Assembly: GCA_902766325.1 (NCBI GenBank)
Contig: CACXDF010000220.1
Location: forward strand, 1 to 30,110
From: an uncultured Eubacteriales bacterium
GTDB lineage: Bacteria > Bacillota > Clostridia > Christensenellales > DTU072
Length of the DNA: 30,110 nucleotides
Reading direction: 5' to 3'
A program made the position numbers and the translations under genes. The notes under the pieces are model-generated. The model was not told the DNA's origin. It saw nothing but the letters and a program-made list of their open reading frames with translations, and ran no database searches. Shown one piece after another: positions 1 to 30,110 of this stretch (positions within the stretch are counted from its first letter, which is position 1; each line of letters starts with the position of its first letter).

Positions 1-528
1 TATTTCCGTGTTCGCGCGGTCAAGGGCGAACGAAAGGGCAAGTATTCCGACTGGATCGAAAAGGAGATCGACGCATGGACTTTGTCGAAGCCCGTAGTCA
101 CCGTTAATACTACGACGATGCAGATCTCCTGGACGCCCGTTACCTATCGTTACGAGTACGATTATTCCAAGATCGTATCCGCATACGTTTATCAATACGC
201 CTGGAAGCCCGTGGACGACGAAGATGATAAATTGGAATGGAGAGACGATAAGTCCCTGACTAATTACGTCAGGTTGGATTCGTCTTTGTTGACGTTGAGC
301 GAGTATTTCGATTATCAGTTCAACGATTACGAATGGCCCGGGGATATCACTCTTTATTTTCGGGTGGCCGCGGTAAATCACGGTTACAGTACGCTCGGCG
401 GATTTTCCGATTACGTCGGCGATACGCCGGAAGAGCTTGCGCTCAGAAAGATATATAACGAAGTCGGAGAATACGGAGAGACCTCCGTTACGATAACGAA
501 AGAAATTTTTGACGCTTTATCGAAATAA
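1..528 (+). CDS. 5'-truncated fibronectin type III repeat protein (C-terminal ~175 aa), probably extracellular
   Basis: Frame +1 is open from base 1 (YFRVRAVKGERKGKYSDWIEKEIDAWTLSKPVVT...), so the TTG start at 82 in the track is artefactual. It has two FN3 C-terminal strand motifs (YFRVRAVK..G.YSDW and LYFRVAAVN....GGFSDY) and an FN3 N-terminal motif (LSKPVVTVNTTTMQISWTPV). Stop TAA at 526-528. Confidence 0.75.
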   Translation, partial: YFRVRAVKGERKGKYSDWIEKEIDAWTLSKPVVTVNTTTMQISWTPVTYRYEYDYSKIVSAYVYQYAWKPVDDEDDKLEWRDDKSLTNYVRLDSSLLTLSEYFDYQFNDYEWPGDITLYFRVAAVNHGYSTLGGFSDYVGDTPEELALRKIYNEVGEYGETSVTITKEIFDALSK

Positions 529-554
529 AAGATAAAGTCAGGATAATATAATAT

Positions 555-2378
555 ATGAAAAGAGAAGATTTACGTAACATTGCCATTATCGCGCACGTCG
601 ACCACGGTAAGACGACGCTTGTAGACGCCATGCTGAAGCAGGGCGGCGTTTTTCGCGCCAATCAGGACGTGCCCACGTGCGTAATGGACAGCAACGATTT
701 GGAAAGAGAACGCGGGATCACTATTTTGGCGAAAAATACTTCCGCGGTATACAATAACGTTAAAATCAATATTGTCGATACCCCCGGACACGCCGATTTC
801 GGCGGCGAGGTGGAGCGCGTATTGAAAATGATCAACGGCGTTGTTTTGCTTGTAGACGCGTACGAAGGCCCCATGCCGCAAACGAGATTCGTTTTACAAA
901 AGGCCTTGGAAATGAACCATCGTATCATTATTTGCATCAACAAGATCGATAAACCGGGCGCAAGATGCCAAGAGGTTTTGAACGAAGTTTACGATCTTTT
1001 GATCGAATTGAACGCCAATGACGAACAGATCGACAGTCCCGTTATTTATTGCAGCGGTCGCGCGGGGACGGCTTCTTATTCGCAAGATGAGCCCGGTACC
1101 GACCTCAAACCGCTTTTCGAGACGATCATCAATCATATTGCGCCGCCGGAAGGGGATGAAAAGGGCGAATTACAGGTCCTTATTTCTTCCATCGACTATA
1201 ACGACTATGTCGGGCGTATCGCGATCGGACGTATTGAGCGCGGCGTGATGAGACAGAATATGGACGTTGTCGTCACCAATTATCATACGGATGAGAAATA
1301 CCGCGCCAAGATCGGGAATATTTATCAATTTTCGGGATTGGGCAAAACGACGGTAGAAACGGCCATGATGGGCGATATCGTCAGCTTCAGCGGTATAGAA
1401 AAGATCACGATCGGCGAAACGGTTTGTTCCCCCGCTTGCGTAGAACCCATTCCGTTCGTCAAGATCAGCGAACCGACCTTGCAGATGTCTTTTTCCGTAA
1501 ATGACAGTCCTTTTGCGGGAAGAGAGGGTAAATTCGTTACTTCCCGTCATTTGCGCGCGCGTTTGGAAAAAGAACTTCTTAAAGACGTTTCTTTGCGCGT
1601 CAGCGAGAAGAGCGCGGATGAATTCATCGTGAGCGGAAGAGGCGAAATACACCTTTCTATTTTGATCGAGAATATGCGCCGAGAAGGATACGAATTCCAG
1701 GTGGGAACGCCGCAAGTTATCAATAAAGTGGTCGATGGGGTTTTATGCGAACCGTTCGAGAAACTGGTTGTCGACGTGCCGACCGAGTATATCGGCGGCG
1801 TGATGGAAAACTTGGGGCGCAGACACGGCGAAATGGAAAATATGATCAATATGGGCGCGCGTACTAAATTGGAATACGTCATACCCGCTCGCGGATTACT
1901 CGGTTTCAGGAACGATTTTATGACCCTTACGCGCGGCGAAGGCATTATGAGCAGCGTATTCGATAGCTACGAGCCCCTGAAAGGCACCATTCTTCGTCGT
2001 TCGAGCGGCGCTCTCGTCGCGTGGGAAACGGGCGAAGCGGTCACATACGGCTTATATAACGCGCAAGAACGCGGTCAGCTCTTTATCGAGCCCGGAACGC
2101 CGGTCTATGCCGGTATGATCGTCGGTTATTCTCCCAAGCAGGACGATATTCCTGTCAACGTGTGCAAAAAGAAACACGTCACCAATATGCGCGCCGCGGG
2201 CAGCGACGAAGCGCTTACGCTCGAAACGCCCAGAAAACTCAGTTTGGAAGAATGTATAGAGTTTTTGAACGCGGACGAAATGCTGGAAGTTACGCCGAAG
2301 AGTTTGCGTCTTCGCAAGACCATTCTCGACCATGCCGAGAGAATGAGAAGACTGGTTCGTGAAAGAAACGGAAATTAA
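555..2378 (+). CDS. typA: Translational GTPase TypA/BipA (607 aa)
   Basis: G1 NIAIIAHVDHGKTTLVD, G2 DSNDLERERGITI, G3 DTPGH, G4 NKID; TypA-specific FAGREGKFVTSRHLRARL, VSGRGEIHLSILIENMRREGYE and C-terminal KKKHVTNMRAAGSDE / EVTPKSLRLRK. AGGA RBS at 540-543. Confidence 0.98.
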   Translation: MKREDLRNIAIIAHVDHGKTTLVDAMLKQGGVFRANQDVPTCVMDSNDLERERGITILAKNTSAVYNNVKINIVDTPGHADFGGEVERVLKMINGVVLLVDAYEGPMPQTRFVLQKALEMNHRIIICINKIDKPGARCQEVLNEVYDLLIELNANDEQIDSPVIYCSGRAGTASYSQDEPGTDLKPLFETIINHIAPPEGDEKGELQVLISSIDYNDYVGRIAIGRIERGVMRQNMDVVVTNYHTDEKYRAKIGNIYQFSGLGKTTVETAMMGDIVSFSGIEKITIGETVCSPACVEPIPFVKISEPTLQMSFSVNDSPFAGREGKFVTSRHLRARLEKELLKDVSLRVSEKSADEFIVSGRGEIHLSILIENMRREGYEFQVGTPQVINKVVDGVLCEPFEKLVVDVPTEYIGGVMENLGRRHGEMENMINMGARTKLEYVIPARGLLGFRNDFMTLTRGEGIMSSVFDSYEPLKGTILRRSSGALVAWETGEAVTYGLYNAQERGQLFIEPGTPVYAGMIVGYSPKQDDIPVNVCKKKHVTNMRAAGSDEALTLETPRKLSLEECIEFLNADEMLEVTPKSLRLRKTILDHAERMRRLVRERNGN

Positions 2379-2396
2379 TAACAACAGGAGAGGATT

Positions 2397-3542
2397 ATGG
2401 CTAAAAAAGGGAAGAGTTCCTACATGAAAATGCAACAGGGCGCACAGCGTTCTTCCAACGTTCGCACCAAGCAGGAAAAAGCTCCGCAGGGTGGAAAGCA
2501 GAACGCCGGACAATATCAGCAGAACAAAAGAGCTCAAAAAAAAGCGCTCGGCTTGATGGAACGGTTGTCGTTTTATCCGGAATACAGAAGAGACGGCGGT
2601 ACGACTCCGCCGCTTGAAGAAGGTTTAGGCCGTTTTAAGTACTTCTGGTCGGTCGGAAGGCGCAGAAACTCGTCCATTTTGATCGCAAACCTCATGTTTA
2701 TTTTGTTTGCTTTGCCCCTTGTCGCTCTTATTGTGACCGTGACTGTGGCCGGAGTAGAAAATATCGCGTATTTTCTTGAAAAGATGACCGCGCCTTACCT
2801 TATGACGAACGTAGGCTTCGGTATATCCGATTCGGCATATACTTTTGCCGACGTGTCGCGTTATATATCCAACGTCTACTACATCGTTTTCGCCATTGCG
2901 GGCGCCGCCGTATTTATTATGAGCATCGGATTGTCCGGTATGATGCCGCTTTGTATGAATTTTATTTTGGGAGATACTTTCTTCTCGAAAAAGGATAACT
3001 ACGGAAACGACGTTCCTCGCGCGATAAAAGAATTCTTCTGGGGCGTAAAAAGGTATTGGTGGCAATTCATGATCGTGGGGGCCATGATGCTTGTTTTGGT
3101 CGCCGGGATCGGTAACGTCTTCGTTTATTTTATTTCTTCCTTTAAATTGGGCGAAGCCGGAGTAGGCCATTGGTTTATGATCATTTTTGCCGGTATAATC
3201 GCGTTGTTCGGGCTGATGTATCTGTTGCATCTGATGCCGACTATCGTTTTGTACGATATGCCGTTCAAAAACAAAATGAAAAACTCTTTGGTGTTCACGT
3301 TCCAAATGTTTGTGCAGAATCTTTTGATCGTTGCGGTTTTTTCGGTACCGTTTATTTTGCTCGCGCTTACGAATACGATCGTATCCGCCATCGTTCTCGC
3401 CGTTCTTTTGGTGTACGGCAGTAAGTATTATTGTCTTACGATGTGCAACTACGAGCAGTATCTTTCCGAAAAGATCATCGTGCCGGTTTATAATGCGAAA
3501 TTCAACCCCGTCAAGCAAAAGAAAAACAAGAAAGCGAAATAA
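2397..3542 (+). CDS. Multi-pass membrane protein, DUF624/YesL-like (381 aa)
   Basis: GGAG RBS 18 nt after the typA stop; about 5-7 hydrophobic segments; 'RFKYFWSVGRRRNSSILIANLMFILFALP' and 'AIKEFFWGVKRYWWQ' resemble the DUF624 pattern as I recall it. Basic Q/K-rich N-tail and KQKKNKKAK C-tail. Family assignment unverified. Confidence 0.55.
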   Translation: MAKKGKSSYMKMQQGAQRSSNVRTKQEKAPQGGKQNAGQYQQNKRAQKKALGLMERLSFYPEYRRDGGTTPPLEEGLGRFKYFWSVGRRRNSSILIANLMFILFALPLVALIVTVTVAGVENIAYFLEKMTAPYLMTNVGFGISDSAYTFADVSRYISNVYYIVFAIAGAAVFIMSIGLSGMMPLCMNFILGDTFFSKKDNYGNDVPRAIKEFFWGVKRYWWQFMIVGAMMLVLVAGIGNVFVYFISSFKLGEAGVGHWFMIIFAGIIALFGLMYLLHLMPTIVLYDMPFKNKMKNSLVFTFQMFVQNLLIVAVFSVPFILLALTNTIVSAIVLAVLLVYGSKYYCLTMCNYEQYLSEKIIVPVYNAKFNPVKQKKNKKAK

Positions 3543-3573
3543 TTTTTGCACGTTTTTAAATATAAGTGCTTTC

Positions 3574-3602
3574 AAAAAACGCTCTTTTCGAGCGTTTTTT
3601 TT
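3574..3602 (+). terminator. Intrinsic (probably bidirectional) terminator
   Basis: AAAAAACGCTC (3574-3584) - TTTTC loop - GAGCGTTTTTT (3590-3600): perfect 11-bp inverted repeat running into T8, 31 nt after the stop at 3542. Confidence 0.85.
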
Positions 3603-3643
3603 ATCATATGCCTTTCTTAAGGCTTAAAATCCGAGATTGCTCA

Positions 3644-3672
3644 TTGACAAGCATATGCTTTACATTTATAAT
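3644..3672 (+). promoter_or_regulatory. Perfect-consensus sigma70/sigma-A promoter for gene A (and B)
   Basis: TTGACA (3644-3649) - 17 nt - TATAAT (3667-3672), 50 nt upstream of ATG 3723; GGAGG RBS at 3714-3718. Confidence 0.85.
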
Positions 3673-3681
3673 ATAAATGTA
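3649..3681. promoter_or_regulatory. Two abutting dyad elements overlapping the promoter (candidate operators)
   Basis: AAGCATATGCTT (3649-3660) is a perfect 12-bp palindrome in the spacer. TACATTTATA-A-TATAAATGTA (3661-3681) is a perfect 10-bp inverted repeat centred on the -10 box. Confidence 0.55.
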
Positions 3682-3722
3682 TAGGTAGGCTCAAAGTTAT
3701 TTTCTCGCATCTTGGAGGGTAT

Positions 3723-6700
3723 ATGAAAAAAAACAAAATAAACAGTCCCGCAAAAGTTATTATCGCGATCGCGGTGGTTTTTCTTTTATTGCTGATCGTT
3801 TTTTTAGGGACTTCAAAACGCGCGTTGGAAAATAATCCTACCGAGATCGCTCATGCCGAGGCAGTCAAAGCAACGAGCGGAAGAATAACTTTTTCTTTTG
3901 AAGAACCCCAATTGATCCATTCAAACGGAAGCGAATATCAGCTGGGCGAACCCGTTTACGTCGATCTTGCGACGGAAAGCGATTGGATCGGTAATATCGT
4001 TGATAACTTCCGTACCAGTATTTCTTATTCTTCGACGGAGTATACCGTTAACAGACCTGCTTATTATAACGCCGCATCCGGTTCTCCCACCTCGTATTTT
4101 AAGCGTAACAATTATACGGACAGCGAGGATAAAACCAGATCGTGGAGCGTCAGAGATGTATTGGAAATCAGATCCGACAACGGCGCAACGCCCATCAGCG
4201 GGAATCATCCGATCAATAACGGTTCTTCTTACGTTTCCGCCGTCGCGAGAGGCGAGGTCATGAGTTTTTATTGCGAAACTTGTCACGCGAATAAATCCGC
4301 CTCTGAGATACAATATCACGTTTGTTCCGCGTGCCACGCACAACTGACGGCCGTCGGGACGGCGAATAATAACAAGTACGCCGTTAAATGTTCGAATACA
4401 TCGTGCCCGAATAATAATAAAATTTTCATGACGGGAAACGTTTGTCCCGGATGTGGCGGAACTACTACGATCAGCAATGGGATCAAAACCTGTACTCGAT
4501 CTACTTGCGCGTTGCGGAACAAAGAGTTTATCGATTATTACGATAATACCGTCGTTCTTTGTAATAACGGGCACACGATCACGCCCTCCCATCCCGGTAC
4601 CGAGACCGAACCGTGGGAAAAATTCAAAGTCGAAACGCCGAAAGATATCGGCGACGCCGAACACTTTAAGCTTTCCGTCGCTTCGCTTAAGATCAGCGGC
4701 TACGATTGGACGGGCAAAAAGATCACCAACAAAGAGATTTACGACGGAACGGACCTTACTGACGACGTGCTCGCCGGCATATATTACGTATCGTACGTCA
4801 AGTTCAATTTAACGGCAGACGTCGAATATTACAGCGGTTATTCTTATTGCGATCTGGATTGCTACCAGTCTTATTATGATTTGGAGGGAAACGACGGTTC
4901 TTCCATAAAGAACTTTTGGATCGAATGTTCCCCTACGACTACTCACGCCTCTTTTAACGCTAATTCTTTCGGAAATAAGTTGGAATATACTTATGCGCAA
5001 GGCAAGATGCCGATCGTTTGCACCTCTTCGATCGTTCTTGATAGTACGAAAATCTCGCAAAGAGTAAATAATAATCTCGTAAACGTCGACGACTATGTCG
5101 CAGTATACAATCCATCGATCAATTGGTCGGATAAAATCGGTTTGTACAAGTCGACGTCTTTCGATATACCCGGAGAGTTCCATTACAGTTTGGGCCTTGT
5201 TGATCGTGCTCCTTTTACTTTAAAAAAGGGGATTACCAACTCGGAAATACCGAACTCAACCCTGAACGTTCCGCTCGGAGATGGGACGGTAGCCGATTTT
5301 CTTAAAATCGAATGGTATCATGATGCTAAGTTGAATAATCCTGTAGACGATAATAGCGTGGTGGAAAGTGGCGATTATTATATAGTGATTCTTCCGACGG
5401 GAGGTTCGGATAGTAACTTCAATTTGAATTTAATTAATAATTATACCGGAGAAAGCGGTTTTGATTTCAAGAAGAATTTAATTCGTTTTATATATTCCGA
5501 CGGGACCAATATGCAAGAAATAACAGATGTGACGCAAAACGGCGTTACTTCCGTTTACGTGCAACACTTTTGTGTGTCAAAAACCAAATTAAAGGTAGAC
5601 GTAGTCAATAATTATGGCGGACAGTTGATCGCAACCAGCAAAATGTTTGAAAGGTATTATGATAAGATACCGTTAACAGGTTTAAACGCCGGAAGTGATT
5701 TGCCTTCCGATATAATGTATTATCAACAAATTCCGGAAGGTTCCGGCAATTATGTGCTGCAAGGCAATATCGATGACAACGGTACTTTTACGCCGGGTCA
5801 TTATTCTCCGGGAGTCGTTTATTATACGCAAGACGGTACGGAAGATAATCCCGTTTACGTTAAGGTTCCGTTATCGGGATTGACTGTCAATAACGAACTC
5901 CCGACCGATATGGTTTTTTATAAAAAAGGACTTGATGATAATTATATACCGATTCGGCAATATATCAACGATGAAATTTATACGCTGAATTATACTGCAA
6001 TGAAGAATGCCGCTGAGCTTTTTCAAAGAACGGTAAAAGAAGATTTGTCTAAGAGCGCTTGGACGGAAAAGATGGGTGGCTTTGCGCACGATTACCCATA
6101 CTATGATTTGAACACGTTTAGTTTTAGCGGAACTATGTTTCCCGATCCCAATCCGGGCGTTTATGATAGTTTGATTCTATCGGTTTCGTTTAATGATTCT
6201 TCCTTTAATAATAACTATTGCATTGAACTTGGCGAGTTTGATAATTATGGGAACTGGAATCCCTATTCGTACGTAGAAACGGAAAATCAATCGTATTTTT
6301 TGGGCAGTTTTGTTGATCCGGAAAGCGGAATGATACATTATCAATACAGATTTTTTCATCCGGAAGGAAATAAATTCACAGTATATTCGCCTCCGGTCGA
6401 AATCACCGTCGACGAGCAGTTCGGGCATACGTTTTCTTACGGCGAGATATTTGATTATACCGAGATAGACACGTCGATATTCGGGTTGGAAGGAGAAGTC
6501 GCCTACGACGCCGTCAACGATTATTATACTTTCGGTTCCGCCGATTGGGTCATTAAGATCGTCAATAATAAAAACGACGCCGTATCGATGGAGAATAAGA
6601 ACGTTATTTATATCGTCGCTTCTTTCTATATTTTGAGCGACGAGCTTTCTTACGGATATCAGGACGGCTATGTCAGTAAAGCGGAGGAAGGACTTTACGA

Positions 6701-9700
6701 ATCCCGGTATTACAGAATATATACCAACAGATTGTATCCGTTCTCTTATAACGAGGATTCGCAATCCTATTCCGACGGCGGAAGGTACTTTTTGTCTTAT
6801 TACGTTATGGCAAAGCCCATCAGCGGCGACGCAACGTATATTCCCACCGGCGACGGTCTTACGGCCGTATGGGACGTTGCCGCCGATAATCCGAATCCCA
6901 TCGATCATACGAAAACGGCGGACGAAAGACTGGTCGACGCCTTGGTCGCTTTCCGAATGGAAGATCCGTTCAATGCAAATCCGTACGAGATCAACATAAA
7001 TAAACTGGACGTGTATTATAACGTCGTCGACTACGCTCCCGAAAAGTATTACGACGGGACCAACGCGGTATATGCGCCCAACTACATCGCGGCCGTCGGC
7101 GGCAAAGATTATTTTGCCGGCGCGACGATAAGCAGAGATCCGGGCGACACCATATTCTACGAATACGACGAAGGAACCGATCGTTATTACGAAACGCTTG
7201 ACACTGTTTTCGGTAATTCTAAAACCTACTATATCGTTTCGCGGTTCAAACCGGCGGTAAAGGGATCGGATTATACCGCCGGAGCGACGGTGTCGAGTAA
7301 CAGCAAGGTATTCTACGAATATTTTTCCGTAGACGGACAGTACTATCAAACGAGAGACGAAGTTTTCTCCGGATCGAAAGAATACTACCTTAAGTTGCCG
7401 AATCGGAGTTGCGAACTGGAGTTGTTTGTTCTGGATCCGACTACGACCTTTACGCCGAGAGAAGCGCGGAACGAGCAGGGAGAGACCCATCTTTGCCATT
7501 CTGTTCTGGAATACGATTTATTTACCTATTTCGAGAGCATTGCGTGGATCAGCTATCAAAACGAACGCATCGGGGATCAATCGATCATTCTGAACGGCGA
7601 GATCGATAGCATGACCGGAGAACTCATGTATTTTACTTCGCATTTTACCGGGTCTCAGACCGAACCGAATAATGCGATACGCAGTTATAAAGTAAAAGAA
7701 TCTCTGTTTTATCGCAACGTAGAGCAGAGCGATTTCTGCGGTGTTATCAAGCCGCTTAGTCTTCGCGTGACCGTTTTGCCCGATCTCGAAAGACTTGCCA
7801 GCGATCAGGAAGGATATTCGCCCGCATATTATTCCCGTCCGTATCATTCGTTCTCCGGCGTTGCGATCATGGTCGCCGATCATAACGCAACCGACGCTTC
7901 CGGACAACACAATATGACGAATGTGTATAAGGAAAACGCTCTTTATCCGGTTTCCGACAGCGAATTGGCGTTAAGGCCGGAATTGGCGGACTACTATTAT
8001 GCTTATTATCTGGACGCAGATGATTTCAGACATGTGATCGGATTTGTTTTTTACGGCGATATGCTGAGGATCGCATCTGAAAGAAAAATCAAGTTTATTC
8101 GATTGAAAATAGAAGACGGTTTCTTGGAGAACGAGGGCTTCTATTGGCAGGGCGAAGCCGGATTCGGCGATTGGCAATTCCCGGTGGGTTATAAAGATTT
8201 CCTGTATAATCCGATTATCGGCGAAAGCGACGCTTTAACGCGCGATAAAGAAAAAGATTTTATTTACTGGTATAACGCCGGTAAGGCCGACGCCGCCGCC
8301 GGGATCAACGGCGCCACGGCGGTGCCCATCGGTTACGATACCGCCTACAACGGTTCGGACGTGAGCGATTTTTATATTCTGCATCTTGATTATGAATACT
8401 CCGTAACAAACTACGTTATTACGTATTTCAATGCGGGAGCCGAAACGACGGACTATAAAGCGGACAGCTGGTTCACGTTTGCGGTCACAAAAGCGATTCT
8501 GACCCCGGAAGATATCGATCTTATCATATTGCCGGACGAAAACCCGTCCGTCGGGAAATATCTTCAATACAATTCGTGCAGCCATTACACCGATATCGTT
8601 ATGGCGGAACCGAATCTGACGTACGTTACGTTCTACGGACATCCCGAATTGTCCGATTTCTATAATTACGACGCGACGACGGGGACTTTCTCGGGCGCAT
8701 TCTGCGATACCTTAGAACTTACTTATCAGGGCGTTTTGGCAAAAACTCAATATCAATTACGCGGTTGGATCATCGATACTTACGTTTCGGGCGGTGTTTC
8801 TTACGACAACCTACGCGGAACTTCGCTTTTGACGCGGATCGACAGAAACAATAATCTGCCCGACTTTGATTTCGACAGTATCGTGTTGAAAAAAGGTAAT
8901 TATAACAGAGACGGACGGTTTTTGACCGTGATCAGCTTTACGTATAAAACACCGGACGGAAACGTCACCGTCACGGGCGACGATATTACGGATAAAATGA
9001 AATCCTTTACTTTGGCGGGAACGTACGTCGTCGGCATTACTATCCCCGAGTCGTCAAACTACAGCGCGGTCAAGGGCGCGACGATGGAGTTCACCGTTTC
9101 TTCCGCAACCGTTCGCGTTTATACTACGGTGGCGTCTCGTAAGTATATGGAGGAATACGACGAAACAAAGGAGATCGGCTTTGTCGATTCTTCTCCGTCG
9201 AGGATGATCTTCGTCGATTCCGAAGAAGAACTTGAGACCTACGAAGCCTATATTGACGCCGACAACGGCGAAATCTATTTGGACAAAGCGAGCATTCCGA
9301 GCGGACGCGCTTATTATAAAGTTTACGTTTATCATAATCCGTTCGTACTTGCTACCGGTACGTTCTCCGCGGGAACGCTTTATTATCAACTGAGGAACGG
9401 CGTTTACGAAAACGCTACCGTAACGGTCGGCAACACCATTCCCGCAAACAGTTATTACGTTAAATCGTCGAACAAGTCCGATTGGACGTATGATATTGAC
9501 ACGACTTACGTTATTTATTGCGGTATCCAGCACCGGGACGGTATCGCTTCCAATCCGTTGGAAACGTTCGGCGTACAAGACGCTTATGCTTCCGTTCGGA
9601 ACAACATCGAGTCTTTCTTACAAAAGGACGGTCAGGATCGATTGATCGACGAAGCCAGGATATACGGTCGGGAAAACATCGTCGGACTCCCGGAAGTAGC

Positions 9701-12700
9701 GATCGAGATATACGGGGCTTATAAGCAGAATTATGAGTTCTATTTCCCCGGACAGGGCGAAACTTCGTCATATTTGTACGTTTGGCCGCAAATATTGTCG
9801 CTGGAAGTCGATTATCATCAGCAAATCGGCTATTCGGGCGACGCGATGATCCCCGATTACAACGTTTATAACGAAGATCACGACGAAATGACGGGAGCGA
9901 CTATGGGCTTGTATATCGCAGGTTACTATTATGCGGACGCCGCCGGCAAGATCCACGTTTTCGTAAACGAATTCACGCAAGACGGTTCTGCGATCGCTTC
10001 TACCAGACCCGCCGTCTTTGCGACCGCCGCCGGAGAGGAAGAAACTGCGGACGCGTATTACTACTTTTTGCAAGGCGACGAAAGAATATATGTTTACTGC
10101 GAAGGAACGTCCTGTTTCTATTACGCCGATAATAACTCCGCCGGATCGAAAGTGTATCTGAGCGATCCTGTTACGATTGACGACACTTATCAAGCGACTT
10201 GTCTAAACGTGATAGACGGAAAAGAGATCTATATATGGATCAACGAGGATTCCGCCGCGGCAGGCTGTTCGGAAGTAAACAGCGTTATCGACGTTTATAT
10301 GGCGGATATGACGAAAGGCGGTTATATCCTTAAAGTTTCGGCAAAGCCGGATAACGCTCAAGGATGTAGCGAAACGAACTACAGAGAGAGTCAAAAAGCG
10401 ATCATTCTTTTTGATATTCTCAGTACTATCGTTAAATTGGACGATGAAAAAATATATATCGAAAAGAAATTCGACGGTTCCGTTTATGGATCGAGAAACG
10501 ACGATAGTTTGTATTTTAACAGTTTCTTTATTAACGAAAACGCCGGCGCGCACGTCGAAACGAAGATGGGTTGGGGTTGGGTCAGTATAGAAAAGTATTA
10601 TTACAACCCCCGCACTTCCGCCGCTACGATAGCCGGCATGAACGGTATTACGTACGAAAGCGCTTTTTCCGCGGCGGACAGGACCGACTGGGGACGTCTT
10701 ATCGACTATGAGGATGGCGATCTCGTATCTGCCGGATGGTATATTCTTTTGATGAAAGCGTCTATCAGCGACGGTACCTCTACGGACGGTCGTTTTGACA
10801 GAAACATGATCGGAAATATCGGTTTCAAAGCGGTGCCCGCGTTTACTTTCGGAGAGACGGAATACGCGAGCGACGATACTACCATTTACTTTATCGTGTA
10901 CCTGGCGCGTTCCCGCGCGGACGACTACCAGTTCGATTTGACTGTAGAAGGTTTACGGGAGGAAAACGATATAAATATCTCCGGTATCGATAAAGTCTAT
11001 TCCAAGTCGTACGATAAAACTCAAAACGATTATGATTTTATTTTGAGAGTTACGAACAGAGATTCGTCGAAAGGTCAGATCGTCAGCGTGACCGCGTCCG
11101 TATCCCGTTATGCGGATATGACCGCCGCAGAAGACTTTTTTACCACGAGAAGAAACGTTAAGAACGCGCCGTACGTCTTCGGAGAAGAAAACGGTTACGC
11201 TATCGGCGACAGCACGTCCGGAAGCGACGGAACGGCTTATTTCTATAATAAAATAAGCGGTTCTTTGTACAATTTGACTTCCGATATCGACTTTAAGATC
11301 GGGAAGACGTATTACGAATTGAACAGTGCGTTTATCGAATATTTGAATCTTTCTTCCGAAATGCAGTCGTATATGCTGAATTCGTATGAAGATCCTAACG
11401 GCGCATCGTTCTATCTTCGCTTTAAGGTCAACGATCGAAATTCCGGTTATTACGATAATAACTATGCCGAAAAGACGTTTGTTTTCGCTGTTTGTATCAG
11501 AAAAGCCGAGCTTCAGGTTCGTATAATAACGAAAGAGATCCCGCCGGAAGAAAACAACGGTATTTCGGGCGAACGTTACGAATCCAGCAAATATTACGGC
11601 GAGGCTCCGCAATCCGTTGAATATAAATTCGGTTTTGAGTTTATCGGTTGGAACGCCGGCGATGAAAACCTTATGTCTTTCTATAGCGAAGATATGTACC
11701 CCGTCATCAACTGGAACGGCATTACGGCAAGCAGCCCGGCAGGTAGCGATTATCACATATACGCCGCGAGCGGGCCCAATACCGTAGAACTCGATAACTA
11801 CGTTATGGTGTACGAGCAGGCGACTCAATTCGTTATTTTACGTCGAGCGCCGACCGTTTCTTTCGAGGCGACGCAGGTCTATCAAGGCAAGGCGCTTACG
11901 CCGACGGTTATTCGTGTGGGTATTGACGGACAGAATCTCGACGATTCTTCTTCGGGCAATCCGGATATACTCGACGCTAACGATATAACGATCAGACGTA
12001 AAGGTATGTATAACGCCGGAAGAGGCCGGTTCTGGTATACGACGGTCAACGATCCGTTAACGAAAATTTACGATACGATCCCTGCCGGAGGACTGCCTAT
12101 CTCCGCGATTTATTCTTCGAATTTCGACGATGCGTTCGTCAGCGTAGGCAGCACTTATGACGTCGGATTGTATTTATATGAAGTTTCGTTCGGCAGAAGT
12201 TCGAACTATCTTGCCATAGAGCCGACTTATTATTTATTCGAGGTCACAAAAGCTCCTTTGACGCTCAAATTCTGGGATATCAACTCGAATAACGCTTTTC
12301 GTGGCTATGCCGAAAAGATATACGATAAGAGCACGACGAATTATCCTCTTTTCGTCGTAGCGTACGAGGGATTCGTCGGAGGGGACGATTCCGCCGCCAA
12401 TAAAGCACCGCAGACGATCATGTATTATCGTACGTCAAACGGAGAGACGACGGGGATAAGAAGTATCGGACTCATCAATCCTTATTACGTCTTTGTCGAC
12501 GGAGAAACCGGTAAAGAATCGGTCGGGAATTATGCGGACGACTATATTTATCCTATCGACATTATTAAGGATTCGGGCGGTAACGTCATACCGTACTATG
12601 TAAAACTGATCCTGTCGGATACCTATGGTATAGCGGATAACTATTATATTTCGGTAGATTATTTCAAAAACGATGCGAACAAGGTTTTGTATCCGGAAAT

Positions 12701-14891
12701 GGTCATAACGCCCAGACCCGTCATCGTTACTTTTGACAGTACGAAAGACAGGATAGCGAAGATATACGACGGAACTACGGCGGTCATCGCAAAATCCGTA
12801 ACGAATGCAAACTACTTATTCGCGCCGAAACCGGGCGATGAGAAGTCCGGTCTGATCGCAGGAGACGAAATACTTTTGGACGTCGATTATAACGCCAGCA
12901 GGTATTCTCGTAAGGACGTTTATGAACAAACGGTCGATCCGGTCACCGGAGAAACGGTTTTCGTTAAGTCGGACGTTATCGTCACGGTTTATGCAAGCGA
13001 TCAGCTTCTCGGCGCACAAAAGAACAATTATAAATTGTTCTGGGAAGACGAAAACGATAAACGGATACAACTTCTCGGTACTATCAGCCAGGCGAAGGCG
13101 ACCGTTCAGTTCTTCGCGGACGAGACGATGAGGTCGCAGGTCAGATCGCGCGTCAGCGTCGTCTATAACGGCGAACGTCAGCCTGTCTATAAAAACGTCT
13201 TCGGCGTGCCGATCTACAACGATCGGAACGAGATCGTCGGATACGAAACGATCGACTATTCCCAACGCTATTATTCGGAAGAGACGATGTACGACAGCGA
13301 CACGTTACCGCCGATAAACTGCGCCGAATACATCTATGAATTGACGGTCAAAAACGATACCCTCGCCAACAGAAACTACCTGGCGGAAACGTCTTGGATA
13401 CGCCTCGAAATAGGGCTTGCAGACGTTACTATCGTTTTCGGCGGAGACGCTATGCAGACGTACGGCGATATCGGATTGGGGTTGACCGCAGTGGCAAACG
13501 GTATCGGCGGTTATTCCGAACGTCAGGAAGTAGCTTATTTCTCCTCGTACACGCCGAAAGCCGTCTATAACGATAACGGAGATATATTATACTACGTCGA
13601 CGATCAGGACGGTTTCAGCGGTCTGATTCCCGATATTACGCGCGCTTTTGCCGGGACGTACTTTGCTCGCGTTATTTATCAAAGAACGACGAACTTCCGG
13701 GATTCGTTTGCGTATGAAGAGTTTACCATACTTCCGAGAGAAACCGTCTGTTCTTTCGGCTCGCTTGCCGAAGAATACCCGTATTCCGGCGAGACCCCGG
13801 AAATCGAGTTCTATATAATGTACGAAGAAGAACGTATCGCCGTACCGCAAGTGCTTTATAACGTGGCGAGAAACGGCGTTATGGAACCGTACAATTATAC
13901 GATTTCGGACGGCGTTATTACGAACATAAGGTCCGATCGCACGCCGATCAACGTCGGGGAATATCAAGTCAAACCTTATGATCAAGCATTGAGTAACTTT
14001 ATTATCAATAATGCGACGTGGATCGACTTCAAGATCACGAAAGTCGACGTGCTTATTACCGTAGAAAACGCTTCGATCCTGGTCGGAGAAGATTATACGC
14101 CGCAGTATTCCGTTTTGAGTTCTTCTACCAAAGAGAACGTTGTGTCCGTGCTGCGCGGAAGGATCCAGTTACGCTATTACGATGCGGTGACGGGAGAGGA
14201 GTTGGATTCCAAGCCTACGAAAGCCGGTACGTATAAAGTCATGCCGGAAGAGATCGCTTTGGAAAACTATAACGTCCACAGTCAATGGGGTACGCTCGTT
14301 ATTAATAATAACGAGATCAACGCCTCGATGCCCGGACAAACCTCGTCCGCCGACAACTACGTCATGATCGTCGGTTCTTTCGGACAGGATACGAAAATAA
14401 CCGTCAGCGAAGCGCAAAACGTGCCTGAATCCGATATTTCGCGCTTGTTCGACTCGTATAAAGAGAACAATAAAGAAATGGAAGGGTATTATTTGTCGAG
14501 CGTATTCGTATTCTCGATCGAAAATTACACATATACCGGAACGGAGGATACGGGATTCACGATCAAAATCAAAGTCCCCGGGTTGTCGAGTATCATCCAT
14601 CGTTCGTCCGAAACGGCGCAGAATGTCGCTTACGCCGCCGAAGAAGATGTCTATGTCGCCGTGTTCTATGAAGACGGAAGTATGCAGATCGTGTCGGCAA
14701 CGATCGAGGATGACGACAGCTTATCGTTCGAGACTTCTTCTTCGCATGTGAAAGCCATCAGTATTCTTACGATGGAAGATCCGTACGCCGTTCAGGAAGT
14801 AAACCTCGATTGGCTTATGTACCTGTTTATCGGAATAGGCGTTTTGGCTCTCGGACTTGCGCTGCTCCTGGTGCTTAAAAGGAATGGATAA
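3723..14891 (+). CDS. Gene A: giant (3722 aa) secreted, C-terminally membrane-anchored adhesin-like protein with MBG- and YDG-type repeats
   Basis: N-terminal MKKNK + hydrophobic stretch + AHA/EA (signal peptide or anchor). Cys cluster at aa 184-284. MBG-like units (e.g. VTKAPLTL...AEKIYD...YEGFVGGDD at ~12243; KPTKAGTYKV...LENYNV...GTLVI near 14215-14300). Clear YDG-like unit (ITPRPVIV...AKIYDGTT...GLIAGDEI...LLGAQKNNYKL, ~12705-13090). C-terminal TM WLMYLFIGIGVLALGLALLLVL (14811-14876) + KRNG; no LPxTG. Confidence 0.85.
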   Translation: MKKNKINSPAKVIIAIAVVFLLLLIVFLGTSKRALENNPTEIAHAEAVKATSGRITFSFEEPQLIHSNGSEYQLGEPVYVDLATESDWIGNIVDNFRTSISYSSTEYTVNRPAYYNAASGSPTSYFKRNNYTDSEDKTRSWSVRDVLEIRSDNGATPISGNHPINNGSSYVSAVARGEVMSFYCETCHANKSASEIQYHVCSACHAQLTAVGTANNNKYAVKCSNTSCPNNNKIFMTGNVCPGCGGTTTISNGIKTCTRSTCALRNKEFIDYYDNTVVLCNNGHTITPSHPGTETEPWEKFKVETPKDIGDAEHFKLSVASLKISGYDWTGKKITNKEIYDGTDLTDDVLAGIYYVSYVKFNLTADVEYYSGYSYCDLDCYQSYYDLEGNDGSSIKNFWIECSPTTTHASFNANSFGNKLEYTYAQGKMPIVCTSSIVLDSTKISQRVNNNLVNVDDYVAVYNPSINWSDKIGLYKSTSFDIPGEFHYSLGLVDRAPFTLKKGITNSEIPNSTLNVPLGDGTVADFLKIEWYHDAKLNNPVDDNSVVESGDYYIVILPTGGSDSNFNLNLINNYTGESGFDFKKNLIRFIYSDGTNMQEITDVTQNGVTSVYVQHFCVSKTKLKVDVVNNYGGQLIATSKMFERYYDKIPLTGLNAGSDLPSDIMYYQQIPEGSGNYVLQGNIDDNGTFTPGHYSPGVVYYTQDGTEDNPVYVKVPLSGLTVNNELPTDMVFYKKGLDDNYIPIRQYINDEIYTLNYTAMKNAAELFQRTVKEDLSKSAWTEKMGGFAHDYPYYDLNTFSFSGTMFPDPNPGVYDSLILSVSFNDSSFNNNYCIELGEFDNYGNWNPYSYVETENQSYFLGSFVDPESGMIHYQYRFFHPEGNKFTVYSPPVEITVDEQFGHTFSYGEIFDYTEIDTSIFGLEGEVAYDAVNDYYTFGSADWVIKIVNNKNDAVSMENKNVIYIVASFYILSDELSYGYQDGYVSKAEEGLYESRYYRIYTNRLYPFSYNEDSQSYSDGGRYFLSYYVMAKPISGDATYIPTGDGLTAVWDVAADNPNPIDHTKTADERLVDALVAFRMEDPFNANPYEININKLDVYYNVVDYAPEKYYDGTNAVYAPNYIAAVGGKDYFAGATISRDPGDTIFYEYDEGTDRYYETLDTVFGNSKTYYIVSRFKPAVKGSDYTAGATVSSNSKVFYEYFSVDGQYYQTRDEVFSGSKEYYLKLPNRSCELELFVLDPTTTFTPREARNEQGETHLCHSVLEYDLFTYFESIAWISYQNERIGDQSIILNGEIDSMTGELMYFTSHFTGSQTEPNNAIRSYKVKESLFYRNVEQSDFCGVIKPLSLRVTVLPDLERLASDQEGYSPAYYSRPYHSFSGVAIMVADHNATDASGQHNMTNVYKENALYPVSDSELALRPELADYYYAYYLDADDFRHVIGFVFYGDMLRIASERKIKFIRLKIEDGFLENEGFYWQGEAGFGDWQFPVGYKDFLYNPIIGESDALTRDKEKDFIYWYNAGKADAAAGINGATAVPIGYDTAYNGSDVSDFYILHLDYEYSVTNYVITYFNAGAETTDYKADSWFTFAVTKAILTPEDIDLIILPDENPSVGKYLQYNSCSHYTDIVMAEPNLTYVTFYGHPELSDFYNYDATTGTFSGAFCDTLELTYQGVLAKTQYQLRGWIIDTYVSGGVSYDNLRGTSLLTRIDRNNNLPDFDFDSIVLKKGNYNRDGRFLTVISFTYKTPDGNVTVTGDDITDKMKSFTLAGTYVVGITIPESSNYSAVKGATMEFTVSSATVRVYTTVASRKYMEEYDETKEIGFVDSSPSRMIFVDSEEELETYEAYIDADNGEIYLDKASIPSGRAYYKVYVYHNPFVLATGTFSAGTLYYQLRNGVYENATVTVGNTIPANSYYVKSSNKSDWTYDIDTTYVIYCGIQHRDGIASNPLETFGVQDAYASVRNNIESFLQKDGQDRLIDEARIYGRENIVGLPEVAIEIYGAYKQNYEFYFPGQGETSSYLYVWPQILSLEVDYHQQIGYSGDAMIPDYNVYNEDHDEMTGATMGLYIAGYYYADAAGKIHVFVNEFTQDGSAIASTRPAVFATAAGEEETADAYYYFLQGDERIYVYCEGTSCFYYADNNSAGSKVYLSDPVTIDDTYQATCLNVIDGKEIYIWINEDSAAAGCSEVNSVIDVYMADMTKGGYILKVSAKPDNAQGCSETNYRESQKAIILFDILSTIVKLDDEKIYIEKKFDGSVYGSRNDDSLYFNSFFINENAGAHVETKMGWGWVSIEKYYYNPRTSAATIAGMNGITYESAFSAADRTDWGRLIDYEDGDLVSAGWYILLMKASISDGTSTDGRFDRNMIGNIGFKAVPAFTFGETEYASDDTTIYFIVYLARSRADDYQFDLTVEGLREENDINISGIDKVYSKSYDKTQNDYDFILRVTNRDSSKGQIVSVTASVSRYADMTAAEDFFTTRRNVKNAPYVFGEENGYAIGDSTSGSDGTAYFYNKISGSLYNLTSDIDFKIGKTYYELNSAFIEYLNLSSEMQSYMLNSYEDPNGASFYLRFKVNDRNSGYYDNNYAEKTFVFAVCIRKAELQVRIITKEIPPEENNGISGERYESSKYYGEAPQSVEYKFGFEFIGWNAGDENLMSFYSEDMYPVINWNGITASSPAGSDYHIYAASGPNTVELDNYVMVYEQATQFVILRRAPTVSFEATQVYQGKALTPTVIRVGIDGQNLDDSSSGNPDILDANDITIRRKGMYNAGRGRFWYTTVNDPLTKIYDTIPAGGLPISAIYSSNFDDAFVSVGSTYDVGLYLYEVSFGRSSNYLAIEPTYYLFEVTKAPLTLKFWDINSNNAFRGYAEKIYDKSTTNYPLFVVAYEGFVGGDDSAANKAPQTIMYYRTSNGETTGIRSIGLINPYYVFVDGETGKESVGNYADDYIYPIDIIKDSGGNVIPYYVKLILSDTYGIADNYYISVDYFKNDANKVLYPEMVITPRPVIVTFDSTKDRIAKIYDGTTAVIAKSVTNANYLFAPKPGDEKSGLIAGDEILLDVDYNASRYSRKDVYEQTVDPVTGETVFVKSDVIVTVYASDQLLGAQKNNYKLFWEDENDKRIQLLGTISQAKATVQFFADETMRSQVRSRVSVVYNGERQPVYKNVFGVPIYNDRNEIVGYETIDYSQRYYSEETMYDSDTLPPINCAEYIYELTVKNDTLANRNYLAETSWIRLEIGLADVTIVFGGDAMQTYGDIGLGLTAVANGIGGYSERQEVAYFSSYTPKAVYNDNGDILYYVDDQDGFSGLIPDITRAFAGTYFARVIYQRTTNFRDSFAYEEFTILPRETVCSFGSLAEEYPYSGETPEIEFYIMYEEERIAVPQVLYNVARNGVMEPYNYTISDGVITNIRSDRTPINVGEYQVKPYDQALSNFIINNATWIDFKITKVDVLITVENASILVGEDYTPQYSVLSSSTKENVVSVLRGRIQLRYYDAVTGEELDSKPTKAGTYKVMPEEIALENYNVHSQWGTLVINNNEINASMPGQTSSADNYVMIVGSFGQDTKITVSEAQNVPESDISRLFDSYKENNKEMEGYYLSSVFVFSIENYTYTGTEDTGFTIKIKVPGLSSIIHRSSETAQNVAYAAEEDVYVAVFYEDGSMQIVSATIEDDDSLSFETSSSHVKAISILTMEDPYAVQEVNLDWLMYLFIGIGVLALGLALLLVLKRNG
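4272..4574 (+). other. Cys/His-rich putative metal-binding cluster in gene A (aa 184-284)
   Basis: CETCH (4272-4286), CSACH (4323-4337), CSNTSC (4389-4406), CPGC (4443-4454), CTRSTC (4491-4508), CNNGH (4560-4574). Confidence 0.7.
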
Positions 14892-14893
14892 TA

Positions 14894-16114
14894 ATGAATA
14901 AAAAGGTCGTTTTTAAATATAAATTTGTTGTTTTTATCGTGTTATTTATTGCGTTGGCGGCGTCGTTTTTATTCGGCGTCGCGCCGCGGGAAAACGCGTA
15001 CGCCGCGCGTCAAAAAGTAATGACCGCGGAACAGTCCGAGGACGTGGTATATTGCGGAAAAAACTTCATCGACGCATCAGGCAAACTATGCGATACGGAC
15101 GTGGACGCGCCCGGTTTTAATAACGATCTTTTTGACTCTTTCGTATTTAAATTGGACGGACAGGAGATCGACGTCTCCGTCGAAGACGTTTTGTTCGAGA
15201 CGATCTCTTCCGTTCAAAATCCCGGTCAATACGCGCTCCCCGTTACCGTTTTTTACGATAACGTCTATTATCGCGTTTCTTCCGTGAATTTTGCTATCAA
15301 AAAGAGAACCGTCACGGTGTTGACGCTTCTGAACGGAAAAACGGATCTGACCGTAAACGAGGGAGATGATATTTCGATCTCGTACGACTATCAGAACGCC
15401 GTTCCGGCGCATACGATGCAAGTATCGCATAACGGGGTATCCGTAACGGAAATCAGATCGGAGTACATTACGATACCGGCATGGACGGACGTCGATATAA
15501 CGAGACCTATCGAAAACTGTCACGTGGTTGCGGCGCATGCGGAAAGCGATTATTACGATTTCGTTTATACGGGCGCTATCCTTACGATCCTGCCCGCCAC
15601 GGTAAAAACGCTTAGTTTTTCGGATGAAAAATCGACGCGTCTCGTACTTGTCGGGGATTTCAGCGTACTTCATTCCATGCGGTATACCGATATCGGGATC
15701 GATCCTTCCGGAGAGGATTTTTCCGTTATCAGCGCCAATGCTGACGTCATCTATAAAGACACCGGATTTTTCGATAAATATGAAAAAAAGGGCTGTTTTT
15801 CAGTCGAAATGTTTTATAATAACAACGTCGTAACGGAAAGCGTACCGGCCGAAGTCGCCATCCTCGCGTCTTCTTTGGATACGTCGAAAAAATACAAGGT
15901 CGTAGCCCTGTATAACAACGGCCGGAGCGAAGTTCTCGACGCAAAATTAAACGACGGATTCTTGCGTTTTAACGCTTCCGATATGGGCGATTTTATTATC
16001 GTTTCCGAGATACAGGGCTTAAGTATAACTTATTACGTTCTTGTGATCGTCGGCGCCGTCGCGCTTATCGTTATCATCATCTTGCTTATTTCTGTTTTTC
16101 GTAGAAAATATTAA
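14894..16114 (+). CDS. Gene B: 406-aa surface protein (signal peptide, 1-2 MBG-like domains, juxtamembrane beta-domain, C-terminal TM)
   Basis: Start overlaps A's tandem stops (TAATAATG, 14889-14896). Signal peptide ends in ENAYA-A. MBG-like QNPGQYALPVTV...AIKKRTVTV and DYYDFVYTGAILTI. TM YYVLVIVGAVALIVIIILLISVF + RRKY. Confidence 0.8.
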   Translation: MNKKVVFKYKFVVFIVLFIALAASFLFGVAPRENAYAARQKVMTAEQSEDVVYCGKNFIDASGKLCDTDVDAPGFNNDLFDSFVFKLDGQEIDVSVEDVLFETISSVQNPGQYALPVTVFYDNVYYRVSSVNFAIKKRTVTVLTLLNGKTDLTVNEGDDISISYDYQNAVPAHTMQVSHNGVSVTEIRSEYITIPAWTDVDITRPIENCHVVAAHAESDYYDFVYTGAILTILPATVKTLSFSDEKSTRLVLVGDFSVLHSMRYTDIGIDPSGEDFSVISANADVIYKDTGFFDKYEKKGCFSVEMFYNNNVVTESVPAEVAILASSLDTSKKYKVVALYNNGRSEVLDAKLNDGFLRFNASDMGDFIIVSEIQGLSITYYVLVIVGAVALIVIIILLISVFRRKY

Positions 16115-16156
16115 AAAAAAAGACGTTTCGGCAACCTTAATTTTTGGATTTTGCTC

Positions 16157-16190
16157 TTGCCTTTCTCGCGCGTGTATGATATTATATTAT
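16157..16190 (+). promoter_or_regulatory. Probable sigma-A promoter for gene C
   Basis: TTGCCT (16157-16162) - 17 nt - TATTAT (16180-16185), preceded by TG-n (extended -10); an alternative TATTAT lies at 16185-16190. GGAGG RBS at 16216-16220. Confidence 0.5.
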
Positions 16191-16224
16191 ATAAGCTATA
16201 GGTATGCCCTTTTTCGGAGGATAT

Positions 16225-19200
16225 ATGATGAGAAAGAAATCCGCTTCGGCACTTTTGATTTTACTGTTGGTTTGCTTCCTTTTGCTGACCTTATTTGCCT
16301 GTAACGACAGGAACGGTATTTCCCAAGAGTCGCCGATACAAAAGATCATCATTACCACTATGCCGAAAACGAATTATTACGTCGGAGATAAGTTCTCCGT
16401 CGGGAATGCCGATATCACCGTTTATTACGAAAACGGAAAGAGCGAACACGTTCCGCTTACGCTCAACATGATCTCCGGTTTCGACTCTAACGTCGTCGGC
16501 GATCAGATCCTTACCGTTTTTTACAAGAACCAGACGGCTTATCTCACCGTTAAAGTCTCCGTTGCTCCCGTTTATTCCGTTCAACTCGTTAATATGCCCG
16601 ATAAAACGAATTACGTTATCGGAGAATCTTTGGACGTCTCCGGGATGAAGATCCTCGTCACGTACAGTAATAACTACACCGAGATCATCGACGTCACCGA
16701 GGATATGATCTCGCTTTTCTCGACTGAAAGAGAAGGCGAGACGGAAATGACGGTATCTTACGGCGGAAAGTCCTGTATGGCTGCTTATTCGGTCGCGACA
16801 AAGACGGCGGACCATATCGAGATCAGTCTCGGCGATTCTTTCCGTATCGCTTACGTCGTCGGCGACGCTTTCGAACTTACCGGCGGCAGCTTTTTTGTCC
16901 ATTACAACGACAACACGTCGGAGTTCCTTGATTGGGACGCTCTTTACGAGCAGGGCGCGCTCACGTACGTTATCGAGAAAGAGACCAACAACGTCTTTAC
17001 TACGTCCGCATTGGAAAGAAACGTGTTTTTATACTACAAGGGAGAAAAATATCAAACGGCCGTTACGGTCGCGGCAAAGCGTCCGCAAGGCATTTCCGTC
17101 ATGTCGGATGCGCCCGATCAAATTTTGAAGGGCCATATCGATCTGACCGGGGGGCAACTCTACGTCGTTTATAACTCGAAACAAACCGGTTACGTCGCCC
17201 GCGTTAAGGACTCTACCGCCGAAGCGCGCCGCGCATACGCAAGCGGCGTCTGGAATACCGCTCGTTCCGCCTATTTCACGCTTAAAAACGGCGAATACGT
17301 CGGCGCCGCGAGCGACTTTGACAATAACGCCGTTTATTATACTTCTTCGGAAACCGCTTTTGCCGATCGCTATCAAACGCGTAAAGAATTTTTGTACGTA
17401 AAAAAGAATTCGACTTTTGAAAAAGCGCCCGAAGAATACGACGCCTCCGTCGTTTATTACATTCCTTCCAACGCTCGTCTTTTCGATTTCGACGATCAGA
17501 TCAACGTCGACGTGGTCTGGAACGATTTTGACATCAACGTCGTCGGAGAGTATTCTATTCGCTTGACCGTAGACGGAGCTTCGCTTGACTATCGCATTAA
17601 GGTTATAGCGCCTTCGCCGATCGCGTTGGAAGTCTATCCGACGGAAGGCGACGTGAACGTGGACGCCGTCACCGGCGCGTATTACGTCTATCAGGACGAG
17701 ACTATCCACGTCACCGACTGGGAATATAAGATCAAACAGAATAACGACACTTATTCCATTATTTCTTCCACAGGCGCTTATTCCGCAAACGTCACTTCGG
17801 AAATGTACGTCGGCAGTACTTTTATGACGAACCACGCCGTAGGAACGTACGACTATGATTTTTCTTTTACGACGGTGACCGGTATCACGCTTCGTTGTTC
17901 CGTGCCCGTGGAAGTTCGTCAAAGAGTTATCGTTTCCGCTACCGTAGTCAATCCGACCAGAGTCGTGTACAGCGTGGGCGACGAGGTCTCTTTGGCGGGC
18001 GGGTCCTTGCGCGTGCGCTATATTAACGGCGTCGAAGGTCAAACGATGTCTTTTACCGCCGATATGCTTTATGCCGAAGATCCTACCGGTAATTCGCCTG
18101 TTCGTTACGTCGCGCAGGACGGTTCCGTCGTTCCTCTCGTAAAAAGCGGCACGGACGCTTTTACCGCGAGCGTGGGAACGAGCAAACTCTATATCTACTA
18201 CGAGGACGCTTATTATAACACCTCTTATGCGACGGAATTCGATATCACCGTTATCGTCAAGGCGATCGCTATCGCTTTGAACGAAGATAAAGAAACCAAA
18301 AACGACTATATCCTCGGAGAAGACTTTTCGATGGCCAATTGGGAAGTCGTCATAACGTACGCCGACCAAAGTTACGCCACGGAAAACGATTTTTCCGACA
18401 GTCGGTGGACGATAGAAGGAAACGATCTCTCTACCGTCGGTACGCACACGATCACCCTTTATTACGGGGATAAGTCCGATAACGTGGCGTTGACGTACGT
18501 CTGTACCGTGCATAACGACATTGTTTCCGTTCGTCCGAACGTCGATTTTATCGGGTGCACGACGGAAGGAAAGGGTTTTGATTTCGAAGGATTGAACTTT
18601 GTGGCCGTCCGTGAAAACGGCGATGAAGAAAACGTTCCTATGGCGGCGATGACGATCTCGAAAACCAAAGCCGGAGCCTATGTTTCCGTTCCGACCGAAT
18701 ACGCGCCCGCTACATTCGTAAACGAAGAAAATTGGTCCGTTTACGGTCTGTCTCTATACGAAAAATCGGGAGGAAGTTACGTTTTTGCGACGGCTTTCGA
18801 CATTTCGAAAGAGTACTACTACGCCGTCGACAATATGACGAATATTTCTTTTACGTACAGCGGAAAAGAAGCGATCGTATCCTCTCTCGTCGTCAGCAGA
18901 CGAGTCGAAAGCGTGTTCGTCGCGGCGTACCCGGAAACGGAATACGTTCTTGCCTCCGCCGGAGAATGGGATCTGAGCGATCTTGTTTTGCAAATAGCTT
19001 TTGATAACGGCACGACGGCCGTCGTTAAGCACGCCGATACCGGCTCGACCGTTACTTTCTCTCAAAGCGGCGACAGGTACGTATTTACGCTCAACAATAT
19101 GACTTATTATTTTGAAGTTAAGACGGAAAGCGGCGTCAATTATTCTTTATCGGACATCAAAAACGACCTGCAATCGCAATCTGCGGAAGAATTTATCGAA

Positions 19201-22200
19201 AAGGATCTTGTATTTTCCGTCGAGGATGTCGCTTATCGCGCTCCCGTTTTTTCCGCTTCCGTTCCGTTCTATTGCTTTAATCAAAAAGTTGTGTCTATCC
19301 ATGCGGAGATCGGCGTACCGGTTGTGAGCGGTTCGGAAGTGATCCGCGTTAACGAATTTACCGATACCACCGTTTATTTGAACGAAGGCCTTGCTCTTTA
19401 TACCGTTTCTTCCAACGGAGAGTATTCTTTCGTGGATGATAACGGTACGAAGAGATTCGTCTATAACGATTCCGTCGTAAAAACCGATTATCTCGATTGC
19501 ATTTATCTTGTCGTCGAGTATGATACGACCACCGTCTACAAAAAACTTGCGGACGTCGCGTCTTCTTCCGGTTTTTCCGTCTCCGGCTACAAAGAGAACA
19601 AAACCGGCGCGCAAACGATCCGTCTTACTTATCTTTTAAAAGATTGCTCTTTTATGGCGTACGTTCGTCCCGACGTTCCGTACGCGATTTCTTTTGTCGA
19701 TGAAAACGGACAAAACGTAACCGAGGCCACCGTGATCGAGAATATGGACATCGATCCTAATAAGATATCCGTATCCGTTGAACTGAGAGACGCCGACGGC
19801 GACGCCGTGGCAACGAGAAGAAAAGTCGATTTTTCCGACGCCGCTTGTACGTATGACAAAACGGAAGCGATCGTCTTTACCGAGAAAAACACCGACGATA
19901 TATTCTACACGCAAAAAACGGTGACGGTCACGTACGAAGGCTGCAGCAAAGATCTTACGCTTACCATTTTAAAGAAATCCGTTTCCGAGATCGTCATTCA
20001 AAACATGCCGAGACAGGTTTATGCGGAATTGCCCGAATTCGCAAGTACGGACGAAAGCGTTCTTTTGTATACCGATTCGAACGGAGAAATAGGCACGATC
20101 CTCGTTCGCTATAATAACGGAACTTCCGAGATCGTCCCGCTCAACGACTCCAGATTGCGCGTCAACGCGGCCCAATTCAATACCAAACTCGTGTTGAATG
20201 ACGGCGCGGAACAATCTCAGATCATTACCATCGGTTTTACCGATGAAAACAACGTTACGAAAGAAACGCATTATAACGTTATCGTACGCGACAGAAAGTA
20301 CCTGACTATCAGTTATGACAGTTCGAATAATCTGTCTTTTGATAACGTCTATTATTGTCAATACGGTACCGGAGCCGACGCAAGACCGAAATTCGACGTA
20401 TATTACTATTCCGACTTTTACATGAACGCGCCCGTCGCGTTTAACGGTTACAGCGTGAAGTACGAGTATCACGACGACGTTTTGGGCGACGTGACTCGTA
20501 CCGTTTGGCCGACAGAAGTAGGGCGTTATACGATGGTCGTTTCTTACGCGGGCGACTATGCCAATAACGCTTTCGAGGATAGATCGGTCACCATCGAGAT
20601 CACCAAAAAGCAGATCGGTATTTCCGTGGAAGATATGAGCCTTACGTTCGGGGATAAGTTTTCCGGGACGGCGACGGACGTCACGTCTTTGCGCGCGCTC
20701 GGTTTTACTTGGAATATGAGCGGCGTAACGGGCGGACGACTGACCGGGGACGCTTTTGTGCTCGGCGACACCCTCGACAACGTCGTATCCGTGTCTTTCG
20801 AGCTGCAAAAGGACGGTCGAAAGGTCGATCCCGCGTTCAGCGGAGATAACTCTTATCTCGTTATGACTCTGAACGTCGGCAGCTACTATATCAAGCCCAT
20901 CATTACGCTGAAAAAGGCGAACTACACCGTCCCCGAAGGGGTAGGCGATCTCGGAGCGACTCTTACCGTCGTGAAAAAAGCCATTAAGATCGTCGCGCTT
21001 GACGAAAAGAAGGTATACGGCGATCGCGATCCCGTTTATCGTTTTGAAATCTACGATGAAACCGATAATCTGCTCGGCGGTAACTATTATCGCGAATTGA
21101 CCGGGTATACCGTCGGCGATCCCGTGGCGGAAAGCGTCTTTATTTGCGATCCCGTTACCGGGATATATTCTCAAGCGGCGGGAACATACGAATCCGGGAA
21201 GACCTATTACGTATTCAAAGCGGAGATCGAAATCGATCCGATCTTCGTCGATACCGCTTCTTCGTCGTACAGATTGGTCCGTTCCGGGACGGATACGGAT
21301 AACGTCAACGACTATCACAGGATCTTTAACGGCGACACGGAAGGAACGCTCGATAACTATTCTTTGATCGATTACAGCTATGCTTCTTTGATCGTTTTGC
21401 CTGCGGAACTTACGTTGACCGCAAGCAGGACGACTCGTCCTTTCGGTACGGCCGATATGTCGATCGATTATATCGCCGCCGCGACTTCTTCGTTCAAATA
21501 CAACGACGATTTTGATTCCGTTTTCGGACCGTATTTTACGCAAAGCGCCGTATTATACTACGATATGACGGGAAAGAGCGTGTACGAGACTTTAACGGAA
21601 GGCCTTTCTTCTTACGACGATTGGGCCGTATTATATCGTAATCTGGAGATTGACGGATTCGAGTCGGTCGTTTATATGGGCGCGACCTATGCGGTCGTGC
21701 CGATCGCTCTTGCCTGCGGGACGTATACGTGTCGTATGAGCGACGTTTATTCGGACGTAGTGAAGAACTATATCGTCACGACGCAACCGTTTGAAATGGA
21801 GATACTTCCTATCGGCGTTCGTCTGAACGTCGGTTCCGTTCTGCTTTACGAAAAATCTTTGATCAAAGACGGCAGAAGAAATGCTTTTATCGACTATTTC
21901 TCTTTCCCGAGAGAAGAGTTTTTGACGGTCAATATTTACGGCGAAACGCTCACTTTCTCCGATTTCGTTTTTTCAGTCGATAATCGTGACGATATCGAAA
22001 ACCTGTATGCGGATTGGATGTCGAAACTGATCGTCGGCGCCGAATACGAGACCGGTACCGGCTCGAAATATTTGCTCAGTTCCGACTTTTTGAGCGGTTT
22101 TACGTTCATAAAAGAACGCGGAACGGACACGGGCGTCTATCGGGTCTCCGTCGGATATAACTATTCCGATAACTTCTCCGATTTCAGCGTTATCAGTCGA

Positions 22201-25200
22201 AACGAAGATAAAAACAAGAATTATTTCTCATTCTACTATGACATTTTCCGCAATCAGTACGCGCAGGTGTCTACCATGCAGGCGACTGCCTACGATACGG
22301 ACGCATACGTGATCGTTTTGCCCGGATTTGCCGATTTGAAGTATTATAAAGTCGACGAAGACGGCAAGAGATATCAAGAAGTCTATAATCTCAATAAGGC
22401 ATCCTCTTGGGGATTGAACGCAGAATACAGCGTCGACCAAGAAAATTATTACGGTATGTCCTCCATCGGAACGGACAGCGTTACTTATTCTATTACGCCG
22501 AAAGCGGGAACGCAATTTATCGTGTATAACCGCGAGAATTGTCTTGCCGCGGGCGACTATACGGGTTCCGTCACGTATTCTTATTTTGCCGACGTGAACA
22601 AATCGTCGAAGTTTTCGACAAACTATATCTATCTCGGTAATATGAGCGTGCTTTTGGATAGCGATATCGCCTCCGTCCTCAATTACGTTTTGTTCGGAAC
22701 GGTGACGGACGGCGCGTTGACGTTCAATAATACTTTTGATTATACCGTTACGCAAAAACCCGTTAGCGTATACATAGAAAACGGCGACGTCCAATATAAT
22801 TTTGCCAATCAAACGCTTATCGCTCGCGTGGACGGAAGTTTGGCCGAAGGCGACAGATTGAACTTTTTATTCGACGTTTCCGTCGTCTATAACAGCAAGA
22901 CGGACGTCGTAAATAAAAACGCGTCCACGATCAGGAGTTTCAAGTATTATTCCGTTGTCCCGGAAGAACTTTTAACGCGCGAGAACCTGCCGACTTATTA
23001 CGAATACGGTTCGAGAGGATTTGTGTTGACGCAAGATACCATCCCCATGAATCGTAAGGCGTACTATCTGCTCACAGAGGCGTCGGATCCGTCGGTCGAG
23101 GCCTACGATATCGCGTATTCCGGCACTTATACGGTCAGATTAAACGATCTTGGGAACGCCAATTATTGCCTCGAAACGGACGAAACGGTTCAAAAGACGT
23201 TTGCCGTCGTGCCGAACGAAATACCGATCCTGTTATATAACAAAGCGGCTATGCCGCAGGTCTCCACGACCGATTTTACTTTTGAAGAGACGTATGCCAA
23301 AAAGGCTTTCTCGCCCATCGATTACAGCTGGACGTCCACGACCTACGCCAACTCCTTGCTGTTCGACAGTATCGATCTTAGCCAGCTTTCTTCCGTTAAT
23401 TCTTCTGCGACGAGGAAGATCGGTACGGCTGCGATCGGCGGCCAAACATACGACGTCAACGTTAAGTTCCGCGGTACGTTCCCGAGCCTGACGGTGACCG
23501 GTCGCACGATCAGTATCTCCGGAAGCAACGGCAGAACGCTCGCGCAGGATACCTATTCGTCCGAGTACGACTATTATTTCTATTTTGTGGACGGCGGAAA
23601 CGAACGCAAGGTCTATTACGACGCCGGAACGGGTTCGTATTATTACAAAGATGCGCCGTATACGACTTTCAAAACGACTACCTGTACGATAACCGACTAT
23701 TACTTCGACGAAAACGGCGTTTTACATCGTCCCCAACCGCTTGTCAATACGCCGAACACGTTGTTTATTTATTCGGAAGACGAGCCCGGCTCCGGCAACA
23801 GACCCGTTTACGTCAAACGCGACCCCGATACGAAGAGGGTGCTCGGTTATGACATCGTATCGAGAGATACTTCCGACTACGTCAACTATACCGTCGTATT
23901 CGTCTATTTGGACAACGGCGTATACAGAGAATGCGACGACGCGCATCTGTTCTCCTTTGTGATCAATCCGGCGGAAGTTTCGCTCTATAATTTCTCGTCC
24001 GCGAATACGAAGGATTACGACGGTATCGACGCCGCTATCGCAAATACCTCGAAATTGACCGTCAACGGCGCTCTGTCCAACGATCCGATCAGCGTGTCGG
24101 ATATCCAATTCGACTTCGAGCGTATCGATGCGGAAGGTTCTACTTATATTACGATCGGCGGAGTCAGATATTATCTCGTGGAAAACGACGATATGAGCAG
24201 CGTCGGCTTGTTTAAAGTGAGAGCGTTTTATTCCGATAACTACGAGATCGTCTTTAAAGGAAACGGCGCTTATAACGGCTCTCCGTCTCCGTACGGCTTA
24301 TATACCATCAAGAGAGTCAAAGCCACATTTGAATTTAATAACGAGATCGCGGCTTATCTCTCCAAGGACTACGACGGATCCGGGCTTACGGACGAGACCT
24401 TGCTTTATTCCGGCGATCTGACCGAATTCGTCGATCGGGGATATAACGTGATCAGTAAACAAAGTAAGACCATCGTCGATAATTTTTCCGATATACGGTA
24501 TCAACTTCAAGTGAAAGGATATGCTTCCGTTTTCGGCGGGACGCCGACCGCTATCGCTCAAAATCAGATCGCCGGTTATAACTATTCCGCCGGAGTTTAT
24601 TGGTTTGACTTCTACGGCGTTTTCGTAGACAAAGACGGTAATTATCGTCGGTACGAGGACAGAAGCAATAAAGAAGAGGGCGAAAACCGGTGGTTGAACT
24701 GGAACTATACCTATATCGTCAACAACAAGAAAGACGTCAATAAGATCGGAGACGTCTATTACGACGGTATTTATCAGATCGATAAGAGAAAAGTATATAT
24801 CGGTATCGACGGACAATTACCCGCGAATGCGACGGATACTTCGTATACCTATACGAAAGAGTACAACGGCACGACGATCACCAGATCGACGATCAATACC
24901 TGGCTCGATAGCGGCGTCGTCACCGTCTATATCTACGATGCGGTCAAAAAGGATTTCGTTCCCGTGAAAGATACCGATTTCGCCGATTCTTTCGTCGGAG
25001 GCAGCGTATCCGTCAGCGGCGGAAGAGAATCGATCACGAATGTGTCGAGTTCCGAATACTTCGAGCTGAGCGCGTCCGATATCGCGACCAACAATACCGA
25101 CTTTATCATCGTCAACTCCGATATCCGCTTTATGTTGAAAGCGATCGAGATCGAGATCATGTTGACTTATACCAATGCGGATAGCGGAAACTCCGCTTCG

Positions 25201-28200
25201 ATCACGTACGGCAAAACGGCCAGAGAAAACGCCGTTAACTTTACGCTCAGTATTTCGGAAGAGGAATTGAAAAAGTTCAACGAAGCCATTCAGGACGGCA
25301 ACACCTATACCGCTACGCAAATACTCGAAAAAGTATGTAATTTCAATAACGCCGAGTTCTATCTTTTCGGTGCCGATAATCCGGCGAACGCCGTGTTCCG
25401 CTTCTCTTTGGAAGGGAAATCGCAGTCGTTCTATCTTTACGATAAAGCGGGCGACTATTATTACGAAGCGGCCGACGGTACGTACCGTGACGATACGACC
25501 TACTACAGCAGATTGCTCGTTCCTGCGGGGACTGCTCTTGATTATACGAAGTACTATGTCTACCACGAATGGTACGAACGCACTTCCGATCCCGTATCCG
25601 TCGCCGGAAAGAAGTATTATTTGATGGAACAAGTCACGGAGAGCGACCCCAATTTCCGCGCGGGAAGCGGCGTGCCGGAAGACAGATACTTTGAACAATT
25701 CTATCACTATACGTTCACGACGGATACCGTCTTCCGTCCCAACGTATCTTATTATAAGCGTAATCCGGGAACGAACGTTTACCGCCTCGTCGATACGTCG
25801 GCTTTGCTCGGTTCTTCCGTTCCGGCGGAGACCTATTATACGCAAAATGGTTATTACGCTTTAACGACGGACCGTATATTCAATTTGCAAAAGAGATATT
25901 ATACTGCGGCGGAATACGTATTCACAGCGCAAAACGCCACGACCACCGCGAATATCTATTACGAAATGAATAAGTATTACGGTGAAAACGAAGACGATTA
26001 CTTTATGTCCGGAAAAGATTATTACGTCTTTACCGTCGTGCCTGCGTCGGGATCCATGGTGGGCGTCAACGTGCAGGCCGAAACCTATTATGAACGGGTC
26101 GGCGATAGATTCGTCCTTACTTCCGATCTTACTTTCGTTCGTTCGAAATTGTATAACGGTCAATACTATACGGTAAGCATTGCCGACGTCATCCGCGGAG
26201 ATAACGCTCATAAAAAGTATTATACGTATTCAAGCGGCAGACATATCAGAGTGCCGGACGGCACCGTACGTCAGGCCGGCGTATCGTATTACGTCTTTAT
26301 TCCCACGGTATACTCGGAAAAAGAGGTCGTTACCGAATACTATTATTACTATTCCGACGGAAAATTCTTTAACGTGTACGATATGCGTCAAGAATTGGAC
26401 GGCGATAAGAACTATTACGTTGGGTACATAGCCGACAAGACGGCAAACGAAAACGTAGCGTACTATACGGAATACGAGGCGATCGTAAAGGCGGAAGGCG
26501 CGCGCGAAAACGGCAGATACTATTATAAAGCCGTCTTAATGGATCCCACCGAAGATACCGATACGTATTATGCGGTCAAAAGATTGCTTCCGGGTAAGGA
26601 TTATGCGTTGAACGGGCTTATTCCGTCCGGCAGCGTGTACGAAAACGTCGACGACAGCGATACCTACTATCTTACGTCCGACACTCGTTATTCCGCAAAC
26701 AAAAACTATTACAGACTGTCCGTTGTGTCCGGAGAACTCGTTGCCGGCGATAAGGTCGGTAGCTATTATATCGTTTCGCAAGGTTATTCTCGCGCGGGAA
26801 GCTCTTTCGAGAACACCGAAAATACTTATTATAAGGTTATCGAGGCTGTAGCCGGCAAGGATTACGCCGTTTCTTCCTTGATCCCCGACTCTACCTATTA
26901 TACGAAAGTAGACGGCGAAGACAGATACGCCTTTGCGCAGTCCCGCATTTTTGCCGCCAACGAGAGATATTATTTGTTCGAAGCGATCCACGGCGTATCA
27001 AGCGTATATTCGATGTCCGCGCTTTTCACTCTCAACGACGGAAGTTATAAAAAGATCGTTGCGCTTACGTCCGGAAAAGAATACGTTAACGGCGCGATGA
27101 TAGGCGCTGACGAAGTATACTACAAAAGCAACGACAGATATGTAAGAGAAACTGCGTTAAAGTACAGAAAAGGCGTAGAATATTATCATTTTGTCACGGC
27201 CGAAGGCTATATCGCCAATTCTGCTTTGAGCGACTATTACGTGGATTCTTCCGCGCGATATACGATCCGTGAGATGACGGCGGGGATTGATTATTCGATA
27301 GGTCAAACCATCGGTGAAAACGTAGTTTCGGCTGATTCTTTCGAGAAGTCGAACGACGTCGAGTATCTTGCCGGGAAGTTGTATTACGGATACGACAACG
27401 ACGGCTATGTTTCCGGCGCGCTGATCGGAACCTATTCCGTGCCGGCGGATGGTTTCTATTCAATAAAAGTCAAAAGCGGATACACGGTCGGGCAGATCGT
27501 TCAACAGGACGTCTTTGTGTTGTCGGGCGATCGCTATAAAAACGTAAGAGGCAGTACCTATCGTTCCGGCGTTACCTATTATGCGTTTACGGAGGCAAGC
27601 GGGTTTATTCCCAAGAGGAATATTGATGATTATTATGTTTCGGGGCGCGGTTATTATTCCGCCGTTTTGATGACGAAAGGCGTTGATTACGTAGTCAATA
27701 CGCCTGTTGCGGAAGGCGTATACAGATTGATCGGCGGCAGGATGATCGCCGTTCCGACTACGGATAACTTTGCCGACGGAATCGTATACTACTTCCTTGA
27801 CGACGCGGGATTTATTCCTTATTCCGACCGCGCAGATTATTATGTGGACGGACGAGGATATTATTCCAAAAAGAGATTATCGCTCGGCGTTGACTATTCC
27901 GTCGGCGACAGTATCGGAAGCGGCGTCTACGTTTATCGTCTCGGCAGATACGTTTTGCCGGAAGAACTGACGTTCCGTTCCGGTTACGATTATTACTTAA
28001 TGGATAACGTGGGTCTTGTTTTAGGCAGCGAGATCGTTTCTTATTGCATTACGGGCGAAAAATACTATTCCTTCACGTTGCAAACGCCGACGGAAGGCGA
28101 TCGTATCGAAGGCGACGTCTTTGAAAAAGAATCCGCGGTATTTATTCCCACTACGGATACGGTGTATCGTAGCGGAAAAGAGTATTATTTACGTTCGAAC

Positions 28201-30110
28201 GCCGGTCTTGTCGATCCGGCCGATTTGTCGTCCTATTACGTCGACGCGACGGGGTGTTATACCTTGGTCGAGCAGGAAGAGGACGTCTCTTATTCCGTAG
28301 GAGATCCCGTTCCGAGCAATATGTATTATGAGATCACGGCGGATGGGATTTGTCGCTATACAAGGGACGAGACCTTTATTTCCGGCAAAAAGTATTACGT
28401 ATTCCGCGCCGATAACACGTATTTGCCGGCAGATGCGGACGTAACGTCTTATTATTTTGAAAACGTTTCCGATTACGGCGTTCGCGCGTTGATCGCAGGT
28501 AAAGATTATACGGTCGGCGACGCTGTGTCCGATAATACGTATACCGTCGACGATAAGTGGTACACCTGTCTTACTTCGGGTGTTTATGAGCAAAACAAGC
28601 GTTACTTTATCTTAGAAGCCGCTTCGGGCTATATCCGTTCGGGCGATCTTCCGACAACGTTCGTCAAGAGCGGAAGCGATCGGTTTATGGCCGTTCTTCT
28701 GAAAAATTATACCATCGGCGCGGCGATCCCGAATAACACGTTCTATACGCTTGCTCCCGACGGAAGATTGATCTACGCAAGCGGAGTATTCGTCGAGGGT
28801 ACGGACTATTACGCCAAATCGACGAACGGTTTTGCGTACGGCGCGAATGAAACCGAGCTGTATATCGTCGACAGCAGATATAACAGCTTTTACGAGAAAG
28901 ACACGACTTCTCTTAACGGAACGTCCGCCGTCGGCAGTTATGTCCGCAAAGAGGACGGCAGAATGGTCGCCGTAACTTCCGGAAACTATACGACCGGCGT
29001 TACTTATTACGAAAGCGTCAATATCGGTCTCGTACAGATCGCGCGGCTCGGCGACTACTACGTATCAGGTTCGGGTCGATATTCCGTAGAAAAAACGGCG
29101 TTTTCTACCGACGCTTACGTTTATTTAAAGAACGGAGAATACGTCAAGACGACGGATGCTACGGCAAAGGACGGTACCTCTTATTATCGCTTCTTTACGG
29201 GCGGATTCGTGCAGAATAAGTATTATTCGCAATACTACGTTCCTACCGAGGTGTTCAGAACGGATAAAGTCATTTACGAACACTATCGATACGGAAACGA
29301 CGTTCCTTATGCGGTAGAGAACGAAACGGACGATTTCTATTCGAAAACGGTACCCGGTCGCGTATATGAAAAAGACGGCGATAAGTACTATACGACTTCC
29401 GACGCTGTATTCGTCGTCGGTAAAGAGTATTATTTGTTCGTTCCCGTGACCGATTTTTCCGACAGAGAAACGACGGACGGCTTATACGTGTTCAGAAAAG
29501 GATACGTCCGCTCTCAACTGTCTTACGCCGCGCTCAGAAAGGCGGTACCGGGCGTTGATTATCAGATCGGTAGGTTCGTTTCGGGCGGGTTCTTTACTTT
29601 GAACGCAAATTCCGTACCGTTCGAAGTGCCCGGCGGCAGTATGTTCTCAGCCGATACCGTTTATTATCGTCTGAACGATTATTACGGCATTACGTCGATC
29701 CCGATCTATTACGAACAGAACGTAGACGGGTCGTATTCGGTCACGACCGACCGTACTTTCAATAACGCGAAGAGCTATTATGCGTTTACCGAAGAATCGG
29801 TCGTAGTCGGCGATATGATCCCGCAAGGTTTCTATTTTGTGAAGAGCGGCACCGACTTTGTCGAAACCACGGAAGAGACCTTCCTGCAAGACGTCGATTA
29901 TTATACCGTAAGAATGGTAAGCGTGACCAACGGCGCTTACGTTGTGAACGGATTGTACGAGAAAGCGGGCGATATCTACGTCGTTACCGGCGATACCGTC
30001 ATGGATGGAAACAAGTCGTATTATCGTTTTGCTAAAGATAACTCGGTAAGCAACTCCGATCCCGTCTTATTGTATGAAAAAGTGGGCGACGAGTACGTTC
30101 TTACGAGCGA
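16225..30110 (+). CDS. Gene C: 3'-truncated giant lipoprotein (>4628 aa): Big_3-like array, MBG/YDG-like domains, Tyr-rich repeat array; absent from the ORF track
   Basis: Frame +1 from ATG 16225 (alternative ATG 16228) read by hand to base 30110 with no stop. MMRKKSASALLILLLVCFLLLTLFA-C26 (Cys codon 16300-16302) is a type II signal with lipobox. Next come Big_3-type units (ITTMPKTNYYVGDKFSVGNADITVYYENGKSEHVPLTLNMISGFDSNVVGDQILTVFY; NMPDKTNYVIGESLDVSGMKILVTYSNN), then MBG (PTEVGRYTMVVSYAGD; KKVYGDRDP) and YDG-like (TKDYDG, SKDYDG, TKEYNG) units. Confidence 0.88.
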   Translation, partial: MMRKKSASALLILLLVCFLLLTLFACNDRNGISQESPIQKIIITTMPKTNYYVGDKFSVGNADITVYYENGKSEHVPLTLNMISGFDSNVVGDQILTVFYKNQTAYLTVKVSVAPVYSVQLVNMPDKTNYVIGESLDVSGMKILVTYSNNYTEIIDVTEDMISLFSTEREGETEMTVSYGGKSCMAAYSVATKTADHIEISLGDSFRIAYVVGDAFELTGGSFFVHYNDNTSEFLDWDALYEQGALTYVIEKETNNVFTTSALERNVFLYYKGEKYQTAVTVAAKRPQGISVMSDAPDQILKGHIDLTGGQLYVVYNSKQTGYVARVKDSTAEARRAYASGVWNTARSAYFTLKNGEYVGAASDFDNNAVYYTSSETAFADRYQTRKEFLYVKKNSTFEKAPEEYDASVVYYIPSNARLFDFDDQINVDVVWNDFDINVVGEYSIRLTVDGASLDYRIKVIAPSPIALEVYPTEGDVNVDAVTGAYYVYQDETIHVTDWEYKIKQNNDTYSIISSTGAYSANVTSEMYVGSTFMTNHAVGTYDYDFSFTTVTGITLRCSVPVEVRQRVIVSATVVNPTRVVYSVGDEVSLAGGSLRVRYINGVEGQTMSFTADMLYAEDPTGNSPVRYVAQDGSVVPLVKSGTDAFTASVGTSKLYIYYEDAYYNTSYATEFDITVIVKAIAIALNEDKETKNDYILGEDFSMANWEVVITYADQSYATENDFSDSRWTIEGNDLSTVGTHTITLYYGDKSDNVALTYVCTVHNDIVSVRPNVDFIGCTTEGKGFDFEGLNFVAVRENGDEENVPMAAMTISKTKAGAYVSVPTEYAPATFVNEENWSVYGLSLYEKSGGSYVFATAFDISKEYYYAVDNMTNISFTYSGKEAIVSSLVVSRRVESVFVAAYPETEYVLASAGEWDLSDLVLQIAFDNGTTAVVKHADTGSTVTFSQSGDRYVFTLNNMTYYFEVKTESGVNYSLSDIKNDLQSQSAEEFIEKDLVFSVEDVAYRAPVFSASVPFYCFNQKVVSIHAEIGVPVVSGSEVIRVNEFTDTTVYLNEGLALYTVSSNGEYSFVDDNGTKRFVYNDSVVKTDYLDCIYLVVEYDTTTVYKKLADVASSSGFSVSGYKENKTGAQTIRLTYLLKDCSFMAYVRPDVPYAISFVDENGQNVTEATVIENMDIDPNKISVSVELRDADGDAVATRRKVDFSDAACTYDKTEAIVFTEKNTDDIFYTQKTVTVTYEGCSKDLTLTILKKSVSEIVIQNMPRQVYAELPEFASTDESVLLYTDSNGEIGTILVRYNNGTSEIVPLNDSRLRVNAAQFNTKLVLNDGAEQSQIITIGFTDENNVTKETHYNVIVRDRKYLTISYDSSNNLSFDNVYYCQYGTGADARPKFDVYYYSDFYMNAPVAFNGYSVKYEYHDDVLGDVTRTVWPTEVGRYTMVVSYAGDYANNAFEDRSVTIEITKKQIGISVEDMSLTFGDKFSGTATDVTSLRALGFTWNMSGVTGGRLTGDAFVLGDTLDNVVSVSFELQKDGRKVDPAFSGDNSYLVMTLNVGSYYIKPIITLKKANYTVPEGVGDLGATLTVVKKAIKIVALDEKKVYGDRDPVYRFEIYDETDNLLGGNYYRELTGYTVGDPVAESVFICDPVTGIYSQAAGTYESGKTYYVFKAEIEIDPIFVDTASSSYRLVRSGTDTDNVNDYHRIFNGDTEGTLDNYSLIDYSYASLIVLPAELTLTASRTTRPFGTADMSIDYIAAATSSFKYNDDFDSVFGPYFTQSAVLYYDMTGKSVYETLTEGLSSYDDWAVLYRNLEIDGFESVVYMGATYAVVPIALACGTYTCRMSDVYSDVVKNYIVTTQPFEMEILPIGVRLNVGSVLLYEKSLIKDGRRNAFIDYFSFPREEFLTVNIYGETLTFSDFVFSVDNRDDIENLYADWMSKLIVGAEYETGTGSKYLLSSDFLSGFTFIKERGTDTGVYRVSVGYNYSDNFSDFSVISRNEDKNKNYFSFYYDIFRNQYAQVSTMQATAYDTDAYVIVLPGFADLKYYKVDEDGKRYQEVYNLNKASSWGLNAEYSVDQENYYGMSSIGTDSVTYSITPKAGTQFIVYNRENCLAAGDYTGSVTYSYFADVNKSSKFSTNYIYLGNMSVLLDSDIASVLNYVLFGTVTDGALTFNNTFDYTVTQKPVSVYIENGDVQYNFANQTLIARVDGSLAEGDRLNFLFDVSVVYNSKTDVVNKNASTIRSFKYYSVVPEELLTRENLPTYYEYGSRGFVLTQDTIPMNRKAYYLLTEASDPSVEAYDIAYSGTYTVRLNDLGNANYCLETDETVQKTFAVVPNEIPILLYNKAAMPQVSTTDFTFEETYAKKAFSPIDYSWTSTTYANSLLFDSIDLSQLSSVNSSATRKIGTAAIGGQTYDVNVKFRGTFPSLTVTGRTISISGSNGRTLAQDTYSSEYDYYFYFVDGGNERKVYYDAGTGSYYYKDAPYTTFKTTTCTITDYYFDENGVLHRPQPLVNTPNTLFIYSEDEPGSGNRPVYVKRDPDTKRVLGYDIVSRDTSDYVNYTVVFVYLDNGVYRECDDAHLFSFVINPAEVSLYNFSSANTKDYDGIDAAIANTSKLTVNGALSNDPISVSDIQFDFERIDAEGSTYITIGGVRYYLVENDDMSSVGLFKVRAFYSDNYEIVFKGNGAYNGSPSPYGLYTIKRVKATFEFNNEIAAYLSKDYDGSGLTDETLLYSGDLTEFVDRGYNVISKQSKTIVDNFSDIRYQLQVKGYASVFGGTPTAIAQNQIAGYNYSAGVYWFDFYGVFVDKDGNYRRYEDRSNKEEGENRWLNWNYTYIVNNKKDVNKIGDVYYDGIYQIDKRKVYIGIDGQLPANATDTSYTYTKEYNGTTITRSTINTWLDSGVVTVYIYDAVKKDFVPVKDTDFADSFVGGSVSVSGGRESITNVSSSEYFELSASDIATNNTDFIIVNSDIRFMLKAIEIEIMLTYTNADSGNSASITYGKTARENAVNFTLSISEEELKKFNEAIQDGNTYTATQILEKVCNFNNAEFYLFGADNPANAVFRFSLEGKSQSFYLYDKAGDYYYEAADGTYRDDTTYYSRLLVPAGTALDYTKYYVYHEWYERTSDPVSVAGKKYYLMEQVTESDPNFRAGSGVPEDRYFEQFYHYTFTTDTVFRPNVSYYKRNPGTNVYRLVDTSALLGSSVPAETYYTQNGYYALTTDRIFNLQKRYYTAAEYVFTAQNATTTANIYYEMNKYYGENEDDYFMSGKDYYVFTVVPASGSMVGVNVQAETYYERVGDRFVLTSDLTFVRSKLYNGQYYTVSIADVIRGDNAHKKYYTYSSGRHIRVPDGTVRQAGVSYYVFIPTVYSEKEVVTEYYYYYSDGKFFNVYDMRQELDGDKNYYVGYIADKTANENVAYYTEYEAIVKAEGARENGRYYYKAVLMDPTEDTDTYYAVKRLLPGKDYALNGLIPSGSVYENVDDSDTYYLTSDTRYSANKNYYRLSVVSGELVAGDKVGSYYIVSQGYSRAGSSFENTENTYYKVIEAVAGKDYAVSSLIPDSTYYTKVDGEDRYAFAQSRIFAANERYYLFEAIHGVSSVYSMSALFTLNDGSYKKIVALTSGKEYVNGAMIGADEVYYKSNDRYVRETALKYRKGVEYYHFVTAEGYIANSALSDYYVDSSARYTIREMTAGIDYSIGQTIGENVVSADSFEKSNDVEYLAGKLYYGYDNDGYVSGALIGTYSVPADGFYSIKVKSGYTVGQIVQQDVFVLSGDRYKNVRGSTYRSGVTYYAFTEASGFIPKRNIDDYYVSGRGYYSAVLMTKGVDYVVNTPVAEGVYRLIGGRMIAVPTTDNFADGIVYYFLDDAGFIPYSDRADYYVDGRGYYSKKRLSLGVDYSVGDSIGSGVYVYRLGRYVLPEELTFRSGYDYYLMDNVGLVLGSEIVSYCITGEKYYSFTLQTPTEGDRIEGDVFEKESAVFIPTTDTVYRSGKEYYLRSNAGLVDPADLSSYYVDATGCYTLVEQEEDVSYSVGDPVPSNMYYEITADGICRYTRDETFISGKKYYVFRADNTYLPADADVTSYYFENVSDYGVRALIAGKDYTVGDAVSDNTYTVDDKWYTCLTSGVYEQNKRYFILEAASGYIRSGDLPTTFVKSGSDRFMAVLLKNYTIGAAIPNNTFYTLAPDGRLIYASGVFVEGTDYYAKSTNGFAYGANETELYIVDSRYNSFYEKDTTSLNGTSAVGSYVRKEDGRMVAVTSGNYTTGVTYYESVNIGLVQIARLGDYYVSGSGRYSVEKTAFSTDAYVYLKNGEYVKTTDATAKDGTSYYRFFTGGFVQNKYYSQYYVPTEVFRTDKVIYEHYRYGNDVPYAVENETDDFYSKTVPGRVYEKDGDKYYTTSDAVFVVGKEYYLFVPVTDFSDRETTDGLYVFRKGYVRSQLSYAALRKAVPGVDYQIGRFVSGGFFTLNANSVPFEVPGGSMFSADTVYYRLNDYYGITSIPIYYEQNVDGSYSVTTDRTFNNAKSYYAFTEESVVVGDMIPQGFYFVKSGTDFVETTEETFLQDVDYYTVRMVSVTNGAYVVNGLYEKAGDIYVVTGDTVMDGNKSYYRFAKDNSVSNSDPVLLYEKVGDEYVLTS
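16333..20290 (+). repeat. Tandem array of about 12 bacterial Ig-like (Big_3-type) domains in gene C
   Basis: Recurrent P-x-K/R-T-x-Y-x-x-G-(D/E)...(V/L)-x-Y-x-(N/D)-G...G-x-(Q/Y/H)-x-(I/L)-T-(V/L)-x-Y pattern. Units 1-2 are canonical; later ones are degenerate and expanded. Count is approximate. Confidence 0.7.
25429..30110 (+). repeat. Degenerate Tyr-rich protein repeat array (about 30 units, continues past the window end)
   Basis: Recurrent G-x-D-Y-x-V-G-x-x-(I/V)...(Y/F)Y...Y-x-x-T-x-D-x-x-F-x-x-G-K-x-Y-Y, e.g. TSDPVSVAGKKYY, TTDRIFNLQKRYY, TTDTVYRSGKEYY, TRDETFISGKKYY, TSDAVFVVGKEYY, TTDRTFNNAKSYY. Repeats are evident in protein, not as identical DNA. Confidence 0.85.

Follow-up and report, generated by a model that had tools for sequence, protein, structure and literature searches.

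The window, a stretch of 30,110 nt from an uncultured, monoderm gut bacterium of the Christensenellales without a detectable sortase, probably encodes fibrillar adhesins that are tethered to the membrane and directed at glycans, the genes lying behind one strong promoter-like site. An earlier sequence-only reading of this DNA had described three co-oriented open reading frames (ORFs), and all three were recovered: gene A, encoding a secreted protein of 3722 aa (nt 3723–14891; + strand, as for all features below); gene B, encoding a type I membrane protein of 406 aa (nt 14894–16114); and gene C, encoding a giant lipoprotein whose frame is open at the contig end, with the 5' 71% of the gene in the window (nt 16225–30110). 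Orthologues of A were present in every genome of the genus examined and range from 2635 to 4760 aa; those of C range from 3765 to 6784 aa.

Gene order, transcription signals and genomic setting

The order typA, membrane protein gene, A, B, C is kept in all nine well-assembled genomes of the same genus that were examined and also on an independent 1-Mb metagenome scaffold; the A-B-C synteny adjoining typA holds throughout the genus. Two nucleotides separate the stop codon of A from the start of B, and this gap is 0–2 nt across orthologous loci; the spacer between B and C is ~110 nt in the window, with ~90–200 nt kept in orthologous loci. Upstream of A, a consensus scan found a sigma-70-type promoter-like site (TTGACA-17-TATAAT; nt 3644–3672) with 12 of 12 matches, followed by a GGAGG ribosome-binding site (nt 3714–3718) and the ATG at nt 3723. 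A hairpin with a T-run (cgctc-ttttc-gagcg-tttttttt; nt 3574–3602), read directly from the sequence and absent from the consensus-scan list, closes the upstream membrane protein gene and sets it apart from the A-B-C unit. The spacer between B and C holds a weak promoter-like site (TTGCCT-17-TATTAT with a TG; nt 16157–16185), which is a consensus match only.

The A-B-C operon takes up ~32 kb, or ~1.9% of the assembly, of a metagenome-assembled genome (MAG) with 57 ORFs of at least 1000 aa, which together make up ~18% of the assembled sequence; many of these carry the same transmembrane (TM) anchor tail. Sortase (PF04203), SLH and Omp85 were each found in none of five genomes (85–97% complete), which leaves TM and lipid anchors as the available routes; Lgt and LspA were each over the cut-off in five of five genomes. 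Matches to the locus came from cattle and sheep gut metagenomes in at least nine studies. Metatranscriptome contigs from four studies matched pieces of A, B and C at 95–100% identity, one of them crossing the A/B junction; these are assembled contigs of depth 2–5 for which DNA carry-over is possible, and stretches of the locus that they leave uncovered are not evidence of silence.

TypA is 77–98% identical where A, B and C are only 26–81% identical. Estimates of dN/dS were ~0.12 for A (against the orthologue in genome G010), ~0.12 for B and ~0.09 for C, values that are approximate because dS is near saturation (1.1–1.5). By these estimates A, B and C evolve fast yet under purifying selection. 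The proposal that the three proteins co-evolve was not supported: their parallel divergence is as shared descent by itself would predict.

Anchors, stalks and ends of A and C

The sequence-only reading had assigned C-terminal TM anchors to A and B and an N-terminal lipid anchor to C, and these assignments were borne out. A and B each end in a hydrophobic helix of 21–28 residues followed by a basic tail in nine of nine orthologues. The lipobox Cys of C (nt 16300–16302; ..LFAC-ND) is kept in all nine orthologues and the lipoprotein pattern was matched in C of genome G000 and in eight of the nine, the pattern being, as in PROSITE PS51257, [LIVMFWSTAG]2-[LIVMFYSTAGCQ]-[AGS]-C after an uncharged h-region; no C-terminal TM helix was found in C in the nine orthologues. 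With a lipobox in the protein and Lgt and LspA in the genome, C is a predicted lipoprotein, and A and C appear to be anchored with opposite polarity, as had been suggested. The lack of LPxTG near any C-terminus of A, B and C was likewise confirmed (no motif in the C-terminal ~50 aa) and, with sortase found in none of the five genomes, places them outside the LPXTG type; Pfam also found no SLH domain in the three proteins.

From its N-terminus, A has a signal-type helix with a conserved A-[HY]-A site, then a variable head and a long beta-rich stalk that leads to the C-terminal TM anchor; were the N-terminal helix left uncleaved, A would be tethered at both ends. No Pfam family was over threshold in A, and a PDB sequence search with the whole protein gave no match. 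The head has no recognisable family or fold (by Pfam, and by an ESM Atlas feature search without a usable match), and an adhesive function of A is therefore assumed by analogy. Orthologue alignment delimits a Cys/His-rich insert in the head (aa ~180–285; nt 4260–4577), to which Pfam gave only chance-level matches (cytochrome c7/c3 models). The Cys cluster previously noted at the tip of A does exist, but only in the G000/G010/G016 subclade, and is gapped in the other six orthologues.

The frame of C runs from nt 16204 or 16225 to 30108 (4635 or 4628 aa), with a likely start at the ATG at nt 16225 or 16228 after a GGAGG at nt 16216–16220. The rest of the protein, 1864 aa, lies on contig C161 of the same MAG (L048:2-5593); with the ~20 aa missing between the two contigs, the complete protein would have ~6,510 aa, and C of the nearest relative is 6509 aa long. 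Behind the anchor, a Big_3/Ig-like stalk occupies aa ~51–756 (nt 16354–18471). Pfam Big_3 (PF07523) scored 68.3–78.1 bits in C against a cut-off of 21.2 (three stretches with the whole protein; 7 of 35 segments), and a PDB search with the whole of C returned only one Ig-like domain, 2l7y-like, at aa 693–756. The description of the stalks as MBG/YDG-like is a fair label for divergent units, but all such matches fell below the Pfam thresholds and only Big_3 passed. YDG reached at best 23.1 bits at C 2599–2654 (cut-off 25) and 15.3 at A 2997–3052; MBG_2 and MBG_3 reached 15.4 and 14.6 at A 3445–3529, MBG_2 reached 14.8 at C 1594–1668, and MBG 15.0 (cut-off 23.3). Iterating HMMER with individual stalk units as seeds (B domain 2; A 3031–3128) recovered their own orthologues only, so that sequence comparison could not demonstrate homology of the A and C stalk units.

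An HMM placed a Tyr-rich hairpin array of ~25 units of ~39 aa at aa 3073–4635 of C (nt 25420–30108), within which a super-repeat of ~68 aa spans aa 3455–4235. The claim that A and C have a Tyr-rich unit in common was upheld: seeded from C, the HMM found five units in A, ~27–28 in C and none in reversed or shuffled controls. Identified by HMM iteration at E 1e-11 to 2e-6, the units in A comprise two tandem copies of ~39 aa (aa 1130–1171 and 1184–1223; nt 7110–7391) and others at aa 1856–1890, 1901–1929 and 2492–2533. BLASTP of A against C gave E 0.005 at the position of the Tyr unit in A; hhalign of the two whole proteins gave only low-probability matches, all on the Tyr unit, and 2-column artefacts. 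The array had been taken for the distal end of C, which proved wrong: it is an insert of ~1,600 aa (about 3050–4650) within the 6509-aa protein of the nearest relative, and the array in C is specific to one subclade. By an HMM trained on the window's genome, a single subclade saw the unit multiply in A as well as in C; further giant genes of this MAG contain the unit too. The array profile matches just 46 representative proteins of 1.84 billion (E ≤ 1e-3), with no Pfam match and no usable match in an ESM Atlas feature search.

The last ~230–300 residues of C are predicted to fold as a ConA/galectin-like jelly-roll, in a model of moderate quality (mean pLDDT 61; 70–88 in the last domain). The top 50 VIA matches to this tip were mostly ConA-like jelly-rolls of lectin or glucanase type, and Foldseek and Atlas features agreed. 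The best fold match was B. subtilis 1oq1 (Z 12.8, rmsd 3.2, 176 aligned), with Z 11.9 and rmsd 2.6 against galectin-8N and Z 11.5 against CBM66; over the ConA-like jelly-rolls compared, which also include ERGIC-53 and sialidase CBM40, Z was 10–12.8 and rmsd 2.1–3.8 Å. In sequence, however, this moderate-confidence model is unlike those families: identity is 6–15%, the tip profile matched no PDB sequence, and neither the C-terminal 1,900 aa of C from G010 nor the tips of two further orthologues gave a Pfam match. The domain occurs once per genome in 24 of the 27 genus genomes and, on every complete contig, forms the end of a giant ORF. It is likely to be a glycan-binding tip, although a ConA-like fold alone is no proof of sugar binding.

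Protein B and the base of A

B comprises a signal helix, beta-sandwiches at aa 43–136, 138–233 and 236–372, a TM helix (aa 378–405) and an RRKY tail. No Pfam or NCBIfam family was found in it; the AF2 model has three tandem beta-sandwiches (pLDDT 86.7), whose closest matches among solved structures are arrays of S-layer and Ig-like type. B had been described as a short copy of the base of A, and this was substantiated by hhalign of B 131–405 against A 3434–3721 (prob 97.7%, E 1.9e-12, 256 columns). With B as query, BLASTP returned no significant match to A or to C, the kinship of B with A being recovered by profile–profile comparison only; between B and C, hhalign too detected no similarity. 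On this comparison B is a paralogue of the membrane-proximal base of A (aa 3434–3722; nt 14022–14888), which is made up of an MBG-like beta unit, a juxtamembrane beta-sandwich, a TM helix (aa 3697–3718; nt 14811–14876) conserved in nine of nine orthologues, and a KRNG tail. The last ~110 aa of the base module (beta domain and TM helix) also end many other giant ORFs of the family, and the ESM Atlas holds similar C-terminal domain and TM modules on Bacillota proteins with different passengers; a homologue search with B 232–406 found no match among proteins of 712–2030 aa.

An apparent A-B fusion in genome G004 (a 3049-aa frame) was rejected as an artefact of masked bases read as X. Juxtamembrane autoproteolysis was set aside as well: the ZU5/FIIND/GAIN and dextranase beta-sandwich neighbours of the B domain reached only Z 5.4–7.8, not above the stated background of the comparison. 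The H-F-S-type autoproteolysis motif, which belongs to the ZU5/FIIND/GAIN families, is absent from A and B.

Complex prediction with the last 300 aa of A and B 131–406 was weakly positive, with a score of 0.37 against 0.00 for the best of three controls; the runs agreed in at least 54% of contacts, and partner pLDDT was at least 83. Of the solved complexes, 58 of 80 attained the mark set for this score, against 2 of 110 mismatched pairs (our own alignments were used, for which the counts hold only roughly), and scores of 0.60 or less within the mark were given by only 7 of the 80 solved complexes together with both mismatches; by this calibration a weak pass is more often wrong than right, and TM helices are present in both chains. 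A heteromeric membrane base, in which B would dock on the juxtamembrane module of A as a socket or assembly chaperone while the lectin-tipped C was recruited to the operon as a functionally matched second fibre, is a speculative model that we regard as doubtful. Of the three genes, only A and B form a conserved coupled pair.

Alternative readings and relation to known systems

The three genes had been read as a dedicated surface apparatus. The secreted, membrane-tethered giants, the synteny and the coupling of A to B all stood; three parts working as one apparatus were not supported, given the widespread base module and the arrangement in sister genus g21, in which an A-like gene is followed by a giant of 3,200–3,400 aa (3,197–3,381) ending in a B-type base (B residues ~30–390) and a C-type protein with the same tip domain is encoded elsewhere, unlinked. 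Physical cooperation of A, B and C, for example by B docking on the A base and opposed A and C fibres interdigitating or binding, would be in keeping with a gene order by typA that is shared by the genus and the independent scaffold, with A and B as translationally coupled paralogous bases, with the multiplication of the Tyr unit in A and C of one subclade, and with the weak A-B complex prediction. It is nevertheless unlikely: besides the g21 arrangement, common descent by itself would lead one to expect synteny among members of a genus; further giants of the MAG carry the Tyr unit, which was traced with an HMM trained on this genome; B has no detectable similarity to C; and the complex prediction is subject to the calibration and the TM helices described above.

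A fibre brush might alternatively serve mainly to shield or space the cell, as a protective or structural coat (an S-layer or glycocalyx substitute, or a barrier to phages or protists). Such a role would fit the share of the MAG given over to giant ORFs with a common anchor tail, the lack of detected SLH proteins in the five genomes, a very fast sequence turnover as expected of exposed antigens, and the S-layer proteins Sap, SbsC and SbsB among the folds nearest B (E 6e-5 to 3e-3). With TM-scores of 0.1–0.2, however, the S-layer matches amount to generic tandem Ig-like similarity; a conserved lectin-type end domain on C is more typical of an adhesin; the locus is single-copy and its apparent RNA depth low (weak evidence); and we consider a coat improbable. 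B could also be a non-functional remnant carried along with A, the surviving 3' end of a second TM-anchored paralogue that used to be giant, as might be read from g21, where the B-type base is the C-terminal end of an ORF directly after the A-like gene. This is very hard to reconcile with a gene that is intact in 24 of the 27 genus genomes, with a signal peptide, a TM helix and an RRKY/RKKY tail of its own that are conserved, a dN/dS of ~0.12, a confident AF2 model and cover by RNA-library contigs.

In the reading that we prefer, tethered adhesins directed at glycans, A would be exported and probably cut at its conserved A-[HY]-A site, its C-terminal helix keeping it in the cytoplasmic membrane; a beta-sandwich stalk of ~3,600 residues that includes the Tyr-hairpin inserts would carry the N-terminal head, which evolves fast, across the wall and past it. 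B, translated directly after A, would most likely be a spacer or adaptor placed next to the A base in the membrane, in possible contact with it. C would receive its lipid anchor at the N-terminal Cys through Lgt and LspA and extend in the opposite sense to A, leading from the Big_3/Ig-like stalk through the Tyr-hairpin array and further beta domains to the C-terminal ConA/galectin-like jelly-roll. With domains end to end, these putatively surface-exposed fibres would be roughly 100–250 nm long.

The locus probably belongs to the familiar 'fibrillar adhesin' kind and is not a new type of machine. Fibrillar adhesins and FA-like proteins were defined by Monzon et al. (2021), with Big_3 among the listed stalk domains, and the likeness extends to a long single chain, a stalk of tandem beta-sandwiches, a terminal putative binding domain, a cell anchor and fast evolution (PMC8286594). 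The export signals are a basic/hydrophobic signal with a conserved A-x-A in A and B and the lipobox in C; the tandem-domain stalk is seen as Big_3 in C, as the three beta-sandwiches of the B model and as sub-threshold MBG/YDG units in A; and the surface anchors, TM helix with basic tail (A, B) and lipobox Cys (C), are present in nine of nine orthologues each. Differences from those proteins are that no sortase/LPxTG, SLH, LysM or choline-binding anchor is present, A being held by a TM helix and C by lipid; most stalk units and the A head match no Pfam family; and the polarity of C is reversed, an N-terminal anchor with a C-terminal adhesive end being unusual for Gram-positive FA-like proteins (PMC8286594).

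Giant1–5 of Apilactobacillus kunkeei are extracellular proteins of 3,000–8,000 aa whose consecutive genes account for a sizeable part of a small genome; these proteins have N-terminal beta-solenoid heads, mostly alpha-helical repeats and C-terminal DUF5776 or SH3b-like wall-binding domains (PMC12863079). Features in common with them are signal peptides, imperfect repeats within the protein, a terminal domain that putatively binds carbohydrate, and co-divergence of neighbouring giants (PMC12863079). Unlike Giant1–5, A and C have beta-rich stalks, with a TM helix as the anchor of A and a lipobox as that of C; the locus includes a miniature base paralogue (B), and DUF5776 was not found in A, B or C (none at E ≤ 10 with whole proteins or E ≤ 0.1 with segments). 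Staphylococcal Ebh/Embp are giant adhesins (~1 MDa) of monoderm bacteria that are kept by a C-terminal membrane-spanning segment and not by sortase. Embp is reported to bind fibrillated fibronectin via many repeated modules (PMC9302970). In contrast to A, B and C, in which such Pfam families were not detected, Ebh/Embp have helical FIVAR/GA stalks, and they are not known to have a partner lipoprotein giant or a small base paralogue.

The Christensenellales, gut and rumen bacteria most of which are uncultured, are abundant, heritable and associated with health. As a predicted lipoprotein, C would be a lipid-anchored mirror image of the Gram-positive fibrillar-adhesin rule of an N-terminal adhesive domain and a C-terminal anchor; and an A-B base, if true, would be an undescribed way to mount giant fibres in monoderm Clostridia without a detectable sortase. 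The locus offers testable candidates in the lectin-like tip of C (~230 aa), in the well-folding B for membrane mounting and in a very rare Tyr-hairpin repeat.

Gene layout and conservation of the locus

The source MAG is a 1.73 Mb assembly in 313 contigs (84.6% complete), and the window is the whole of its longest contig, C220. Positions 3723–30110 are occupied by three co-oriented ORFs: A (3723–14891), a giant TM-anchored protein of 3722 aa; B (14894–16114), its miniature TM-anchored partner of 406 aa; and C, a giant lipoprotein whose ORF runs from 16204 and is open at the contig end. The true start of C is likely the ATG at 16225/16228, which lies just downstream of a GGAGG and gives an MMRKK start as in the C of the nearest relative, G010. 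Upstream of A lie typA/bipA (555–2378) and a gene for a 381 aa polytopic membrane protein (2397–3542; MusI-family match weak at 24 bits versus a cut-off of 160). A hairpin with a T-run was read 3' of the latter gene and 5' of a promoter-like site at 3644–3672 that matches the consensus perfectly (TTGACA-17-TATAAT). Only 2 nt separate the A stop from the B start, and the B–C spacer of ~110 nt has a single, weak promoter-like site. The segment at 5001–6000, which encodes the variable head-proximal part of A, has a GC content of 39.6% compared with 46–49% in its flanks. Four metatranscriptome studies yielded contigs that are 95–100% identical to scattered parts of A, B and C, one contig spanning the A/B junction; these matches are compatible with transcription, at low depth and with DNA carry-over possible. 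The source MAG as a whole has 57 ORFs of at least 1000 aa, which make up ~18% of the assembly. Many of these encode incomplete giant surface proteins at the ends of contigs and several carry the same TM-tail anchor; giant genes have probably caused much of the fragmentation.

All eight well-assembled genomes of the genus first examined share the gene order typA, membrane protein, A, B, C, as do G004 and an independent 1.0-Mb metagenome scaffold (A 4,760, B 406 and C 6,784 aa). Profiles of B and of the C-terminal domain (tip) of C each matched 24 of 27 genus genomes, those lacking a match being 73–89% complete. The G011/G004 lineage has an extra ORF of 261–264 aa between B and C (G011:C1 99323–100114; G004:C85 22462–23244). 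In the sister genus g21 (L038–L043; G052:C15, G049:C41) typA adjoins an A-like giant of 2,464–2,528 aa, followed by a giant of 3,197–3,381 aa with a B-type base as its last ~300 aa; the gene for the protein with a C-type tip lies ~78 kb away or on a separate contig. The 381 aa membrane protein holds the same position in both genera (46–91% identity within the genus). The proposed A–B–C synteny next to typA thus extends throughout the genus genomes examined and to the scaffold but not to g21 and, because C is unlinked there, gene order indicates that the conserved unit is a pair of TM-anchored paralogues to which C was added only in this genus. As the B-type base ends a giant in g21, the B of this genus either arose by truncation of a giant or is the seed of one.

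Membrane anchors and the base of A

All A and B orthologues end in a hydrophobic helix of 21–28 residues followed by a basic tail (KRNG/KKA in A, RRKY/RKKY in B), an ending present in none of the C orthologues. The N-termini of A and B carry a signal-type helix and then a conserved A-[HY]-A or A-x-A site; that of C is a lipobox (LFAC|ND), with the lipoprotein pattern fitting eight of nine orthologues and the Cys kept in all nine. Lgt and LspA are encoded in all five genomes searched (the source MAG and four relatives; 85–97% complete), in which no sortase, SLH domain or Omp85 was found. On this evidence the opposite anchoring of A and C holds, and in these genomes surface proteins appear to be held as a rule by TM and lipid anchors.

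B had been described as a short copy of the base of A. Although BLASTP found no similarity between B and A, profiles of nine orthologues each aligned B 131–405 with A 3434–3721 (probability 97.7%, E 1.9e-12, 256 columns), taking in an MBG-like unit, a juxtamembrane beta domain and the TM helix, which upholds that description. AlphaFold2 gave a confident model of B (pLDDT 86.7), in which a TM helix bears three beta-sandwich domains; its closest matches among solved structures are tandem Ig-like arrays of a generic kind (the S-layer proteins Sap and SbsC; PrgB; cadherins). Many surface proteins of Bacillota with different passenger domains have ends that resemble this C-terminal domain and helix, and within the family the last ~110 aa of B are likewise the terminus of many other ORFs of 2,000–3,700 aa; this part of B is therefore a general anchoring module. 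That B is intact in 24 of the 27 genus genomes, with a dN/dS of ~0.12 against the nearest relative, argues that it is a functional gene.

The solved folds nearest to the juxtamembrane domain of B (aa 235–375, window 15596–16018) include ZU5/FIIND, GAIN and dextranase beta-sandwiches, at Z scores of only 5.4–7.8 that fall within the background of the tool. ZU5/FIIND and GAIN domains are autoproteolytic juxtamembrane modules of eukaryotes, and an H-F-S-type motif is absent from A and B. A single complex prediction weakly supported contact between the two bases: the last 300 aa of A and B 131–406 scored 0.37, compared with 0.00 for the best of three controls, with at least 54% agreement of contacts between runs and a partner pLDDT of at least 83. 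In the calibration set this mark is attained by 58 of the 80 solved complexes and by two of the 110 mismatched pairs; among scores of ≤ 0.60, seven of those 80 complexes and both mismatches did so. As the prediction used own alignments, the calibration counts apply to it only approximately. The predicted contact between B and the base of A is a lead, not evidence of binding.

Tyr-rich repeats and full-length C

Of the Pfam families, Big_3 alone scored above threshold in A, B and C, and only in the N-terminal part of C. Short-segment scans gave recurrent YDG, MBG_2, MBG_3 and MBG matches in A and C, all sub-threshold (best 23.1 bits versus a cut-off of 25), so that 'MBG/YDG-like' is a fair description of the stalks, short of demonstrated family membership. 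The ~39-aa Tyr-rich unit (G.DY..G..I....Y....D.Y....D..F..GK.YY) is indeed common to both proteins: an HMM from a single C unit detected five copies in A, about 27–28 in C and none in reversed or shuffled controls. Those at C 3455–4235 are arranged in a ~68-aa super-repeat. Among 1.84 billion proteins, only 46 representatives matched the repeat profile at E ≤ 1e-3, most being giants of 5,600–7,500 aa or their fragments; further giant genes of the source MAG also contain the repeat. Public-metagenome giants of 5,600–7,500 aa with this rare Tyr-hairpin repeat include P0006, P0012, P0014, P0018, P0019 and P0038. The Cys/His-rich cluster at the tip of A (aa ~180–285, window 4260–4577) is a ~130-aa insert restricted to the G000/G010/G016 subclade, which includes the source MAG; the alignment has a gap at this place in the other six orthologues.

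The C of the window breaks off at the end of the Tyr array, which the sequence-only reading took for its distal end. In G010, C has 6,509 aa; residues 1–3000 and 4676–6505 align with the 4,444 aa C of G018, which lacks a counterpart of residues ~3050–4650, the Tyr array. The array is confined to the G000/G010/G016 subclade. On contig C161 of the source MAG (L048:2–5593), an N-terminally open ORF of 1,864 aa is 80.5% identical to G010 C 4647–6509 and begins ~20 aa beyond the end of the window's C. Because this ORF continues C across the gap, full-length C is estimated at ~6,510 aa with its missing C-terminal 1,864 aa on C161, and the array is an internal insert, not the distal end. A 218-aa ORF follows the C161 part of C, as in G010.

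The C-terminal 420 aa of C were modelled with nine orthologues (mean pLDDT 61; 70–88 in the last domain). In an exhaustive structural comparison the top 50 matches of the tip were mostly ConA-like lectin/glucanase-type jelly-rolls, including 1oq1 (Z 12.8), galectin-8N (Z 11.9), CBM66 (Z 11.5), ERGIC-53, GH16 enzymes and sialidase CBMs; Foldseek and Atlas features concur. Given these matches, the distal end of C is a predicted lectin-type domain.

Relation to fibrillar adhesins

Loci with B homologues belong to uncultured Clostridia/Christensenellales MAGs, and at least nine metagenome studies of the cattle and sheep gut yielded near-identical DNA. Among described genomic analogues, the Giant1–5 cluster of Apilactobacillus kunkeei (PMC12863079) comes closest, although its folds and anchors differ. 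Overall, the sequence-only reading was largely right in its observations and partly right in its interpretation: the locus is best read as encoding fibrillar adhesins, as PMC8286594 (Monzon et al., 2021) defines them, that are tethered to the membrane; a difference is that anchoring is by TM helix and lipid instead of by sortase. Unusual among such adhesins are the mirror-image, lipoprotein-anchored giant with a predicted lectin-like tip at its C-terminus, the coupled miniature paralogue of the base of A, and the very rare Tyr-hairpin repeat. Across the genus TypA is 77–98% identical, compared with 26–81% for A, B and C, and dN/dS values of 0.09–0.12 indicate that these three are under overall constraint; proteins exposed at the surface typically show this pairing of rapid change with constraint.

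Follow-up and report, generated by a model that had tools for sequence, protein, structure and literature searches.

Two giant genes and a tandem Tyr-rich module

We analyzed a 30,110-nt stretch of DNA (contig CACXDF010000220.1, assembly GCA_902766325.1; hereafter the window) from an uncultured Eubacteriales gut bacterium (Clostridia, Christensenellales, DTU072). It contains two giant genes and one long tandem array.

3723..14891, + strand: gene A, encoding a 3722-aa giant surface protein (open reading frame and translation)
16204..30108, + strand: gene C, whose giant product exceeds 4635 aa and is still open where the window ends
25429..30108, + strand: tandem array of a Tyr-rich module, 23 HMM copies, C aa 3109-4607

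As read from its sequence, protein A has a hydrophobic signal or anchor at the N-terminus and a transmembrane segment at the C-terminus, and no Pfam family reached significance against it. Protein C, whose orthologues are 5823-7473 aa long, starts with a lipobox-like signal, followed by Big_3 units, by MBG units and, beyond these, by the array; three clear Big_3 units near its N-terminus pass Pfam (68.3 bits). Tyr makes up 8.7-10% of the two proteins, and no RTX or related Pfam family was detected in either.

The core of the module is about 25 aa long and consists of an aromatic pair, three to five residues, G-x-Y, T-x-D-x-x-F and G-K-x-Y-Y. In the full module of 40-57 aa, this core is preceded by a G-x-D-Y-x-x-G-x-x-[IV]-P segment, and the array is organized partly as a super-repeat of ~68 aa. 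The Tyr residues may simply form the core of a tiny fold. A preliminary description of this DNA had called the array terminal, which is wrong: in the 6544-aa orthologue of C from congener G010 it spans aa 3136-4727 and is followed by ~1800 aa more, so the array is internal in full-length orthologues, and in C the window boundary truncates it.

Searches of Pfam, NCBIfam and PHROGs with the array and the modules matched no family, and the 1560-aa array gave nothing at E<=1 against Pfam. Against PDB sequences the module profile produced only chance matches (E>=0.16), and feature searches of the ESM Atlas gave no usable match. The source genome contains 55 module matches spread over 14 contigs. 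Of 1.84 billion representative proteins only 53 match, and a sample of 150 genomes from across the order, not counting G000, yielded a sole match, in one congener. The module family is thus unannotated and essentially restricted to this genus.

We also observed the module hairpin in a 340-aa protein within a phage tail gene cluster. Neither the array nor this protein matched GenBank phages by tblastn.

Dispersed copies in both proteins

To search for copies outside the array, we built an HMM from the array alone (C aa 3076-4635; 23 copies, 57 positions) and ran it on A and on the non-array part of C (aa 1-3075). Eight matches of at least 2.5 bits were obtained, five in A and three in C. Composition-preserving shuffles gave 0.08 (300 global) or 0.05 (300 local-window) such matches per shuffle; the best score over all shuffles was 7.8 bits, with none reaching 8, and the reversed sequences gave a maximum of 2.3 bits. 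The presence of one module in both giant proteins, proposed earlier from the letters alone, therefore stood up to shuffled controls. The places in A were as follows.

5664..5954, + strand: internal duplication K-[IV]-P-L-[TS]-G-L ... Y-Y, array HMM -2.0 bits at best
7092..7388, + strand: two tandem full modules, A aa 1124-1170 (8.7 bits) and 1177-1222 (17.4 bits)
9318..9485, + strand: ~1.5 module units, A aa 1866-1888 (5.4 bits) and 1896-1921 (6.4 bits)
11241..11315, + strand: single hairpin unit, A aa 2507-2531 (2.5 bits)

All peptides quoted in the preliminary description were found at the coordinates it gave, and seven of the eight places it listed hold, one of them (C 18676-18834) through homologues alone. 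The eighth, 5664-5954 in A, represents a different sort of internal duplication, conserved in G010 and G016, the two orthologues alignable at that place. The size proposed for the module, ~40-55 aa, applies to only part of the set. Just three copies, the two at A 1124-1222 and C 1630-1669, match the full module over 40-45 aa, while the other five matches (2.5-6.4 bits) cover only the 25-aa C-terminal hairpin.

The sites in A differ among orthologues. At A 1124-1222 there are two copies in G000 and G010, one in G016 and G001, and none in G019, G018, G008 and G024, with conserved flanks (K-x-Y-D-G-T upstream, V-L-E-Y-D-L downstream). The units at A 1866-1921 are present in G000, G010 and G016, and G001 has a ~42-aa gap at this position. 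At A 2507-2531, a single copy in G010 and G016 corresponds to five in tandem in the G001 orthologue.

Modules within host domains

The sites in C outside the array, with the host domains assigned, were as follows.

17080..17652, + strand: split Big_3-like Ig domain including its insert, C aa 293-483 (AlphaFold2 pLDDT 87.2, pTM 0.80)
17191..17487, + strand: 99-aa insert of this domain, C aa 330-428, an indel among congeners
18676..18834, + strand: one inserted unit, C aa 825-877, located in a later loop of a second Big_3-like domain
20971..21438, + strand: split MBG_2 domain, C aa 1590-1745
21091..21210, + strand: complete Tyr module inside this MBG_2 domain, C aa 1630-1669 (14.1 bits)
22993..23067, + strand: single hairpin unit, C aa 2264-2288 (2.6 bits)

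The insert at C 330-428 contains two units, each a beta-hairpin and a strand ending in YY, plus two helices; C 355-379 within it scores 3.1 bits with the array HMM. Five congeners carry the insert, and in 17 others the two domain halves are adjacent and uninterrupted. Conservation was 77/51/40/31% for the insert and 89/51/51/43% for the flanks, so that the insert is nearly as conserved as its surroundings. In the AlphaFold2 model of C 293-483 the flanks contribute 37 and 47 residues, and we judged the fold from match ranges and aligned lengths. Ig and Big_3 structures align 70-89 residues across model residues 1-191, and since alignments of 79-89 residues extend over this whole range, the two flanks together make up a single Ig fold, with the insert passed over. 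In the Atlas, clusters with a Big_3 share of 91-100% align 83-89 residues of the model (rmsd 2.7-3.1), and with VIA the scores were moderate (Z 7.4 for 4fdw, 79 aligned, rmsd 2.5; Z 5.7-5.9 for the Big domains of LigB/LigA). C 293-483 has the Ig-like beta-sandwich of ~70-90 residues that characterizes Big_3. It gave no match to Pfam Big_3 (PF07523; gathering threshold 21.2 bits), and an insert-free homologue reached 14.7 bits (E 0.038). A Foldseek search of the PDB and AFDB clusters with the model of domain and insert returned nothing at E<=0.001, and for the insert taken alone no structural match was found.

The second Big_3-like site, C 825-877, has no unit in G001 and G006, one in G000, G010, G016 and G021, and a double unit in G018, G024, G008, G003, G019 and G020. 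By its own score it would not qualify as a module (-1.3 bits for C 851-872), and it is tied to C 330-428 via the homologues of other species. Homology of the double unit to C 330-428 was detected in four of six clade-2 proteins (L020, L016, L021, L017; E 4e-6 to 2e-3), with collinearity over 83-95 aa; L018 and L022 gave no match at E<=0.05. A double unit of ~95 aa is thus found in two clades at loops that differ both in position and in the Big_3 domain to which they belong, supporting the conclusion that related units can lie in different loops of different domains.

At the MBG_2 site, the window copy scores 15.1 bits against Pfam MBG_2 (PF18676, cut-off 25; profile 1-62 of 72), and two homologues lacking the insert reach 42.2 bits (profile 2-71) and 27.2 bits (profile 1-72). 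Because these homologues pass and the split window copy falls below the cut-off, we assign C 1590-1745 to MBG_2 by homology and not by its own score. The module is present at C 1630-1669 in G000, G010, G016, G021 and G001; elsewhere the same loop carries an unrelated insert (in another clade), is short (G017) or lacks an insert (G023). The remaining hairpin, C 2264-2288, is shorter or degenerate in G016 and G021 and ~100 aa longer, with extra units, in G001.

The preliminary description held that Big_3-like and MBG units are interrupted and then resume. Both cases were borne out, the first by the 5-versus-17 congener indel and the model, and the second by the full-length MBG_2 matches of insert-free homologues. 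Its more general placement of modules within host domains is supported at three sites in C (330-428, 825-877 and 1628-1671), where they lie inside and not between domains. For the sites in A, an AlphaFold2 run on aa 1060-1360 (8-sequence alignment) produced no confident fold (pLDDT 37.9), the host-domain flanks show no Pfam or MBG similarity, and A 1040-1330 used as a query for homologous proteins retrieved just two close orthologues. We also considered a relationship of the A host domain to MBG and rejected it (hhalign against the MBG alignment, E 0.37).

These data bear on whether the modules are simply separate small domains or linkers strung between stalk domains, the apparent resumption of the host having been over-read. 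The flanks in A, with no assigned family and a poor model, would allow for this. It is refuted at the three C sites, where the flanks jointly form a canonical domain: those of C 330-428 match Big_3 by model and by structure, the MBG_2 profile is covered to position 71 or 72 in insert-free homologues, and such homologues align contiguously across C 330-428 and C 825-877. As an account of the modules in general we regard it as quite improbable.

A different concern is that the weaker sites may lack homology to the array module, being instead Tyr-rich beta-hairpins of independent origin in permissive loops. The proteins are indeed very rich in Tyr, five matches score poorly and C 851-872 scores below zero, and the Big_3 insert compares with the array only marginally (hhalign E 0.014 over 25 columns). 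Moreover, the unrelated insert in one MBG loop indicates that such loops are generally permissive. Against this, shuffling with local composition gave far fewer matches than the eight observed, three copies match at 40-45 positions that include the non-aromatic G-x-D-Y-x-x-G segment, and different sites share a collinear Big_3 double unit. The strong copies are homologous to the array, and we consider convergence an unlikely explanation for the others.

Age and origin of the insertions

Copy number at these sites is not invariant among orthologues (zero, one or two at A 1124-1222 and at C 825-877; one versus five at A 2507-2531). Together with the occurrence of one module in both genes and in various types of host domain, this variation by species might suggest a coding cassette that is moved between genes today, by programmed recombination or in a DGR-like or intein-like manner. 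The longest direct repeats that we found, ~24-59 nt at 70-80% identity, reflect only the codons of the conserved G-K-x-Y-Y motif. The best junction duplication at the Big_3 insert was 15 of 24 nt, which is chance level, and no recombinase or reverse transcriptase is encoded within the window. The absence of a visible target-site duplication or terminal repeat, reported from the first reading, was thus reproduced by repeat and junction searches.

A tree was built from 29 module copies, as a test of intermixing between A and C. Of its 26 inner branches 17 were unsupported, and labels were no more clustered than in shuffles, which speaks neither for nor against intermixing. Orthologous copies paired across species. 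Insertion events therefore predate speciation, and they are older than species splits at 40-80% protein identity. We conclude that an active cassette is extremely improbable, and that the term "mobile cassette" applied to the module earlier is apt in an evolutionary sense only, given that no DNA repeat, junction duplication or recent copy was found.

The Tyr-rich unit most probably represents a beta-hairpin mini-domain, small and able to fold by itself, that was inserted by old, in-frame events fixed in clades. It would occur in two settings, namely the long internal tandem array and surface loops of Big_3-like Ig, MBG_2 and unclassified A domains, where its insertion would turn the host into a "split domain" with the module attached at its side. 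The 55 matches on 14 contigs mean that donor copies are available within the genome, and illegitimate recombination or plain in-frame duplication involving such paralogous copies may have given rise to the insertions, with no active mobile element at work. Later expansion and contraction would have proceeded by tandem duplication and deletion. The modules may serve as projecting ligand-binding or surface-decorating units.

Relation to known systems

Short aromatic hairpins in long tandem arrays are familiar from Gram-positive surface proteins in the form of choline-binding (CW_binding_1) and glucan-binding YG repeats. The Tyr module resembles these in being a short aromatic hairpin in a long Gram-positive array, but it is almost devoid of Trp and has the signature T-x-D-x-x-F-x-x-G-K-x-Y-Y; the array matched neither Pfam CW_binding_1 (a ~20-aa G-W-x-x-x-x-G-x-W-Y-Y-F profile) nor any other repeat family. 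CW_binding_1 and YG repeats are not known to occur as nested inserts in Ig domains.

Split Ig-like extenders that project ligand-binding domains have been described in RTX adhesins of the AhLap, FrhA and MpIBP type, which are Gram-negative, T1SS-secreted and Ca-dependent, and whose inserts are large (CBM, vWFA, RTX roll) and confined to the distal ligand-binding region (PMC12077191, PMC10865825). The Big_3-like sites in C share with them an Ig-like extender of a giant adhesin that is interrupted after early strands, the chain returning to finish the fold. However, A and C are lipoprotein- or TM-anchored Clostridia proteins, not nonapeptide-repeat or T1SS Gram-negative adhesins, and since they combine a lipobox-like signal or C-terminal TM with no detectable RTX family, they are analogues and not members of that group. 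The insert also differs, being a Tyr-rich mini-domain of 25-100 aa that is scattered along the stalk, varies among congeners and also builds a 1500-aa array. By analogy, the nested modules appear to be a Gram-positive counterpart of the RTX split domains, with ligand binding by the inserts as a putative function.

A bolder reading, which we put forward tentatively and think possible although doubtful, is that a hitherto undescribed, genus-restricted "plug-in" mini-domain, shared with phage tail proteins, has repeatedly colonized loops of several extender families with shifting copy number, making the stalk a multivalent, rapidly diversifying surface for binding or for decoying phage.

Annotation is almost entirely lacking for the giant adhesins that uncultured gut Clostridia encode. 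The hosts identified here are Big_3 (PF07523) and MBG_2 (PF18676) domains whose split copies in the window score under Pfam cut-offs; Pfam fails on them because splitting lowers the scores. Our analysis defines a new repeat family and supplies its profile. In addition, the same Ig and MBG domains with 0, 1, 2 or 5 nested modules form a natural series, suited to asking how loops tolerate small domains and whether Gram-positive adhesins follow the RTX split-domain principle.

Dispersed copies of the module in A and C

A and C, the two giant surface proteins encoded in the window, have a genuine and unusually dynamic nested-domain (split-domain) architecture, and the Tyr-rich mini-domain nested in them is new and lineage-restricted. 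Their genes lie on contig C220 of the G000 MAG (1.73 Mb, 313 contigs, 85% complete), arranged as follows:

555-2378, BipA/TypA translational GTPase (GTP_EFTU 183 bits, BipA_C 153 bits), directly upstream of the giant-protein locus
2397-3542, 381-aa ORF flanking gene A, no Pfam family at E<=1
3723-14891, + strand, gene A, ORF of 3722 aa
14894-16114, 406-aa ORF flanking gene A, no Pfam family at E<=1
16204-30108, + strand, gene C, ORF of >4635 aa, open at the window end

Pfam recognises nothing in A and C beyond three N-terminal Big_3 units of C, and an NCBIfam search with both recognised no family. As the preliminary description had proposed, we built a profile from the tandem array in C only, aligning eight ~68-aa units and iterating hmmsearch against C aa 3076-4635 until it converged on 23 module copies and 57 positions. 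The module consists of an optional aromatic-pair/G-x-Y-Y lead-in, a segment G-x-D-Y-x-x-G-x-x-[IV]-P, and a 25-aa hairpin ending in G-K-x-Y-Y. With their high overall Tyr content (8.7% and 10%, with 13.5% in the array), both proteins required controls for chance matches, and we used 300 shuffles each at the global and the local (40-aa window) level plus the reversed sequence. Scanning A and C aa 1-3075 with the array profile gave eight dispersed matches of >=2.5 bits.

Dispersed matches to the array profile
A 1124-1170, 8.7 bits
A 1177-1222, 17.4 bits
A 1866-1888, 5.4 bits
A 1896-1921, 6.4 bits
A 2507-2531, 2.5 bits
C 355-379, 3.1 bits
C 1630-1669, 14.1 bits
C 2264-2288, 2.6 bits

The shuffles yielded 0.08 (global) and 0.05 (local) such matches each, with top control scores of 7.8 bits in shuffles and 2.3 bits in the reversed sequence; a hairpin-only profile gave 7 matches at >=0 bits versus 0.22 in shuffles. 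The dispersed copies thus exceed chance, and they lie where they had been described. One further proposed site, 5664-5954 (A 648-744), scored -2.0 bits and is not a module; it is kept in G010 and G016. The "permuted" order reported at 9250-9464 in A can be read as one unit ending and the next beginning. Nor is the array terminal: in the G010 orthologue of C (6544 aa) it occupies 3136-4727 and is internal. The contig end truncates the array in the window (25429-30108), while the G010 orthologue (L054, G010:C12:64000-83999; 82% identical to C) has ~1800 aa more domains past it, so the true C protein, by comparison with its orthologue, is probably ~6500 aa.

Tyr-rich inserts within Big_3 and MBG domains

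When we searched 60 relatives with C aa 200-620, four congeners (G010, G016, G001 and G021) matched over the full length. In 17 others, the matches to query ~14-130 and ~230-421 lay next to each other on the DNA, separated by 0-35 codons, which means that a 99-aa segment (C 330-428) is missing there; the alignment shows uninterrupted Big_3-like sequence in these proteins. We obtained a confident AlphaFold2 model of C aa 293-483 from a 12-sequence alignment (pLDDT 87.2, pTM 0.80). It matched Ig-like structures, namely 4fdw (VIA Z 7.4, rmsd 2.5, 79 residues), the LigB and LigA Big domains (Z 5.7-5.9), and Atlas clusters that are 91-100% Big_3 (83-89 residues, rmsd 2.7-3.1). Since 70-89 residues align across the range 1-191 while the flanks total 37 + 47, both flanks must, on this model, build a single Ig domain that leaves the insert out. 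Two units are predicted in the insert, each made of a beta-hairpin and a YY-terminated strand, with helices in between, and the insert is nearly as conserved as its flanks. The insert-free congeners and the model bear out the earlier claim that the module sits inside a domain that resumes after it.

The same holds for the MBG unit at C 1628-1671. An alignment of 13 homologues showed one domain whose N- and C-terminal halves are conserved and enclose a variable loop. The module occupies this loop in G000, G010, G016, G021 and G001; the loop is short in G017 and has no insert in G023. Insert-free units pass the Pfam MBG_2 cut-off of 25 bits (42.2 bits, profile 2-71/72, and 27.2 bits), versus 15.1 bits for the window copy. 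Among the homologues of C aa 1590-1745 (L028-L034), six other congeners carry an unrelated 45-65-aa insert in the MBG_2 loop with the motif G-L-x-P-I-G-[ST]-K-x-G-I, and from these alignments the loop appears to be a general hot spot for insertion.

A second Big_3-like site, 18676-18834 (C aa 825-877), gave no array-profile match (-1.3 bits), but it does hold an insert that varies among homologous domains: G001 and G006 lack it, G000, G010, G016 and G021 carry a single unit, and six other congeners (clade-2) have a double unit of ~100 aa. By alignment the insertion follows a late-fold "K-A-G" turn here and the early "Y-N-S-K" strand at C 330, so the two are different loops. The C 330-428 insert is collinear over 83-95 aa with the second-site double unit in four clade-2 proteins (E = 4e-6, 1e-5, 1.5e-5 and 2e-3); neither of the remaining two clade-2 proteins matched at E<=0.05. 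This collinearity indicates that a homologous ~95-aa element is present in different loops of different domains, differing by clade, and it is the strongest evidence for copying over in-situ loop growth. Weaker evidence links the Big_3-type unit to the array module (3.1 bits; hhalign E 0.014 across the 25-aa hairpin).

Variation among orthologues

We scanned full-length orthologues of A and C, and presence and copy number were not invariant at four sites.

Variation at dispersed sites
A 1124-1222: two copies in G000 and G010; one in G016 and G001; none in G019, G018, G008 and G024
A 1866-1921: missing in G001
A 2507-2531: one copy in G000, G010 and G016; five in tandem in G001
C 2264-2288: ~100-aa expansion in G001

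The G021 orthologue of C has additional unit clusters past aa 5300. In the G001 orthologue of A (L057, G001:C50; 4538 aa), the five tandem hairpins span aa 3091-3328, and ~750 additional residues between aa ~2005 and 2756 have no counterpart in A. At the A sites the AlphaFold2 model failed (pLDDT 38), a Pfam search of insert-free homologues found no family, and hhalign of the host domain against the MBG alignment gave E 0.37.

Distribution and possible role

Among 1.84 billion representative proteins, just 53 matched the module at E<=1e-3, and of 150 genomes sampled across the order besides G000, a single one, a congener, matched at E<=1e-5. The family was absent from Pfam, NCBIfam and PHROGs, nor did the module have a sequence relative in the PDB or a neighbour in the Atlas. 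Several matching proteins are short, acidic and built of 5-6 hairpins. One, P0022, is encoded on an 87-kb contig (L051:6001-7023), with a tape-measure gene on one side and matches to phage tail/host-adsorption PHROGs on the other; it has 340 aa, is acidic and contains five hairpins, Y-E-L-x-x-G-x-Y-V-x-T-x-D-T-x-x-x-x-G-K-T-Y-Y. The short proteins P0013 and P0020 resemble it. Judging from its position beside tail genes and from these similar proteins, the hairpin is used by phages too. The split domains of RTX adhesins, to which the architecture here is analogous, project ligand-binding domains (PMC12077191). This analogy and the phage context suggest a putative adhesive or surface-decorating role. 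The Tyr residues may just form the core of a very small fold.

Origin of the copies

Of the 26 branches in a maximum-likelihood tree built from 29 full-length copies of the module (49 columns), 17 were open, and A versus C labels clustered no more than in shuffles. The tandem duplication in A is older than the split between G000 and G010, since orthologous copies from the two pair in the tree. DNA-level matches covered only ~24-59 nt at 70-83% identity, corresponding to codons of the conserved motif. We found no duplication at the Big_3 insert junctions and no recombinase or reverse transcriptase within the window, where BipA/TypA and unassigned ORFs flank the giant-protein genes. The data do not support an active cassette mechanism; the insertion events are old and clade-fixed, and the cassette is "mobile" on evolutionary time-scales only. 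The copies probably originated by ordinary in-frame duplication or illegitimate recombination, with later expansion and contraction in tandem. Donor copies are plentiful, as G000 holds 55 module matches spread over 14 contigs. At least 12 other large open frames in G000 (730-3522 aa) bear the module, on C27, C73, C116, C146, C237, C84, C198, C98, C15, C162, C161 and C203, with about ten copies on C73.

Follow-up and report, generated by a model that had tools for sequence, protein, structure and literature searches.

A giant predicted lipoprotein of an uncultured Clostridia bacterium, proposed to be a membrane-tethered fibrillar adhesin with a lectin-type C-terminal tip

The final 14 kb of the window (the whole stretch of DNA that was analysed, 30,110 nt in length) are the first ~71% of a genuine, conserved giant gene. 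In our view, the gene product is most consistently interpreted as a membrane-tethered fibrillar adhesin with an N-terminal lipid anchor and a C-terminal lectin-type tip, a reading to which we assign a probability of roughly 0.6. In the host, an uncultured Clostridia bacterium of apparently monoderm type, the precursor would be exported by Sec; Lgt would place diacylglycerol on Cys26 and LspA would cut off the signal peptide, leaving the mature protein attached at its N-terminus to the outer surface of the cell membrane. A chain of Big_3 domains, divergent MBG/YDG-like modules and a Tyr-rich rod of 68-residue units would form a stalk that crosses the wall and extends past it. At its far tip, this stalk would display two C-terminal concanavalin-A-like (lectin/LG-fold) domains, whose ligand may be a glycan carried by host mucus, by particles of the diet or by other cells.

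When open ends are allowed, the ORF listing gives a forward-strand ORF of 4,635 aa at 16204..30108 that is open at its 3′ end. Translation from 16225 yields 4,628 residues with no stop up to the contig end, as the preliminary description had read for frame +1. The features of this region are as follows.

16157..16185, forward strand: promoter-like site (TTGCCT, 17-nt spacer, TATTAT, with TG ahead of the −10 element)
16216..16220, forward strand: Shine–Dalgarno sequence GGAGG, 4 nt ahead of the ATG at 16225 and 7 nt ahead of the ATG at 16228
16225..30108, forward strand: 5′ part of the giant lipoprotein gene, 4,628 codons (~71% of the gene), cut by the contig end
16225..16302, forward strand: predicted Sec/SPII-type signal peptide, with an n-region holding R and two K, a 17-residue hydrophobic core and the lipobox T-L-F-A-C
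16300–16302, forward strand: TGT codon of the lipobox Cys26, at the end of the signal peptide
17029..18513, reverse strand: antisense shadow ORF (494 aa), one of eight in the same antisense frame
16291–16902, 17029–18513, 19147–19614 and 19969–21543, reverse strand: antisense shadow ORFs of the upstream half, all in this single frame
22228–22812, 24298–24816, 24817–25845 and 26536–26991, reverse strand: antisense shadow ORFs of the downstream half, in the same frame

The ribosome-binding site that had been proposed is read directly at 16216–16220. Tandem ATG codons at 16225 and 16228 are the candidate starts; the Shine–Dalgarno spacing slightly favours 16228, and among the orthologues both MRKK and MMRKK are seen as first residues. 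The promoter-like site is compatible with a promoter but alone is not significant (one seen against 1.3 expected in shuffled sequence). As open reading frames the antisense ORFs are genuine (151–524 aa), and their earlier description as shadows is borne out. Over 13.9 kb their frame contains 35 stops, compared with 250 and 351 in the other two antisense frames, and these 35 are exactly the sense-frame codons TTA (27), CTA (1) and TCA (7) among 4,628; the long antisense ORFs thus fall in one frame because these codons are rare in the sense frame. Since the other four frames carry 157–351 stops each, the openness of frame +1 is far beyond chance. The gene had also been called unannotated and hidden, which cannot be maintained: the source ORF list merely leaves out ORFs that run off the contig, and called orthologue proteins of 3,968–7,521 aa are present in the public ENA, NCBI and Logan collections.

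The frame is under purifying selection. Comparison with the 81%-identical orthologue P0004 from the relative G010 gives 597, 443 and 2006 substitutions at first, second and third codon positions, respectively, with 1,531 synonymous and 866 non-synonymous codon differences. Nine homologues (P0003–P0011) were found with E ≤ 5e-114, all from Clostridia metagenome-assembled genomes (for example on JAEDHK010000005.1 and CAMOOO010000001.1) and none named or studied. The closest (P0003) has 6,510 aa, 83% identity and 100% coverage, and the second closest has 6,509 aa, 81% identity and 100% coverage. P0003–P0008 (5,796–7,521 aa) are collinear over their full length, while the shorter relatives P0009–P0011 (3,968–4,495 aa) have both ends in common with them, cover 46–49% of the window's piece and, in these ~4-kaa forms, fall to 25–28% identity. 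Stalk units have been gained and lost, hence the differences in length; each of the nine homologues carries the lipobox and, at its C-terminus, the pair of domains. Stop-free frames of 3,720–7,473 aa occur in 10 of 24 species of the genus, and full-length orthologues are intact on contigs that range from 174 kb to 973 kb.

A scan of a collection of genome contigs returned only two loci. The missing gene end lies on a second contig of the window's own assembly: on contig C161, positions 2–5593 correspond to P0003 residues 4646–6510 at 82% identity and encode 1,864 aa and a stop (P0012), followed by tsaE and tsaB. The contig of the window (C220) ends at P0003 residue 4625; the gap is therefore ~20 aa and the full-length protein would have ~6,510 aa. 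Comparison of the contig ends gave no overlap, and we infer the join from the collinearity of the orthologues. The window's piece exceeds 500 kDa even alone, in agreement with the size first proposed, and the mature protein with the C161 piece would reach ~725 kDa. The suggestion that an extension might reveal the stop and a terminal effector or toxin held for the stop, found on C161, but searches of the C-terminus turned up neither a toxin nor an effector domain.

Three regions of the stalk can be distinguished within the window.

16360..20259 (aa 46–1345), forward strand: membrane-proximal stalk of at least nine Big_3-type Ig-like units (Pfam PF07523), some with long inserts
aa 46–111, 125–190, 206–282, 305–341 and 577–668: first five Big_3 units, from an iterated HMM
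aa 691–758, 782–817, 1095–1147 and 1290–1345: last four Big_3 units, from the same iterated HMM
20593..25434 (aa 1457–3070), forward strand: ~11–12 divergent β units, MBG/YDG-like at sub-threshold level only
25438..30108 (aa 3072–4628), forward strand: Tyr-rich array of at least 24 units of a 68-position profile, continuing into contig C161
27586..28398 (aa 3788–4058), forward strand: four consecutive 68-aa Tyr-rich units, modelled with AlphaFold2

The Big_3 block lies within a few tens of nucleotides of where it had been placed (~16333–20290). The Pfam search gives 68.4 bits over three stretches (cut-off 21.2), and the genome search gives 45.1, 37.7 and 26.1 bits. The catalogue of fibrillar-adhesin stalk domains includes Big_3 (PMC8286594). 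Pfam searches of ten 500-aa pieces at E values up to 5 found nothing besides Big_3, and the NCBIfam search gave no match. A sequence search of the PDB with the window's piece returned only the Big_3-like entry 2l7y and two Ig domains of LRR proteins, and the C-terminal piece gave no match.

The central region had been described as MBG/YDG-like (20290–25400); there is a weak signal within the block, but support for the label is sub-threshold only. An alternating hydrophobic strand forms the start of each unit, and in many cases a Y-[GDN]-G motif comes next; the unit length, inserts included, is 115–160 aa. Against the Pfam gathering threshold of 25 bits for MBG_2 (PF18676), YDG (PF18657) and MBG_3 (PF18887), MBG_2 scores 16.2 bits at 20983–21207 and YDG scores 23.0 bits at 23998–24165; MBG_3 gives no match in the giant ORF. 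Bona fide MBG_2, YDG and MBG_3 domains, as known from giant surface proteins of Bacillota, do occur in other giant ORFs of the same genome. With a profile built from these, hhalign gave 70.6% for the unit at aa 1580–1725 and at most 13% for the others, and HMMER did not pick up the giant lipoprotein. The region resembles MBG/YDG domains in its opening strand and Y-D/G-G pattern and gives near-threshold matches, but its units are longer than the Pfam models (72–85 positions) and none reaches a curated cut-off. Pfam also gave no match in the central regions of the orthologues. For P0012 residues 60–1265, the ESM Atlas led to YDG, Flg_new_2 and MBG clusters at 0.82–0.88, which is below the 0.9 level. 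Some 2,800 residues (aa 1457–3070 and the ~1,200 residues ahead of the tip, P0012 47–1265) are without a confident domain match.

The Tyr-rich array begins at aa 3072 (nt 25438), close to the ~25429 first given, and has a Tyr content of 12–16%. In the confident AlphaFold2 model each unit is predicted to form a short helix and about five β-strands, and no structural match was found in the libraries searched. The array likewise has no Pfam or NCBIfam match and no usable ESM Atlas feature match. It contains no DNA-level tandem repeat of the kind that could mis-assemble.

The AlphaFold2 model of the last 600 residues of the protein (pLDDT 79.7, pTM 0.81) shows two lectin-fold β-sandwiches. Foldseek matches this tip best to pairs of LG or galectin domains in tandem (E = 2.5e-5), among them LG pairs of laminin and neurexin. 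The modelled β-jelly-roll sandwich superposes on known members of the concanavalin-A-like lectin/glucanase fold; for the second domain, the main backing is tandem Foldseek matches whose TM-scores are low. By fold alone, the tip probably consists of concanavalin-A-like (lectin/LG-fold) domains. The last 514 aa have no Pfam or NCBIfam match at E ≤ 1 save a chance-level hit to DUF6139, so that Bact_lectin, Lectin_legB and Laminin_G are all absent, and profile–profile comparison found no further concanavalin-A-like modules upstream. When the last 1,200 aa were searched exhaustively with HMMER against 1.84 billion representatives, only seven proteins came back, all of the protein's own family. Identity to P0005 drops from 62% in the proximal part to ~33% in the distal part, as would be expected for an exposed tip.

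The protein had been considered exceptionally large. Its own genome (1.7 Mb, 313 contigs, 85% complete) argues otherwise, with 13 or more ORFs of ≥1,000 aa that carry a lipobox, their [AG]-C lying 20–35 residues from a K/R-rich start, and Clostridia gut proteins of 10,000–30,000 aa have been described (bioRxiv 10.1101/2023.11.21.568195). The giant lipoprotein is one of many giants in its lineage, not a one-off. A literature search on giant bacterial lipoproteins returned plasma-lipoprotein papers only. Stop-to-stop ORFs of ≥1,000 aa, many with lipoboxes, make up 17.8% of the genome's bases, which suggests a dense surface layer and would suit a different role for the same surface lipoprotein: a structural or spacing one (coat, glycocalyx-like brush or cell–cell cohesion), exerted together with the neighbouring doubly membrane-anchored giant of 3,722 aa and with LG-like protein contacts at the tip. 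The gene order (BipA, 384 aa, 3,724 aa, ~406 aa, giant lipoprotein) is kept in the G010 relative, the neighbouring giant and further giant ORFs contain Tyr-rich units as well, and the laminin and neurexin LG pairs among the best Foldseek matches bind proteins as well as glycans. However, the distal divergence and the patchy presence among the species better fit a variable ligand-binding adhesin, and no S-layer or SLH-type domains were found. We consider the structural role clearly less probable than adhesion.

With regard to the anchor, we infer with good support that the protein is a predicted Sec/SPII lipoprotein tethered to the membrane. The N-terminus MMRKKSASALLILLLVCFLLLTLFAC fits the lipoprotein rule (PROSITE PS51257-type), by which a positively charged n-region and a hydrophobic h-region precede a lipobox Cys ~15–35 residues from the start; it divides into MMRKKSAS, ALLILLLVCFLLLTLFA and Cys26. 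The T-L-F-A-C lipobox first noted is therefore confirmed as a pattern, and its Cys is kept in all ten homologues checked; P0003–P0011 all close their hydrophobic segment with [FLV][AS]C, down to 25% identity. Lgt (PF01790, 175.2 bits, contig C44) and LspA (PF01252, 125.5 bits, contig C268) are both present in the genome. No sortase (PF04203) was detected in 28 genomes of the genus, 18 of which are at least 90% complete, so that LPXTG anchoring appears to be unavailable; the C-terminus, ending in ...KDYSTYDVRNANE, has neither an LPXTG motif nor a hydrophobic tail. No Omp85 was found.

Cleavage by signal peptidase I after L-F-A would instead give a secreted giant that is released or non-covalently held. 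The Ala at −1 and the hydrophobic core suit this enzyme, and four orthologues (P0003, P0004, P0005 and P0013) fail the strict PROSITE pattern, having Cys at lipobox position −3 (CFAC). We consider type I cleavage unlikely, since the Cys at +1 is invariant at 25–83% identity while the flanking residues vary, the 13 or more other large ORFs show the same [AG]-C arrangement in a genome with Lgt and LspA, and family searches of both protein pieces found no alternative anchor (LPXTG, SLH, LysM or choline-binding).

Concanavalin-A-like folds are also found in glycanases, lyases and purely protein-binding LG domains. The distal domain could be a tethered enzyme (a GH16-type glycanase or PL7-type lyase) on a polysaccharide-degrading fibre; this is less probable still, as the GH16 motif E-x-D-x(1,2)-E occurs nowhere in the C-terminal 1,864 aa, the 16-sequence tip alignment contains no invariant Glu and the C-terminal piece matches no glycoside-hydrolase or lyase family. 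That the frame is non-functional, whether as a pseudogene in decay or as a chimera of repeats created during assembly, might be suspected from the fragmented assembly and the break at a contig end inside a repeat array, but is largely refuted by the stop-free 13.9 kb, the purifying selection, the intact orthologues on long contigs and the lack of DNA-level repeats.

Gram-positive fibrillar adhesins have been catalogued almost entirely as sortase-anchored proteins with an N-terminal tip. The adhesin that we propose would have the reverse polarity, in keeping with a genus whose searched genomes yielded no sortase. Of the features set out for fibrillar adhesins by Monzon et al. (2021; PMC8286594), it has a tandem-repeat stalk and, in the predicted lipid anchor, a surface anchor, and the tip pair would be the candidate for an adhesive domain distal to that anchor; lipoproteins are not among the anchor types listed in that survey, and the word is absent from its main text. 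The nearest known counterparts with an L-type lectin module are the Gram-positive fibrillar adhesins SraP from Staphylococcus aureus (PDB entries 4m00 and 4m01) and Aap from S. epidermidis (PDB entries 8deo and 8g1l). In these the lectin is N-terminal and the LPXTG anchor C-terminal, whereas the giant lipoprotein has a predicted N-terminal lipid anchor and C-terminal tip, is 2–3 times longer, builds its main rod from a repeat without known relative and has no sequence match to Bact_lectin or any known adhesive Pfam domain. It resembles the giants of West-Roberts et al. (bioRxiv 10.1101/2023.11.21.568195) in being a very large, repetitive, mostly unannotated predicted surface protein from a gut-type Clostridia metagenome-assembled genome. 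[quoted passage not shown]

We propose that the family represents a lipid-anchored, C-terminal-tip version of the fibrillar adhesin in gut-type Clostridia. Domain-based surveys would miss it. Some 85% of the protein is without a Pfam match, and lipoprotein anchors lie outside those surveyed. Giant genes are routinely split across contigs, and the two halves here could be re-joined through orthologue collinearity alone. The Tyr-rich unit, with a confident model and no library match, offers a concrete structural target, and the predicted glycan binding by the tip is a testable hypothesis for small-genome uncultured bacteria with a heavy surface investment. As a more tentative suggestion, the 68-aa unit may be a new fold that stacks into a rigid rod, arose within the genus and spread among its giants. 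More broadly, this small-genome genus, in which no sortase was detected, may have turned the Gram-positive adhesin around, with the lipid anchor at the start and the lectin tip at the end, and may devote 10–20% of its genome to such fibres. If this were true, the genus would be expected to live obligately attached or as an epibiont.

Translation of the giant ORF from 16225 gave 4,628 residues with zero stops and the N-terminus MMRKKSASALLILLLVCFLLLTLFAC-NDRNG. The coordinates and features listed in a preliminary description of this DNA (open frame, ribosome-binding site, lipobox and domain blocks) are all present in the window; its impression of a hidden ORF was an effect of an ORF list that omits frames which leave the source. 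The frame and its start are as follows.

16204-30108, + strand: open frame of 4,635 aa, 3'-open, in an open-ended ORF listing
16216-16220, + strand: GGAGG, followed by ATAT and by ATG ATG at 16225 and 16228, read from the sequence

Nine homologues emerged from a word-indexed search of 5.8 billion proteins. The two nearest, at 83% (6,510 aa) and 81% (6,509 aa) identity, have 100% coverage; next come proteins of 6,784, 7,521, 6,434 and 5,796 aa, which share 43-52% identity, and the shortest, of 3,968-4,495 aa, with 25-28%. A codon-by-codon alignment of the gene with its orthologue in the relative G010 showed 597 differences at first, 443 at second and 2,006 at third codon positions. The C-terminal domain was matched within stop-free frames of 3,720-7,473 aa in ten of 24 other species of the genus and in no genome among 16 that represent other families of the same order. 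The locus order (BipA, an ORF of ~381-384 aa, a giant of 3,722/3,724 aa, an ORF of ~406 aa and the giant lipoprotein) is the same in G010, with ~80% identity, as judged by comparing window 555-16114 with G010:C12:43500-83499; Pfam matched neither the 381-aa nor the 406-aa ORF. The giant ORF is a real gene, intact, selected and conserved, as the stop-free frame, orthologues at 81-83% identity and the excess of third-position substitutions show. What the preliminary description observed is confirmed, and its interpretation is supported in part.

Eight antisense ORFs of 151-524 aa overlie the giant gene, all in one antisense frame. The stops of this frame correspond to sense TTA, CTA and TCA, which occur 27, 1 and 7 times in the 4,628 codons. 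It is because these codons are so rare, CTA (1 of 256 Leu codons in 16225-30108) and TCA (7 of 390 Ser codons) being strongly avoided, that the codon-aligned antisense frame has only 35 stops in 13.9 kb, giving shadow ORFs of at most 574 codons from stop to stop; the remaining antisense and sense frames have 157-351 stops each. The eight are classical shadow ORFs.

The window is the complete contig C220, the longest in a 313-contig assembly (1.73 Mb, 85% complete, GC 0.488), and the truncation of the gene is therefore a contig end and not biological. In a tblastn search of the same genome with the 6,510-aa orthologue, residues 1-4625 matched C220:16228-30108 and residues 4646-6510 matched C161:2-5593, the latter with 82% identity. 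Contig C161 supplies 1,864 more residues and a stop, followed by two housekeeping genes.

C161 5583-6643: tsaE, with its ATG at 5583 overlapping the last codons and stop (5594-5596) of the giant gene, and tsaB directly after

Given this overlap and the adjacent tsaB, the giant gene is embedded in housekeeping genes, with no obvious mobile island. The unassembled gap between the contigs is ~20 residues (60 nt) and falls within the Tyr-rich array; the contig ends share no sequence overlap. From the collinearity of the two pieces with the orthologue, we infer that C220 and C161 join to encode a protein of ~6,510 aa. Its known mature residues (6,467) amount to 724.5 kDa, with a pI of 4.5 and 9.8% Tyr. 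Following the gene onto C161, in line with the extension proposed in the preliminary description, reached the stop and the C-terminal domains, and no toxin-like end of the kind that it envisaged was found on the C161 piece.

Pfam detected only Big_3 on the giant protein (68.4 bits), and a within-family iterated HMM resolved nine Big_3 units at aa 46-1345. Residues ~1457-3070 form about 11-12 units, an alternating hydrophobic strand coming first and Y-[GDN]-G often next. This central region gave 16.2 bits for MBG_2 (nt 20983-21207) and 23.0 bits for YDG against a cut-off of 25 (nt 23998-24165), while hhalign of the units with an MBG profile returned a probability of 70.6% for one and ≤13% for the others; Pfam found nothing in the central regions of the orthologues. 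The domain blocks first proposed hold for Big_3 and for the Tyr repeats, and support for the MBG/YDG label of the central units is weak. MBG_2, YDG and MBG_3 do exceed Pfam cut-offs in other giant ORFs of this genome (on C5, C239, C79, C211, C298, C129, C38 and C10), which therefore mixes recognizable and unrecognizable stalk modules.

The Tyr-rich array (12-16% Tyr) starts at aa 3072, occupies the rest of C220 and continues on C161 up to residue 46 of that piece. A 68-position profile identified 24 units within the window, with a consensus of roughly ...G-[FY]-[IV]...YY-v-x-G-x-G-YY...[VD]-Y-x-[VG]-x-x-[IV]...VY...R...F/Y-x-x-G-x-x-YY. An AlphaFold2 model of four units (13-row alignment; pLDDT 92.4, pTM 0.76) predicts a short helix and about five strands per unit. 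The profile matches six other giant ORFs of the genome and had no match at E ≤ 1e-5 in 197 genomes from 118 other genera of the order. No tandem repeat was found at the DNA level in the array, and the units are therefore old and diverged. In one homologue, P0008, most of the array is missing, and aligned identity over aa 3500-4500 is 0-11%. Single or half copies of the unit also occur in isolation within other domains, both in the giant protein and in its 3,722-aa neighbour.

Window 21085-21210 (aa 1622-1662): copy outside the main array
C161 piece, residues 802-824 and 1412-1462: copies outside the main array
Window 7245-7388, 9177-9386, 9408-9509 and 11187-11315: copies in the neighbouring protein

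The first of these interrupts the middle of the sole unit resembling MBG_2, which is why the MBG_2 match covers only its first half.

Residues 47-1265 of the C161 piece (~1,200 residues) gave only language-model leads below 0.9, to YDG, Flg_new_2 and MBG clusters. A model of the C-terminal 600 residues, built on a 16-row alignment (pLDDT 79.7, pTM 0.81), best matched tandem LG and tandem galectin pairs in Foldseek (E 2.5e-5). Lectin-fold domains are thus predicted at the far end of a repetitive body rich in beta structure; for the second half of the tip, weaker evidence suggests a similar sandwich. Exhaustive HMMER searching of the last 1,200 aa against 1.84 billion representatives returned seven proteins, all family members. 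In full-length alignment with the homologues P0005 to P0008, identity falls steadily from 52-62% at the membrane-proximal N-terminus to 17-45% in the distal third (for P0005, from 62% to ~33%), a gradient consistent with a conserved base that carries an exposed, fast-evolving tip.

The N-terminus conforms to a PROSITE-type lipoprotein rule, with Cys26, and genes for the processing enzymes Lgt (175 bits) and LspA (125 bits) occur in the genome. Neither LPXTG nor a hydrophobic tail is present at the C-terminus, and Omp85 was not found in the genome, as expected for a monoderm. On sequence grounds, the gene very probably encodes a lipoprotein. We propose that Sec would export the precursor, that Lgt and LspA would process it and tether it through Cys26, that the Big_3, MBG-like and Tyr-rich modules would form a stalk that keeps the C-terminal end well away from the membrane, and that the tip may bind a carbohydrate-bearing surface.

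Among the alternatives, all less likely, the leading one is a structural surface layer formed together with the neighbouring giant, a protein with TM segments at both termini in the window and in G010; the shared locus order favours it, and the divergence of the distal end speaks against it. A secreted, SPI-cleaved protein is less favoured. In its favour, the strict lipoprotein pattern is not matched by four close orthologues, in which Cys occupies position -3 (CFAC); against it, the hydrophobic segment ends in a Cys preceded by [FLV][AS] in all homologues. A tethered glycanase would suit the sandwich folds, yet the C-terminal piece lacks the GH16 catalytic motif and the 16-row tip alignment contains no invariant Glu. 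An artefactual open frame is at odds with the 1,531 synonymous versus 866 non-synonymous codon differences from the G010 orthologue.

Monzon et al. defined fibrillar adhesins, with Big_3 listed as a stalk domain, and found the adhesive domains of Gram-positive examples mostly N-terminal and the anchors C-terminal; they searched no lipoprotein anchor and questioned the function of a lectin C-terminal to the stalk (PMC8286594). The giant protein would work in the manner of these adhesins but differs from them in its reversed polarity, its predicted lipid anchor and a stalk mostly unseen by Pfam, and we class it as a probable fibrillar adhesin of reverse polarity, held by a lipid and built around a Tyr-rich rod that is specific to the lineage. 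Its size alone is unexceptional, because Clostridia gut proteins of 10-30 kaa, with other repeat types, have been reported (10.1101/2023.11.21.568195).

Within the lineage, too, the protein is not the exceptionally large lipoprotein first supposed: in its genome, no fewer than 13 ORFs of ≥1,000 aa open with a signal that is K/R-rich and hydrophobic and has an [AG]-C lipobox, for example C15:932-11497 and C162:6866-14146 and 14146-20397, with others on C98, C198, C310, C49, C184, C90, C68, C226 and C175. Stop-to-stop ORFs of ≥1,000 aa occupy 17.8% of the 1.73-Mb assembly, a figure that is slightly too high because a small number of shadow and housekeeping ORFs are counted. Many contigs consist solely of one giant-ORF fragment. 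A search of 28 genomes from the genus (18 with ≥90% completeness) found no sortase domain (PF04203); giant surface proteins of the genus carry lipoboxes or TM helices in place of sortase signals. Because so many giants of this genome share one signal type and sortase was not found, lipid anchoring looks like the lineage's standard solution for very large proteins, of which the giant protein is the largest assembled example.

Follow-up and report, generated by a model that had tools for sequence, protein, structure and literature searches.

A tyrosine-rich tandem repeat in a giant Christensenellales protein is a distinct family with a predicted all-beta fold

To our knowledge, the giant surface proteins of uncultured Christensenellales from gut and rumen are almost entirely unannotated, and the 30,110-nucleotide stretch of DNA analysed here (the window) ends inside a gene that apparently encodes one of them. 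The last part of this gene specifies a long tyrosine-rich array, raising the question of whether its repeated unit belongs to a known family and what role such an array could have within a giant protein. Two features define the problem:

16204 to 30108, plus strand: 5′ 4,635 codons of a giant lipoprotein gene, from the ORF list and translation; open at the 3′ end, with the frame open to the last base
25429 to 30108, plus strand: Tyr-rich repeat array, aa 3076–4635, cut by the contig end; from HMM matches, shuffle cross-validation, motif enrichment and composition

The window is an entire contig (C220) of a 1.73 Mb MAG in 313 contigs (G000, 85% complete), and the open reading frame translates to 4,635 aa before it leaves the contig at its 3′ end. 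The predicted protein begins with a signal peptide ending ...LTLFAC-N, and the same signal peptide with a Cys lipobox F-A-C-[NDQ], read by eye from the sequences, is common to this protein and five of five full-length orthologues, suggesting that the giant protein is displayed on the cell surface. Pfam analysis of the source protein identified three Big_3 Ig-like domains near the N-terminus (E 6.9e-19) and left the other modules without assignment, and an NCBIfam scan of the same protein gave no match.

To place the array within a complete protein, we compared the source gene with its relatives. A word-indexed search recovered five full-length orthologues, P0002 (6,510 aa), P0003 (6,509 aa) and P0004–P0006 (6,434–7,521 aa), all of which are collinear with the source over 96–100% of the array at an array identity of 77–78% for P0002 and P0003 and 37–38% for P0004–P0006. 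The missing 3′ part of the source gene lies on a second contig of the same genome (G000:C161:2-5593, 1,864 codons), begins about 20 codons past the last base of the window, and shares 82% identity with P0002 aa 4646–6510. The first 47 residues of this C161 part are the last array unit, and a DNA contig from an independent metagenome run (X2) crosses the window end and extends 1,352 nt beyond it. In P0002, repeat units run from aa 3064 to ~4700 of 6,510 and are followed by ~1,800 aa without the repeat. The complete source protein is ~6,520 aa and the array, ~1,640 aa in total, is its central quarter; the earlier note had placed the array distal to the lipid anchor, a position that the ~1,800 non-repeat residues after it contradict. 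The C161 part carries neither a Pfam domain nor a C-terminal anchor motif. Another contig considered as the missing 3′ end, C73, was rejected as part of a paralogue, the orthologue of a protein named P0009 that is described below, with C161 as the true continuation. The C161 part also has an isolated weak copy of the unit, near its residue 800.

We modelled the repeat with a unit HMM seeded on 16 hand-picked segments and then iterated. The unit has a 31-aa core with the consensus xPxGTYYEKxGDxYVLTxDxxFxxGKxYYxF, and the iterated HMM converged on sPaGTYYEKsGDrYVLTTDTTFrsGKsYYLF. This HMM detects 22–26 copies at aa 3077–4635, with several degenerate ones besides; when degenerate copies in the long linkers between cores are included, the total comes near the "about 30" units that the earlier note had given for a ~1,560-aa array. 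Copies are organized into four blocks that differ in spacing:

25432 to 26298, plus strand: short-period block, aa 3077–3365, seven units with a period of 39–49 aa; from unit coordinates and AF2 model m02e5758d0cb9
26299 to 27105, plus strand: irregular block, aa 3366–3634, three clear core units, degenerate Tyr-rich spacers of 42–107 aa and a YYYYY run; from unit coordinates
27106 to 29193, plus strand: long-period block, aa 3635–4330, about ten units of ~68 aa; from unit coordinates and AF2 model mbc1fd00f1689
29194 to 30108, plus strand: mixed block with short-period, near-consensus units at its end (aa 4383, 4501, 4539, 4579 and 4622); from the unit profile

Spacers of 10–20 aa produce the 39–49-aa period at aa 3077–3365 and again at aa 4497–4635, spacers of 34–40 aa produce the ~68-aa period at aa 3635–4330, and two irregular stretches of the array carry degenerate copies. 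In each long unit, the 31-aa core is joined by a spacer that contributes another hairpin (YYVDGxGYYS) and the G-x-DY-x-VG loop, which the earlier note had counted as part of its consensus. The segment at 29350–29439 matches the unit profile at E 2.4e-9.

The repeat signal is not an artefact of its own seeding. An HMM built from the units of aa 3076–3800 alone found four units of at least 12 bits in aa 3801–4635, and gave no match in 100 shuffles (maximum 6.8 bits), in aa 1–3000 or in the neighbouring 3,722-aa protein; because a first-half model detects second-half units and none of these controls, the signal is not circular. Regular expressions for parts of the motif were likewise enriched 10- to 100-fold over shuffles, with 6 occurrences of G.DY.[VI][GNS] (0.1 in shuffles), 12 of G[KTV].YY (0.6) and 7 of the T.D..F..GK.YY type (0.0). 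The array had been described as rich in Tyr, Gly, Thr and Asp and almost free of Trp. Tyr makes up 13.5% of the array compared to 8.2% of the rest of the protein (1.64-fold, with the rise beginning at about residue 3076), Gly 8.5% compared to 6.5% (1.3-fold), and the dipeptide YY is found 62 times where 28 are expected. Thr and Asp, although common, are not enriched over the rest of the protein (ratios 0.91 and 0.99), and Trp occurs twice in 1,560 array residues. Isolated weak copies lie in the N-terminal half of the source protein as well, at aa 850–872, 1657–1671 and 2264–2289 (window positions ~18751–18819, ~21172–21216 and ~22993–23070), and appear inserted in larger modules.

Sequence divergence within the array indicates that the expansion is old. 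Core units share a mean pairwise identity of 26%, and the array DNA contains no long or identical repeats, the longest match being 59 nt at 73% identity; these two observations bear out the earlier inference of an old expansion, and collinearity with orthologues at 37–38% array identity agrees with it. Across orthologues, identity is 50% in the N-terminal half, 38% in the array and 37% in the C-terminal part (P0002 alignment, aa 1–3060 versus 3064–6510), with gaps of 2% in the membrane-proximal half and 8% in the array and C-terminal part, and whole-unit insertions and deletions occur at the edges of the array. The array and C-terminal part change faster than the N-terminal half. In aa 3756–4140, 41 residues are invariant among the orthologues, 20 of which are Tyr and many of the others Gly and Asp, a pattern that suggests structural rather than ligand-specific conservation.

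Does the unit belong to a family already known? The closest candidates are the choline- and cell-wall-binding repeats (PF01473) of LytA, CbpA, the TcdA/TcdB CROPs and glucansucrase YG repeats, which, like the array, consist of small beta-hairpin units rich in aromatic residues, arranged in long tandem series in Firmicutes surface proteins, and share with it a local G-x-aromatic-Y-Y strand start. The two differ in period (41–68 aa in the array compared to ~20 aa), in the residue at the aromatic positions (Tyr where the CW repeats have Trp), and in the CW-repeat pattern G-W...W-Y-Y...G-x-M, which is absent from the array. Choline_bind_1 (PF01473, cut-off 20.5 bits) gave no match at E ≤ 1 in an hmmscan of the whole protein and its orthologues, and a six-frame search of the whole source genome returned no match compared to 109 in a control Clostridia genome (G241). 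Direct alignment with hhalign of the unit profile to 11 genuine CW repeats from G241 gave a probability of 5.9% over nine columns only, in which GK-x-YY aligns with NG-x-WYY. By these sequence comparisons, the repeat is not a disguised choline- or cell-wall-binding repeat, in keeping with the distinction drawn in the earlier note. Rhs/YD repeats (PF05593) offer a second comparison, since these Tyr/Asp/Gly-rich hairpins likewise assemble into beta-sheet structures of very large size within giant proteins of bacteria; the YD consensus and ~20-aa period are absent from the array, and PF05593 gave no match, Big_3 being the sole Pfam family at E ≤ 1.

Broader searches returned the same answer. Pfam, NCBIfam and PHROGs scans of the array, its orthologues and more distant relatives gave no match to the repeat, and PDB sequences, queried with the array as well as a 42-unit profile, yielded nothing but one chance match (E 2.4). 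We obtained no match in phage genomes by tblastn and therefore see no sign of a phage origin, no usable match in an ESM Atlas feature search, and no description of the Tyr-rich repeat in a literature search. The significant match to an existing family that the earlier note had proposed to look for was thus found in none of these collections. At the level of sequence, the repeat is a distinct family without a link to any known repeat family. What the repeat builds is an object of a familiar kind, namely a tandem-repeat segment within a giant surface protein of a bacterium.

We predicted structures of two array segments with AF2, using orthologue alignments of only 8 rows each. The model of aa 3756–4140 (mbc1fd00f1689, window 27469–28623) has a pLDDT of 82.7 and a pTM of 0.63 and shows, in each 68-aa unit, six short strands with a single 6-residue helix, a pattern repeated five times. 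The model of aa 3076–3370 (m02e5758d0cb9; pLDDT 85.9, pTM 0.71) shows strands of 9–11 residues over the YY...Y part, or a 4+4 hairpin where the GD turn occurs, and these long strands alternate via the T-x-D-x-x-F loop with strands of 4–7 residues at K-x-YY-x-F. Both models contain beta strands only, save one short helix per long unit, and ~35% of residues fall in strands of at least 3 residues by a count from the element lists of both. Because pTM reaches 0.63 and 0.71 over 5–7 units, the predicted geometry between units is fixed and the models point to a rigid, rod-like array, not to loose beads.

Structural comparison of one or both models revealed no credible match by Foldseek against the PDB, AFDB clusters and BFVD, in an ESM Atlas shape search, or by VIA-align against 48,161 PDB representatives, where the best Z was 3.7 and the typical best Z at noise level is 7–8. 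A left-handed beta-hairpin superhelix of the LytA or CROP type was found neither at Z ≥ 2 among those 48,161 representatives nor by Foldseek at E ≤ 1e-3, and solenoids (the form proposed in the earlier note), choline-binding proteins and Rhs/Tc shells were absent among the fold matches, although the lack of a match is no proof that the folds differ. Weak VIA-align matches recurred for both models with tandem Tudor, Agenet and SAWADEE domains, including the UHRF1 TTD (6b9m_A) at Z 3.7 (rmsd 4.0, 83 aligned residues) and Z 3.4 (rmsd 3.0, 65 aligned residues), below noise. In these alignments the matched residues come from several units at once, which if anything hints that strands of neighbouring units would lie side by side. 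The check that the earlier note had asked of AlphaFold and Foldseek, run here on 5–7 units, accordingly yields a consistent, confidently predicted repeating beta fold and no credible fold match, and its proposal of a distinct aromatic-rich beta repeat family is upheld in the databases searched; on the models, the fold is possibly new.

The Tyr-rich repeat is a recurrent building block of Christensenellales giant proteins, for which a profile and two confident models now exist. An exhaustive phmmer search with aa 3440–4635 against 1.84 billion representatives returned only 7 clusters, which include the orthologues and two shorter proteins, P0009 and P0010 (~2,400 aa, with a C-terminal membrane helix), that carry a very regular 43-aa array of the same Tyr-rich unit. 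P0009 (2,390 aa, L089:8001-15173) has a C-terminal TM helix and a sub-threshold YDG-domain match, and its locus is syntenic with contigs C116 and C73 of G000, which together hold the G000 orthologue. In the source genome, the unit profile matches at 39 sites spread over at least ten giant ORFs; of three other genomes in the genus, one has seven matching sites. Within the order, the profile matches 5 of 201 genomes, the source included, and gives marginal single matches in three other families; among 400 Clostridia genomes 3 match, again counting the source, and the two others are marginal. A smaller genome from another family of the order (G186, 1.1 Mb) encodes a variant, T-T-D-T-x-I-x-W-N-K-T-Y-Y-L (L087 = G186:C3:185823-188903), also written TTDTxI[ND]WNKTYYL and followed by a DIYYNDG hairpin, which occurs once per ~200–300-aa module of a giant protein with 12% Tyr. 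The variant comes from the same bacterial order as the array unit, lies in a giant protein of the same kind and likewise has a Tyr-rich hairpin motif; it stands singly inside larger modules, whereas the array unit is repeated in tandem without interruption over ~1,640 aa. With the variant included, the profile matched only 6 of 201 genomes of the order. On current sequence collections, the best reading is that the repeat is confined to a few Christensenellales-like lineages, and the unit profile is a handle for annotating many of their giant ORFs. The BipA gene in the window likewise assigns the source organism to Christensenellales-like Clostridia. Source DNA occurs in bovine, sheep and goat gut metagenomes from 13 studies, and each of two metatranscriptome libraries contributes a pair of short contigs that match the array at ≥99% identity; these four RNA-library contigs are weak evidence that the array region is expressed.

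Together, these data are best explained by a generic, lineage-specific beta unit that multiplied to give a rigid stalk of ~1,640 aa, set between the conserved, membrane-proximal half and the faster-evolving C-terminal region, a reading whose chances we judge to be about even. Under this model, each 31-aa core would run from one beta hairpin or long strand (TYYEK-GD-xYVLT) through a T-x-D-x-x-F loop into a third strand (GK-x-YY-x-F), with the invariant Tyr, Gly and Asp residues supplying a small aromatic core and turns. Consecutive units would pack at fixed geometry into a long, stiff, all-beta rod between the lipid-anchored Ig-like/MBG-like N-terminal half and the ~1,800-aa C-terminal region, and a rod so placed would most likely be the stalk or spacer within a giant fibre on the cell surface, holding the C-terminal part tens of nanometres off the membrane. 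Central position, reuse of the unit in differently anchored giant proteins, the conservation pattern and the confident periodic models all favour a structural role, and reuse in at least ten giant ORFs and in the P0009 family fits a generic building block. If a regular all-beta rod is correct, a new repeat fold joins the small set of rigid stalk modules.

The proposed stalk role draws on position and on analogy to fibrillar adhesins, whose stalk repeats include Big_3 and other Ig-like domains, Rib, SHIRT and the G5-E repeats of SasG and Aap. Compared with an Ig-like domain, the array unit is far smaller; it has no sequence relationship to these repeats and matched none of their folds. The resemblance lies in architecture: like the source protein, fibrillar adhesins are membrane- or wall-anchored giants in which a long stretch of tandem repeats separates the anchor from a distal part, and PMC9210967 defines them by a stalk of repeats from which a functional part projects. 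The source protein has an envelope anchor, from the lipobox read by eye, and a repeat stalk made of the three Big_3 domains and the 1,640-aa array; no recognisable distal adhesive domain was found, as Pfam scans of P0002 aa 3000–6510 and P0004 aa 3500–7521 gave no match. With no recognisable adhesive domain in the C-terminal 1,800 aa, the logic of a stalk plus head is incomplete, and array and C-terminal part are so similar in identity (38% and 37%) that conservation does not tell a stalk from a binding module. Exposed Tyr ladders could equally be binding sites.

A multivalent rod that binds carbohydrate or cell-wall polymers, as the earlier note had favoured, is the first alternative, and one that we consider unlikely. 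Periodic exposed Tyr pairs would stack on sugars or bind choline-like groups, in the manner of CW/YG repeats or of the flat aromatic strips on type A cellulose-binding modules, and the array would attach the cell to plant fibre, mucus or the wall of another cell. The very high Tyr content and strong YY excess speak for such a role, as do the short local resemblance between GK-x-YY and the NG-x-WYY of CW repeats, a ruminant-gut habitat where adhesion to plant fibre matters, and the faster evolution of an array that presumably faces outward. Against this, no link of sequence, profile or fold leads to carbohydrate- or wall-binding families, Trp, the usual sugar-stacking residue, is almost absent, the array lies away from the free end of the protein, and its conserved positions resemble turns and a mini-core. 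If polymer binding is correct, it would represent a new adhesion principle in a fibre-degrading ecosystem. A bolder form of this idea, which we regard as improbable, is a new architecture in which a very long continuous Tyr-ladder beta-sheet rod, possibly tens of nanometres in length, binds insoluble rumen plant polysaccharide through the multivalent flat face of its exposed Tyr pairs; nothing comparable would exist in the PDB, among AlphaFold DB clusters or in the ESM Atlas, and the device for adhering to fibre would be unrelated to cellulosomes and known CBMs.

The same flat, Tyr-rich beta surfaces might instead zip together on one cell or between neighbouring cells to form a lattice, a sheath or cell–cell aggregates, by analogy with the rod-like beta repeats of SasG and Aap. 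The unit occurs in many giant envelope proteins of the source genome with opposite anchoring, an N-terminal lipid here and a C-terminal TM helix in P0009, so heterotypic zippers would be allowed. AF2 folds the monomer confidently alone, which argues against this proposal, and we think it distinctly unlikely that self-association is the main role. A string of independent SH3/Tudor-like barrels, one per 68-aa unit and acting as flexible beads that possibly bind peptides or other ligands through aromatic cages, can claim the six strands in ~68 aa of the long unit and the tandem Tudor, Agenet and SAWADEE domains that were the only recurrent weak matches of both models, but is a very doubtful prospect given that Z 3–4 lies under the noise level of the tool, that the aligned residues are scattered across five units and not contained in one, and that the ~42-aa short-period units are too small for a barrel.

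Beyond the stalk model and its alternatives, the surroundings of the array-bearing genes yield minor observations. P0009 lies in L089 just downstream of an ACP/ketosynthase/FabA-like gene cluster. In the window, the two genes upstream of the giant lipoprotein gene, 3723–14891 (3,722 aa) and 14894–16114 (406 aa), have no Pfam match at E ≤ 0.01, and the broadened profile locates one unit copy at 7308–7391 (plus strand, E 1e-4) within the first of them, consistent with a separate note on this stretch that had placed the module in that gene too. The sole annotated neighbour is a BipA/TypA GTPase at 555–2378.
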